DNA from: an uncultured Acidobacteriota bacterium
GTDB lineage: Bacteria > Acidobacteriota > Vicinamibacteria > Vicinamibacterales > UBA2999
DNA: 64,000 nt
Assembly: GCA_963841895.1 (NCBI GenBank)
Contig: CAWJEO010000020.1
Coordinates: 87,852 to 151,851 of the forward strand
Direction: 5' to 3'
Below, one piece after another: positions 1 through 64,000 of the stretch (its first letter is position 1; every line of letters begins with the position of its first letter). Position numbers and translations under genes: made by a program. The notes beneath the pieces were generated by a model. That model saw only the letters and a program-made list of their open reading frames with translations, was not told the DNA's origin and ran no database searches.

Positions 1-2448
1 CAGCACGTTGACGCTGCGCTGCCGCTCGTAGCGCCGCTTCGAGATGAACTCGGTCAGCGCGCCGACGGTGAGGTTGACCGGGCCGATCGGGCGGACGTAC
101 GCCGCGTTCAGCTTGAGGTTGTGCGGACGGTCGTGAATCGGGCGACCGGTCTTGTTCGCGCCGTCGTTGACGTCGGCGCACGGAATCGATGCCGCCGCTG
201 CCGATCGTCGGATCGACCGTGGTCCGGCACTGGGCGTCGAGGAAGTCGCCAAGCGTCGATGAAGTTCTCGACGAAGTGGTTGCCTTCGGTTTGCGAATAC
301 GTGTAGCTGCCCTGCGCGTTCCAGTTGTTGGAGAAGCGCTTCTCGAGGGTGAACTGCACGCCCTGGTAGTCGCGCTCGGCCGGCTCGTAGTTGACGACCT
401 GTGCGGTGGATCGAGCCGTCGGCGTTGAACGTCAGGACGTCGTCAATCAGGTTGTCCCAGGTGCGGTCGATGTAGCGCGATACCCGTGCCCATGTCGCGG
501 CCGAACTGGCGCTGGAAGCCGATGGTGAACTCGTCCATGTGGTACGGCTTCAGGTCGGTGTTCGGCACGAAGTCGGCGCCGCCGACCCGGACACGACTCG
601 GTGAACACGTACTGCGCTGCCGTTCCAGCGTGAACAGGTCGTAGTTCTCCTGCTGCGGCACCGCCGCGAACGAGTCCGAGAAGCCCTGGATGATGCTCGC
701 GTGATAGCGGCCGTAGCTGCCGGTCACGAGCGTCTTGCCGTCGCCCGAGACGTCGTAGCTGGCGGCCATGCGCGGCGCGAACACGTTGGTGTCCACCGTC
801 TGCGTGCCGATGTCGCTGCTGCCCGTCTGACTTCTCCCAGCGCAGCCCGGCCTCGACGAAGAAGCGGTTGGTCACCTGGAACTTGTCGCGGGCGAAGAGC
901 GCGTAGTTGTCGCCGTTCGAGATCGATGGACCGGTCTCGTAGTCGAGCCGGTAGAGCGGCGTGACCGTGGCCGGTGCGCCTGGTCGTAGTTCTCGGCGTC
1001 GTAGAGCTGGCCGTTGGGATACTTGAACTCGGCCGCCGATTCGACGTTCTGGAAGTCGAAGCCGACCTTGATGTCGTGGCTCCGGCCGCCCGGCGTCAGG
1101 AACCAGTTGCTCGCGAGGTTGAACTGCTGGCGCGGGCGATCCGTGAAGCCGTCGAACGTCGCGCCGTTGTAGTACTTGCGTCGCGACTCGTTGAAAATCG
1201 GCGCGTTGGCCAGGCGGCCGCTCGCCTCGTAGGTCGTGACGAACGAGCTGGCCGCTGTAGTCGGCGAACGCGGCCTCGATCGACCAGTTGTCCTTGAGCA
1301 CGCCGCTGTACTGCGCCGCATAGTTCTTCGCGGTCTGGTTCTGCAGCGGTCAGCGCCGCGCGCTCGCCGGACGGCGCCCCAGTAGTCGTCCACGAAGCCG
1401 TCGGTGGGCGACCGGTAGTACTTGACCCACACCGTCTGACCTTCGGCAACCTGGACCGTGCCGCGACCGTTGAAGAACTTGTTCTCGGTCGTCTGCTGGT
1501 AATCCTCCGGGATCTGGCCGACGGTCTGCCGCTGCGGCGTCGTGTTCTTCGAGTACTCGTAGGCGCCGAAGAACCAGGCGCGATCGCGACAGATCGGGCC
1601 GCCACCCGTGAAGGTGTACACCGGGTTCACCTTGTCGAACTTGACGCGCGCCAGCGAGGCGTTGTTGATCTCGTTGACGGTGTTGTTCTGCGCGTCCCAG
1701 TTGTCATTCAGGAAGATGTACTTTGCCGAGCCCTCGAACCTGTTGGTGCCCGACTTGGTGATGACGTTGACGATGGCGCCCTGGGCGCGGCCGTATTCCG
1801 CCGAGACGCCCGAGGTGTAGATCGACACTTCCTGAATCGCTTCGAAGTTCAGGTTCGTGCCGAACGTGCCCGTCGTCGGGTCGGTCGTGTCGACCGAGTC
1901 GATGATGAACAGGTTGTTGCTGGTCAGCGCGCCGAGGGCGTTGACGTTGCCGGTGCCGACGACGCCGGGCGCGGCGCCAATGAGCGCCTGGTAGCTGCGG
2001 CCCACCGGGAGCTTCTCGAACTCCTCGCGGCGGACGCGGGTGTTGGCGGCGGTGTTGGTCGCGTCGACAATCGGAGTCTGGCCCACGACCTCAATCGTGT
2101 CGGTCAGGGCGCCGAGCTTCATGCCGAACGCAACGCTGTGTTCTTGTCGGTCTCGACCAGGTTGTCGGCCGCCTGCGCCGTTTCGAACCCTTGCAGCGTC
2201 GCGACGACGCGGTACAGTCCAATCGGCACTGCGGGGAACGTGTAGCGACCGTTTTCGTCGCTGACCGTCGACCGCGAGAAGCCGCGATCCTGACTGGTCA
2301 TCGTGACGGTCACGCCCGGCAACGCACCACCGGTTGCGTCCTTGATATCGCCGCTGATGGTGCCGGTCTGCGCGGGCTGCGCAAACGCGGGGGTCGCCAG
2401 AGCCGTCAACAGCGCGACCAGCAGGCCTCTGGACAGAATCCTGAGCAT
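1..2448 (-). CDS. TonB-dependent outer-membrane receptor with an N-terminal carboxypeptidase-regulatory-like domain. The C-terminus runs off the window and the frame is broken several times.
   Basis: ATG at 2448. Signal peptide MLRILSRGLLVALLTALATPAFA is followed by GTISGDIKDATGGALPGVTVTMT...ENGRYTF. Plug and barrel segments (VGRSYQALIGAAPGV, GAIVNVITKSGTN, FTLEKRFSNNWNAQGSYTYS) are spread over ORFs 2119-2661, 872-2122, 447-1301, 443-796 and 108-359 in different frames. Confidence 0.85.
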
Positions 2449-2703
2449 ATCGATTCCTCTCTCTTGAGAACGGGGGCTATGTTCTCCGGGTGGATCCGGA
2501 CGGTACGCCCGTACCGTCGCCAGCCAGGCGTCGTTCGTCACGCCTGACAGGAGATTCGTAACCAGATAACAAGATTGGTACCACAACCGGGACCAGCTTG
2601 ATTGTGCAGTTTTGGCCTGATTTGGCCCGGGACGACCGCAGTTCGTCCCTAGCTCAAGCATTGTGAATTCAATCGGCCGTATGAAGAGCTACGGTTACAT
2701 GGA

Positions 2704-2950
2704 CAGGTGCGATGGGTGCGCCAGGTGCGACGGGTGCGGCAGGTGCGGTGCGGTGCACGGGTGCGTCAGGTGCAGGTGCGACAGGTGCACCGGTGCGGTG
2801 CCACTGGTTCGTGCGCAAACTCAGGCGGCGCGAGCTTCTGCTAGCATCGCACCTGCGCACCCTGGGCACCTGCGCACCTGTCGCACCGCGCCGCACCGCG
2901 CACTCGCACCTGACGCACCCGATCGCACCTGACGCACCCGTCGCACCCGG
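2704..2950. repeat. Inverted pair of about 9-nt tandem-repeat arrays, NNNGGTGCG x about 11 (2704-2802) facing CGCACCNNN x about 11 (2848-2948).
   Basis: Read directly: caggtgcga tgggtgcgc caggtgcga cgggtgcgg caggtgcgg ... and cgcacctg cgcaccctg ... cgcacctga cgcacccgt cgcacccgg. It lies between the divergent starts at 2448 (-) and 2958 (+). Confidence 0.85.
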
Positions 2951-2957
2951 TAGCCCC

Positions 2958-3851
2958 ATGCCCGTCATCGAATGCATCCCGAACGTCAGCGAAGGCCAAC
3001 GCCCTGAAGTCGTCGAGCAGCTCACCGCGGCGATTCGCGGCACCGAGGGTGTGCGCCTGCTCGACGTGCAGTCGGATGCGACTCACCACCGGTCGGTTCT
3101 GACCTTCGTCGGCGATCGGCAGCCGATTCGTGACGCGGTACTGCGGCTCTACGAAGCGGCGATCGCGGCGATCGATCTCCGGAACCATCGCGGCGAGCAT
3201 CCGCGGCTCGGCGCCGTCGACGTCTGCCCGTTCGTCCCGATCGAGGGCGTCACGCTGCAAGACTGCGCGGCGCTCGCGCGCGAGGTCGGGAGCGAGGTCG
3301 CGTCGCGCTTCGACCTGCCGGTGTTCCTGTATGAGGACGCCGCGACGAGCCCGGCCCGGCGGAATCTCGAGGACATCCGTCGCGGCGAGTTCGAAGGACT
3401 CTCGACCAAGCTCCAGCAGCCCGAATGGAAACCGGATTTCGGGCCGGCAGCGCCGCACCCCTCGGCCGGCGCGACCGTGATTGGCGCGCGGATGCCGCTC
3501 ATCGCCTACAACATCAACCTCGCGACCGATCGCCTCGACGTCGCCAAGAAGATCGCCGCCGCCATCCGCATGAGCAGCGGCGGCTACCGCTTCGTCAAAG
3601 CCATGGGCCTCGCCCTCGAAGACCGCGGCATCGTCCAGGTCTCGATGAACCTGACCAACTACGAGAAGACGCCGATCTTCCGCGTGTTCGAAACCGTGAA
3701 GCGCGAAGCCGCGCGCTACGGCGTCAGTGTTCTGGAAAGCGAGATCGTCGGACTGGTGCCCTCAGCGGCGCTCACACAGACGGCCGAGTTCTATCTGCAG
3801 CTCGAAGGCTTCCGCGCTGAACAGGTCCTCGAGTCGCGCTTGCGCCAGTAG
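2958..3851 (+). CDS. ftcD: Glutamate formimidoyltransferase (FtcD N-terminal/formiminotransferase domain only).
   Basis: MPVIECIPNVSEGQRPEVV...HHRSVLTFVG...RLGAVDVCPFVP...YRFVKAMGL...ESEIVGLVP is a full-length match to the formiminotransferase family. The ORF is intact. The ORF-track start at 2712 is a repeat-encoded extension. Confidence 0.9.
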   Translation: MPVIECIPNVSEGQRPEVVEQLTAAIRGTEGVRLLDVQSDATHHRSVLTFVGDRQPIRDAVLRLYEAAIAAIDLRNHRGEHPRLGAVDVCPFVPIEGVTLQDCAALAREVGSEVASRFDLPVFLYEDAATSPARRNLEDIRRGEFEGLSTKLQQPEWKPDFGPAAPHPSAGATVIGARMPLIAYNINLATDRLDVAKKIAAAIRMSSGGYRFVKAMGLALEDRGIVQVSMNLTNYEKTPIFRVFETVKREAARYGVSVLESEIVGLVPSAALTQTAEFYLQLEGFRAEQVLESRLRQ

Positions 3852-3874
3852 AGGCCGTGCCGGCGACGGCGGGA

Positions 3875-5234
3875 TCATTCCCGCGCGGGTCCAATGCCGT
3901 ACGCCTTCATCTTCTTGTAGAGATTGCTCCGCTCGACGCCGAGGATCTCCGCCGTGCGCGAGATGTTGCCGCCTTGCGCGGCCAGGGCCTGCAGGATGTA
4001 GTTGCGCTCGAACTGCTCGCGCGCGTCGTGGAGGGTCAGCGTCGATGCCGCCGCCGGCGTGGCCACCGCGACCGCGTCGTGACTCAGGAACGCCAGATCC
4101 TGCGCGGTGATCGTGTCGCCCGGCACCATGATCATGAGCCGCTCGATGACGTTCCGCAGCTCGCGGACGTTCCCCGGCCACGGATAGTGCTGGAGCCGGG
4201 CCCTCGCTTCCGGCGCCACCCGCTTCGGCCGCCGGCCGTACTCCGCCGCCATCAACGCCATGAAGTGATCGGCGAGGAGCGGGATGTCGTCCTGCCGATC
4301 GCGCAGCGGCGGCACGAAGATCGGGATCACGTTGAGGCGGAAGTAGAGATCCTCGCGAAACGCGCCGGCTCGGATCTCCGACGGCAGATCCTTGTTGGTT
4401 GCGGCCAGCACGCGCACGTCGACCGTGATCCGCTGCGTGCCGCCGACGCGCTCCATGACCTGCTCCTGCAGCACCCGCAGCACCTTGGCCTGCGTTTTCA
4501 GGCTCATGTCGCCGATTTCGTCGAGGAAGATCGTGCCGGTCGTGGCCTGCTCGAAGCGCCCCGGCTTGTCGGCGACGGCGCCGGTAAACGCGCCCTTCAT
4601 GTGCCCGAACAGCTCCGACTCGATCAGCTCTTCGGGAATCGCCGCACAGTTGACCTCGACGAACGGACGCGTTCCGGCGCCGGCTGAGCTGATGCACGGT
4701 GCGCGCGACGAGTTCCTTGCCCGTGCCATTCTCGCCGTAGACCAGCACGCGGCCGTTGGTCGGCGCGGCCGTCTCGACCTGCTCGCGCAGCTGCCGCATC
4801 GCCAGGCTCTCGCCCACCATGACGAGCTGACGATCGACCCGCGCCCGCAGCGCCCGGTTCTCGGTCTCGAGGTCGCGCTGTCGCAGCGCGTTGCGCACGA
4901 CGAGCACCGTCTTCTCGAGCGACAGCGGCTTCTCGACGAAGTCGAAGGCGCCCATCTTGATCGCCCGGACCGCCGACTCGATGTTGCCATGGCCCGAGAT
5001 CATCACGACTTGCGCGTCCACTTTGCGCTCGCGCAGGCGCTGCAGCGTGACGAGGCCATCGACACCCGGCAGCCAGACGTCGAGCACGATGACGTCATAC
5101 GCCGCGCGGGTCGCCCGATCGAGGCACTCTTCCCCGCTCGCGGCCGCCTCGACGTCGAACCCCTCGTCGCGGAGCACGCCGCTCAGCGACGAACGGACGC
5201 CCGGCTCGTCATCGACAATCAGAATGGATGCCAC
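3875..5234 (-). CDS. Sigma54-dependent response regulator (REC + AAA+ + Fis HTH; NtrX/NtrC-like), with one frame break near 4685.
   Basis: REC domain [17 protein letters not shown]...[17 protein letters not shown]+ domain [40 protein letters not shown] motif [23 protein letters not shown]. Split over ORFs 3762-5234 and 3875-4990. Confidence 0.9.
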
Positions 5235-5254
5235 GAAGATTCACTCGTCCGCCG

Positions 5255-7555
5255 TCACACCGGCAACTCGATCGTAAATCGAGTGCCGCGCGGCAGGTTC
5301 GCGGCCACATCGATGGTGCCGCCGTGCTCGACGACGATGCGCCGGACGATGGCGAGGCCGAGACCGCTGCCGCGTCCCTTGGTCGAGTAGTACGGCAGGA
5401 ACAGCTTCTCCCGATCCTCGGGCGGAATCCCGTGGCCATCGTCGGCGACCGTGATCCGCACCAGGTTGTTCGACGGATCGTGTGCCGTCTCGAGGACGAT
5501 CGTGCCGCGCCGGTCGGTCGCTTCGACCGCGTTGTCGACGAGATTGATGATGACGCGGCGCATCTGCTCGGGATCGACGCGCACTTGCGGCAGCGCCTCG
5601 GCGAACTGGCGCTCGAAGCGAACGTCGGTGAGCAGGCCGTCGTAGAGCACCAGCGTGTCCGCGAGCAGCTGGTGCAAATCGGTGACGACCGCCCGCGGCG
5701 CCGGCATGCGCGCGAACTGCGAGAACTCGTCGACGAGATTCTTGAGCGATTCCACCTCGCCGATGATCGTCGTCGTGCACTCCTGCACGAAGTCGGAGAG
5801 CGGTTGGTCGAGCGATGACAGCTTCCGGCGCATCCGCTCGGCGGAGAGCTGAATCGGCGTCAGCGGGTTCTTGATTTCGTGCGCCAACCGCCGCGCCACC
5901 TCGCGCCACGCCGCGACCTTCTGCGTCCGAATGAGCGGCGTCACATCGTCGAGCACCAGCACCGTGCCTTCGTAGTCGCCGTCGGCGCCGGCCAGCCGCG
6001 TCACCGCGGCCGCGACGTGCACGTTCGTGCCCCTCGCGAACCACCGCGACTTCCTGCGCGAAGGCGTCGGACCGGGCCCGAGCCGCCTGATCGAGCACGC
6101 TGTTGATCGCCTGCAGATCGCCGCGGCCGAAACACGTCAACGGCGGGCCGGCCGACGCTGTCGGCGCCGATCTCGAGCAGTCGCATCGCGGCGGGGTTGA
6201 TCGTGCCGATTCGCCCGGCCGGATCGATCGACACCACGCCGGTTGCGACCCGCTCGAGAATCGTCTCGATGTATCGGCGCCGGCCTTCGACCTCCTGGTT
6301 CTTGCGCTCGAGATCGATCGCGGCGCGCTCGAGCCGGCGCCGGCTCGACGCCAGTTCGGCGGCCATCGTGTTGAACGCTTCGATCATCGATCCGAACTCA
6401 TCGGCCGCTTCGTGCTCGATGCGCTGGTCATAGCGGCCCTGCCCGATTTCTCTTGCCGCGACCGACAGCAGCTGCGCCGGCCGGGTGATGCGTTTCGCCA
6501 GGTACAGCCCCATCCAGGTCGAGCTGACGAGAATGAGCAGCGTCACCATCACGAAGAAGCCCAGATAGACAGCGGCCAGCGGCTGGCTGAGCACCCGCAG
6601 CTGCGTGTAGTCCTCGTACGCCTTGGTCATGCGCCGCGACAGGTCGGCGAGATCGCCCGGAGAGGTAGTCGCTGGCGACGACCACGCCGGTCACCTGCCG
6701 CGCGCTGTTGCGAATGACGCTGGCGGCGCGCATCAGATCGCCGCCGCCGCGCACTTCCTCGAACTCCGGCTCGAGCTGCGCGCCCGAGGCGACGCGCGAG
6801 GCGAGCCGGTCGGCGGAGGCGCGCGGCCACTCGCGCGGCAGCGATGGCGTCGTCACGTCGACGAGCGGCTCGACGTCGAACGCCGTCCGCCCGGCAGCGG
6901 TTTCGCGCGGTAGACCTGAACGATCGCGATCCGCCGCTCGTTGACGTCCCGGGTGAGCTGCTCGCGGACGCTGCGCGGAGGTCGGTCGAGGTCAGATCCG
7001 CGGTCGTCGAGGGCCGCGGCCAGCCGCGCCGGCGTGTTCGACCACCGCCTGCTGGCGCTCTGCGGTAGTAGTCGGCCGCGAGCTGACTGGCCGACGACAG
7101 CACCTCTTCGACCGGCTCGTTGAACCACTGCCCCATCGCTCGAAGGACAACGTTGCTGCCGACGAGGAGGACGAGCAGCGCCGGCACCAGCGTCATGCCG
7201 AGGAGGACGAACACCAGCTTGGCGCGGAAGCGGGCGAACGGAATGGCGCGCCGCCGCTCGACGAGCAGCTTGATGATGTTGCGCGCGAGGACGAAGACCA
7301 GCGCCAGCAGCATCATCACGTCGATCGCCGACAGCGCGTAGAGCACGACCTCGGTGAGGAAGTCGGGCGACAGCCGCGACGTCCGCTCCGCGACCACGAG
7401 GATCGCGATGAGCACGCCGACGAGGACGGCGATGCCGGCGAGAATGAGTCGGGGTTGTCGCGGAACGGGCGGCGTGGCGGGGGCACGCCCGGCGGGGGCA
7501 CGCCCGGCGCGGGCGGTGGCGGCGAAGCAGCAGCGGTCGCGGGACGCGCCATCAC
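5255..7555 (-). CDS. NtrY-like membrane sensor histidine kinase (TM-HAMP-PAS-HisKA-HATPase), with five or more frame breaks.
   Basis: N-terminal TM block LSPDFLTEVVLYALSAIDVMMLLALVFVLARN. HAMP region YLAKRITRPAQLL. PAS region ILERVATGVVSIDPAGRIGTINPAA. H-box RRLAHEIKNPLTPIQL. ATPase region DDGHGIPPEDREKLFLPYYSTKGRGSGLGLAIV. The start is uncertain. Confidence 0.85.
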
Positions 7556-7569
7556 ATGACCGGGCGGGC

Positions 7570-8034
7570 TCAGTCTTTGGCGTTCAGCAAATCCTTGAGC
7601 TCGCTCATGAACTCGCCGATGTCGCGGAAGTGCCGATAGACCGAGGCAAATCGCACGTAGGCCACTTTATCGAGCCGCTTCAGTTCGTGCATCACGAAAG
7701 CGCCGACCTCGGCCGTCGCAATCTCCTTCTCCGGCCGCTCCTGCAGCATCGCCTCGACCCGGTCGGCGACGTCCTCGATCGCCGCGACGCTCACCGGCCG
7801 CTTCTCACACGCCTTGAGCAGACCGGCCACCAGCTTCTGCCGCTCGAAGCGTTCCCGCGTGCCGTCCTTCTTGACGACCATATACGGGATCTCGTCGATG
7901 CGCTCGTAGCTGGTGAATCGCTTCTGGCATTCGTCGTTGAGACACTGCCGCCGCCGGCGGATGACGTCGCCTTCCTTGCTCTCGCGCGAATCGACGACCT
8001 TGTCGCCAAGGTTGCCGCAGTAAGGACATTTCAC
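7570..8034 (-). CDS. nrdR: Transcriptional repressor NrdR.
   Basis: [47 protein letters not shown] plus an ATP-cone. Intact 154 aa ORF. Confidence 0.95.
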
Positions 8035-9107
8035 GAAGTCACCTCACGGGCGTTACCGCCGGGGCCGCCGCTCGGGCCGGCCGACGCATCCTGTCGCGCC
8101 GTCGACGACAGCTCGCGCAGCCGCGACAGGTTCATCCCGTCGCGGGCCAGAAACCACAAGCCGAGCAGCGTCACCGGGGCGAAGTTCATCGCGTGCTGGA
8201 GAATGGCCGCGCCAATCGCGGCGTCGTTGTCGGCCCCGTAGAACGACGTCACGCCGAGCCTGAACGCCTCGTGGGTGCCGCCGACACCGCCCGGCGTCGG
8301 CAAGCGCGACGCCGACGACGAGCATCGCGGTGATCGAGAAACGAGCCGGTGAACGGCAGCGCGATCGAGAACGCGCGAGCGACCGCCCAGATCTGCGCGG
8401 CGATGGTGAGCCACAACACCAGCGACCAGCCCAGCGCCAGCCCGAGCCGCGATGGCCGCCGCACCACGGCCAGCCCCTGCGCGAACGTCCGCGCGAAGCC
8501 GGCCACGGCGTGCGCCAGCCGCGCCGGAAGGACGCGCTCGGCCTTCAGCACCAGCCCGTGCAGCCGCTCGGGATGCCCGGCCATGACGAACATCGCGACC
8601 AGAATCCCGACGCCGACCGGCACCATCACGAGACCGCCGAGGCGCACGGCCTGGTACAGCCGCGGCGCCGCGGTGGCGGCATCGCCGGCAAAGAACAGGA
8701 AAAAGACGCCGAGCAGTAACAGCACGGCCACGAGATCGAGAATCCGCTCGAGGATGATGGTCGCGAACGCCGCGGTCGGCGGCAGCTGCTCCTGCTTGGC
8801 GAGCAGGTACGGCCGCACCACTTCGCCGGCACGAGCCGGCAGGACGAACGACGCCGCAAAGCCGATGACGGTGGTCCGGAACGCGACCCAGAATCGAGTC
8901 TTCCCCAGCGGCTCGAGCAGGTACTGCCAGCGCTCGGCGCGCACGAAATACGTCGACGGCGGTCAGCGCCAGCGTCAGCGCCAGCATGTCCGGCCGCGCC
9001 GACTGCATCTCGGTCCAGACGCGGGCGAGATCGGCGTTGCGGAGAAAAATGGCCAGCAAGCCGACCGCCAGCCCGACCACGAGAACCGTGCGAAGAACAG
9101 CGCGCAA
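8031..9107 (-). CDS. Flippase-like/lysylphosphatidylglycerol-synthase TM-region family membrane protein (UPF0104), with two frame breaks.
   Basis: [29 protein letters not shown] and [14 protein letters not shown] lie in ORFs 8031-9107 and 8249-8944. There is a 4-nt overlap with the nrdR start. Confidence 0.7.
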
Positions 9108-9168
9108 TCCGGCTCCAGTCTACATGAGGTAACCTAGGCGCCTTCTCGTCAGAACCGCACCTTCCACG

Positions 9169-10094
9169 ATGTCCAGCGCTCCTGTTCTCCCGCCGCTTCT
9201 TGAAACCACGCTCGATGGACTGACGCTCGTCCGGCGAGGCAAGGTCCGCGACCTCTATGCCTGCGACGACGGCCTCGTCATGGTGGCCACCGATCGCATC
9301 TCGGCCTTCGACTACGTGCTCGGGCTCGGGCATTCCCGACAAGGGCCGCGTCCTGACGCAGCTGTCGGCATTCTGGTTCGACGCGCACGCGTCACATCGT
9401 CGACAACCACGTGCGCTCGACCGACGCCCGCCGACTACCCCGCCGTGGCGCAGACCGCACACCGCGCTTCTCGACGGGCGCTCGATGTTCGTGCGCAAGA
9501 CGACGCCGCTGCCGATCGAGTGCGTGGCCCGCGGCTATCTGTCGGGCTCGGGCTGGAAAGACTACAAGGCGACCGGCGAGGTGTGCGGGATTCCGCTGCC
9601 GGCCGGCCTGGTCGAATCGGACCGTCTGCCGGAGCCGATCTTCACGCCGGCGACGAAGGCCGACATCCGGCCACGATCTGAACATCTCGGAAGCCGACGC
9701 CGCCGCGCTCGTCGGCCGCGAACTGCTCGACCGCCTCAAGCAGCTGACGCTGGCGCTCTACCAGTTCGGCGTCGACCACGCCGAGTCGCGCGGCATCATC
9801 CTCGCCGACACGAAGTACGAGTTCGGGCTGACCGACGGCGGCGAGCTGCTGCTGATCGACGAGGTGATGACGCCCGACTCGTCGCGCTACTGGCCGAAGG
9901 ACACCTATCGGCCGGGCGGCGCGCAACCCAGCTTCGACAAGCAGTTCGTGCGCGACTATCTCGAGTCGATCCAGTGGAACAAGCAGCCGCCCGTGCCGTC
10001 GCTGCCCGACGACGTCGTCGCGCGGACCCGCGACAAGTATCTCGACGCCTTTCGCCGGCTGACCGACCGCGAGCTGGAGACCGCCCGTGCGTGA
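9169..10094 (+). CDS. purC: Phosphoribosylaminoimidazole-succinocarboxamide (SAICAR) synthase, with three or more frame breaks.
   Basis: GKVRDLYACDDGLVMVATDRISAFDYVL, IECVARGYLSGSGWKDY, IFTPATKA and ILADTKYEFG...LIDEVMTPDSSRYW are spread over ORFs 9169-9681, 9257-10123 and 9411-10094. Confidence 0.9.
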
Positions 10095-10296
10095 GCGCCT
10101 GCAGCAGCTGGTCGAGGAGATGATCGACAAAGGCATCCGCTACGAGGACGCCCGGCGCGAGTTCGACAAGCACTTCATCTCCCGCGTCGTGTCCACCTGC
10201 GACGGCAACCTCGGCCAGGCCGCCAAGGCGCTGGGGGTCCACCGCAACACGCTCACGCGGAAGATTCGCGACCTGAAACTCCGCGTCGCTCGCTGA
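10087..10296 (+). CDS. Small Fis-family helix-turn-helix DNA-binding protein.
   Basis: C-terminal GNLGQAAKALGVHRNTLTRKIRDLKL. Intact 69 aa ORF that overlaps the purC end by 8 nt. Confidence 0.7.
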   Translation: MRERLQQLVEEMIDKGIRYEDARREFDKHFISRVVSTCDGNLGQAAKALGVHRNTLTRKIRDLKLRVAR

Positions 10297-10380
10297 CGGC
10301 TCCGCCTCCGCGCAAAGGCTACGGCGGACGAGCCGCCCGCCGGCGGCGCGTGGCGCGGCCAACTCGCGGCGCCGGTGCGC

Positions 10381-10410
10381 TTGACACGGCGCCACGCGGA
10401 CTCCATATCA
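10381..10410 (+). promoter_or_regulatory. Sigma70-type promoter candidate for groESL (TTGACA at 10381-10386, with an ATATCA/TATCAT -10-like element 18-19 nt downstream).
   Basis: ttgacacggcgccacgcggactccatatca lies immediately upstream of CIRCE, which is the classical arrangement. Confidence 0.5.
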
Positions 10411-10437
10411 TTAGCAGTCGTCCAGGTCGAGTGCTAG
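10411..10437 (+). promoter_or_regulatory. CIRCE operator (HrcA binding site).
   Basis: TTAGCAGTC-gtccaggtc-GAGTGCTAG compared with the consensus TTAGCACTC-N9-GAGTGCTAA, 150 nt upstream of groES. Confidence 0.85.
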
Positions 10438-10586
10438 CATCACAGAGCATGTGACTGCTAGCACTGTCCGAGGCCGAGCCGGAAGCGGCTCAGCCCGGTC
10501 GGGTCGGCTGCGGGACGCGCCTATTTCGTTCACCGTTTGACGTATCACCAACCACTAAACCGAGAGCGACCTGGAGTGCACCAGAC

Positions 10587-10877
10587 ATGGCACTGAGACC
10601 GCTGCATGACCGTATCCTCGTTGAACGCCTCGAGGAAGAAGAACAGAAAGTCGGGGGCATCATCATTCCCGATTCCGCCAAGGAAAAGCCTCAGCAGGGC
10701 AAAGTCATCGCCGTTGGCGCCGGCAAGGCCGACAAGGACGGCAAGCGCATCCCGCTGGATGTGAAGGACGGCGACACCATCCTCTTCGGCAAGTATTCCG
10801 GCCAGGAGATCAAGGTCGACGGCAACGAATACCTCATCATGCGTGAGGACGAAGTCCTCGCCGTTGTCACGAAATAA
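10587..10877 (+). CDS. groES: Co-chaperonin GroES.
   Basis: [44 protein letters not shown]. Intact. Confidence 0.97.
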
Positions 10878-12557
<1,680 letters not shown>

Positions 12558-12652
12558 GTTCCGAGACGGAACACAAGAACAAAGGAACAAGAGAACCAGG
12601 AACGGTCAATGCCGGAACTCCGGAACTCCGGAACGGTTACTGGAACAACTCG
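12558..12652 (+). repeat. Tandem array of about 8-nt units with a GGAAC core, about 11 units, all direct.
   Basis: acggaaca caagaaca aaggaaca agagaacc aggaacgg ... ggaactcc ggaactcc ggaacggt, directly after the groEL stop. Confidence 0.8.
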
Positions 12653-12661
12653 AGCATTCAA

Positions 12662-12694
12662 GGCCCGGTGGCGCAAATCCACCGGGCTTTTTTT
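12662..12694 (+). terminator. Rho-independent terminator of groESL.
   Basis: ggcccggtgg cgcaaat ccaccgggc followed by ttttttt. Confidence 0.85.
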
Positions 12695-12744
12695 ATGTCA
12701 TCCATCCATTTTTCCGGGTTGCGAAATCCCTCCCTCTGGTCCCT

Positions 12745-12798
12745 AATTCCCTCGATTCCAGATCGCCAGATCTCCAGATTCCTGATCTCCAGATCTCT
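12745..12798 (+). repeat. Tandem array of 8-nt units with a CCAGATC core.
   Basis: ccagatcg ccagatct ccagattc ctgatct ccagatct at 12758-12796, just upstream of the amidase RBS (ggag at 12811). Confidence 0.8.
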
Positions 12799-12820
12799 TT
12801 ACGCTCCGAAGGAGCCCGAC

Positions 12821-14449
12821 ATGATTCGCGTTCGTGCGCTCGCGCTCGTTCTGGCGGCGGTCCTCGCCGCCTGGTCGCCGGTCGCGGCCAGAAAGTCCGT
12901 CGATCTCGATTCCGCCACCGTCGCCGACCTCAACGCGGCGTTCAAGGCCGGCACGCTGACGTCGGAGCGGCTGGTCCAGCTCTCGATCGCGCGGATCGAG
13001 GCCTACGATCGCAAGGGGCCCAACCTTCGCGCGGTTCTGACGCTGAATCCGAAGGCACTCGACACCGCACGCGCGCTCGACGCGGAGCGCAAGGGCAAGG
13101 GCCCGCGCTCGCCGCTGCACGGCATTCCCATCGTCCTCAAGGACAACTACGACACCTTCGACCTGCCGACCACTGGCGGCTCGGTCCTGCTCGAAGGCTC
13201 GCTCCCGCCAGATGACGCCTTCGTGGTGAAGAAGCTCCGCGACGCCGGCGCGATCATCCTGGCGAAGGTCAACCTGTCGGAGTTCGCTTCCGGCGGCGCG
13301 TTCAGCTCACTCGGCGGCCAGACGCGCAACCCACACGATCCCACCCGCTCGCCATCGGGCTCGTCGGGCGGGACCGGCGTCGTCCATCGCCGCCGGCTAC
13401 TCGACGATCGGCCTCGGCACCGACACCGGCGGCTCGATTCGCGGGCCGTCGACCGCCAACGGCATCGTCGGCCTCAAGCCCACGCATGGGCTGCTCAGCC
13501 GCGACGGCATCATCCCGCTCGCGCTGAGCTTCGACACCGGCGGCCCGATGGCTCGCAGCGTCTACGACGTGCGCGGCGCCTCGGGGTCATGACCGGCATC
13601 GATCCGGCCGATGCCGCGACGAAGAAGAGCGAAGGGCGATTCGAGAGCGACTACACGAAGTTCCTGCAAGGCCGATGCGCTGAAAGGCGCGCGGATTGGC
13701 ATCGCGCGCGACTTCCTCGGCGCGGATCCCGACGTCGACTGGGTGGTGGACGCCGCCCTCGAGGCCATGAAGAAGGCCGGCGCGACGCTCGTCGACGTGC
13801 GCTATCCGCAAGTGGCTGCTCGACGCCAAGGAGGAGTTCTACAGCGCCATCCGCCGTCCCGAATTCACCGTCCAGATCGAGGACTACCTGGCGACGCCTC
13901 GGACCGAAATACCCGAAGACGATCGCAGAATTGATTGAACGCGCGGAGCAGTTCACGGCGCACGCGCGCCGACGGCGCCGGTCCCAATCCGAGCGCGGTG
14001 GAGCCTTGTTCAAGCGGGAAGCTCGAGAGCGGCACGATGGACGGACTATCGCTACACCACCGTCCGCGATCACGGACTGCCGCTGGTGCGCGCCGTGGTC
14101 GAGGGCTGCTGACGCCCAACGGCTCGACGCGATCGTGTATCCGACCTCGTCGCGACGTCCCGGTCTCATCGCCGACCCCGGCGTCAGCGCCGCCGCGAGC
14201 CTGGCGCGATCCTTGGGGCAAGGGGCTCGGGCCACGAACATCGCCAACCTCACCGGGTTTCCCGATCTGATCGTTCCGGCGGGATTCACCGGCGATCAGC
14301 TGCCCGTCGGCCTGTCGTTCTTCGGGCCCGCGTTCAGCGAAGGCGAAGCTGCTGGCGCTCGGCTACAGCTTCGAACAGGCGACGCAGGCGCGGCGGCGGC
14401 CGGTGACGACGCCGGCGCTCGCCGGCGAGACGCGATCAACATCCCGTGA
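12821..14449 (+). CDS. Secreted amidase (amidase-signature family), with several frame breaks and an uncertain 3' end.
   Basis: ATG at 12821. Signal peptide [23 protein letters not shown]. Family motifs [36 protein letters not shown] and [14 protein letters not shown]. Confidence 0.8.
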
Positions 14450-14486
14450 GCATTCGTCACAGCGTCGGTCACTGATCACGAGACGC

Positions 14487-14531
14487 GAACTGCAGGTCGA
14501 AACCTCGAAACCTCGGAACTTCAGTTCTTCG
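14487..14531 (+). repeat. Exact 8-nt phased repeat tcgaaacc / tcgaaacc / tcggaact / tcagttct, with an inverted gaactg...cagttc frame.
   Basis: Read directly at 14497-14528. Confidence 0.7.
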
Positions 14532-14554
14532 CTGGCGTAACGGATAATGTGCTG

Positions 14555-16688
14555 ATGCGCTATCTCGTGTTGTTGTTCGCTGTGTCGACGACGCTGGCGC
14601 CGCTGCGCCGCCGAGGCGCAGACACCAGCCGCAAGGAACGCCGCGCCTGACGCTCCCACCGGTGACGGTCACGGCGCAAAAGGAGCCGGCCGATCGGCAG
14701 AACGTGCCGATCAGTGTGACCGCGGTGCCCGAAAGAAACGCTGTGGGACGCCAAGGTCACCGCGGTCAGCGAAGCGTCGGTTTACGCGCCGAACGTCTGG
14801 TTCAACGAATTCTCGGTCCGCAAGCTCAGCAACGCGTTCTTCCGCGGCATCGGTTCGAGCCCGAACAATCCCGGCGTCACGACCTACATCGATGGCGTTC
14901 CGCAGCTGAACGCCAACTCGTCGAACATCGAGTTCAGCGGCGTCGGTCAAGTCGAGTTCGTGCGCGGCGCGCAGAGCACACTGTTCGGACGCAATACGCT
15001 CGGCGGCGTCATCAACATCGCCAGCGAGCGGCCATCGCTGACCGGCTGGACCGGCAACGTCGTCGCGCCATTTGGCGACTACTCCACGCGCGAGGTGCGG
15101 GCCGCCGTCTCCGGGCCGATCAACGATCGGCTGGCGGTCGGCGCCTCAGGGGGGCCGCTCGGATCGCGACGGCTTCACCGTCAACACGCTCAGCGGCAAC
15201 AGCCTCGACTCGCGCGAGGCGACCTTCGGCAAAGCGCAGGTGCTGTTCGTTCCGAGCCGCGCGTTCGAAGCGCGCGTGATCGTGTCCGGCGAGCGCGTCG
15301 CGCGACGGCGACTACGCCTTGAGCGATCTCGACGGCCTCGCGCGAGCGACCGTTCGAGACGGCGCGCGACTTCGAGGGCCGCCAGAATCGCGACCTCTTC
15401 AACACCACGTCGGCCACCCGCTACGAGAGGGCCCAGCGTTCTCGGTCACGACGACGACCGGATTCGTGAACTGGAAGACCGAGGACACGACCGACCTCGA
15501 CTACTCGCCGCTGCCCGCCGCGCGCCGCAACAACAACGAAGAGGATTTCCAGTTCACGCAGGAAGTCCGCCTCGCCTCCGCGGCCGCCGCGCCGATCGCC
15601 CTGTCGTCGACGGCCTCTCTCAAGTGGCAGGCCGGCGTCTTCTTCTTCTCGCAGAACTACGATCAGTCGGCCGTGAACAGCCTCGCGCCGTTCGTGCTGT
15701 CGCCGCAGATTCCCATTCGCGGTCGACTCAGACCTCGCCGCTCGCCGAGCTCGAGGATCGCGGCATCGGCCTCTACGGCCAGGGCACCGTGACCTTGAAC
15801 GAGCGGCTCGACGTGACCGCGGGCGCGCGCTTCGATCGCGAGAGCAAGGACGCGCTGCTCGAGTCGTTCCTGACACCGGCGATCTTTCCCGGCAGCACGG
15901 TCGACGCGAGCGAGGACTTCTCGAACGTCTCGCCGCAGTTCGCCGTCGCCTATCGCGTCTCACGCCGACCAGATGGTCTACGTCTCGGCCGGCAGCGGCT
16001 TCAAGGCCGGCGGGTTCAATCCCGCGTCGCCGCCGGGGAGCGAAGGCTACGGCGAGGAACACACCTGGAACTTCGAGGGCGGCTGGAAGTCCGTCGTCGC
16101 TGGGCGGGCGGCTGGTCGCCAACGCCGCGGTGTTCTTCATCGACTGGGACGACCTGCAGCTGAATCTGCCGAACCCGTTCGTGCCGGCCCAGTTCTACAT
16201 CGCCAACGTGGACGGCGCGCGCAGCCGCGGCGTCGAGTTCGAAGCTCACCGGCGCGGCCGAGCGAAGGCATCGACGTGTTCGGATGCGTTCGGCTACACG
16301 CGCGCGACGTTCAAGGACGGCACGATTTCGAGCGGCCTGGACGTGACCGAGAATCGGCTGCCGAACACGCCGAGTTCACCTTCACGTGCCGGCGACGCAG
16401 GTGTCGCGGCCGGTCACCGAGCGGTCAGCGTCTACGGCCGCGGCGAGATGGCGTCCTACGGATCGGTTTTTCTATGACGACTTGAACCGCGCGTCGCAGG
16501 ATGCGTACGCCCTGGCCAACTTCCGCGTCGGCGCGCGCAGCCGGCTGGTGTTCGGCGAGTTCTGGATCAAGAACGCGTTCGACACGCACTACATTCCGCT
16601 CGCGTTCCCCTACTCCACGCAATCGGGCTTCATCGGTGAAAGCGGGAGACCGAGGACACTCGGAGTGAGCGTCGGCGTGACTTTCTGA
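14555..16688 (+). CDS. TonB-dependent (siderophore-type) outer-membrane receptor, with many frame breaks.
   Basis: MRYLVLLFAVSTTLAP. Plug region VTVTAQKEPADRQNVPISVTAV, GIGSSPNNPGVTTYIDGVPQ, VEFVRGAQSTLFGRNTLGGVINI. Barrel region LKWQAGVFFFSQ, VYVSAGSGFKAGGFN, IANVDGARSRGVEFE. C-terminal residue F. Confidence 0.85.
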
Positions 16689-16699
16689 GCTGAACGCCT

Positions 16700-16798
16700 G
16701 TCAGTTTTCAGTTTCAAGTTACCAGTTCAAAGGGCGCTCAGCTCGGCATGTGCGCACCCGAGGCCCTTTGAACTGGCAACTGGTAACTGTGAACTGAC
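16700..16798. repeat. Long imperfect palindrome made of 7-nt NNCAGTT units, with 36-nt arms (16700-16735 and 16763-16798).
   Basis: gtcagtt ttcagtt tcaagtt accagtt caaagggc compared with the reverse complement of the right arm, gtcagtt cacagtt accagtt gccagtt caaagggc. It lies between convergent gene ends. Confidence 0.85.
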
Positions 16799-16811
16799 GG
16801 TCGCCTCCGCT

Positions 16812-17317
16812 CTACTTCTCGGCCTTCCCTCTTTCAATCCGTCCGAACATGTGGCCGCCGCCGCGGCCGGCGTGCGCCCATGTCCCGGCATACAGATCGC
16901 CGTAGAAGAACACGCGCGCCGTGAACGTGCCCATGCCGGGAATCGAGGCATCGGTCATCAGGATGATCGGCGTGTCATCGGCAAACGTCATGCGCACGAC
17001 GATCGGCAGCGGTCACGCCCGATTCGCCGATCTTGGCGTTGAAGCGCCACTGATCCGGGCCCGACCTTCTCAACGTTGTAGAGATCGTAGCGGTCGGGCG
17101 TCGCCGCGCGATCTTCGCGGCCGCGAATCGTGAACCGGCCGACCAGCGCCGCGCCGTTCATCTTTTCGGCGAACTCCCGCTCGACTGCCGGCAGCGTCGC
17201 CGGATCGATGGCGCATCCCATGCCCGTCTTCGCCACGAGCCATCCGGCGGCGAAGACCACGAGGAGCGCGATCGACCAGATGCCGAGCGTTTCATCCACG
17301 ATCCTGCCCTGCGCCAT
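16812..17317 (-). CDS. Hypothetical membrane-anchored protein with one or two frame breaks.
   Basis: ORFs 16988-17317 (TM segment IWSIALLVVFAAGWLVA) and 16812-16997 (FADDTPIILMTDASIPGMGTFTARVFFYGDLYAGTW) join into one product. I recognise no family. Confidence 0.45.
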
Positions 17318-17362
17318 AAGTCGACGCCTGCGGTGTTGCGCGGTAATATGCGGTGCATCCTC

Positions 17363-18593
17363 ATGAGCACGTCAAATGTCCAGGGCCGACGGCCGACGCT
17401 GGCGGCGTCCCGCATCGACCGCGCGGTCCGCCCGTGGATCGTCGCGGGCGTCATCACCGGCGCGCGCTGATCGCCCTTGACCTCCTGGTTTCGTGGCGCC
17501 AGTCGGCGCTCTTCATGGTCGGGGTGTTCGCCGGGCTGGTGCTCTACCACGCGGCGTTCGGGTTCACGTCGTCGTGGCGGGTCTTGGTCAGCGACCGGCG
17601 CGGCGCCGGGCTCCGCGCGCAGATGCTGATGCTGGCGGTGACGTGCGTCGATGTTCTTCCCGCTGCTGGCGTCGGGCTGCCGTTCGGACAGCCGCTCCGC
17701 GGATTCGGTCTCCCCCGCCGGCGTGGCGGTTGTCGCCGGCGCCTTCATCTTCGGGATCGGGATGCAACTCGGCGGCGGCTGCGCCTCCGGCACGCTCTTC
17801 ACCGTCGGCGGCGGCAGCGCCGCATGCTCGTCGACGCTCGTTGTTCTTCATCGTCGGCTCGGTGTGGGCACGGCACATGCGCCGTGGTGGGCCGCGCAAC
17901 CCGCGTGGGGATCGATCTCGCTGCTCACGACGTTCGGTGTGGTGACGCGCTCGCATCAGCCTCGCCGCTTTCGCCGCCATCGCGGCGCTGACGGTCTGGC
18001 TCGAACGGCGCCGTACACGGGACGCTGGTCGAGGCTCCCGAGCAATTCGTCATCGCCGTGGCTGCGCGGGCCATGGCCGCTCTGGTCGCCGGCGCCGTCG
18101 GCCTCGCCGTCGTCAACATCGCGACGCTCGCTCCTGGCCGGCCGGCCCTGGGGCGTCACGTCGGCGTTCGCGCTGTGGGGTGCGAAGGTCGCGCAAGCGA
18201 TCGGGATTCCCGTCCGCGTCGTGGCCATACTGGACGGCGCCCGCGCAGAAGGCGGCGCTCGAGGCGAGCGTCCTCACCGACGTGACGTCGGTCATGAATT
18301 TCGGGATCATCCTGGGCGCGCTGCTCGCCTCGCTGCTGGCGGGCAGGTTTCTGCCGGCGTGGAGAGTCCCGACGCGATCGCTCGTCGCCGCCATCATCGG
18401 CGGACTGCTGCTCGGCTACGGCGCGCGCGTCGCGTTCGGCTGCAACATCGGCGCGTATTTCAGCGGCATCGCCTCGGGCAGCCTGCACGGCTGGATGTGG
18501 TTGCCTGCGGCGTTTGCGGGCAGCGCCCTCGGCACTGGATGCGGCCGATGTTCGGGCTCGGCGTCGAACGATACCATCGATCGTCGCTGCTAG
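17363..18593 (+). CDS. YeeE/YedE family (thiosulfate/sulfur-compound transport) membrane protein, with five or more frame breaks.
   Basis: FIFGIGMQLGGGCASGTLFTVGGG and LLLGYGARVAFGCNIGAYFSGIASGSLHGWMW are the two diagnostic Cys motifs. Confidence 0.8.
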
Positions 18594-18632
18594 ACGTAGC
18601 CGGCCGCGCGCGCTCAGCCACCGCGCCGCACA

Positions 18633-18945
18633 ACCGGTCGAAAAAGCTTGTCCCAGCCGTCCACGTCGAGTCCGCTCGAAGCATAGGTCTACGGCGCCGG
18701 GTTGCGCGCGATATCTAAGAGCCGCGGCGCACGACCGGACCAGTAGGCCCGGGTTGCGCGCGACGAGTCCGCCGCTATCGGAGCCCGGTCGAAAGCTGTC
18801 CAGCGAGCCCTTCTATCTGAGCCCGCTCGAACCATCGGTCTATGTCATCGCCTTGGGGATCTTCCTGAGCGCCGGCGCGACGGCCGCGGCGCTTCCGGCG
18901 CTTCGCATGCTGCGCGCCGATCCGATATCGGCGCGCTCAGGCACG
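18633..18945 (+). pseudogene. Tandem degenerate remnants of the C-terminal end of an FtsX/ADOP-type ABC permease.
   Basis: YLSPLEPSVYVIALGIFLSAGATAAALPALRMLRADPISAR matches the permease C-terminal helix and the RADP tail. There is no upstream body. A diverged copy of about 65 nt sits at 18633-18700, compared with 18786-18855. Confidence 0.55.
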
Positions 18946-18966
18946 AGTGACGGCCGACGGATATCC

Positions 18967-19761
18967 CTACTTCACGAAGCTGCACTCGGAACAACTTCGG
19001 CCAGAGCTTGCCGGTAATCAGAAACGTCTTCGTCGCCGCGTCGTAGGCGATGCCGTTCAGCACGTCGACGCCTTCGCGCTCGAGCGGCGACAGCAGCGCC
19101 GGCACCTCGATGCGCTGCGTGACGCGGCCGGTGGCCGGATCGATGCGGACGATCAGGTCGCGCATCCAGACGTTGGCGTAGACCGCGCCATCCGCGCACT
19201 CGAGCTCGTTCAGCTGCGGCAACGGCTGGCCGTCCATCGTGACGGTGACAGCTCGGGCAATGCCGAAATCGCCGGGCCGACGACACGGTGAGGTTGGCCG
19301 ATCCATCGCTCATGACGAGCGACTTGCCATCGTGGCAGAGCCCCCAGCCCTCACCGCGGTAGCTGAACTCGCCCTCGCCGCGCGAACGTCCGCAGGTCGT
19401 AGCGCAACGCCGCTGCCGTTCTGCCACGACAACTGAATCAGTTCGTCGCCGACCAGCGCGAGCCCTTCGGCGAAGATCGGCGGAGCGCACGTCGACGCGA
19501 CGGATGACGCGGCCGGTCTCCATCTCCACTTCGCGGAGGCTGGACTTGCCGACCAGCCCCGTGCTCTCGAGCAGCTTGCCGTCGTGCAGGACCAGGCCCT
19601 GCGTGAACGCCGCGCGATCGTGCGGATACGCGCGCACGACTTCCACGCGCAAGCGCTCGACAGCCGCCTGTTCCCGTCCAGCCGTCTCGCCCACGATCGT
19701 CAGCTTCCGCGACGGCTGCAGCGATCAGAGCGACCGCCGCGCCACGATCCGACGAGTCCAT
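18967..19761 (-). CDS. Glutamine cyclotransferase (glutaminyl-peptide cyclase, beta-propeller type), with three or more frame breaks and approximate ends.
   Basis: YPHDRAAFTQGLVLHDGKLLESTGLVGKSSLREV, FAEGLALVGDELIQLSWQ, NELECADGAVYANVW and LNGIAYDAATKTFLITGKLWPKLF. Confidence 0.8.
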
Positions 19762-19792
19762 ATGAGTCCGTGAGTCGTGCCATCCGTCGCCA

Positions 19793-20863
19793 TCATTTCC
19801 GGACCGTCGCCAGAAACTCGCGCAACCTGCGCCCCCCAGATGGCTGGCAGCGTGTGCGTGCCGTGCCCGCGCGTCTGATCGGTGATCGGCAGCAGGATGA
19901 ACCGGCCGCGCGGCACCTGCTTGATGAGCGCTTCCATCATCGGCAGCTCCGGCGGATTGACGAAGTCGTCGGCTGAATTGATCGCCAGGAGCGGCGCCGT
20001 GATCTTCGCGAGATGCGGCGCCGGGTTGTAGTCCTCCGAGGCCCGGAAGTAATAGATCATGTCGTTGGCGTCGGTCGACTTCGTGCGGTTGGCGATTTGA
20101 TCGGCCAGCCAGCGTCGACCTGCTTGGCCGTCGGGTTCTGCTTCTGCCACTGCAGCGGCACGCTCGTCGCGATCATCAGGAACCCGATGCGCGCTGGCCA
20201 GATTGCGCGGCGGTTCGGTGTAGTCGCCGTTCTTCCACGTCGGGTCGGTGACGATCGCGTCGACCAGCATCTTGCGCCACATCCGGTTGCGTCCCGCGAT
20301 CTCGACCGGATTGCTGGCGAGCGGGACGAGCGCGTCCATGAACGTCGGATACAGGTAGCCCCACAGCCACGAGTGCATGCCGCCCATGGATGTCCCGGTC
20401 ACGAGATGCAGGTGCGACAGGCCAAGCCCTTCGGTCACGAGCTGTGCTGCAGCCGCACCATGTCGGTGTAGCCGTAGCGCGGAAACTTCATCCGCAGTCC
20501 GTCGCTCGGTTTGCTCGATTTCCCGTGCCCGACGTTGTCCGGCAGGATGATGAAGTAGCGCTCGGCGTCGTAGAGCTGGCCCTTGCCGTACAGACGGCTG
20601 GCGAATCCTTCACCGACAAACTGCGCTCCGGTCCCGCCGGTGCCATGCAGGATGAGAATCCCGTTGCGGACGACGCCGTCGGCGTCTTTGCGCGGCTGGC
20701 CGATCGTCCGGTAATGCAGCTTCAGCTCGGGCAGCGTCTCGCCGCTCTGGAACGTGTAGTTCTTGACGATGAAATCGCGCTCGACGGGAGCCGGGTAGCT
20801 TTGCGCGAGACCAGGAGCGGCCGCCCACAGAAGCAGGACCGCAGCCGTGAGGAAATGGAACAT
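19793..20863 (-). CDS. Secreted alpha/beta hydrolase (MetX/homoserine-acetyltransferase-like fold), with three frame breaks.
   Basis: Signal peptide MFHFLTAAVLLLWAAAPGLA, ILILHGTGGTG and the nucleophile elbow VTGTSMGGMH. The tail is restored as LREFLATVRK-stop at 19793 after a break at a C6 run. Confidence 0.75.
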
Positions 20864-20900
20864 TCCGAGATGTTACTGCTACTCGGGACGGCCTCGGGAT

Positions 20901-20964
20901 GACCGGGCTAAAGCCCGGTCCCACTACCCAGAGTGGGATTGTGGGGCTCGGCTTCAGCCGAGCC
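20901..20964. repeat. Head-to-head pair of REP-like hairpins (REPIN-like doublet).
   Basis: GACCGGGC taaa GCCCGGTC cca CTAC (20901-20927) and GTGG GGCTCGGC ttca GCCGAGCC (20941-20964). The inner hairpin is cccac..gtggg. Confidence 0.6.
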
Positions 20965-20973
20965 GGACCAGAT

Positions 20974-21828
20974 TTATCGCAGAGTAAAGGTGAGCTCGAT
21001 CGTGATGATGACCGGCACCGGCTCGCCCTGCCGCATGCCGGGCACGAACTTCCACTGCCTGCGCCGCCTTCAGCGCTTCCTGATCGAGGCCGAAGATCGA
21101 ATCGAGTGACCGCGTGATGCGCGCGTCGCCGACGTTGCCGTCGGGCATCACGATGCACTCGACCCACACCATGCCCTGCACTTTGGCGCGCATGGCGTCG
21201 GCGGTGTACTGCGGCTTGACCTCGCGGATGCACGCGCGGCACCGTCACGCCGCTGCCGGGACGATACGCTCCGCCTCCGGTGCCGCCGCCAAAGCCTGGC
21301 CCGAGGCCGGAACCCTGGCCTGGGCCGATGCCCGATCCCGTTCCGGTTCCCGCACCGCCGCCGGTGCCAGAGCCCTGCGAAACTGTCGACGCGCTCTCAG
21401 CGACGATCGCGCCGGCTAGCGGTTGCTCGGCCGCTGCCAGGGTCTTGGCCGGGATGTTGAGGTCCTCGAGGGGCTTGACGTCTTCCACTTTGGGCGGCTC
21501 GAGCTTCGGTTCAGGCTGGCCTGACGACGGGAACGGTGATCTTGTCGCGGCCGGGCAATTCCGCCTTCTTCGGCGGGTCCGGCATCTTGTTGCCACCGCC
21601 GCCACCGCCGCCGCCCGGCCCAGGCTCGGCAATCCACACGATGCCCTTCAGCGGATCAACCGGCGCGACGACCGCCGCCGGCCGTCCGGGACGTAGGACA
21701 TCACCATGAAGACGATGACGCCCATGATGATGTGCGACAGCACGGAGGCGCTCGACGCCGACCTTGGACTGCTGATGCTCGAAATTGAAGGAGATGTCGA
21801 TCGGCCGGTCGGGGCGGACGTGCAGCAC
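20974..21828 (-). CDS. tonB: Energy transducer TonB with a Gly-rich linker. The frame is broken and the start is uncertain.
   Basis: C-terminal domain AMRAKVQGMVWVECIVMPDGNVGDARITRSLDSIFGLDQEALKAA..WKFVPGMRQGEPVPVIITIELTFTLR. Linker PGPGGGGGGGGNKMPDPPKK and GSGTGGGAGTGTGSGIGPGQGSG. Confidence 0.75.
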
Positions 21829-21990
21829 GTGCTCAGAGACGGGTGGCTCGCTCAGAGCCGTTCGAACCTGCTGAGCTGTGAGGTCCCGGCGTGTCCTGCA
21901 TACGCTAAGTGACCGGCGCTGACTTTCATTCTGGAGCTTTACCGTGCCAACCACAAGAGCAAAAGAGACGCCATTACGCGCCCTGCCGTC

Positions 21991-22836
21991 TCAGCGGGCG
22001 ATGTACCCACTTCGCGCCCTCACGGTCACACCAGACTTGTCCACTCGTACCTGAATGCTGCGCCACCCGCCGTCCTCAGGAGACGCCGGCGCGCGGCGCA
22101 TAGCCAATGAGGTACTGCGCTCGCAAGTCCTCGGCAATGGCCTGGAGCGTGGCCTGCAGCCGGGCCGGGTCGGCCAACTGAAACGAACGGCCGCCGCTGA
22201 TTGTCGCCAGTTCGGCAAACAGGGTGGGCCGCTCCCGCCCAATCGCGACTGGGTACATTAGGACGTCCGAGCGCCGAGCCCGGTCGAGCACGTCGCTTGC
22301 CGACGCCGAGCTGTAGCGATCCTCGCCGTCCGACAGGATGACGATCGCCCGCCGCCCGGTCTCGCGGCTCGAGGAGGTCGAGGCTCCGCACGATCGCATC
22401 GTTCAGCGCGGTCGTGCTCCACGGGTCCAGCGTCCCCAGCGCGCTTCAGTGCGGCCGTTTTGTCGGTATCGAACGGCGCCAGCACCTCGACGTCACCGGT
22501 GATGCTCAAGAGCATCGCCCGATCGTCCGATTTCAGCGACGCCAGGAACGCACGCCCGGCAGTCCGCGCCATCGTCAGCGGCGTTCCTTTCATGCTGAAG
22601 CTGCGGTCGATGGCCAGAGCCACCGACGCCGGGAACTCGTCGTCGACGAAGGTCGTGATCGTCTGCGGCGCGCCGTCTTCGAGGACCGTGAAGTCGGCCG
22701 CTGTCAAGCCCCGAACCGCGCGTCCGTCAGATCCAATAACTGTCGCAAATACTTCGACTTGCGTGACTCCAGAACGGAACTGCGGGGGCTCGCGCGCGTC
22801 AAGCCCAGCCGACGTTAATGCTAGAATCGTCGTCAT
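21991..22836 (-). CDS. VWA domain-containing protein with two frame breaks.
   Basis: FRSGVTQVEVFATV, ASVALAIDRSFSMKG, RRAIVILSDGEDRYS, VLMYPVAIG and LRAQYLIGYAP...VTVRARSGYIAR. Confidence 0.75.
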
Positions 22837-22867
22837 TACCGCGACACGCGGAGTGAAGGAGCCGAGC

Positions 22868-23047
22868 ATGGGACTTGTCGCTTTCTTCGGGCCAATCGGG
22901 CTGCCGGAGATGCTGATCATCCTCGTGATCATCGTGCTGATCTTCGGTGCAAGCCGCCTGCCGGAGATTGGTAAGGGCATTGGCAGCGGAATCAAGAATT
23001 TCAAGGCGTCCGTGAAGGATTCGGTGGACACCCCGAAGAACAGCTAG
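22868..23047 (+). CDS. tatA: Twin-arginine translocase subunit TatA/E.
   Basis: MGLVAFFGPIGLPEMLIILVIIVLIFGASRLPEIGKGIGSGIKNFK. ATG at 22868. Confidence 0.9.
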   Translation: MGLVAFFGPIGLPEMLIILVIIVLIFGASRLPEIGKGIGSGIKNFKASVKDSVDTPKNS

Positions 23048-23062
23048 CCGCTCGAAGCGACT

Positions 23063-23081
23063 GGCAGGGCTTTGCCCTGTC
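23063..23081. terminator. Short hairpin between the convergent tatA and selB ends.
   Basis: ggcagggc ttt gccctgtc, an 8-bp stem including one G-U pair. There is no clear U-tract. Confidence 0.3.
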
Positions 23082-23098
23082 TCCCGGCGGGTCGGTCG

Positions 23099-25010
23099 CT
23101 AGAGCACGACCCGCGCGTCTCCCACTCGTCTCGTCACGCGCTCCCGATCCAGCCATTCGAGCAGCGGGATCGCAAACTTCCTCGTCACCCCGTACCGCTC
23201 CTTGAACGTCGACACGTCTACGGTGACGTCGAGCTTGCCCGCTCGACTTTCAGCGCGCGAGTTTCGCTCTTGAGGTCGGCCAGAGCCTGGCTGTGGAAGA
23301 TCAGCGTGTCGACGCGGGTCAACCGCGTTTGACGAATCAGCAGCGTCGTCATCTTCTCGACGAGCGCCAGCGGCCACTTTCCGTCCGCGGCAATCGTTGC
23401 CGCGTCGGGCGGCTTCAGGCCTCCTTTGGCAATACGCGGCCTCGATCCCATCGAACGCCTGCTGTTCGATCGCGCTCAGCTCGAGCCGATGACCGGGCAG
23501 CGCCAGTCGATCGCGCACGACCAGCCGCTTTGACTCTGCGAGGTCCTGGAGAGTCAGGATGAAGACGTCGACGTGGGCTCGCGCGAAAACGCGCTCACGC
23601 GCTTCCTCGCGCGGAATCCCATCGGCAAGCGGCTGGGCCTTGTGAAAGTCGCGCGACCAGCGCAAGGAGCCTGCTGGACAGGCCTTCAACGATTTCGGCG
23701 GACACCAGGCGGCTGCCAGCGATGCGGACCGCACCGCTGCCGGTGAGCGTTGACACCGCAGCGTCGAGCGCGCCCGGCGTCACGCCGGCGCGAGCGATCA
23801 GCGAACGAACAGGCAACCCGGCGCCGCCCGCATCCCTGATCATTCGGGTCAGCGCCAACGAGTCGTCGTGTCCTTCAGGCGCCGGGCCGATCGCCGCGAA
23901 GCGTGCGGCGGCGGCCGCGATCCGGATGCCAACGCGCGGCGGATCGGGATCGAGAATCTCGCCGCCGCCAATCGTGATCGTTGGGGAATAGGCGCGCAGG
24001 ATGAATCGATCGCCGCGGGTCAGTGCTGCGGGCGCTTCGAGACGCAGCCGGGCCGGCGCCGAACTGCCCGGCGGCATCTCGGTCATCGATCCGGCGATCG
24101 ACACGCGTCCCAGCACTTCCATCGTTCCCTGGTGGACGTGAACGCGTGCCCCGTGCTTCAGCGGCTTCGCTCCAGGCAGCAGCTCGATGACGACATCGGC
24201 TCGCCGCGTCACGGTGACGCCGTCGGGTGCGCAGAGCGACTGGCCGCGATGGATCGCGGCCACCTCGATCCCGCCAAGATTGACGGCGGTCCGCTGCCCC
24301 GTGACCGCTTCGGCGGTGCCACGCGCATGGACCTGCACCCCGCGAACGCGAACCCGCTGCCCGCCCGGCACCAGCTCGAGCTCGTCGTCTGGACGAATCC
24401 GTCCGGACACGAGCGTCCCGGTCACCACCGTGCCGAATCCCTGCATCGAGAACGCGCGATCGATCGGCAGCCGCGCCGCGCCGTCGCGTCGCCGATGCTC
24501 GACCGCGCGGCCGTAACCGGCCAACACCGCGCGCAGCTCGTCGAGGCCCGCGCCGGTCCGCGCCGAGACCGGCAGAACCGGTGCGTCAGCGAGAAACGAG
24601 CCGGCGACCAGCTCGCGGACCTCGAGACGTACGAGATCCAGCGTGTCCTGGTCCACGAGATCGCTTTTCGTCAGGACGACGATTCCGCGACCGACCCGGA
24701 GCAGCCGGCAGATCTCGAAGTGCTCGCGCGTCTGTGGCATCACCGACTCGTCGGCGGCAACCACGAGCATCACCGCATCGAGCCCGCCGGCGCCGGCGAG
24801 CATGGTGCGCACAAACCGCTCGTGCCCCGGCACGTCGACGAACGCGACGGTCACGTCGCCAATCGCGGCGTGGGCAAAGCCGAGCTCGATCGTGATGCCG
24901 CGCTCTTTTTCTTCTTTCAGCCGATCGGGATCCGTACCGGTCAACGCGAGCACAAGCGAGCTCTTGCCGTGATCGATATGACCGGCGGTGCCGACGACGA
25001 TGTGCGGCAT
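23099..25010 (-). CDS. selB: Selenocysteine-specific elongation factor SelB, with two or more frame breaks.
   Basis: G domain [21 protein letters not shown] and TKSD. C-terminal winged-helix tail [35 protein letters not shown]. Confidence 0.9.
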
Positions 25011-25013
25011 GCG

Positions 25014-27312
25014 CTATTTCTCGTCCCTGTCTTGCGGGCCCGCTCGTTGCGGCCTGGACGCTGCTTCTTTCGCCGTGCGGCGTCCTTGATCTTGCGCCGT
25101 TGCTCCGGCGTGCCCAGGCGCTGCTCCTTCTTCGGCCGCGCCTGGCTGCGGCTGGCGCCGCGCCGCCGTTCGTCGGCGCGCACCGCCTCGAGCACCTCGT
25201 CGATGCCGAGGTCGATCTGACGGCGCTCGAGGTCGACCCGGATCACCTGCACGACCACCTTGTCGCCGAGGCGGTACTTCTTGCGCGTGTTCTCGCCGAA
25301 CAGCGTGTGACTCTGCTCGCTGTAGCGATAGTAATCGTCGGCCAGCGTCGAGACGTGGACCAGGCCCTCGACGTAGTGCTCGACGAGCTCGACGAACAGC
25401 CCGAACGAGGCGACGCCAGTCACGTAGCCCTCGAAGACGTCGCCGACCTTGTCGGCCATGAAACGGACTTTCTTCCACTGAAGAATCTCGCGCTCGGCCT
25501 CAGCGGCCCGCCGCTCCATCTCGGAGGTATGACGGCCGGCTTCCGGCAGGTCATCGTCCAGCTCGTCGCGCCGTTCGTCCGACGACCCGACCGCGGCGCA
25601 GTTCGCGCAGGGTGCGATGGACGACCAGGTCCGGATACCGGCGGATCGGCGACGTGAAGTGCGTGTAGGTCGGCGCGGCCAGACCGAAATGGCCGACGTT
25701 CATCGAGTCGTAGCGCGCCTTCTGCATCGTCCGCAACATCAGGAACGCGATGGGACGCTCTTCGGGTGTGCCCTTGATCCGCTCGACCAGCCGCTGGAAG
25801 TGCGACGGACGAATGATTCCCGACGGCGCGCCGAGACTGAACCCGAGCGAGGTCACGAACTCGTCGAACTCGGCGACCTTGAGCGGATCGGGCGGCTCGT
25901 GGATGCGGTAGAGCGTCGGCATCTCGTTCTGCTCGAGGTGAGCGGCCACCGTTTCGTTGGCGAGCAGCATGAACTCTTCGATCAGCCGATGCGCGATGTT
26001 CCGCTCGCGCGCCACGATGTCTTCGATCAGTCCCTCGTCGTCGAGCAGCACTTTGGGTTCGGGGAGGTCGAAGTCAACCGAGCCGCGCCGGTGCCGCCGC
26101 GCGTGAAGGACGTGAAAGAGCTCCCCCATCAGCTCGAACGTCGGCACCAGGCTCTCGTACCGCGCCGACCGTCGCCGGATCCTTGTCGGTCAGAATGGCG
26201 TTCACCTCGGTGTAGGTCATCCGCTCGGTGCTGCGGATGATGCCGTCGTGCATCTCGTAACGGACGACCTCACCTCGCCGATCCACCTCCATCAGACACG
26301 ACTGCACGAGCCGATCGACGTGCGGGCGGAGGCTGCACAAGCCGGTCGCGAGCCCCTCCGGAAACATGTGAATGGCGCGCTCGGGAAAGTAGACCGACGT
26401 GCCGCGCTCGTAGGCCGCCTGATCGAGCGCCGTCCCTTCCGTGACGTAGTGCGACACGTCGGCGATGTGGACCCCCAGCCAGATATGGCCGTTCGCCAGG
26501 CGTTCGATCGAGATCGCGTCGTCGAAATCGCGGGCATCCTCGCCGTCGATCGTGACGACGATGCGATCGCGAAAATCGGTCCGGCCCTTGAGATCGCGTT
26601 CCTTGATCGACGTGCCGAGGCGGCGCGCTTCCTCGATCGCTTCCGGTGGGTGCTCGTCCGGAATGCCGTACTTCTGCAGGATGATCTCGGTATCGACGCC
26701 TGGCTCGTCGATCCCGCCGAGCACACGCACGATCCGCCCCAGCGGGCCACGCGACGGCGTCGGCCAGCGCGTAATCTCGACGGTCACCATGTCACCAGGC
26801 TCAGCGTCCTTGGCGTCGCCGCGCGGAATCTGGACGTCGGCCACCAGCCGGCGATCGAACGGCAACACAAAGCCAAGCCCCGCATCGTCCACATCGAACC
26901 GTCCGACCACGGTCTGAGCACGACGCTCGAGAACCTGGACGATCCGGCCTTCGGCCCGACCGTCGGCGCGGTGCCGCTCGATGCGAACGACGACGCGATC
27001 GCCGTGCAGCGCCTCGGCGACATTGGGGGCGGCAATGAAGATGTCGCCCTGCAGGCCGTCGGGCGCCCGCTCGGGTGTGACGAAGCCGAAGCCGGAGGGA
27101 TGGCCTTCGAGACGGCCGACCACGAGGTCCATGCGATCGGCAAGGCCGTAGCGATTGCCACGGACGAGGACAAGCGAGCCGTCGGCAACGAGCGAGCGCA
27201 AGTGTCGCTTCACGGCGACCCGTTCGTCTCGAGGAACCCGAAGGAGCTTCAACAGCTCACGCGCGGTCGCCGGATGGTGGACCTGCTCGCGCAGCTGTCC
27301 GGAGGAGCTCAT
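25014..27312 (-). CDS. rnr: Ribonuclease R with two or three frame breaks.
   Basis: DGEDARDFDDAISIE, VYFPERAIHMFPE, HFGLAAPTYTHFTSPIRRYPDLVVHR, an S1 domain FEGYVTGVASFGLFVEL and a K/R-rich tail. Confidence 0.92.
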
Positions 27313-27336
27313 CGCGTGAGGGCATACACAGATTCT

Positions 27337-27436
27337 AGGTGCCTAAGGTGCCTGGGGTGCCTTGGTGCCGGGGTGCTGGTGCCAAGGGTGCTTGATGGTG
27401 CGCCGGGTGCTTGGGTGCTTGGATGCTTGGGTGCTG
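27337..27436 (+). repeat. Direct tandem array of about 12 units of 7-9 nt with a GGTGCY core.
   Basis: aggtgcct aaggtgcct ggggtgcct tggtgccg gggtgct ggtgccaa gggtgctt ... tgggtgct tggatgct tgggtgct. It fills the spacer between the rnr start and the upstream gene's stop. Confidence 0.85.
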
Positions 27437-27437
27437 C

Positions 27438-28713
27438 TCAGGGCGCTGCTCCACGGGACGGGCCTGCTAACAGGACCTGTATGTCACCGACGTTGGTGTC
27501 GGTGCGACCGAGTCGGATGAGGTCGCCGAGGCTGTCGAAGAACGGGTACGAGTCGTTGTTGTCGAGAGCGGCTTCGGGCGACGCCGCTTTCGCGGCGGCG
27601 CGGCTGAGCGTCGAACGATCGACGATGGCCCCGGCGGCGTCGGTTGGCCCGTCGATGCCATCGGTGCCGACGCTGGCCACCATCAGCTCGCGATCGATCG
27701 TCGAGAGCCGTCGCGCCAGCGCCAGGACGAACTCCTGATTACGACCGCCCCGACCCGAGCCGGTGACGCGGACGGTGGTTTCGCCGGCCGAGACCACGCA
27801 CACCCGGCCCTCGTGCATCGCCAGCAGTTTCCACGCCTCGTCCAGCCACCGACCGGCCGCTGTCCGCGCCTCGCCGGTGACAGCGTCGCTGACGACAACC
27901 GCACGAAAGCCTTGCGTCTCGGCCTCGCTCGCCGGCCGCTTCGAGCGCGTCGCGCCGAGTCGCAATGACGTGCCCGGTGGCTCGCGCCATCTCGAGCGAG
28001 CCGGCCTTGGGCGTCTCCGGCAGCGCACCGGCAACGCCTGCCGCGATCCTCGCCCTCACGCTCGTGGGGTGATCGTCGTTGCCAAAACGTGCGAGGGCGT
28101 CCGCCGCATCCGCCCATGTCGACGGATCCGGAACGCCCGGACCCGACCCGATCACTGACAGGTCGTCTCCGACGACATCCGACACGGCGAGCGTCAAGGT
28201 CGCGCCGCGGCACGCGCGGGCGAGCAACCCGCCCTTGATCGCGGACAGGTGCTTGCGGACGGTGTTGAGCGCGTGAATGTCTGCGCCTTCGAGCATCATC
28301 CGCTCGATGGTGCGGCGCTTATCGGAGAGTGAAATGTCCGCCGCTGGCACGGCGGCCACGGCCGACGCGCCGCCAGAAAGGAGCAGCAAAAGCGTCTCTG
28401 TCGATGCCACGTGGGTCGCCATCGTCAGCGCCGCCTGCCCGGCGGCGACGCTGCGGTCGTCGGGAAACGGATGGCTCCCTTCGAACCACGTCACGCGCGG
28501 CGAGAGATCGTTCGGGCGGTGGGTCCCGATCGCGATGACATCAACGATCGGCAGTGTCGGATCTTGCGACCAGGGCGGCGGCCATTGTCCCCGCGGCTTT
28601 GCCGGCAGCGACAACGTGCAGCGGACGACGCAAGTTGAGGAATGTGTGAAGAGGCGACGGATGGCGGTTGTGACCGCGTGACCGGCGCTCGCACCGAGAA
28701 TGCCCGCTCGCAC
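27438..28713 (-). CDS. Glycerate 2-kinase / hydroxypyruvate reductase-like protein (DUF4147 + MOFRL), with three or more frame breaks.
   Basis: GSHPFPDDRSVAAG, LLLLSGGASA, RKHLSAIKGG, SAGETTVRVTGSGRGGRNQEF and GTDGIDGPTDAAGA. Confidence 0.8.
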
Positions 28714-28754
28714 GATGGCGTGCAGAGCGTGTCTGAGCGGGAGGCCCGTCGGGG

Positions 28755-29111
28755 TCAGTGCGCCTTGTGCGGGTCGGACCAGTCCGACAACCGCGTCACG
28801 AGATCGAACTCGCGCAGAAGCTTGGCGACCACCTGGTCGGCGTCAGCCTTGGTGGACAAGGCATCGACCTGCGCGATGACCTTCACGAGCGCCGATTCCA
28901 CGCTGTCGATCGCCTGCGAAGAAAAGTACTCGCGGTGCTGTTGCAGACAGCGCTGATGCTTGATGAATTCTTCGCGGTAGAACTCGGTGATCGGAGACGT
29001 GGGGGACGGACCTTGACGAGTAATCAGGAATCGCTGCATACGGTTCCAGAGGCCCTTCGGAAAAACGCAGGAGACCAATCCAGTGTAGGAGTCGTCCCTG
29101 ATGCGTGTCAA
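28755..29111 (-). CDS. Hypothetical protein with no recognised family. The TTG start is doubtful; an internal ATG at 29039 is possible.
   Basis: Intact 118-aa ORF. Its 5' half is visibly less GC-rich than the neighbours. Confidence 0.4.
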   Translation of the reverse strand: MTRIRDDSYTGLVSCVFPKGLWNRMQRFLITRQGPSPTSPITEFYREEFIKHQRCLQQHREYFSSQAIDSVESALVKVIAQVDALSTKADADQVVAKLLREFDLVTRLSDWSDPHKAH

Positions 29112-29113
29112 CG

Positions 29114-29137
29114 GAAAAGCCCATGAAATGGGGCTTC
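29114..29137 (-). terminator. Rho-independent terminator after ftsX.
   Basis: The minus strand reads gaagccccat ttc atgggctt followed by tttc. Confidence 0.5.
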
Positions 29138-29179
29138 GCGGCGCTTTCCTGTTGAACGGTCATTCAAGAAGAGGTTCCG

Positions 29180-30065
29180 TCACCGGGCCATGCGCGACGC
29201 GATCGCACCCGCCGCCGCCCCGACCAGCAGGCCGGCGCCGAGCAGCAAGAGCACGTCCGACGCCGGGAGAAACGCGAACGCGCCGACGCGAACGATCCCC
29301 GTGATCGCTGCTTCGGCCTGGGTCCGCAGCGTCGAATAGAGCGCCCACAGCGACAGCACCGCAACCAGCGGCGCCAAGGCCGCCGAGCAGCGTTCCCTCG
29401 GCCACGAATGGGCCGCGCACGAAGGCCGACGGCGCGCCGACCAGCTGCATGATGTCGAGCTCGGCGTGCCGCGATTCAAGCGACAACCGCACCACGGCGG
29501 CAACCGTGAACGCCGCGCCGAGCACCAGCACGGCCGCGACGATCAGGCCGCCGACGCGAATCGACGCGACCGCGGCAAGCAGCCGCGCCAGCCATTGACG
29601 GTCGTAGCGGACGTCGGCCACGCCCGGACGATCGGTCAAGCGATGCGGCCAGTGCCGCCGCCGCGTCCGCCGGCGCCCGGCTCCGAGCGCAGCCGCACTT
29701 CGAGCGACGATGGAAACGGGTTGTCGCCGCGAGGCGATGTCGGCCAGCTCGGGAAAATCCTGACGAAACCGCTCGAGCGCGCTCTCCTTCGACACGTACT
29801 CCACGGCCGCAACCGCCGACTGCTGCTGCAATTCGCCCGTGAGCGCCGCGCGGCCCGCTTCGTCGAGGCTTTCATCGAGATACACCGACATCTCGGCGGC
29901 TTGCGCCCACTGCTCGGCGACGCGCTGCAGGTTGAAGGAGATCAACAGGAACACGCCGAGGGTCAGAAAGGCGATCGCAATCGTGACGATCGAGACCACC
30001 GCCGATCGTCCGCCGCGCCGCATGCTGACAAGCGCCTCGCGAAAGGCGTAGCTGAGCGCGCGCAT
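29180..30065 (-). CDS. ftsX: Cell-division permease-like protein FtsX, with two or more frame breaks.
   Basis: MRALSYAFREALVSMRRGGRSAVVSIVTIAIAFLTLGVF and IMQLVGAPSAFVRGPFVAEG. ATGA overlap with the ftsE stop at 30065. Confidence 0.85.
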
Positions 30066-30748
30066 CACGACGCCTCCGGTGGCGCGGCTCCAGGCGCACC
30101 GTGCAGGCGGCCGTGCTCGAGGTGCACCGTCCGCCGATTGACCCACTTGATCAGTTCGCGATCGTGGGTCGCGACGAGCACCGTGGTCCCGCTCGCGTTG
30201 ATGTCGCGGAACAGGTTCATGATCTCCAGCGACAGGTCGGGATCGAGGTTGCCGGTGGGTTCGTCAGCCAAGACGAGCTGCGGCTCGTTGACCAGCGCCC
30301 GCGCAATCGCGACCCGTTGCTGCTCACCGCCGGAGAGCTCGGGTGGAAATGCGTTGAGCCGGTGCTGGAGCCCCACCCACTTCAGGACCTGATAGGTGCG
30401 ACGCCGCTGCTGCTCGATCGGCGTGCCCAGCACCTGCAGCGCAAAGCTGACGTTCTCGAAGACCGTCTTGGTCGGAATGAGCTTGAAGTCCTGGAAGACG
30501 AACCCGACGGTGCGGCGGTAGGCCTGCACCTCGCGGCGCGACATCCGCACGAGGTTGCGGCCGTTGACGATGGCCGTGCCCTCGGTGGGTCGATCCTGCA
30601 GCAGGAGCAGCCGCAGCAGCGTACTCTTGCCGGCCCCGCTCGGTCCGGTCAGGAACACGAACTCGCCCTTGCCGATGCTGAGCGTGAGGTCTCGCAGCGC
30701 GTAGAGGCCGCGACCGTAGGCTTTGCCCAGACCGTGCGTCTCGATCAC
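30065..30748 (-). CDS. ftsE: Cell-division ATP-binding protein FtsE.
   Basis: Walker A GPSGAGKST, signature LSGGEQQRVAIARAL, Walker B LVLADEPTGNLD. Intact. Confidence 0.92.
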   Translation of the reverse strand: MIETHGLGKAYGRGLYALRDLTLSIGKGEFVFLTGPSGAGKSTLLRLLLLQDRPTEGTAIVNGRNLVRMSRREVQAYRRTVGFVFQDFKLIPTKTVFENVSFALQVLGTPIEQQRRRTYQVLKWVGLQHRLNAFPPELSGGEQQRVAIARALVNEPQLVLADEPTGNLDPDLSLEIMNLFRDINASGTTVLVATHDRELIKWVNRRTVHLEHGRLHGAPGAAPPEAS

Positions 30749-30785
30749 CGACGGTATTGTAAGGGACGCGCGGGCGCGCGCAGTC

Positions 30786-32229
<1,444 letters not shown>

Positions 32230-32232
32230 GGC

Positions 32233-32298
32233 GAGGTTCCGGGGTTCCTGGGTTCCGAGGTTCCGGGTTCAGACCTCGAACCTGGAACTGGAACCTTG
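32233..32298. repeat. 8-nt phased GGTTCC array facing GGAAC units. It occupies the whole pckA-gatB spacer.
   Basis: aggttccg gggttcct gggttccg aggttccg ggttcag acc tcgaacct ggaactg gaacc. Confidence 0.85.
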
Positions 32299-32303
32299 AA
32301 GCG

Positions 32304-33903
32304 TCAGACGTTCGGCCCTGCAGCAACGACCGCCGGATCGACGTCCGCCGTAAACGTCTTGAAGTTCTCGACGAACATCGCGGCGAGCTTGGCCGCCTGC
32401 GCGTCGTACGCGGCCTTGTCCTGCCAGGTGCTGCGCGGATCGAGCACCTCGGCGGCGACGCCGGGGCACGACGTCGGCATGTCGAGGTTGAAGACCGGAT
32501 GGCGCTGGTACGACACGTTGTCGAGTGCGCCCGAGAGCGCCGCCGTGATCATGGCGCGCGTGTACGCGATCTTCATCCGCGATCCGACCCCGAACGGCCC
32601 GCCCGTCCAGCCGGTGTTCACCAGCCACACCCGCGACTTGTAACGGGCGATGCGCTCGCCCAGGCCGCGCGCGTAGACGTTCGGATTGAGCGGCAGGAAC
32701 GGCGCGCCGAAGCAGGTGCTGAACGTCGCGCTCGGGTCCTTCACGCCCTTCTCGGTCCCCGCCACTTTCGCGGTGTAGCCGGACAGGAAGTGGTACATCG
32801 CCCCTTCAGCCGACAGTCGCGCGATCGGCGGCAGGACACCGAAGGCGTCCGCGGTCAGCATCACGATGTTGGCGGGATGACCGCCAGCGCCGGACGGCAC
32901 CGCGTTGTCGATGAAGTCGATCGGATACGCCCCGCGCGTGTTTTCGGTCAGCGACGCGTCGTCGAGGTCCAGCGCCCGCGTCTCCGGGTCGATGACGACG
33001 TTCTCCAGGACCGTCCCGAACCGGCGCGTCGTCTCGTAGATCTGCGGTTCGGCCTCGGCCGAGAGCCGGATCATCTTCGCGTAGCAGCCGCCTTCGAAAT
33101 TGAAGATGCCCTGATCGCTCCAGCCGTGCTCGTCGTCGCCAATCAGCTGCCGATCGGGGTCGGACGACAGCGTCGTCTTGCCCGTTCCGGAGAGCCCGAA
33201 GAAGAGCGCCGTATCGCCGCCCTTGCCGACGTTCGCCGAGCAGTGCATCGACAGCACGCCCTTCAGCGGCAGGAGGTAGTTGAGCACCGTGAAGATGCTC
33301 TTCTTGTTTTCGCCGGCGTAGCTCGTCCCCGCAATCAGCACTTCGCGGGTGCCGAAGTTCACGACGATGGCGACGTCCGAGCGGGTGCCGTGGCGCGCGG
33401 GGTCGGCCCGGAAACTGGGAGCGGTGATGACGGTGTACTGCGGCGAGAAACTCGCCAGGTCCGCGGCTGGCGGAACGATGAACAGGTTGCGGACGAACAG
33501 GTTCTGCCAGGCGAGCTCCTGGATGAAGCGCACCGGCAGCCGGTAGGTCGGGATCGGCGCCGGCATACAGGTCCTGGACGTAGAGTTCACGCGTCGACAG
33601 GTGCGCCAGCATGTCGCGCTTCAGCGTCTCGAACAGCGTCGCCTCGATCGGGCGGTTCACTTTCCCCCACGCGACGTGCGTCTCGCTCGAGGGTTCCTTG
33701 ACCACGAACTTGTCGTTCGGCGAGCGGCCGGTGTGGGCGCCGGTGCGGCAGACGAGCGGGCCGTCGGCCGCCAGTTCGCCTTCGCGCCGGGCAAGCGCGT
33801 GCTCGTAGAGGAGAGGCGTCGAGAGGTTCCAGTGCACGGGGCCGGAGGTGTGCACGCCCTGCTGATCCAGTCCGCGCGCGGGCCCCGCGTGAGTCGTTGA
33901 CAT
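32304..33903 (-). CDS. pckA: Phosphoenolpyruvate carboxykinase (ATP), with one frame break near 33560.
   Basis: [28 protein letters not shown] and GGCYAK. Confidence 0.95.
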
Positions 33904-34123
33904 CGAAAAAGCTCCTGAAAGGTGCTGGGGGCCGTCCCGGTCGGGCGCAAAGCATCGTGCTGCGCACCCGGCCGGGCCGTGATGCCGGACACACGCCGCG
34001 GCTGGTCTAACCCCTCAATTCGCTCATGTTACCTATCCATCCGCCCGGACTGCCGTCCGTTCGCGACCAAGTTCCGCCGGCTCACGAGCGAATTGATTGT
34101 TCCCTCAGAGTGAACGGTAGGGT

Positions 34124-34139
34124 GGCACCCTCCCGGCAC
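34124..34139 (+). promoter_or_regulatory. Candidate sigma54 (-24/-12) promoter upstream of the ECF sigma gene.
   Basis: TGGCAC cctcc cgGCA. GG is at 34125-34126 and GC at 34137-34138, which is the canonical 12-nt offset. Confidence 0.4.
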
Positions 34140-34225
34140 TCCGGACTCACCGGACACCCTGAATCGCTCATCGTACCGGCTCGATTCTCGCTAAGTCAAT
34201 ATGGCGGGCGGTTTTGTGGCGAGCC

Positions 34226-34234
34226 TGCTACAAT
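34226..34234 (+). promoter_or_regulatory. Extended -10 candidate (TGcTACAAT), 44 nt upstream of the ECF sigma ATG.
   Basis: cctgctacaat read directly. No good -35 element. Confidence 0.3.
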
Positions 34235-34277
34235 CCGGTCATCCGGTAAACACCGTCAGGCCACGCCCACGTAACTC

Positions 34278-34929
34278 ATGTCAGGACGACCGATCGAAGT
34301 CGACCCCCGCGCCCCGGGACGTCCCGGCGAAGCGACCGGCACGCCAGCCTCCGCGCTGGCCGCCGAGATCAAATCGCTGGTCGCCGCCGGCGATCGTGAT
34401 GCGGCGCGGGAACGCTTCGGCGCGCTGGTGGCACTCCTGCAGCGGCGCGGCCTCCGTATCGCCTATCACTACCTGCGCGATGCGGCCGATGCGGACGAGG
34501 CCGTCCAGGACGCATTCGTCAAGGTGTTCCTGCACATCGAGCAGTACCGCGAGGAACTGTCCTTCGATGTCTGGTTCATGCGGATTCTCGTCAATGCGTG
34601 CCTCGACCGGCTGAAGAGCCGGACCCGGCAGCAGCGGTGGCTGGCGAGCCCGCTGGACGAAGGTCACGAGGCGCGGCCGGTCGAACAGGCCGCCGGCGCC
34701 GAGCCGTCGACCGAGCACCAGTTGCTGGTGCGCGAACGCTGGCAGCAGGTGCTGGACGCCGTGGCGGAGTTGCCGGACCGGCAGCGGCTGGTCTTCACGC
34801 TCTCGCATCTCGACGAACAGTCGGCGGCGGAAATCAGTGCGGCGACCGGGATGAGCCCGGCGACGGTGCGAGTGCACCTCTTCCGGGCAATCCGGAAGCT
34901 GCGCGCGATTGCTGGGAGAACAGGGATGA
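34278..34929 (+). CDS. ECF-type RNA polymerase sigma-70 family factor.
   Basis: Region 2 DADEAVQDAFVKVF. Region 4 LDEQSAAEISAATGMSPATVRVHLFRAIRKLR. The native stop is probably the TGA of GGATGAGC at 34927-34929. An indel fuses it to the next ORF in the track. Confidence 0.8.
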
Positions 34930-35560
34930 GCGTTCGGGAACCGCACGTGCCCCTCGACCGCCTCACGGCGCTGGCTCTCGTGGGCCGCGCCCCGGAGGGC
35001 GAACCGGATCGCTCTGCGCTCGCGCACGTGACCCATTGCGCGCAGTGCGCCGACGAGCTCGCCCGGCTGACCGCGGTCTCCGACGAATGGCGTGAAGCGG
35101 CCGTGGCCGAGGTCGACGCGATCTTCGACGCCGCAAGCCTCGACACCCAGCGTTCCCGCATCCTCGACCGGCTGGCGCATCTCGGCCAGGTCGCGCGCGT
35201 GCTGCAGTTCCCGACTCGCGTACTCGCGAAATCGTGATGCCGGTCGCCACGGGCAGCCGCCGCTGGATCAGCGTCGCCGCCGCCGCCGGGCTGATCATCG
35301 GACTGGTCGCCGGACAGCTGCTCCAGTTCGCGCCGCTCGACCGGACGATCGCCCGCGATCAGGTCACCATGCAGGCCCCCGGCCGGGCCAGCGCCCCGAC
35401 GATTCTGCCGGCCGCAGCCTCGGCGCCGCTTCTCAGCGACGACGAGCTGCTCGACGAAATCGAGGCGGCGGTTCAGCTGCGGCGCGCTCAGTCGCTGCGC
35501 GCGCTCGATGCGCTGACGCCGACGGCCAGCGAGTTCCGCGACTGGTCGCTCGGACATTAG
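34926..35560 (+). CDS. Anti-sigma factor (zf-HC2 plus a single TM), with one frame break near 35230.
   Basis: HVTHCAQCADELARL and the TM segment WISVAAAAGLIIGLVAGQLL. ATGA overlap with the sigma gene. Confidence 0.65.
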
Positions 35561-35564
35561 CGTA

Positions 35565-36757
35565 GTGCCGCCCGTCATCTTCCGGAAGGGTCTCGACCTC
35601 AAGCACGAAGTCGCCGGCGTCCTCGCTGAGAGCTACCACAGCGCGCTCGTCCAGCAGATCAAGGCCGACGATTACCGCTATCAGTCGGGCCGGCTCACGC
35701 TCCATCTCGCGCGCGAGTTCGGGTTCTGCTACGGCGTCGATCGGGCGGTGGACTACGCGTATCAGGCCCGCAAGCGTTTTCCCGATCGGCGGGTCTTCCT
35801 GACCGGCGAGATCATCCACAACCCGCACGTCAACGATCAGCTGCGCGCGCAGGGGATCCGTTTTCTGACCGACCCCAACGAAGACGCCGCGGCGGTCGGC
35901 GAAAACGACGTCGTCATCCTGCCGGCATTCGGCGTGACGGTCCAGGAGCTGCGGCGCCTGTCCGCAGCCGGCTGCACGCTGGTCGACACCACCTGCGGCT
36001 CGGTGCTGAACGTCTGGAAGAACGTCTCGCGCTACGCGAAGGACGGCTACACGTCGGTCATTCACGGCAAGTACTGGCACGAGGAGACGCAGGCCACTGC
36101 CTCGCAGGCCCTGCAGGCCGCGAACGGCCATTACCTCGTCGTCCTCGACAAGGCCGAAGCGGCGCTCGTCTGCGACTACATCCGGGAGTCGGCGAGGCAA
36201 CCGACGGCCGCCGGCGCGCGTTCCTCGAGCGTTTTGCCGAAGCCAGTTCCGCTGGTTTCGATCCCGACGTCCATCTCCAGCGGATCGGGTGCGCGAACCA
36301 GACAACGATGTTGAGCACGGAATCGCTGGAAGTCGGCGAGATGTTTCGCGCGGCGATGCGGGAGCGCTACGGTGAGGCGGAACTCGGCGATCGCTTCCGC
36401 GCGTTCGACACGATCTGCAGTGCGACCCAAGACCGGCAGGATGCCGTCGTCCGGCTGCTCGAGGAGGTGCCGATCGACCTCATGGTGGTCATCGGCGGCT
36501 ACAACAGCAGCAATACCTGTAACCTGGCGAAGATCTGCGCCCGCAAGGTGCCGACGTACCACATCGCGGATCCCGACGGTCTGTTGTCGGCTGACGAGGT
36601 CCGGCACCGCGCGGTCGACACCCACGAGGAAATCGTGACCCGCGGCTGGCTGGCCGACTCCGGACCGGTCCGGGTCGGGCTCACCTCCGGCGCCTCGACG
36701 CCGGACAACCTCGTCGAGATCGCGGTTCGGACGCTCGAGAAATTCACCGCCGCTTGA
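35565..36757 (+). CDS. ispH: 4-hydroxy-3-methylbut-2-enyl diphosphate reductase (long form), with a frame break near 36200-36300.
   Basis: FGFCYGVDRAV, IIHNPHV, LVDTTCGSV and VVIGGYNSSNT. Confidence 0.88.
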
Positions 36758-36785
36758 CCAGCAGCGGGCCCGATCGGCGCGCGCG

Positions 36786-37028
36786 CTAATCCGTCGTCCC
36801 GGGCTCGATCGTGATTTTGACGGTCTGCCCGGTGTGATCCTTGAGCCACTGATGCAGCGGCGAGCCGGGTCGAACCATCAGCGCGGTGTCCTGGGCGACC
36901 GAGAAGTAGCCCTCGTTCCTCTCGGTCTCGTTGGCACTGAGCTGCCCGCGGAGTTCGGCGCCATCCTGCGCTCCGATACCGAGTGTCGCAACCAGCGTCG
37001 CCGCCGCCACAAACAGGATCAACCGCAT
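36786..37028 (-). CDS. Small secreted hypothetical protein.
   Basis: Signal peptide MRLILFVAAATLVATLGIGAQ. Intact ORF of about 80 aa. Confidence 0.4.
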   Translation of the reverse strand: MRLILFVAAATLVATLGIGAQDGAELRGQLSANETERNEGYFSVAQDTALMVRPGSPLHQWLKDHTGQTVKITIEPGTTD

Positions 37029-37248
37029 GTCTGGCCCTCCTGCCGCTGCCCAGTGCACGTCGCGTGCCGTAGATGTGGCTGTCAGATGCGGCCGAAGTCA
37101 GGCGGTGTCGAGCGTTTTCTGGCGCCTTCTGGGCCGGGCGTCAGACACGGACGGTCAGCTGGACTGCCGTTTGTCGGCAGGGCGTGCAGTCTGAACCCCT
37201 TCCGTAAACAGGCGCTCCAGCGGCGTCGTAACCCTTTCGAACCGCAAC

Positions 37249-37686
37249 ATGAAAATGTCCCGTAAGTTGTTTATTTGTCTCACGTTGTCTTTGCTACCCC
37301 TCCTGTGGCCAGAGGCCGCGCATGCCCAGCGGTTCCGGTGGTGGATGGACGATCGATTCCAGCGCGAGCTGGCCATCACGCCGGACCAGACGTCCCGCAT
37401 CGACGCGATCTTCCAGGCCGCCCAGCCCGCGCTGCGGGCGCAGCAGCGCGCCCTCTCGAAGCTCGAGGACGAGCTCTCGAAGATGGTGCTCGAAGCGAAC
37501 GTGCAGGACTCCGAGGTCGAGCACTTCGTCGGGAAAGTCGAGGCGGCGCGGGCCGACCTCGGCAAGAGCCGGACGATGATGATCTTCCGGATGCGACGGA
37601 TCCTGACGACCGAGCAGCACGTGAAGTTGCAGAAGCTGTTCGAGCAGAACGAGAAAGACCGCCGCGGCAAGGGTCACGGCGAGTAG
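37249..37686 (+). CDS. Periplasmic Spy/CpxP-family (LTXXQ motif) protein.
   Basis: Signal peptide plus ITPDQTSRI and LTTEQHVKL repeats. Intact. Confidence 0.7.
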   Translation: MKMSRKLFICLTLSLLPLLWPEAAHAQRFRWWMDDRFQRELAITPDQTSRIDAIFQAAQPALRAQQRALSKLEDELSKMVLEANVQDSEVEHFVGKVEAARADLGKSRTMMIFRMRRILTTEQHVKLQKLFEQNEKDRRGKGHGE

Positions 37687-37716
37687 GACGAGGCGTTTTT
37701 CTACCGGATTCCATCA

Positions 37717-39423
37717 ATGAAGAAGCATTCTCGAAGTGTCGCCGCAATTGCGGCCGTGCTCGCCTGGTCCGTCACCGCGTCGGCGCAGCCGCCCGCCGAT
37801 GGCCCGCAGACCCAGGATTCGCTCGGTCCGCGACGCGCTGTCCCGCTACCAGGCCGGCCTCGAAGCCATCAAGAACAGCTCGGGGACGCAGGAGCCGGCC
37901 GGCGGCCGGTCAGGCGGGACGCCCGATTCGCGACGTCCGGATGAGCGACGTCGTCGCCCTCGCGCTCGAGAAGAACCTCGACATCGCGGTCGAGCGCATC
38001 AGCCCGAGCACGGTCGATCTGCAGATCGCCGGCTTCAAGAACACCTACCTGCCGGTCGCCACCTCGACGATCGGGCATGCGCGACAATCACGCAATTGCC
38101 CCGCGACCAGCTGCAGGGCGGCCAGCGCGTCTCGGTCAACACGACGACCTACAACGCCGGCCTGACCCAGAACATGAAGTGGTGGGGCGGCAACGTCAAC
38201 CTGCAGTGGAACAACAACAAGCAGGACTCGTCGAGCACGTTCGTCACGTTCAACCCGACGTTCACCAGCGGTCTGACGCGCGACCTACACGCAGCCGCTG
38301 CTGCGCGGGCTGGTCATCGACCAGACGCGGCAGCAGCTGCGAGATCACGCAGATCAACCGCGAAATCTCCGAGGAACAGCTGCGCGCGACGGTGACGCAG
38401 ACGCTGGCCAACGTCCGGAACGCGTACTGGGATCTGGTCTTCTCGCGCAACGCCGACCGACGTCGCCCAGCGCGCGCTGCAGCTCGCCGACAAGCTCGTC
38501 GAGGACAACCGCGCCCGCGTCGAAGTCGGCACGCTCGCGCCGCTCGACATCGTCCAGGCCGAGGCGGAAGCCGCGACTCGGCGGCAGGCGCTCGCCCTCG
38601 CCGAAGCGACCATGCAGACCGCGGAGCTCGCGCTCAAGCGCTATATCGTGAGCGGCACCGAAGATCCGCTGTGGCGTCAGGAGCTGCGGCCGATCGATCT
38701 GCCGTCGCTCGAACCGGCCCCGACCGACATCGAGGGCGCCGTCCGCCACGCCCTCGAGCGCCGGACCGACCTGGTCACGGCGCGCAAGAACCTCCAGAGC
38801 TCCGACGTCTCGCTGCGCTACTTCCGCAACAACATGCTGCCTGAAGTCGATCTCGTCGGCCAGCTACGGCAGCCAGGGCATCGGCGGTACGCAGATCACG
38901 CGCGCCGGCCTCGGCTCGTCGACCATCGTCAGCACGGTTCCCGGCGGCTACAACGACGCGCTGCGCCTGCTGACCAATCGCGACTACCCGAACTGGAACG
39001 TGCAGGCGACGGTCAGCTACAACCTGTTCGGCAGCCAGGCGGACGCCCAGTTCGCGCGGGCGCGCTTGCAGAAGACGCAGTCGCAGGCGCGCCTGCGCGC
39101 GCTCGAACTGCAGGTCGCGACCGAAGTCACCAACGCCGCGCTCTCGGTGCAGAGCAACTTGAAGCGGGTCGAGGCGGCCGTGGCCGCGCGCGAGCTCGCC
39201 GAGAAGCGGCTCGAGGCGGAACAGAGCAAGTTCGAGGTGGGCATGACCACCAACTTCTTCGTCGTCCAGGCGCAGCGCGACCTGCGCGATGCGCAGAACA
39301 CCGAGCTGCGCGCCCTCGCGGACTACCGGAAATCGCTGGTGGTTTTCGAGCGCGTGCAGGAAGCGCCCGGTGGCGGCGGAGGCGGCGGATTGTCCGCCAC
39401 CACCGGCGGCCGGCGGTCAGTAG
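37717..39423 (+). CDS. TolC-family outer-membrane efflux protein, with six or more frame breaks and an approximate end.
   Basis: Signal peptide MKKHSRSVAAIAAVLAWSVTASA, VALALEKNLDIAV, LRATVTQTLANVRNAYWDL, LVEDNRARVEVGTLAPLDIVQAEAE and FEVGMTTNFFVVQAQRDL. Confidence 0.85.
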
Positions 39424-39441
39424 TACTCTTACGCGACTTTT

Positions 39442-40888
39442 ATGCGCAAATTGCTCATCGTGGGGATCGTGGTCGCGGCCGGAGCCGCGATCTATTTCGG
39501 CTTCATCAGGCGCGACACCGGCGGCTGCCGCCGAACAGGGTCAGAACGCTCAAGCAGGTCAGCGCGGTCAAAGCGGTCGGGCGCGGCGGCAATCCGGGTG
39601 GAGGTCCTGGCGGCGGCGGTTTCGGCGGCGGGGGCTTTGGCGGCCCCGGCGGCGGCGGCGGTTTCCGGCCCCCGATGACCGTCGAAGTGGCCAAGGTTCA
39701 GCGCGGCAAAATTTCGTCGTTTTTGACCGTCGTTGGCAATCTGGTTGGCGATCAGCACGGTCGAAGTCGTGCCGCGAACCGGCGGCCGGGTCACGTCGAT
39801 CAGCGTCAAGCTCGGCGATCGCGTGCGCCGTAATCAGGTGGTCGCCAAGATCGAGGATCGCGAGATCGTCGAACAGGTGAACCAGGCCGAGGCCTCGCAC
39901 AAGGTCGCGGAAGCGACGATTCGCCAGCGGCAGGCCGACCTCGAGCTCGCGAAGACCAGCGTCGAACGCTCGCGCAACCTGTATGGCCGCCAGCTCCTGC
40001 CCAAGCAGACGCTCGACGACGCCGAGGCGCGCTACAGCGCCGCGCAGGCGCAGGTCGATCTCGCCTACGCGCAGCTCGCGCAGTCGGCCTCACGGCTGGA
40101 GGAGCTGCGAATCAACCTCGGCAACACCAACGTCGTGTCGCCCGTTGACGGCTTCGTCGCCAAGCGCAACGTCGACCCGGGTGCGTGGGTCTCCAACCAG
40201 GCCGGCGTCGCGTCGGTCGTCGACATCTCCTCGCTCCGACTGGTCGCCAACGTCGTCGAGAAGGACCTTCGGATGGTGAGCGCCGGCGACCCCGCGGTCG
40301 TCGAGGTCGACGCGTTTCCCGGCGAGAAGTTCAACGGCAAGATCGCGCGCGTCTCTCCGATCCTCGATCCCGCGACGCGCACCGCGCCGATGGAGATCGA
40401 GATTCCCAACGCCAGACTTCCGGCTCAAGCCCGGCATGTATGCCAAGGTCACCCTCGAGGTCGAATCGAAGGAGAACGTCCTGCTCGATTCCGAAGGTGG
40501 CGCTGGTCGACTCCGAAGGCCAGCGCGGCGATTTACCAGGCCAACGGTGAAAGCCGCGCCGCGTTCAAGCCGGTCAAGATCGGCATCGAGGATGCCGAGC
40601 GCGTCGGAGATTCTCGAAGGCCTCACGGAAGGCGAAATGGTCGTATCCACCGGCGCCGGCGCGTTGCGCCGCAACGACCAGCTCGTGACCGCCGGCGGCA
40701 ACGCCGGCCCGGGTGGTCCGAGTCCTGGCCGCGGCGGGCCAGGCCAGGGCGGCCAGGGGCGAGGGCGGCCGCGGGCGGCGAAGGTGGTCGCGGCGGCCAG
40801 GGCGCCCCGGGGCAAGGGACGCCAAAGTAGCAGCGCCAGCAGTCAGAGCATCGTCTCGAAGTTGAAACGCAGAGCGAACGAGCACTGA
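39442..40888 (+). CDS. Efflux RND periplasmic adaptor (membrane-fusion protein) with a Gly-rich linker, five or more frame breaks and an uncertain end.
   Basis: MRKLLIVGIVVAAGAAIYF, GGGFGGGGFGGPGGGGGF, RVTSISVKLGDRVRRNQVVAKIED, NVVSPVDGFVAKRNVDPGAWV and GMYAKVTLE. Confidence 0.85.
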
Positions 40889-40924
40889 GGCCAGGCGGTC
40901 GGGCCAACGGAGCCGGAGTCGTCG

Positions 40925-43900
40925 ATGAGTATTCCGCGTCTAGCCATTCATCGTCCCGTGACGATGTTCATGATCAGCTTCGTGGTGATTCTGCTGGGAG
41001 CGATTTCGCTCACCCGCTTGCCGGTCGATCTGATGCCGGAAAGCGAGTTCCCCAGCATCACCGTTCGCGTCAACTACTCCGGCGTCGGGCCGCTCGAGAT
41101 CGAGGAACTGGTCACGCGGCCGATCGAACAGGCGGTGTCGGCGATCGCCGGCCTCGAGCAGGTCAACTCGACCTCGTCCGAAGGCAACAGCCAGGTCCGG
41201 CTGCAGTTCGCGTGGGGCACCGACCTCAACGAAGCGGCCGACGAAGTGCGCACCCGCGTCGATCGCGTCCGCGGCCGCATGCCCGAGGATGCCGACGCGC
41301 CCACGGTCTTCAAGTTCGACTCGAACTCGATGCCGATCATGGGCATCGGCGTCGAAGGCGACTACGACCCGGTCACGCTGCGCGAGCTCGCGACCAACGA
41401 CCTGTCGCCGCGCCTCGAGCGCGTCGAGGGCGTCGCCGCGGTCACGATCGACGGCGGCTTGCGCCGCCAGATTCACGTCGACCTCTCGCGCGAGAAGATC
41501 ACCGGCCTGAACCTCTCGGTCGATCGCGTCACGCAGGTGCTCCGCAGCGAGAACCAGAACATCCCGCTCGGCGAAGTCGACGACGCCGACCGCCGCTTCC
41601 TGCTCCGCAGCCCCGGCCAGTTCACCAGCATCGACGACATCCGCAACCTGATCATCACCTCGACGCGCGGACGAAGGCGTGCCGGTGTACCTCAAGGACA
41701 TCGCCAACGTCAGCGACTCGACCGAGGATCGCCGCTCGGTCACGCGCATCAACGGGCGTCCCGGCATCCGCATGCGCGTCACCAAGCAGTCGGGCAAGAA
41801 CACGGTGCAGGTCGCCGAGGGCGTGCGCGCCGAGATCGAGCGCATCAACCGCGAAGTGCCGACGCGTGCGGCTGGCGGTGCTCGACGATCAGTCGAAGTT
41901 CATCGAGCGCTCGATCAACAGCGTCAAGGAGCACGCGGCGATCGGCGGCTTCCTGGTCGTCCTGATCATCTTCCTGTTCCTCCGCGACGTCCGCTCGACG
42001 CTCATCATCTGCACGTCGATTCCGATTTCGGTCATCGGCACGTTCGCCCTGCTCTACTTCGGCGGCTACACGCTCAACACCCTCACCTTCGGCGGTCTTG
42101 CCCTCGGCATCGGCATGATCGTCGACGCGGCGATCGTCGTGCTCGAGAACACCTATCGGCACCTCGAGATGGGCAAGGACCGGATGACCGCGGCCGATCG
42201 ACGGCAGCGAAGAGGTCTGGTCGGCGATTCTGGCGTCGACGCTGACGCACATCGCCGTCTTCGTGCCCGATGCTCTTCCTGACCGGCGTGGCGAGCATCA
42301 CGTTCGGCTCGCTGGCCGCCGTCGTGTCGTTCTCGCTGGCGATGTCGCTCTTCGTCGCGGTGACGATCGTCCCGGTGCTGTGCTCGCGGTTCCTCAATCC
42401 GCCGCATCACAACGACGCAGCGCCAGGGGATGCTCGGCGCCCTGTATCGCTTCAGCGAGCGTGTCGCTGGACGGCATCGACAACGCCTACGCCCGAGCTG
42501 CTGCACGTCGCGCTCGCGCACCGGCCGACGGTGTTCGCCACCGGCATCGTGCTCTTCGTGCTGGCGCTCTATCTCGGCCGGTTCATCGGCGTCGAGCTGC
42601 AGCCGACGACCGACGAAGGCGAAGTCACGGTCGACGCCGAACTGGCGGTCGGCACCCGCGTCGAGATCACCGAGGCCGTGCTGCATCCGCCTCGAGGAAG
42701 CCATCAAGGCGAGCGTGCCCGAAGCGACGATGCTCATCACGTCAGCCGGCGGCGGCGGTGGTGGCGGCGGCGGCTTCGGCGGCGGCTCGGGGCATCGCGG
42801 CAATGTCAACGTCCGCCTGATCCCGAAGGACGAACGGCTGCGGTCGAGCGAAGAGATCGCGATGACGCTGCGGCGTGAGCTCTCCGGCATTCCCGGCGTC
42901 ATCGTGCGGGCCCGGCCCTCGGGCGGCCAGCAGATGCGCGGCATGCCCGGCGGCAACCAGGGCGGCGACGGCAGCCGCTTCTCGGTCGAGATTCGCGGTC
43001 ACGAGCTCGACATCTCGAAGCGCGTCGCCGCAGGACGTGAAGACGCTGCTCGACTCGACGCCCGGCATCGCCGATTCGCGCGTCGGCCGCGAAGAAGGCC
43101 GTCCGGAAATCGCCGTCCGCGTCGATCGCGACAAGGCCGCGCTGCTCGGCCTCAGCGTGACCGGCGTCGCCAACACGATCCGCACCAACCTCGCCGGCAC
43201 CCAGGCCGCGATGTTCCGCGAGGCCGGCAACGAATACCCGATCGTCGTCCGGCTCCGCCAGGAGGATCGCGGCGAGATCGGCTCGGTCGGCGACGTCCTG
43301 CTGTCGACGCCGCAGGGCCAGGTGCTGCCGGCGAAGAACGTCATGGTCACGGCCCGCGAGCAGGGTCCGGTCCAGATCGAGCGGAAGAACCAGGAGCGCA
43401 TCCAGCGCGTGAACGCCGAAGTCGAAACGACGCTGAGCGAAGGCGTCGACCGCCGTCCAGGCACGGCTGCCCGAGATTCAGGTGCCGCAGGGCTTCTCGG
43501 TCGGATTCGGCAACGAAGTCGAGGAGCAGGCCAAGTCGTTCCGCGAGCTGCAGCTCGTGCTCGTCCTCGCCATCCTGCTCGTCTACACGGTGATGGCGTC
43601 GCAGTACGAGTCGCTGCGCGATCCGTTCATCATCATGTTCTCGATTCCGCTGGCCGCGATCGGCGTGGTCGGCGCGCTGCTCCTGACCAAGACGCCGTTC
43701 AGCATGCAGGCCTACATCGGCATCATCATGCTGGCCGGCATCGTCGTCAGCAACGCCATCCTGCTGGTCGACTACGCCAACACCCTCCGGCACCGCGACA
43801 AGATGGGCATCCGCGACGGCGATCGAGCTGGCCGGGTCGTCACCGCCTGCGCCCGATTCTGATGACGTCGGTCTGCACGATGCTCGGCCTCGTGCCGATG

Positions 43901-44083
43901 TCGCTCGGGATCGGCGAAGGCTCGGAGCTCCAGGTGCCGCTCGCCCGCGTCGTCATCGGCGGCCTGCTGACCTCGACGATGATCACGCTGGTCTTCGTGC
44001 CGGCGATGTACACGCTGTTCGAAGAGGGCTGGCGCGGGATCTTCAAGAAGCGGCGCCAGGCGCCAGCGCCGGCCGGCCACTGA
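40925..44083 (+). CDS. RND efflux transporter permease (AcrB/HAE1-like), with eight or more frame breaks.
   Basis: MSIPRLAIHRPVTMFMISFVVILLGAISLTRLPVDLMPE, TLNTLTFGGLALGIGMIVDAAIVVLEN and ILMTSVCTMLGLVPMSLGIGEGSE...GGLLTSTMITLVFVPAMY. Confidence 0.92.
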
Positions 44084-44102
44084 GATTTCGAGCTGATCTC
44101 GA

Positions 44103-44129
44103 GGCCAGGCTCAAGCCTGGCCCTACGAC
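44103..44129 (-). repeat. REP-like hairpin with a GTAG head (read on the minus strand).
   Basis: The minus strand reads GTCGTAG GGCCAGGC ttga GCCTGGCC. Confidence 0.55.
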
Positions 44130-44137
44130 CTGCACGA

Positions 44138-44170
44138 GGGCCGAGGCTACCGCTCGGCCCTTTCGTCTTT
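44138..44170 (+). terminator. Rho-independent terminator candidate after the RND operon.
   Basis: gggccgag gctaccg ctcggccc followed by tttcgtcttt. Confidence 0.5.
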
Positions 44171-44634
44171 GCCTCGAACGCATCGCGCAGCTGCGCGATC
44201 GATAGCCCGGTCCCGGGATCGATCCAGTCCGGCTGCGATCTCGGCGAGCGGCTCGAGGACGAACAGCCGCTCCCGAAAACGCGGGTGCGGCACGCGCAGG
44301 CCAGGCTCGTCGATCACCTGCCGCTGCCATAAAGGATCAGATCGAGATCGAGCGTGCGCGGCGCGCCTGGATACGGCCGCGCGCGGCCGCGCTCGCGTTC
44401 GATCAGCAGCAGGACGGTCGAGCAACTGCCCGCGGCGACAGCGCGGTCTCCCCCACCACTGGCGCCGTTCAGGAACGGTCCTGCGGTCGCCGACGCCGAC
44501 CGGCGCGGTTTCGTGCCAGCGACGAGACGGCGAGAGGTCGGTGAGCGTAGTCGCCGAGGCGCGCGGACAGCGAAGGCGACGTGGGCCTGGCGGTCGCCGA
44601 GGTTGCTGCCGACGGCGATGGCGACCTTACTCAA
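44147..44634 (-). CDS. folK: 2-amino-4-hydroxy-6-hydroxymethyldihydropteridine diphosphokinase, with two or more frame breaks and an uncertain 3' end.
   Basis: VAIAVGSNLGDR, PFLNGA, PRTLDLDLILYG and LRVPHPRFRERLFVLEPLAEI. TTG start at 44634. Confidence 0.8.
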
Positions 44635-45121
44635 TCCAGCGCGTGTCGATGACCTTGCCGCGGCGCTCGTTGATCGGCAGGGCGCGTACCGATGATGTCG
44701 GTGCGGCCCTCGGCGGCCTGCTCGAACAGCCGCTTGTGCTCGAGCATCTCGCCGAGCACGACGCCGAGCATGCCCTTGTGGCGGGCGTTGGTCACCGTGT
44801 CAATGCGATCGCGCCACTTGGTGACGAACGCCTGATTCGAGCGGCGCGTCGTTGCCGGCCAGTTCGTGCACCGCGTCGCTGGCCCTTTCGCGACGGCTTG
44901 ACGTCCGGGCGCGCCGGATCGGCCGGAATCGCCAGGCCGACGTCGAGCAGCGCGTGCTGGAGCCACGAGACGTGGGTTTCTTCGCGGTTGATGACGTACT
45001 GATACGCGTTGTTGACGTCGTAGTCGGACACGTACCGCGCCGCCGACTCGTGCTGCATCAGCAGCGCCAGCCGTTCGAGGTAGAACTCGCGGAGAAGGTG
45101 TTGCAGCTCAGGTTGGTTCAC
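44631..45121 (-). CDS. Hypothetical helical protein (ferritin-like/four-helix-bundle appearance) with one frame break.
   Basis: LREFYLERLALLMQHESAARYVSDYDVNNAYQYVINREETHVSWLQHALLD plus KGMLGVVLGEMLEHKRLFEQAAEG. The GTG start overlaps the upstream stop (GTGA). Confidence 0.45.
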
Positions 45122-45459
45122 GCCTTCTGCTTTTCCTTGCAGGTGATGCAGACCCGCGTCCACGGAATCGCGTTCAGGCGCGCCTCGGCGATCGGTTCGC
45201 CGCAATCGCGGCAGATGCCGAAGGTGCCTTTCTCGATCCGCTGCAGCGCCTCGTCGATGGCCTGCAGGATCTTGGCGTCGGTCTGCTTGAGCCGGAGGTG
45301 GATGTGGACCTCGTTGTTACCGGACGCCTGATCGGCCATGTCGCCCTGACGCCCATTGTTGTGCTCCATGGTCGTCTGGATCGGGCGCAGGCCGGCGGTC
45401 TGCTCGAGCTCCGCGCGCTTCTGCAGAAGCGCGTCCCGGTAGGTCGACACGTTCATCAC
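45118..45459 (-). CDS. DksA/TraR-family C4 zinc-finger protein.
   Basis: CRDCGEPIAEARLNAIPWTRVCITC plus an N-terminal coiled coil. Intact. Confidence 0.85.
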   Translation of the reverse strand: MMNVSTYRDALLQKRAELEQTAGLRPIQTTMEHNNGRQGDMADQASGNNEVHIHLRLKQTDAKILQAIDEALQRIEKGTFGICRDCGEPIAEARLNAIPWTRVCITCKEKQKA

Positions 45460-45523
45460 TGCTCCACAGCCGGGCCCACGCGGGCCAAGCTAAGCAGTGA
45501 TCATAGCATTTTTGTGCAGGCGC

Positions 45524-48082
45524 TACTCGGCGCGCAGCGTCGCCAGCGGCTTGCGCTGCAGCACTTCCCACGACGAGACAACGCCGACGGCAGCGACCAG
45601 CACGCGCGCTCACGACGCACGCCGATGGCGCTGACGAGTGGCAGCGGCGACCACGGGATCTCGAGCGCGAACCGGCTGATGCCCCAGGTCAGCGCAATCG
45701 CGCCGACCGAACCGATCGTGCCCGGCCAGCGCGCCGAGCATGCCGTACTCCACCAGCAGCACGCTCGCGATCATGCGCCGCGTCGCGCCCAGCGTCTTGA
45801 AGATCGCGGCCTCGTAGATGCGCCGGAACTTCGTCATCGCCACCGCGCCAATCAGAATCAGCAGGCCGCTCAGCACGACCAGACTGCCCGACGACGCGTC
45901 ACGGCCAGCGTCACGTTGTCGACGACCGTGCGGATGGTCGTCGAGCATCTCGCGGCCGTCGATCACCGAGACGTTGGGAAATGCGAGCACGATCTGCCCC
46001 TGCAGCTTCGCTCGCGCGCCGCTGGTCCTCGGGCCCGCGGAAGAACGAGATGAAGCCATGCGGCGCCTGATCGAGCACGCCCGGCCGGAACACGAACATG
46101 AAGCCGCCGGCGCGGCTGTCGGACCATTCGACGCGCCGCACGCTGGACACGCGCGCCTCGACGACCCGGCCCATGACGTCGAACCGCACCGTGTCGCCGA
46201 CGTTGATGAGGAAGCGCTCGCGCAAGCTCTCTTCGATGGACACCTCGGCGTTGCGGCCGGCGTCGCGTCCCAGAAACGCGCCGGCGACCACCGTTTCGTT
46301 CGACTGCGAGCGCGCGGCCGGTAGGTCACGGTGTATTCACGCGCCAGCGAGCCGCGGCCACGCACGTCTTCGTAGTTCTCGAGCGACACTTCCTGCCCCT
46401 CGACGCCGGTCACCCGCGCCCGCAGCACCGGAATCAGCCGCGGCGGCCGCGCGTCCCGCGCTGCTTCCACTCGTCCAGGATCCGCATCATCGCCGGCGAC
46501 CTGGTCCTGCTGCACGTCGAGCAGGAACATGTCGGGCATGTCCGGCGACAGGTTGAAGGTGAACTCCTTGATCAGGTTCTCCTGCAGCGAGCGCACGCCG
46601 ACGATGAAGAAGCTGCCGAGGCCGACGGCCAGCAGGACGATCCGCGCCTGGCTGCCGGGCCGGCTCAGCTGCAGCACCGCGTGGCGCAGCGGGAACCAGC
46701 GCGTCTGCGACAACGGCCTGATGGCGCGTGATGAGCGCGGTGCCGGCCAGATGCAGGACAAGAGCGGCGCGCGGCAAAGCCGATCGCGACGACGCGCGCC
46801 GACGCGAAGCGAGCCGGCCTGCCACACGGTCAGACCGACCAGACCCGAGCGACCACGCCGAGCGTGACGGCAATCTGGACGGGGTCGCCGCTTGCGGCCC
46901 GTGGCTTCGTCCCGCAGCAGCAGCGACGGCTTGACGTGCCGGATGTCGAGCAGCGGCACGAGCGAGAACAGCACGGACACGAGCAGGCCGATGCCGAATC
47001 CCTGCAGCACCGCCGGCGCCGGTCAGCGAGTAGTCGACGACGACGCCGGGCGTCGCGGCGGCAGCCAGCGTCGACGGAATCGCCGCGATGGCGATGCCGG
47101 CCAGCAGCACGCCGAACACGCTGCCGGCCAGGCCGAGCGCGACGACCTGCGCCATGTAGATCGTCAGCAGCTGCCCCGAGCGTCCGCCGACGCACTTCAG
47201 GATCGCGATGCTGCGGATCTTCTGCTGGACGAACACGCGCGTCACGCTCGACACGCCGATGCCGCCGAGGATCACGATCACCAGGCCGACCAGGCTCAGA
47301 TAGTTCTCGGCGCGCGCGAAGTCTTCGCCGATGTCGTCTTCGGTGGCCTTGTACGAGCGCACGCGCGCGAAGGTGTTGGCGAAGTCGCGGCGCAGGCTCG
47401 CGACCAGGCATCGAGCTTGCGCGTCGGGCACCTTGACCAGCCGCTGGAACGAGGCGCGGCTGCCGAAGCCGAGGAGCCCGGTCTGCTCGAGGGCCTCGCG
47501 GCTGATGAACACCCGCGGCCCGAGGCTGAACGCGCCGAGCCGCCGGCCCGGTTCCGCTTCGATGACGCCGCGAATCGTGAAGCGCTTCGTGCCGATCAGG
47601 AGCGCGTCGCCGACCGCCAGATTCAGCTGCGCCAGCAGCTCCGGGCGGGCGAGCACGCCGAAGTCCTCGAGCAGCGCGTAGTCGTAGCGCTGGCCGTTCG
47701 CGAGCTTGAGCTCGCCGTAGAACGGAAACCCGGCTTCGACCGCCCGCAGTTCGACCATGCGGGTCATGGCCGCCGGTCTGCTCGGCGCCGCGGACCATCG
47801 TCGCGACCTCGACCGAGAGGTGGCTGGCCGCGTCGGCACTCGGCGAGCCGCTAGTCGATGATGGCGGTCGACGCTCTCGTCGAACGCCCGATTGCTGGTG
47901 ATGATCGCGTCGGCCGTGATGAGCGCCCGCGCTTCGCCGGCGAAGACCTGCCGGACGCTTTGGATGACCGAGCGGATCGCGACGATCGCGCCGACGCCGA
48001 TGGACAGGCAGAGAAAGAAGAACAGCAGGCGCCGCCACGACGCGCGCATCTCGCGGATCGTCATCGCGACGACGAACGTCAT
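45524..48082 (-). CDS. Large FtsX-domain ABC transporter permease (YbbP-like, two FtsX modules), with six or more frame breaks.
   Basis: MTFVVAMTIREMRASWRRLLFFFLCLSIGVGAIVAIRS, IAILKCVGG and the tail VGVVSSWEVLQRKPLATLRAE-stop at 45524. Confidence 0.8.
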
Positions 48083-48776
48083 CGCGCCCGCTCCGCCGGC
48101 GGCCAGGTCGTCGCGTCGTCGACCGGGCGGCCGTCGCGGAGCGTCAGCCGGGCGTCGGCGATCGCCGCGACCGACGGGTCGTGCGTGACGAGCACGAGCG
48201 TCGCCTTGCGCGTCTTACGGACCTGCAGCAGCAGATCGAGGATGTGCCGGCCGTTGGTGGAATCGAGATTGCCGGTCGGCTCGTCGGCGAGGATGAGCGG
48301 CGGGTCGTTGGCCAGCGCACGCGCGATGGCGATGCGCTGCTGCTCGCCGCCCGACAACTGCGACGGATAGTGGTGACCGCGATCGTGCAGGCCGACTTCG
48401 TCGAGCAGCGCCTGCGCGCGCGTCCGCGCGTCGCGCCGGCCGGCGATTTCCATCGGCACGAGGATGTTCTCCAGCGCGGTCAGCGACGGCACCAGATGGA
48501 AGAACTGGAAGACGAAGCCGACCTTTTCGCCGCGCAGCCGCGCCAGGCTGTCTTCGTCGAGGCGGGTGATGTCGACGCCGTCGATCAGGACGTTGCCCGC
48601 TCGTCGGCGAATCGAGGCCGGCGATGAGCCCGAGCAGCGTGGACTTGCCGCTGCCCGACGGGCCGATGATGGCCAGGCACTGCCCCGCCGGCACGGTCAT
48701 CGTGAGCGGATGCAGAATGGTGAGCGGGTGGCCGCCGCTCTGAACGGTCTTGCTGACGTCACGCAGCTCGATCATC
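48079..48776 (-). CDS. ABC transporter ATP-binding protein (YbbA-like), with one or two frame breaks.
   Basis: MIELRDVSKTV, Walker A GPSGSGKSTLLGLIAGLD, signature LSGGEQQRIAIARAL, Walker B ILADEPTGNLD. Confidence 0.88.
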
Positions 48777-49541
48777 GTGTGGTGGTCGTTCGGAGGCTGC
48801 GCGAGTTCAGGTTCGAGCGCACGCCAGACGAGATCGGCGACGATCGCGGCGCCTCGCGCGTTCGGATGGATCCCATCGGCCTGGTTCAGCGCGGGGTTGC
48901 CGGCCACGCCGTCGAGCAGGAACGGCAGCAAGCGGACTTTGTACTTCTCGGCCAGCGCCGGAGTAGACCGCCACGGAACCGGGTCGTGTAGTCGGCGCCA
49001 AAGTTCGGCGGCGCTTCCATGCCGGCCAGGATCGACGCGGAGCCCCTTCTCCTGGGCGTGCTCGATGATCGTCGCAAGGTTCTGCTCCAGTTGTTCGGGC
49101 GGCAGTCCGCGCAACCCGTCGTTGCCGCCGAGCGCCACGACCAGGGCCTTCGGCTCGCCCTCCGCCATCGCGTACTCGAGTCGCCGCAGTCCGCCCGCCG
49201 AGGTGTCGCCCGACACGCCCGCGTTCGACGACGAGGTAGCGCTCGCCCGCCGTGTCCAGGCGCTGCTGAATCACGCGACGGGAAAACTCTGTTCGAGCGG
49301 CAGGCCGAGACCGGCGGTCAGGCTGTCGCCGAGGACGATGATGCGGGGGGCGTTCTCGAGATCCTTGCGGCGCGGCGGCCGCGGCCGCGAGGCCGGCGCG
49401 GCTTCAGGGGCGCGGCGCCGTCACCGGCCGGTTTGCCCGCCGCGCGATCGCGCTCGGGATCGCGGAATGCTGCAGCCGATCAGAAGCGGAAAAACGAGGA
49501 GGACACTCGCCAAGAATTGCCCGCGGCACCACTGCCTTCAT
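48773..49541 (-). CDS. SGNH/GDSL arylesterase-thioesterase (TesA-like) with a lipoprotein signal, and four or more frame breaks.
   Basis: Lipobox FLASVLLVFPLLIGCS (shifted frame), IIVLGDSLTAG, NAGVSGDT, ALGGNDG and ADGIHPN. The stop overlaps the ATPase ATG (ATGA). Confidence 0.75.
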
Positions 49542-49584
49542 TATACGTGTCGGGTGCGAAGGCCAGTTTCCTTTGAGTCTGCGT

Positions 49585-50337
49585 TCACGCCTGGACGAAC
49601 AGCACGACCGCGGTGGCATTGTCCGTCGTCGGCGCGTCAATCGCGGCGCGCACGACGTGCTTCGCCGCAAGGTCCGGCCCATCCGCCTCGAGAAGCTCGC
49701 GTCAGGCCCTCGGGTCGACAACGCCGTGCACGCCGTCGCTGGTGAACAGCCAGTGCTCGTGCCGCACGAGGCTCACTTCCGTGATCGTCGGCGACAGCTC
49801 GGGCTTCATCCCGATGCCGCGGGTCAGCGCATGACGCATCGGATGGTGCGGCCGCCGCGCCGGCGCCAGAGCCATCATCACGTTGAGCCACGTATCGTCC
49901 TGCGTCATCTGCTGCAGCCGCGCGCCGCCGCACGCGTAGGCGCGGCTGTCGCCGACGTGCGCGATGACGATGCGATCGCCCTCGATGAGACCTGCGACGA
50001 CCGTCGTGCCCATCCCCGCATGGCGCGGATTCCGGCGGCCGGCGTCGAGCACCTCGCGGTTCGCGATCCGGAGGGCGACGCCAGACCGGTTGGCCGCCGA
50101 ACGATTCGCGCGCGATCCAGCGGGTACGGCCAGGTCAGATCGCTGCCAGCGGCCGAGTCGCGGATGAACGACGTAATCGCGTCGCAGGCCATGCCGCGAC
50201 GCCACTTCCCCGGCGCTGTGCCCTCCCATGCCGTCGGCAACGAGCAACAGACCCAGATCGAGGTCGACGAAGCTGAGACATCCTCGTTCGTCGGGCCGCG
50301 GCCCCGTCTCCGACCACCCTCCTGCGGAAAGCCGCAT
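49585..50337 (-). CDS. PP2C-family Ser/Thr protein phosphatase with about three frame breaks.
   Basis: LLLVADGMGGHSAGEVAS, MGTTVVAGLIEGDRIVIAHVGDSRAY and WLFTSDGVHG...DNATAVVLFVQA. Confidence 0.85.
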
Positions 50338-50362
50338 CCCTAACAGAGTGCCATAAAGCTCA

Positions 50363-50380
50363 GGTGGATACTTGGTATAC
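50363..50380. promoter_or_regulatory. GGTGGATAC-ttg-GTATAC motif in the PP2C/activator divergent spacer.
   Basis: It shares GGTGGATAC-N3-GTAT with the perfect palindrome at 53377-53396. Confidence 0.35.
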
Positions 50381-50414
50381 TTTCGCCGTGGTCAGTACGC
50401 CACTGCAGCCCGTC

Positions 50415-53388
50415 ATGGCCCGGGCCGCCGCGCATCTGGAGCGCGGGCAGGCCCAGGCCGCCGCCGACCTCGTGCTCGGCCGCTGCTCGAAACGTCCCTG
50501 AAGCGGGTCGACGAGCTGGCTATCCGCGCCGCGCTGAGCCGAGGCCCTGCTCCTGCAGGGCGACGTCGCCCAGGCCCAGCCCGACCCTCGGGCGGCCGCC
50601 GGACGCGTTCCGCGAGCCGCTGCCGCCCGTTCTGCTCTCGACGCTGTGGCGGCTCCACGGCCGCGTCGCCTATGCGCGCAGGCGATCAGTCGCGCGCGAT
50701 CGCCCTGCAGGGCCGCGCCCTGAAACAGGCGGACACCGCCCACGACTCGCGGTCGATCGGCCTCGCCCACTACGAGCTGGCGCTCTGCTACACCAAGGTT
50801 GGCGACACGGCGATTGTCCGCGAGCACGTGACCGAGGCCGCTGCCGCCCTGCACGCCGCCGGCGACCGACGGCACCTGGCGATGGTCCACTCGCTGTCGG
50901 GCACGATGCTCGCCCAGGCCGGGCGCTACGACGAGGCCTCGGCCGCCCTGCGGCTGGCCGAACAGCAGGCCGACGCGCGCTCAGCGCCAACGACGTGCTC
51001 GCGAGCATCTGCATCAACCAGGCCAACGTCGCGCTGATCCAGCACCGCTACGATCAGGCGCTGGCGCTGGCCGAGCGCGCCGTCGACGCTCGTCGAGGCG
51101 CTCGGGCCGCTCGCGGTGACCGCCGTGGCTCTCGGCACGCTCGGTCAGATCTGCGTGCGCATGGGCGATCTCGCGCGCGCCGACGCGATGCTTCACCGCG
51201 CGCTCGAAGCGCGCAGCTGCGGTGCGCTTCCACGAGACGACCGGCGCCGTCTACGACACGCTCGCGCAGATGTCGCTGATGCGCGGCGACTACGAGAGCG
51301 CTTCCGAGTATCTGCAGCGCGCCGCCGATGCCTACGGCGCTTACGGCCGGCAGACCAGCAAGTGGTACGAGTGGTCGGTCCGCGTCATCAGCGCGCGACT
51401 CGCGATTCGCCGCGGCTACGCCCGACGCGGCGCTCGACGATCGCCGACGAAATCGTGCGGCACGCCCGATGCGCCCCCCGCCGAGGTCCTGCAGGGCGAA
51501 CTGATCGGCATCGAGGCGCTGCTCGCCGCCGAGCGCATCGACGAGGCCGAGGCACGCCTCACGCGGGTCGAGTCCACGCATCGATCCGCGATCCACACCC
51601 GGGCGCGTGGGGCGAGTTCCTTCGGCTGCGCGGCGATCTCCGCCGGCGGCAGTCGCGGGCCAGCGAGGCGTATCACGACATCGCGCAGAGCGCGAGCGTG
51701 TTCGATCTCGTCGGCGAGCGCTATCAGGCGGGCGTCAGTCAGCTGGCGCTCGGCCGTCTGGCCGCCCGCGCCGGCGCGCGCTCCGCCGCGGAACGTCACT
51801 GCCAGCAGGCGGCCGACATCTTCGAGTCGCTCGGCGCCACGCGCGATCTCGCAGGCCGCACGCGAGGCGCTGCCAGCCACCCAGCAACTCGGGCACCGGC
51901 GAATACGTCGGTTCGCCCGGCGGATGCCGACGACGCGCTGATCCGGCGGCTGGTGGACGCGGCGATCCTGCCGCAGCTCCTCGCGCGCGAGCTGGCTGCG
52001 GCACTCGATCGAGGCGATCGCCGCCGACGCCGCCGTGGTGTTCGTCGAGCCGTCGGGCCGGGAGATCTGCGCTGCTCGCTCACGCCGGCGTCGATGCCGA
52101 CGGCGCCCGCACCGTCGCACGCCTCGCGCTGCAGGGCGGCGCCTACGGCACCGGCAGCCGTCGTCGTCGAACGGATCGGGCGGGAGACGTGACGGCCGCG
52201 CGTCTCGTCGCGTCGCGACGCAGCGGCCGCTGGGGCACCACCTGGCGCGGCGCGTGCGGATGATGGCGGCGGTCGCGCGCCAGGGATTCGAGCTGTGCGG
52301 CGCGCGCGAGCGGCCGGCCAAGCCGGCCGACACGACGGCGGAACGGTCGCTCGAGCCGCTCCTGCCTGGGTTCGTCTGCGCGTCAGCGGCGATGCACACG
52401 CGTCGCCGACCAGATCCAGCGGCTGCAGGGCAACGACCTCACGGTGCTGATCACTGGCGAGAGCGGCACGGGCAAGGAGCTGATCGCGCGGGCCATTCAC
52501 GTCGGATCGCTCCGCAGCAAGGCCGTGTTCCTGCCCTACAACTGCACGACGACGACGCGGGAGCTGGCCGACAGTCAGCTGTTCGGTCATCGCCGCGGGC
52601 TCGTTCACCGGCGCGCATTGCCGATCAGCCCGGTCTCGTGCGCACGGCGTCGGGCGGCACGCTGTTCATGGACGAAATCGGCGACCTGCCGATCGACGTC
52701 CAGCCCAAGCTGCTGCGCTTCCTCGAGCAGGGCGAGATCATGCCGATCGGCGAGACGCGCCCGCAGCGCGTCGACGTCCGCGCCCTCGCCGCCACCAATG
52801 CGGACCTCGAGCAGCGCGTCGCCGAAGGCAAGTTCCGCGAGGACCTCTACTACCGCCTCAGCGTGATTCGCATCCACGTCCCGCCGCTTCGCCAGCGGCG
52901 CGAGGAGATCCCCCACCTCAGCACGTTCTTCCTGCGCGAGGCGTGCGAGCGCCTGGCCAAGCCGGAAGTCCAATTGAGTTCGAGCGCGCTCCAGGTGTTT
53001 GCACAGTATTGGTGGCCGGGCAACGTTCGCCAGCTGCGAAACGAGGTACAACGGGCGGTGGCGCTGGCGCCGGCGGGCGGGACCGTCGAACCCGAGCATC
53101 TCTCTGACGAATTGGCCGCGGCAGAGTCGCAAACGTCGTCCCCCGGCCGCCGCGCGATTCGGGAAACTGGCGCTCGGACCCGGCCAGACGCTGGCCTCGC
53201 TGGTCGATGACGTGGAGCGCGACCTGATTCGCGAAGCGGTCGCGAATCACAAGGGCAACATCTCAGAAACGGCGCGAGCGCTGGGGCTGACCCGACGCGG
53301 GCTTTACCTGAAGCTCAGGCGACTCGGCCTCGAAGTCGGCGGCAATCTGAATACTTACTATCCAAACACAGCCATTGGTGGATACTAA
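50415..53388 (+). CDS. Large sigma54-dependent transcriptional activator with a TPR-rich N-terminal region of about 650 aa, ten or more frame breaks and an approximate start.
   Basis: TPR-like helices GLAHYELALCYTKVGD, AMVHSLSGTMLAQAGRYDEA and TLAQMSLMRGDYESASEYLQRA. AAA+ domain LITGESGTGKELIARAIH, LFMDEIGDLP and WPGNVRQLRNE. HTH motif GNISETARALGLTRRGLYLKLRRLG. Confidence 0.85.
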
Positions 53389-53396
53389 GTATCCAC
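53377..53396. promoter_or_regulatory. Perfect palindrome GTGGATAC-taa-GTATCCAC spanning the activator stop codon.
   Basis: ggtggatactaagtatccac read directly. The TAA stop forms the 3-nt spacer. Confidence 0.5.
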
Positions 53397-53415
53397 ATCG
53401 ATTGCAGTTTTGTCA

Positions 53416-53446
53416 TTGCATTAATAGTCTCTAAAGTCGTTATAAA
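53416..53446 (+). promoter_or_regulatory. Sigma70-type promoter candidate for the PilZ gene (TTGCAT-N18/19-T/TATAAA).
   Basis: ttgcat taatagtctctaaagtcg ttataaa, inside the AT-rich island. Confidence 0.3.
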
Positions 53447-53524
53447 GTCCTTCTAATATCAGATTTGTCATCCATGCACGACGATATGTGCAGAGTCGGC
53501 GCGGAACTTGGATATAGAGCGGGC

Positions 53525-53928
53525 ATGGCAACTCGACTTTCTCCGGTCCCGAACACCCCACAGCGCGTCCGCAACCCGACAGCCGTCGTCGTTGCCGGCC
53601 CGACTGACCTGGAAGGATGCGTCGGGTGCCGTGCGGTTCACGTCGGTCACCACCCGCGACATCAGCGAGGCCGGCGCCTTCGTCGAGGCGGACAACGCCG
53701 CGGCGATTCCGCTCTACCGCATCGTGCACCTGCAGCTGGAGCGCGGCGCGCGCGAGCTCAATGGCCTTCCGGAGCGGCTGCGCGAAGGCCGGGTGCTGTC
53801 GGCGGTGTGGCGTGTTGGCCCGACGCCGGGCGTCACGTGGAACGCCCGCCGGCTATGCGCTGCGCTTCCTGGTCGATCCCGGCGTGCGAACAGCGGCAGT
53901 CGCGCCGTCGATGGCGGTCGCCAGCTGA
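53525..53928 (+). CDS. PilZ domain protein with about two frame breaks.
   Basis: PARLTWKDASGAVRFTSVTTRDISEAGAFVEADNAAAIPLYRIVHLQLE. The N-terminus MATRLSPVPNTPQRVRNP is in a shifted frame. Confidence 0.6.
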
Positions 53929-53988
53929 CATTCCGACATGTCGCGATCTCAGGATGATTGGCGATCGTCAGCGATCACGCAGGTTCGC

Positions 53989-54030
53989 TTAGATCACCAG
54001 ATCGCCAGATCGCCAGATCACCAGATCTCA
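53989..54030 (+). repeat. Exact 8-nt phased CCAGATCR array of four units or more.
   Basis: ccagatcg ccagatcg ccagatca ccagatct at 53997-54028. It overlaps the last codons and the stop (54018) of the MBL gene on the minus strand. Confidence 0.85.
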
Positions 54031-54925
54031 GCGCCAGCTCGTTTTCGCCAGTAGCGCGCCAGTCCCAGCCACAACTGATCGAACGGCCGCGGCCGCTTCC
54101 GTCGACTTCGCATCTTCCTCCGACAGCACCCGACGGGCGTCGGCGCGCATGTCCTCGATGAACCGGCGGATGCGCTCTTCGTCGGTCCCTCCGCGCGAGC
54201 GTGGCTCGGACGAATGCGGCCTGTCGCGCCAGCACGCCCCGGAACTGGCGCAGGTGTTCGGCCGGCTCGTCGACAACGCCGAAGTGCGTGAGGACGAGCG
54301 ACGACGGCCGCCAGCTCTCGATAGATCGCGAGGCTCTTCTCCCAGAGCTCGAGATCGATGTCGGGCGGCGGCGTCGGCGCCTTGATGTAGCCGCTTCGGC
54401 GACGCGAATGCCGGCGGTGTCGCCGACGAACGCTTGCCGGTCCCGGGATCGAGGTAGCTCACGTGGTGCGAGGCGTGTCCCGGCGTGTACGCGACCTCGA
54501 GTGTGCGGCCGGCGACGTCGAGCCGTTCGCCGCCGCTCAGCACCTTCAGTCCGATCCGCCGGCACCGGCCGGAACTCGCCCCAGAAGCGATCCATGTTCG
54601 GCGCCGTAGAGCCGCGTCGCGCTCGCCAGCAGCTTCGACGGATCGACCATGTGCGGCGCGCCGCGCTCGTGCACGTAGAGCAACCGCGCGCGGCAGCCGC
54701 GCGAGCAGCGTGCCAGTCGCGCCGGCATGATCGAGATGGATGTGCGTCAGCAGGATCGCCTGCACGTCGTCGAGCCGCAGCTCGTGGTCGTGCAGCCCGC
54801 TCTCGAGTGCCGGCAGGCAGGACGTCGGCCCGGGATCGATCGAGCGTCAGCCCGGACGGCCCCTGCAGCACCGCCGTCCCGATCACATGCCGAAGACCGA
54901 GAAAGTGGAGATCGATGAAATGCAT
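54018..54925 (-). CDS. MBL-fold metallo-hydrolase with four or more frame breaks.
   Basis: MHFIDLHFLG, LLTHIHLDHAG, LEVAYTPGHASHH and the tail PFDQLWLGLARYWRKRAGAEIW-stop. Confidence 0.8.
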
Positions 54926-54930
54926 GGCGT

Positions 54931-55062
54931 CAGGTGACTCAGGTGCCGAGGTGCCAGAGTGCCAAGGTGCCAGTGTGCTCACGTGCCGGGGTGCTCACGT
55001 GCCAGGGCAGCTATCGAGCACGATGGCACGAGAGCACCGTGGCACCCTGGCACTCTGGCACC
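54931..55062. repeat. Inverted pair of 8-nt phased arrays, nine RGTGCY units facing six GRGCAC/TGGCAC units.
   Basis: aggtgccg aggtgcca gagtgcca aggtgcca gtgtgctc acgtgccg gggtgctc acgtgcca ... gagcacga tggcacga gagcaccg tggcaccc tggcactc tggcacc. Confidence 0.9.
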
Positions 55063-55067
55063 TTCGG

Positions 55068-55603
55068 TCAATCGTGATACGACAGCGTCGCGGACTGATT
55101 GCTGATAGCGGCCGTCCGGGCCGGGGCGTGAAGACGCGACACCCATCGAGGTTGCCGCCGTAGACGTGCAGCGTCACCGACGGTCGCGTCGGCCGCGCGT
55201 TGGCGAGCACGTGATAGTCGGTCGGCGGAATCAGGCGGCCCGCACTGCCGACGCCGGCCGTGAGCGGCCCGCCGATCGCCGCCACGCGGAACGCCTCGCC
55301 GTCGGCCTGCACGTCGTACTGCGTCACGCTCATCTCGCCTTCGACGACGCCTTCGACACACCAGAGCCCGCCGTGATCGTGGACCGCCGTGCCCTGCCCC
55401 GGTCCCCAGGTCATCACCACCGCGGTATAGCGGTTCGCGGGATCCTGATACAGCAGCCGGCGCGCATAGCAGTCCGGTCGCGGCACCCGGAACCGTTCGT
55501 CGAGCATCGAGCGCCGGATCGGCCCAGCAGATCTTCGAGATCCGCCTTGACCCGCGCGGTGATCGCCTCGACCGATCCGGCCTCGACGGCCGCGTTCAGC
55601 CGA

Positions 55604-55632
<29 letters not shown>
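55068..55632 (-). CDS. Cysteine dioxygenase type I-like cupin protein with two frame breaks.
   Basis: [44 protein letters not shown] and TLHVYGG. The likely tail is [12 protein letters not shown]-stop at 55068. Confidence 0.7.
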
Positions 55633-58066
<2,434 letters not shown>

Positions 58067-58098
58067 CGAGCAAAAGTCTAATGCACGCTGGCGGAGCG

Positions 58099-58615
58099 CT
58101 ACTTTCTGTAGGCGGCGTACAACCGCTGATCGCGAATCACGCCTTCCTTGATGGCACTCTGACGAAGCGTGCCCTCGAGCACGAATCCGGCCTTCTCGAG
58201 GACGCGGATGCTCGCCGCGTTGTCGGCGAACGGCAGGGCAAAGATGCGCGTCAGGTCCAGGCGTCGAAAGCCCTCGGCCGTCACTTCGCGCACCGCTTCG
58301 GTGACGATGCCGCGATTCCAGTACGATCTCGCCCAGCCAGTAGCCCAGTTCGGCAGAGACCCGCTCGACATCGGTCATCAGCTCGAACCCGATGCCGCCA
58401 ACCACCCGGCTGTCGACCTCGATCGCCCACACGGTTGGCACGGCAAGTTCGGCGACGCGGCCGAGAAAGAACCGCGCGTCCGTGTCGGTATAGGGCGACG
58501 GAAAGCGGTCGCGGAGATTCAGCCAGATCTTGCGGTTGTTGGCGTGTTCGACGATGGAGGCAGCGTCTGAGGGACGGAAATCACGGACAACCGACCGGGT
58601 GAGCTCGAGACGCAC
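58099..58615 (-). CDS. GNAT N-acetyltransferase (RimJ/RimL-like) with one frame break near 58340.
   Basis: LTRSVVRDFRPSDAASIVEHANN, AELGYWLG, WNRGIVTEAVREV and NAASIRVLEKAGFVLEG. Confidence 0.8.
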
Positions 58616-58627
58616 GGCTCCAAGGAA

Positions 58628-59394
58628 TCATGGTCCGTGGCGCGAATCAAGCGAGAAACGAGATGACGAAGGGAGGACGGCCTCCCTTCGTCGAGGCAGG
58701 TCTAGCGACAGATGTATCGTCAGCGGTTCGGTGAGCCGTGTCGTGACCGTGGTCCCGCGCGGCAGCGACACCTCGCGCCCGCGAGTGGCCAGCACGACGC
58801 CGGTCCCGCCGCCGCCGCCGACGGCGGATCCGATTGCGGCGCCCTTCTTACCGCCGGCGATTGCGCCCACGACGGCCCCTGCACCCGCGCCGATGCCGAT
58901 CTTCACCGCATCGGCCTTCTTCGTGCCCGGCGCGACGCGGTTGATCGACGCCGTCTGCACACGGTAACGAGTGCCATCGACGCGCAGCGCGTTGAACCGA
59001 ACGCCAATCCGCGCCCGGCCCTTCACGCGTCCCGACCGCTCGGCCTGCGACACGTATCCGCTCACCGCGGATCCGGCCGGAACGACCGTCGTGCCATCGA
59101 TGACGATCGGCGCGTGCGAGTGTGGCCTGAACCGGCTGCTCGACGTGGCTGCTGCGCGACGACACGCCAGTGCCCATCACCAGCGTCAGTCGGCGTGCCG
59201 GCCGGCAGCGTGATCCGCTGCAGCGCCGCAGTTCCCGGCTCGATCGACCGGTCCGGATCGATGACCGTCGCGGCCGGCATGGGAAGTGTGGCAGCGGCGT
59301 AAGGTTCGGCCGCCGAAGCGACGCCTCCCGGCCCTCCGCCAGATGCTGTTGCCACGACCGCGGCAAGTAGTACGGCTCCGCTCAGGTTGCGCAT
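58628..59394 (-). CDS. Secreted glycine-zipper protein (hypothetical) with two or three frame breaks. The true stop may be at 58702.
   Basis: Signal peptide MRNLSGAVLLAAVVATASG. Core IGIGAGAGAVVGAIAGGKKGAAIGSAVGGGGG. Confidence 0.55.
58666..58691 (-). terminator. Strong hairpin downstream of the glycine-zipper gene.
   Basis: acgaagggagg acgg cctcccttcgt, an 11-bp stem followed on the minus strand by ctcgtttctc. Confidence 0.5.
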
Positions 59395-59660
59395 GGCGCT
59401 CTCCTTTGCTGCCGCCACGATGTGGCGGCCCGATAGCGGTCATCTGTGCAAGCGGCTCGGCCACCGTCAGCTGCGGCAGGCAGAGCGCAAGAAATCCTCA
59501 GGAAATCCAGTGGGTTTGCGGTCGAGCTGACCTCCGATAGTGGGCGCCGGCTCATCCCTGGGCTTGTCACCGAGACGTGTGGGGTTAGCTCGGGCATGCG
59601 AGGAGCGTGGGTTACGATGAGCGTTTGTGGCTCGGAGACTTGGGAGAGAACTGATGCTGC

Positions 59661-61720
59661 GTGCGCTTCACGTCGTTCGGCGTCGTCGTTTGCATTTCAC
59701 TTGGGGGGTGTTCGCGCGAACCCGCGGCCGCGCCAGCGGCGACGACAGCGCCGAAACCGCTCGTCTCGGGCATCGATCGCGCGTCGTTCGATACCGCGAC
59801 ACGGCCACAGGACGACCTGTTCAAGCACGTCAACGGCGGCTGGCTCGCCAAGACCGAAATCCCGGCCGACAAGTCGTCCTGGGGCTCGTTCGACATGCTG
59901 GTCGACAAGTCGCAGACCGACCTGCGCGCGATCGTCGAAGGCGCGGCCAAGGCGGCGAACAAGGCGCCCGGCTCCGACGCGCAGAAGATTGGCGACTTCT
60001 TCGACAGCTTCATGGACGAAGCGCGCGTCGAGCAGGTCGGCCTGACGCCGCTCCAATCCGAGCTGGCGGCCATCGATCGCATGCAGACCAAGACCGACCT
60101 GGCTCGCTACTTCGGGCGGGCGTTCAAGTTGAACTCATCAACCCGCTGGTTGGCTTCGTCGAAGGCGACGCGCAGCAGCCGGATCGCGAAATCCTGTACG
60201 TCGTTCAGGGCGGGCTCGGCCTGCCCGATCGCGACTACTACTTGAAGGACGACCCGAAGCTCAAGGAGTACCGCGAGAAGTACCAGGCGTTCCTCACCGA
60301 GATTCTGACGCTCGCCAAACACGATGCACCGGACGCCACCGCGAAGGAGATCTTCGCGCTCGAAACGCGACTGGCCCGCGCCCATTGGACCAACGTCGAG
60401 AGCCGTGACGCGGTCAAGACCTACAACAAGCGCACGCTGGCCGACCTTCCGAAGGAGTTCCCCGGGTTCGACTGGGCCGGCCTGGACTTCCGAGCTCGGC
60501 ATCGCGCAAGGCGCCCGCCCTCGTCATCTCTCAGCCCAGTTACGTGAAGGCGTTCGCCGCGACCGTGAACGAAGTGCCCGGTCGATCGGTGGAAGCCGTA
60601 TCTGCGCGCGTCGCTGCTGAACGGCTTCGCGCCGTACCTGAGCAAGCCGTTCGTCGACGCCGAATTCGGGTTCTATCGGCAAGACGCTTCGCGGCGTCGC
60701 CGAGAACGAGCCGCGCTGGAAGCGCGCGGTCAACACCATCAACGGCAACCTCGGCGAGATGCTCGGCAAGCTGTACGTCGAGAAGCACTTCACGCCCGCA
60801 GGCGAAGGCGCGGATGGAACAGCTCGTCGAGAACATGCGCGCGCGCGTTCCGCGAAGGCATCAACGGGCTCGAGTGGATGGGCCCGGAGACGAAGAAGCA
60901 GGCGCAGGAGAAGCTCGCCAAGTTCCGGCCGAAGATCGGCTATCCGAGCAAGTGGCGCGACTACTCACGCGTCACGATTGCCCGGGACGATCTCGTCGGC
61001 AACGTCACGCGCGCCTTCATCGCCGAAAGCGAATACCGTCTCGGCCGCGTCGGCAAGCCCGATCGATCCCGAGGAGTGGGGCATGACGCCGCAGACGGTC
61101 AACGCGTACTACAACCCGGTGCGGAACGAGATCGTCTTCCCCGCCGCCATCCTGCAGCCGCCCTTCTTCAACCTCGAGGCGGACGATGCCACGAACTACG
61201 GCGCGATCGGCGGCGTGATCGGCCACGAGATGGGCCATGGCTTCGACGATCAGGGCCGTCGCTTCGACGCCAACGGCGTCCTGCGCGACTGGTGGGCGCC
61301 GAAAGACGCCGAGGAGTACATGAAGCGCGCCAAGCTCCTCGTCGAGCAGTACAACAAGTACGAGCCGCTGCCCGGGCTGCACGTCAACGGCGAGCTGACG
61401 CTCGGCGAGAACATCGGCGATCTCACCGGCGTCGTCATCGCGCACCGCGCCTATCAGTTCGCGCTCAAGGGCCAGCCGGCGCCGGTCGTCGACGGCTTCA
61501 CCGGCGATCAGCGCTTCTTCTTCGGCTGGGCGCAGGCGTGGCGCGGCAAGGCGCGCGACGATGCGATGCGGCAGCAGGTGCTGACCAACCCGCACGCGCC
61601 GGAGCATGTATCGAGGCGAACGGGCCGCTGCGAAACGTGCCGGAGTTCTATTCGAGGTTCGAGGTCAAGGAAGGCGACAAGATGTTCCTTGCCCCGGCGG
61701 AGCGAACAAAGATCTGGTGA
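59661..61720 (+). CDS. M13-family zinc metallopeptidase (PepO/endothelin-converting-enzyme-like) lipoprotein, with six or more frame breaks.
   Basis: Lipobox [39 protein letters not shown] and NVPEFYSRF...ERTKIW. Confidence 0.9.
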
Positions 61721-61737
61721 GTGAGACACTGTCAGGT

Positions 61738-62588
61738 TCAGCGAGTGGCACGCACCGAACGTGTCGCACTGGCGGATGTCGCCGGTCTGCAGGCCGCGGC
61801 GCAGCCACTGCTGCCGCTGCTCGGACGAGCCGTGCGTGAAGCTCTCCGGCACCACGTAGCCCTGCGACTGCTTCTGAAGCCGGTCGTCGCCGATCGCGGC
61901 GGCCGCGCGCAGCCCTTCTTCGACGTCCCCTCATCGAGCCAGTCGCGCCGGGCGGCGTGATTGCCCCAGACGCCGGCGTAGCAGTCGGCCTGCAGTTCCT
62001 GGCGCACGGAGAGCGCGTTGCCCTCGGCTTCGGACGCGCGCGCCCGCATCTGGTTGACGCGGCTCGAAGTCCCGAGCAGCGTCTGGACGTGATGGCCGAT
62101 CTCGTGGGCGATGACGTAGGCCTGAGCGAAGTCGCCTGGCGCGCCGAAGCGTTGATCCAGCTCGCGGAAGAACGAGAGGTCGAGGTAGAGCTTGTGATCG
62201 CCCGGACAGTAGAACGGCCCGACGGCTGACGAGGCGAGGCCGCAGGCCGACCGCACCGACCCTTCGAACAGCACCAGCACCGGCTCCTCGTAGCGTCGAG
62301 CCGTTCTCGCGCGAAGATCTGCCGTCCAGGTGTCTTCGGTGTCGGCCGAGGACCGCCGAGACCATCTGCGCCTGCGGATCGTCGGCCGGCGGCGGCCCGG
62401 CCGGCCGTTCGTCGCCGGCGCGTCTGCGGCATCTGCTGCAGCAGCTCGAGCGGGTTCTGGCCGGTGATGAACGAGATGATGAGGACGAGGATCAGCATCC
62501 CGATGCCACCTCCGCCGATCATCCCGGCGCCGCCGATGCCGCGACGGTCTTCGATATTGGTGCTGCGACGGCCGGATTCCCAGCGCAT
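61738..62588 (-). CDS. YpfJ-family neutral zinc metallopeptidase, with four or more frame breaks and an uncertain 3' end.
   Basis: [17 protein letters not shown], a TM segment, [39 protein letters not shown] and [13 protein letters not shown]. Confidence 0.85.
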
Positions 62589-62656
62589 GAGCTGTCTCCC
62601 CCTCCCAAAGTCGGGAGAGATAGCAAAGTTCATGCACAACGGTTCCGGCGGCCGCG

Positions 62657-62842
62657 TCAGCTGACGAGTCGTGGAGCGGAATCTACGGCATCGCAAACGT
62701 CATACTGACCGGCATCGAGAAGACGCCGGGCCGTCGTCTTGGCCTTCGCGCCCGGGTCGAACCGCAGCCAGATGGGAAATGTGCCGTTATAGGTGATGGT
62801 CTGGTGCCGGGTGACGAGACTGGACGCAGGAGTGCTGAAAAA
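62657..62842 (-). other. Orphan open frame with no start codon. It may be the C-terminal fragment of a degraded gene.
   Basis: My hand translation is [61 protein letters not shown]-stop. It looks protein-like, but it is bounded upstream by TGA and I recognise no family. Confidence 0.25.
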
Positions 62843-64000
62843 TCAGTTTAGGGAGCGACAGATCGTCGATCGCGTAATACGATGTGGGCGCGCGCTGTCA
62901 ACCGCCAGTCCGATGCGATGTTCAGTTAAGTGTCGGCCGAGCTGCTTGTGCCTTGGAGCTCAGCTGCGTGTGATCTGAGCGTTGGTCGATGAAGTGCTGC
63001 GAGAAAGTCGTGCGAGTCGCTGGGCTGATGACCGGGTGGGTCGCTCGTCGATCCCAGAGAGGCGCTGCAGGCCAGCTGTAGGTGTTCAGGATCCGCAGCG
63101 AGCTGCTGTTGTGGACAGTCGATTCAGTGCTGGTGTGGATGGAATGGATGAACGATCTGGGACGGGAGGTGTCACGAAGAACCGAGAAGGTTGCGAATCA
63201 GGACATCGCGCGGAGCTTCTTTGGTCGGGTCGTGGAGCGGGCGGAGGCTCGATGCCCGACGAGCAGACGATCGATGGCTCGCGATCGAAGCTGGGAAACA
63301 GAAGAGTTGCAGCGGAGAAGGCGGGACGACGGCGACGGCAGCAATTGCGGGCAGGAACGAAAGAACGACACGCACGCTCAAGACAGACCGGATGAACGGT
63401 TGATCGCCAGGCGAGCGGCGCCGGACGCGCCTGGCGTATGGTCCTCCTGTTGATCGAGCATCGCCACGGCCTCATTGCCGTCGCATGAAGACGACGGCGT
63501 TGGGACCGCGGAGCGCGAGGCGTCGTGGATGGCCGCCAGTGGACGAGCGCCGGGCCGTCGTCGCACGTCGGGACGACAGGCGTATGACGTGCGCGAATAG
63601 ATGAGCGCGAGTTGGGGACGACCCGCACGTGACGCAGCACGTGCGCGCGGGGCGGCAGCGCCATCGACTGCGCACCACCCGCCATGCGGGCGATGCCATG
63701 AGTCAGCACGCGCGGCCGCGCATCGAGTCGGAGCGGATGGCTGAAAAGGAGCGCCTGGATCCGCAAGGGAAAGCGGGGAGGGTTGTCAGGTCGATTGGCT
63801 GATTCGTGTTCGCGAGGCCGCCTTCAACCTGTTTCGACTGCCCAAGCGCTGCCGCGACGACATGACGAAGCTGACGTGAGTCTGCTCGGTCGCTTCGGCT
63901 CGATCGCACGAGCGCACCGAGCTGCCCGCGTGGTCCGATGGCGACTGCAAGATGTAAAGCGGATAAAGATCGCCTGAGCGCGGTCAGGAAGCTCCTAGGC

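Follow-up and report, generated by a model that had tools for sequence, protein, structure and literature searches.

Short-unit tandem repeats in the intergenic spacers of Vicinamibacterales and their possible origin by replication slippage

Introduction

What kind of element fills one spacer after another in a soil acidobacterium with degenerate copies of a very short unit, and does it serve a purpose there? The question arises from a window of 64,000 nucleotides (the whole stretch of DNA analysed here), taken from a noisy assembly of a Vicinamibacterales (Acidobacteriota) genome, in which an earlier note had recognised nine arrays and treated them, by implication, as a functional family. The analogue it offered, the cyanobacterial STRR heptamers, is a fair one. 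Its suggestion that no equivalent had been described for GC-rich genomes of this kind needs correction: long simple-sequence repeats with 5-11 nt units have been described in Burkholderia, Xanthomonas and actinobacteria, according to the summary of Mrazek, Guo & Shah (2007) in PMC4679880 (compare PMC4060949), and the GGGAATC and GGGGA(C/T)T heptamer repeats of Xanthomonas and Nostoc form G-quadruplexes (PMC4692102). The arrays are real, lineage-wide and of a known class, the bacterial simple-sequence repeats, of which the Vicinamibacterales case is apparently undescribed so far.

Results

Nine arrays in eight spacers

Tandem Repeats Finder (TRF) and direct reading of the sequence agree on the nine arrays, with periods of 8-9 nt and higher-order periods of 16-19 and 27 nt (calls at 2702-2797, 2847-2947, 12569-12634 and 12757-12797 for arrays 1-3; 14497-14519, 16770-16796, 27337-27435 and 32235-32300 for arrays 4-7; 53991-54027, 54940-55006 and 55018-55062 for arrays 8-9). 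Their number is far above chance. A chain detector requiring at least four exact 5-mer cores 6-10 nt apart finds nine arrays in the window, against a mean of 0.73 (maximum 4) in order-3 Markov simulations of the window, and a second detector, requiring at least three exact 6-mers 7-9 nt apart, finds 10 segments against a mean of 0.17 (maximum 1) under the same null; all 10 lie inside the previously recognised arrays. The arrays occupy eight spacers rather than the nine previously counted, since arrays 2 and 3 both lie between groEL and an amidase gene. The features are as follows (strand given where assigned):

2704-2797: array 1, left arm; about 11 units of GGTGC(G) with a 0-4 nt linker (TRF period 9/18/27)
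2798-2847: array 1, unique central segment, the hairpin tip in the fold of 2695-2955
2848-2950: array 1, right arm; about 11 units of (C)GCACC with a 3-5 nt linker, inverted complement of the left arm
12558-12652, plus: array 2; irregular G(G)AAC units, about nine cores, mostly at 8 nt spacing
12660-12697, plus: canonical groEL intrinsic terminator; 12-bp GC-rich stem (12660-12690) and T run
12745-12798, plus: array 3; CCAGATCN units in one arm (TRF and sequence)
14487-14531, plus: array 4; short, about three TCGRAACY units (TRF 2.9 copies) and a small GAACTG/CAGTTC inverted pair
16700-16733: array 5, left arm; four NNCAGTT heptamers
16734-16765: array 5, centre; unique palindrome (CAAAGGGC...GCCCTTTG) and loop, from the fold
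16766-16798: array 5, right arm; the left arm's inverted complement, with the heptamer AACTGNN four times
27337-27436: array 6; one arm of 11-12 GGTGC(Y) units, 6-10 nt each
32233-32298: array 7; two arms, GGTTCC five times, then GGAAC three times
53989-54030, plus: array 8; one arm, CCAGATCN five times at an exact 8-nt period
54931-55005: array 9, left arm; eight (G)GTGC(C) cores every 8 nt exactly, the 4-nt linkers being close to random in sequence
55018-55062: array 9, right arm; (G)GCAC six times, inverted complement of the left arm

Array 2 is irregular, and array 4, with only about three units, is the weakest of the nine.

The neighbourhoods of the arrays are diverse. The spacer of array 1 separates two divergent genes, one TonB-dependent-receptor-like (start near 2448, minus strand) and the other ftcD (plus strand; both flanks by Pfam); the ftcD ATG (2958) stands 7 nt past the end of the right arm. 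Array 2 begins immediately 3' of the groEL stop codon (12555-12557); the groEL terminator does stand between arrays 2 and 3, as had been noted, and the amidase ATG (12821), with a GGAG Shine-Dalgarno motif, follows 22 nt past the end of array 3. Array 4 follows the amidase stop (14449) and precedes the next gene (ATG near 14555), array 5 lies between convergent ORFs ending at 16688 (plus) and 16812 (minus), and array 6 separates a glycerate-kinase-like gene (stop at 27438, minus) from the RNase R gene (start at 27312, minus). Array 7 fills the minus-strand spacer from the pckA stop (32304) to the gatB start (32229-32231), a few nucleotides from the gatB ATG. Array 8 adjoins the stop of a metallo-beta-lactamase (MBL)-fold gene (54028, minus), and array 9 starts 6 nt upstream of the MBL-fold gene start (ATG 54923-54925, minus). 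The view that these repeats keep out of coding sequence but for a few terminal codons stands for a class that is confined to spacers; it needs correction for the right arm of array 9, which lies within the last ~22 codons of a cysteine-dioxygenase-like ORF (54995-55507, minus strand; Pfam).

Invariant cores, free linkers and mirrored arms

Cores follow one another at 7, 8 or 9 nt, and the earlier distinction between a conserved core and variable positions is borne out: the larger arrays of the window show an identity of 0.95-1.0 per core site, against a pairwise linker identity of 0.33-0.59. At 54931-55005, GTGC occurs eight times with the linkers cgag, caga, caag, cagt, tcac, cggg and tcac, despite the exact 8-nt period. 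Many housekeeping genes are frameshifted in this assembly, and some of the differences between 8- and 9-nt units, a matter of G-run length, may therefore be sequencing errors. Within the window, cores recur at unrelated loci (GGTGC at three, GGAAC at three, CCAGATC at two), and arrays 3 and 8, with their common CCAGATC core, share an exact match of only 15 nt.

The proposal that four arrays could fold as two-arm structures is well supported by predicted energies: -191 kcal/mol for 2695-2955 (array 1, z -12), -99 for 54925-55070 (array 9, z -11, 23 consecutive pairs), -59 and -67 by strand for 16690-16810 (array 5, z -7 and -8) and -34 for 32225-32305 (array 7, z -2.8). Local structure is weak in array 2, the fold of array 3 is not significant (z -0.7) and array 6 has no structure (z +0.7). 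Overall, some 40-50% of arrays consist of two inverted arms flanking a unique central hairpin, with very long, near-perfect predicted hairpins and stems of 30-100 bp, and about half are one-armed and structureless (z near 0). Shuffling of unit order reveals mirroring of the arms beyond the core, with p of 0.01-0.04 in six of 15 arrays (in the window, p=0.012, 0.02 and 0.01 for arrays 1, 5 and 9); combined by hand with Fisher's method, the 15 p-values give roughly 5e-5. Neither strand's RNA has a systematic folding advantage, the sense strand folding better in 8 cases and worse in 5, which points to palindromes at the DNA level.

A lineage-wide habit

Arrays of the same kind, sometimes at the orthologous site, occur in more than 100 independent Vicinamibacterales assemblies, and both intergenic enrichment and recurrent cores are found among these relatives. 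Across 80 Vicinamibacterales ftcD loci, intergenic DNA (33 kb) accounts for 50 arrays and coding DNA (466 kb) for 8, an approximately 90-fold difference in density, and about 20% of the spacers in Vicinamibacterales loci bear an array. Overall density is 0.116/kb in the ftcD loci, ~0.14/kb in the window and 0.082/kb in pattern-selected Vicinamibacterales loci when only other cores are counted, as against 0.006/kb in Alphaproteobacteria, 0.015/kb in Chloroflexota, 0.017/kb in Actinomycetota and 0.029/kb in Gemmatimonadales. Among the matches listed in the collection scan, GGTGC octamer arrays appear in many Streptomyces, Kitasatospora and Micromonospora genomes.

Spacer orientation has little bearing on occupancy: in related loci, arrays are present in 15 of 76 co-directional (20%), 12 of 64 divergent (19%) and 8 of 37 convergent spacers (22%). 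In several relatives, moreover, the ftcD spacer has two -10-like boxes with the array between them, a position in which it is probably untranscribed. Termination alone, as previously argued, is thus insufficient to explain the arrays, and the assertion that they are not CRISPR is also supported. Arrays often lie 1-8 nt from start codons devoid of a Shine-Dalgarno motif, and unit numbers reach 11-36. A few cores reappear across genomes, with at least 25 different ones overall. GGGATTY arrays are present at some Vicinamibacterales loci (L040, L050). Upstream of ftcD, GGTGC is retained in at least 10 species with proteins only ~70-78% identical, possibly in part through repeated re-seeding from a conserved promoter-proximal GGTGCA.

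Rapid turnover

In seven locus pairs that are 84-96% identical, array columns comprise 59% gaps with an identity of 0.79, against 11% and 0.91 in other non-coding columns and 2% and 0.92 in coding ones. Between loci L045 and L051, which are 95% identical, the flanking promoter-like boxes are the same and the array has been rebuilt, with a near-perfect hairpin (-46.9 kcal/mol, z -9) in the former degraded in the latter (-27 kcal/mol, z -1.9). The centre and right arm present in L066 are missing from L022, and L074 has two units where L080 has five. The pckA-gatB spacer carries GGTTCC arms in the window, AGAGTCGAA arms in L285 and a simple hairpin only in L279, and shrinks to 35 nt in L280 and 2 nt in L281; the array is thus dispensable at a given locus. 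Orthologous spacers in general are often array-free or hold a different core. These observations, namely arrays that change far faster than their flanks and a hairpin lost between close relatives, do not sustain the functional family implied at the outset. Perfect repeats also occur (CTGCCTC six times in L063, GCATCTTGA eleven times); such arrays are read as young and, together with TRF higher-order periods of 16-27 nt, match the expectation for slippage.

Discussion

The explanation we favour, with a probability of about one half, places the arrays among the hypervariable tandem repeats with short units, as long simple-sequence repeats or minisatellites; they would be typical of Vicinamibacterales non-coding DNA throughout the genome rather than locus-specific regulatory devices. 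A short local seed, possibly part of a promoter-proximal or hairpin sequence, would be multiplied as replication slipped by 7-9 nt at a time and by blocks of several units, and the resulting arrays would grow, shrink, decay and vanish quickly. Inverted repeats are known to arise through template switching, which can also make their arms more alike and longer (PMC8794818, PMC8604942, PMC13100816, PMC7202029), and heptamer-range repeats in other phyla have been put down to slippage (Mrazek 2007, as summarised in PMC4679880). Inverted duplication, or template switching within the molecule (quasipalindrome correction), would both make the arms symmetric, linkers included, and keep them so; selection on RNA would not be the source of the symmetry. 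Arrays would be tolerated wherever sequence is unconstrained, be it between two -10 boxes, after stops, near starts or in ORF tails, and any effect, such as a stem-loop in the transcript or a changed promoter geometry, would be secondary, tunable and at most modulatory; a primary function is presumably absent.

Several observations speak against slippage. Neutral slippage followed by decay should let all unit positions diverge equally, and we identified no neutral process that yields intact cores next to near-random linkers. The recurrence of the same few cores at unrelated loci and across genomes also counts against it, as does the deep persistence of GGTGC at ftcD, part of which re-seeding could explain, and it does not account for the restriction of the period to 7-9 nt. 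The invariant cores keep in play a multivalent binding platform, a minority reading with some real claim, in which each core (GGTGC, CCAGATC, GGAAC, CAGTT and others) would be recognised by a DNA- or RNA-binding protein, repetition in tandem with free, length-variable linkers would confer high avidity, and copy-number change would tune occupancy, on the model of TRAP, HutP and CsrA sites in RNA or of iterons and transposase-binding subterminal repeats in DNA. The limited core vocabulary and its retention at ftcD favour such platforms, as does the proximity of arrays to starts without a Shine-Dalgarno motif, which recalls TAACTGA repeats (PMC4679880). Yet 25 or more cores would require as many binding proteins, array neighbours are unrelated housekeeping genes, spacer classes are used with equal frequency, orthologous spacers lack the array or change its core, cores decay between 95% identical relatives, and it is the adjacent conventional operator or promoter boxes that are conserved, not the arrays.

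That two-arm arrays act in RNA as REP-like stem-loops (terminators, 3'-end protectors, RNase III sites or translational occluders), with single arms as their precursors or remnants, appears rather unlikely. The stability of the predicted hairpins, the arrays directly after stops, between convergent genes (16700-16798) and between the co-directional pckA and gatB all agree with it, but about half of the arrays are one-armed and structureless, divergent spacers bear them equally, the ftcD array is probably untranscribed in several species, the sense strand lacks a folding advantage and hence a G-U signature, groEL has its own terminator, and the L045 hairpin is gone in L051. Spread as non-autonomous MITE- or REPIN-like elements, with arms of stacked motifs bound by a lineage-specific transposase, is less plausible still. 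It would fit the two-arm design with its unique centre, the presence or absence of whole two-arm units between close relatives (L010/L040, L039/L065, L022/L066) and an IS256-family transposase pseudogene in the centre of one such array (L065); however, window arrays with the same core share at most 15 nt exactly and so are not near-identical dispersed copies, the filled and empty junctions compared show no target-site duplication, many arrays are one-armed, and IS256 elements have ordinary terminal inverted repeats, which makes L065 more simply an insertion into a palindrome. As for an artefact of noisy long-read assembly, frameshifted genes and G-run variation typical of long-read error might suggest one, but the breadth of independent assemblies, obtained with different assemblers from both short and long reads (judging by contig names), leaves it scarcely credible.

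Comparison with known systems helps to place the arrays. Like the REP/BIME/REPIN elements of proteobacteria, they are intergenic hairpin palindromes found in many spacers, tolerated within operons and after stops, and targets of IS insertion (cf. L065). A REP unit of 20-40 nt exists in hundreds of almost identical copies, which RAYT transposases mobilise, whereas the arrays studied here have only a 5-7 nt core in common and arms that are themselves tandem arrays. Quasipalindrome template-switch mutagenesis, which in an imperfect inverted repeat carries changes over from one arm to the other and so homogenises and enlarges arms without selection (PMC7202029, PMC8794818, PMC8604942, PMC13100816), is a mutational process and not a sequence family, and mirrored linkers suggest its action in Vicinamibacterales.

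With long simple-sequence repeats, as summarised in PMC4679880, the arrays share head-to-tail 7-9 nt units, a length beyond chance and an intergenic excess; that summary portrays such repeats as scattered across phyla, favouring the heptamer range and originating by slippage, and Vicinamibacterales are not among the lineages it reports. Degenerate units with an invariant 5-6 nt core, the frequent two-arm architecture and the occupation of a fifth of spacers set the present arrays apart from that description. The Xanthomonas GGGAATC repeats also combine a GC-rich genome with 7-nt units, non-coding enrichment and variable unit number, but the Xanthomonas and Nostoc heptamers form G4 structures, prefer four units, are strand-biased and are depleted between divergent ORFs (PMC4692102), while most Vicinamibacterales cores are G4-incapable, their arrays run to far more units and they use divergent spacers equally. 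STRR and TAACTGA repeats (Beggiatoaceae, Cyanobacteria, Bacteroidetes) are similarly short-unit, intergenic and variable in copy number, often just upstream of starts without a canonical ribosome-binding site; for the most part they repeat one or a few AT-rich heptamers per genome perfectly and in direct orientation, and palindromic arms are not described for them (PMC4679880), as opposed to the inverted arms, the many GC-rich and AT-rich cores and the modal spacing of 8 nt in Vicinamibacterales. One cyanobacterial locus (L188) contains TAACTGA four times along with several further heptamer arrays.

The repeat arrays and their genomic setting

At all of the sites listed in the earlier note, Tandem Repeats Finder (TRF) calls arrays with a period of 8-9 nt, 3-12 copies and higher-order periods of 16-19 and 27 nt, and reading the sequence at these sites bears out the repeats described there. 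Pfam assignment of the ORFs flanking the arrays yields the following layout (positions in the window):

2704-2950: array 1, between divergent genes, one TonB-dependent-receptor-like and the other ftcD
12558-12652 and 12745-12798: arrays 2 and 3, in a single spacer running from groEL to an amidase gene, with a canonical terminator between them
14487-14531: array 4
16700-16798: array 5, spacer of convergent ORFs
27337-27436: array 6, between a glycerate-kinase-like gene and the RNase R gene
32233-32298: array 7, between pckA and gatB
53989-54030 and 54931-55062: arrays 8 and 9, one on each side of a metallo-beta-lactamase (MBL)-fold gene

The spacers involved are thus eight rather than the nine originally counted, arrays 2 and 3 having one in common. 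The right arm of array 9 reaches into coding sequence, falling within the terminal ~22 codons of an ORF of cysteine-dioxygenase type.

Chance expectation was derived from order-3 Markov simulations of the window. A detector based on at least four exact 5-mer cores 6-10 nt apart returns 9 arrays in the window against a simulated mean of 0.73, and one based on at least three exact 6-mers 7-9 nt apart returns 10 segments against 0.17, all 10 lying within the arrays already listed. The lag autocorrelation suggested earlier as a check succeeded only in part: at a fixed lag, with 78% matches required at one lag, it recovers just two arrays because unit length varies, and the core-chain detectors were used in its place. 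These reveal no arrays in the window beyond the initial nine; an extra match at 37455-37493, with irregular 13-nt spacing and coding by a crude gene call, is probably due to chance. TRF also calls GGC/CGG trinucleotide and 9-nt repeats at 39609-39665, 40742-40804 and 42747-42786, which are of the type expected of Gly/Ala/Arg-rich coding low-complexity sequence and are unrelated to the intergenic arrays. No tRNA was found in the window, nor any Rfam match at the gathering score.

Several arrays closely adjoin genes. The start codons of ftcD (2950-2958), gatB (32229-32233) and the MBL-fold gene (54925-54931) lie within about 7 nt of an array end, and hence there is no room for a Shine-Dalgarno sequence at any of the three; a like arrangement is reported for TAACTGA repeats in the Beggiatoaceae (PMC4679880). 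A GGAG is present at the amidase gene (12821). Downstream of groEL (12558-12697), at least seven GGA motifs within the GGAAC array are followed by a strong intrinsic terminator, a layout reminiscent of CsrB/RsmY-type CsrA-sponge RNAs by analogy; the sponge reading was set aside, GGA being present in only a minority of cores.

Frameshift-split genes are found in the window (gatB, pckA, rnr, the DUF4147/MOFRL glycerate kinase gene and TonB-dependent receptor genes), and split housekeeping genes appear as adjacent ORFs in different frames at 872-2661, 14555-16688, 25551-28713 and 30786-33994. These splits indicate that the window probably stems from an indel-prone, long-read assembly, a genome full of pseudogenes being the less likely alternative. 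That the arrays themselves are an assembly artefact is essentially excluded, because equivalent arrays occur across 80 related loci from many independent assemblies, for which contig names point to differing assemblers and to short-read as well as long-read data.

Core-plus-linker units and palindromic arms

Each unit combines a nearly constant core, with a per-site identity of 0.95-1.0, and a linker of variable length, for which pairwise identity in the larger window arrays is 0.33-0.59. The clearest case is found at 54931-55005, where eight copies of GTGC recur with an exact 8-nt period around the linkers cgag, caga, caag, cagt, tcac, cggg and tcac. Elsewhere, young arrays are perfect repeats (e.g. 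L063, one of the related ftcD loci). Since clustering by single linkage on shared 5- and 6-mers returned one large component, cores were tabulated directly. The resulting vocabulary comprises at least 25 cores, of which GGTGC, GGAAC/GGTTCC, AACTG/CAGTT, GATTG, GGATT, AGATT, CACGAAG and GGTAATCG are recurrent. Arrays of one class share the core and nothing else. The largest array seen spans some 400 nt upstream of ftcD in a related locus (L012, 2533-2940); it consists of CACGGA-type units and also repeats at a higher-order period of ~32 nt.

An inverted partner is detected by a strict test in at least 17 of 46 intergenic arrays, and the true share of two-arm arrays is nearer half. As had been anticipated, arms in opposite orientation can fold, giving very long, nearly continuous stems; single-arm arrays yield no structure (z near 0). 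Mirroring of the arms extends past the core, with p values of 0.01-0.04 on shuffling of unit order in 6 of 15 arrays and a combined p of roughly 5e-5 (Fisher's method, by hand calculation), and several arrays have a unique central palindrome between their arms (window 16734-16765; centre of the L150 array described below). Strand asymmetry of folding energy, used as a test for selection on RNA, gave no signal: RNA of the sense strand was the more stable in 8 cases and the less stable in 5, with neither strand systematically favoured. The palindromes seem to belong to the DNA level.

Distribution among relatives and other phyla

The FtcD protein of the window is 69-78% identical to proteins of metagenome-assembled genomes labelled Vicinamibacterales or Acidobacteriota. 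Searches for same-species sequence in public assemblies and metagenomes found none: GroEL returned no record in public assemblies, an exact 40-mer of ftcD matched no metagenome contig, and amidase relatives in metagenomes reached 53% identity at most, two partial matches at 78% being discarded as coming from an unrelated genome of lower GC content.

Across the 80 related loci, 50 arrays occur in 33 kb of intergenic sequence and 8 in 466 kb of coding sequence (1.52 vs. 0.017 per kb), and among spacers 30 nt or longer about 20% bear an array. Core-to-core spacing in these loci is concentrated at 7 (193), 8 (248) and 9 nt (146), and is seldom 6 nt (18 instances) or 10 nt (16 instances). Arrays are found at the same rate in co-directional (15/76), divergent (12/64) and convergent (8/37) spacers, and termination alone therefore cannot explain them, as the earlier note had argued.

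A scan for GGTGC arrays collected at least 119 stretches. Among the matches listed, about a quarter are labelled Acidobacteriota or Vicinamibacterales and about half Actinomycetota, the latter mainly perfect octamer repeats, with the remainder scattered. Ascertainment bias was removed by counting, within the 8-kb stretches that hold these matches, the arrays built on some other core: among those listed, their density is 0.082/kb under Acidobacteriota labels vs. 0.017/kb under Actinomycetota labels, where they are mainly GC-rich chance chains. Loci of many phyla returned by a pckA search served as a further control.

Array density by group
Alphaproteobacteria (pckA-search loci): 0.006/kb
Chloroflexota (pckA-search loci): 0.015/kb
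Gemmatimonadales (pckA-search loci): 0.029/kb
Vicinamibacterales (ftcD loci): 0.116/kb
The window: about 0.14/kb

Two-arm arrays of like design are also present in a Gemmatimonadaceae stretch (L150, 893-1037), in a Phycisphaeraceae stretch (L140, 5908-6027) and in an unassigned soil metagenome contig (L212, 4048-4122 and 5822-5988), and the phenomenon is thus wider than the Vicinamibacterales. A cyanobacterial contig (L188) holds classic heptamer arrays, TAACTGA among them.

The ftcD spacer

GGTGC arrays occupy the ftcD spacer in at least 10 species; elsewhere the spacer bears AGATTTC/AATCTGA arrays or is free of arrays. In a clade with short spacers, two boxes bracket the array: a TATAAT-like one belonging to the left gene, and TGCAATAAGCT, situated ~10 nt ahead of the ftcD ATG. 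The array unit nearest to the TGCAATAAGCT box forms part of that box. This arrangement suggests that arrays have been repeatedly seeded from conserved promoter-proximal sequence and that at this spacer, in this clade, they are untranscribed.

Conserved boxes are seen over ~130 nt of divergent spacer upstream of ftcD in the related loci (e.g. L080, 2907-3000; L045, 2791-3000). One, GATTATAGC, reads TATAAT on the minus strand and lies ~13-20 nt from the left gene's ATG; the inverted repeat that flanks it, GTAAGTG-N14-CACTTAC, resembles an operator. Another, TGCAATAAGCTGA or CTGTGGTACAAC, lies ~8-12 nt before the ftcD ATG. The positions of these boxes suggest leaderless or very short-leader mRNAs.

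Turnover between close relatives

Seven pairs of loci, 84-96% identical, were compared for array turnover.

Alignment columns in seven locus pairs
Array: gaps 59%, aligned identity 0.79
Other non-coding: gaps 11%, aligned identity 0.91
Coding: gaps 2%, aligned identity 0.92

The proportion of gaps in array columns documents, for these related loci, variation in unit number, which the earlier note had proposed to look for between strains. In one pair (L045/L051) the array has been rebuilt between identical promoter-like boxes, and its hairpin is near-perfect in the former (-46.9 kcal/mol, z -9) and degraded in the latter (z -1.9). The centre and right arm seen in L066 are missing from L022, two units in L074 correspond to five in L080, and both arrays of L010 are missing from L040. 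In the pckA-gatB spacer the arms are built of GGTTCC in the window and of the unrelated AGAGTCGAA in L285; L279 has a plain hairpin there, and the spacer measures only 35 nt in L280 and 2 nt in L281. An array is not needed at any particular locus.

Comparison with described repeat classes

The earlier note had pointed to cyanobacterial STRR as the closest analogue. The resemblance stands, but STRR are strict heptamers, whereas the arrays analyzed here have a modal spacing of 8 nt (range 7-9) and an acidobacterial host, and their GGTGC, CCAGATC, GGAAC and CAGTT cores differ from the cyanobacterial STRR consensus sequences. Short units (up to 11 nt) that follow one another head to tail, in arrays that exceed chance expectation with both core-chain detectors and that vary in unit number between close relatives, place them within long simple-sequence repeats, described as having 5-11 nt units by Mrazek (2007) as relayed in PMC4679880. 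The resemblance extends to the STRR and TAACTGA heptamers treated in PMC4679880 and, in Xanthomonas, to GGGAATC repeats (PMC4692102). The arrays are set apart from described classes by the degenerate core-plus-linker unit, by the large share of long palindromic two-arm arrays, by occupancy of about one fifth of spacers and by lineage, and no published description of such repeats was found in the literature for Vicinamibacter, Vicinamibacteria or Luteitalea.

Other classes fit poorly. Units of 7-9 nt with linkers of 0-5 nt are not CRISPR, as had been stated, with its ~23-50 nt repeats and unique spacers of similar length. REP/REPIN, near-identical palindromic units of 20-40 nt, are rejected on an exact match of at most 15 nt between arrays of one class within the window. 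Intrinsic terminators are likewise rejected: a scan of 12400-17000 gives two terminator-like sites, neither within arrays, namely the strong groEL terminator, whose position between two arrays is thereby confirmed, and a weak 5-bp stem at 16115-16131. G-quadruplex heptamers of the Xanthomonas/Nostoc type are at odds with CCAGATC, GGAAC and CAGTT units lacking G3 tracts, and GGTGC units show GGG(G) only occasionally, at junctions. More broadly, restriction-site, sigma-54 (-24 TGGCAC) and G-quadruplex readings each suit just a subset of cores.

Origin and possible function

The comparative data are best fitted, with a probability of about one half and from sequence comparison, by a mutational process in which the arrays would be hypervariable short-unit repeats generated by slippage. 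Slippage would yield short-unit arrays that build up in any spacer sequence free of constraint, without an obligatory role at a given locus. The two-arm forms would arise, and stay symmetric, through inverted duplication or template switching, a mechanism documented to generate inverted repeats, make their arms alike and lengthen them (PMC8794818, PMC8604942, PMC13100816, PMC7202029). Transcripts or promoter geometry are likely to be affected secondarily, but only as a by-product. The main fact that this mutational reading leaves unaccounted for is the contrast between constant cores and random linkers, hard to obtain through neutral slippage, together with the recurring core vocabulary. These two features keep alive the view of the arrays as binding platforms, which we consider tentative and on balance doubtful. 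A purely RNA-structural, REP-like role appears unlikely in the face of single-arm arrays, of divergent and probably untranscribed locations, and of hairpins lost between close relatives.

An origin in mobile elements is very improbable. Near-identical copies are lacking within the window, and the filled-vs-empty junctions L039/L065, L022/L066 and L010/L040 show no target-site duplication, which also dismisses MITEs; an origin as footprints of such duplications founders on arms that are inverted, not direct. In favour of mobility, one two-arm array (L065, 3897-5270), formed by (GGTTCGARGCACGGRG)n and its inverted complement, encloses at its centre a frameshifted gene of the IS256 family (Transposase_mut). 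The whole ~1.4-kb segment is missing from L039, which is ~90% identical, and L065 probably represents an IS inserted into a palindrome.

Unlikely, yet of wider consequence, is the view that the cores are under selection and that the arrays are addressable platforms, tunable in copy number, for lineage-specific sequence-recognising proteins or for complementary array RNAs acting in trans, or the related view that an unusual replication or repair make-up in the Vicinamibacterales both generates the arrays and tolerates palindromes with 100-bp arms. Were the cores indeed selected, the same system might also be at work in Gemmatimonadota and Phycisphaerae, and it could supply the function long sought for repeats of STRR type. 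The core/linker contrast provides a testable handle on whether repeats in the heptamer range (STRR, TAACTGA, GGGAATC) have a function, and tolerated near-perfect palindromes with 100-bp arms are relevant to research on bacterial genome stability.

The Vicinamibacterales rank with the most common bacteria of soil, but nearly all knowledge of them comes from metagenome-assembled genomes. If about one fifth of their spacers hold a hypermutable array, in many cases a long palindrome, these would amount to a major, unrecognised source of between-strain variation beside promoters and gene ends, a probable reason for broken assemblies and misannotation (e.g. ORFs reading through arrays), and a set of high-resolution strain markers ready to use.

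Public taxonomic labels also deserve comment. Eight of the ftcD contigs (L013, L023, L026, L035, L046, L048, L053 and L080) are labelled Bifidobacteriaceae, cyanobacterium, Cyanobacteriota, Acidimicrobiia or Betaproteobacteria. Their FtcD proteins are 70-76% identical to that of the window, as close as those of Vicinamibacterales-labelled loci, several of them have the conserved ftcD-spacer boxes too, and the labels are probably wrong.
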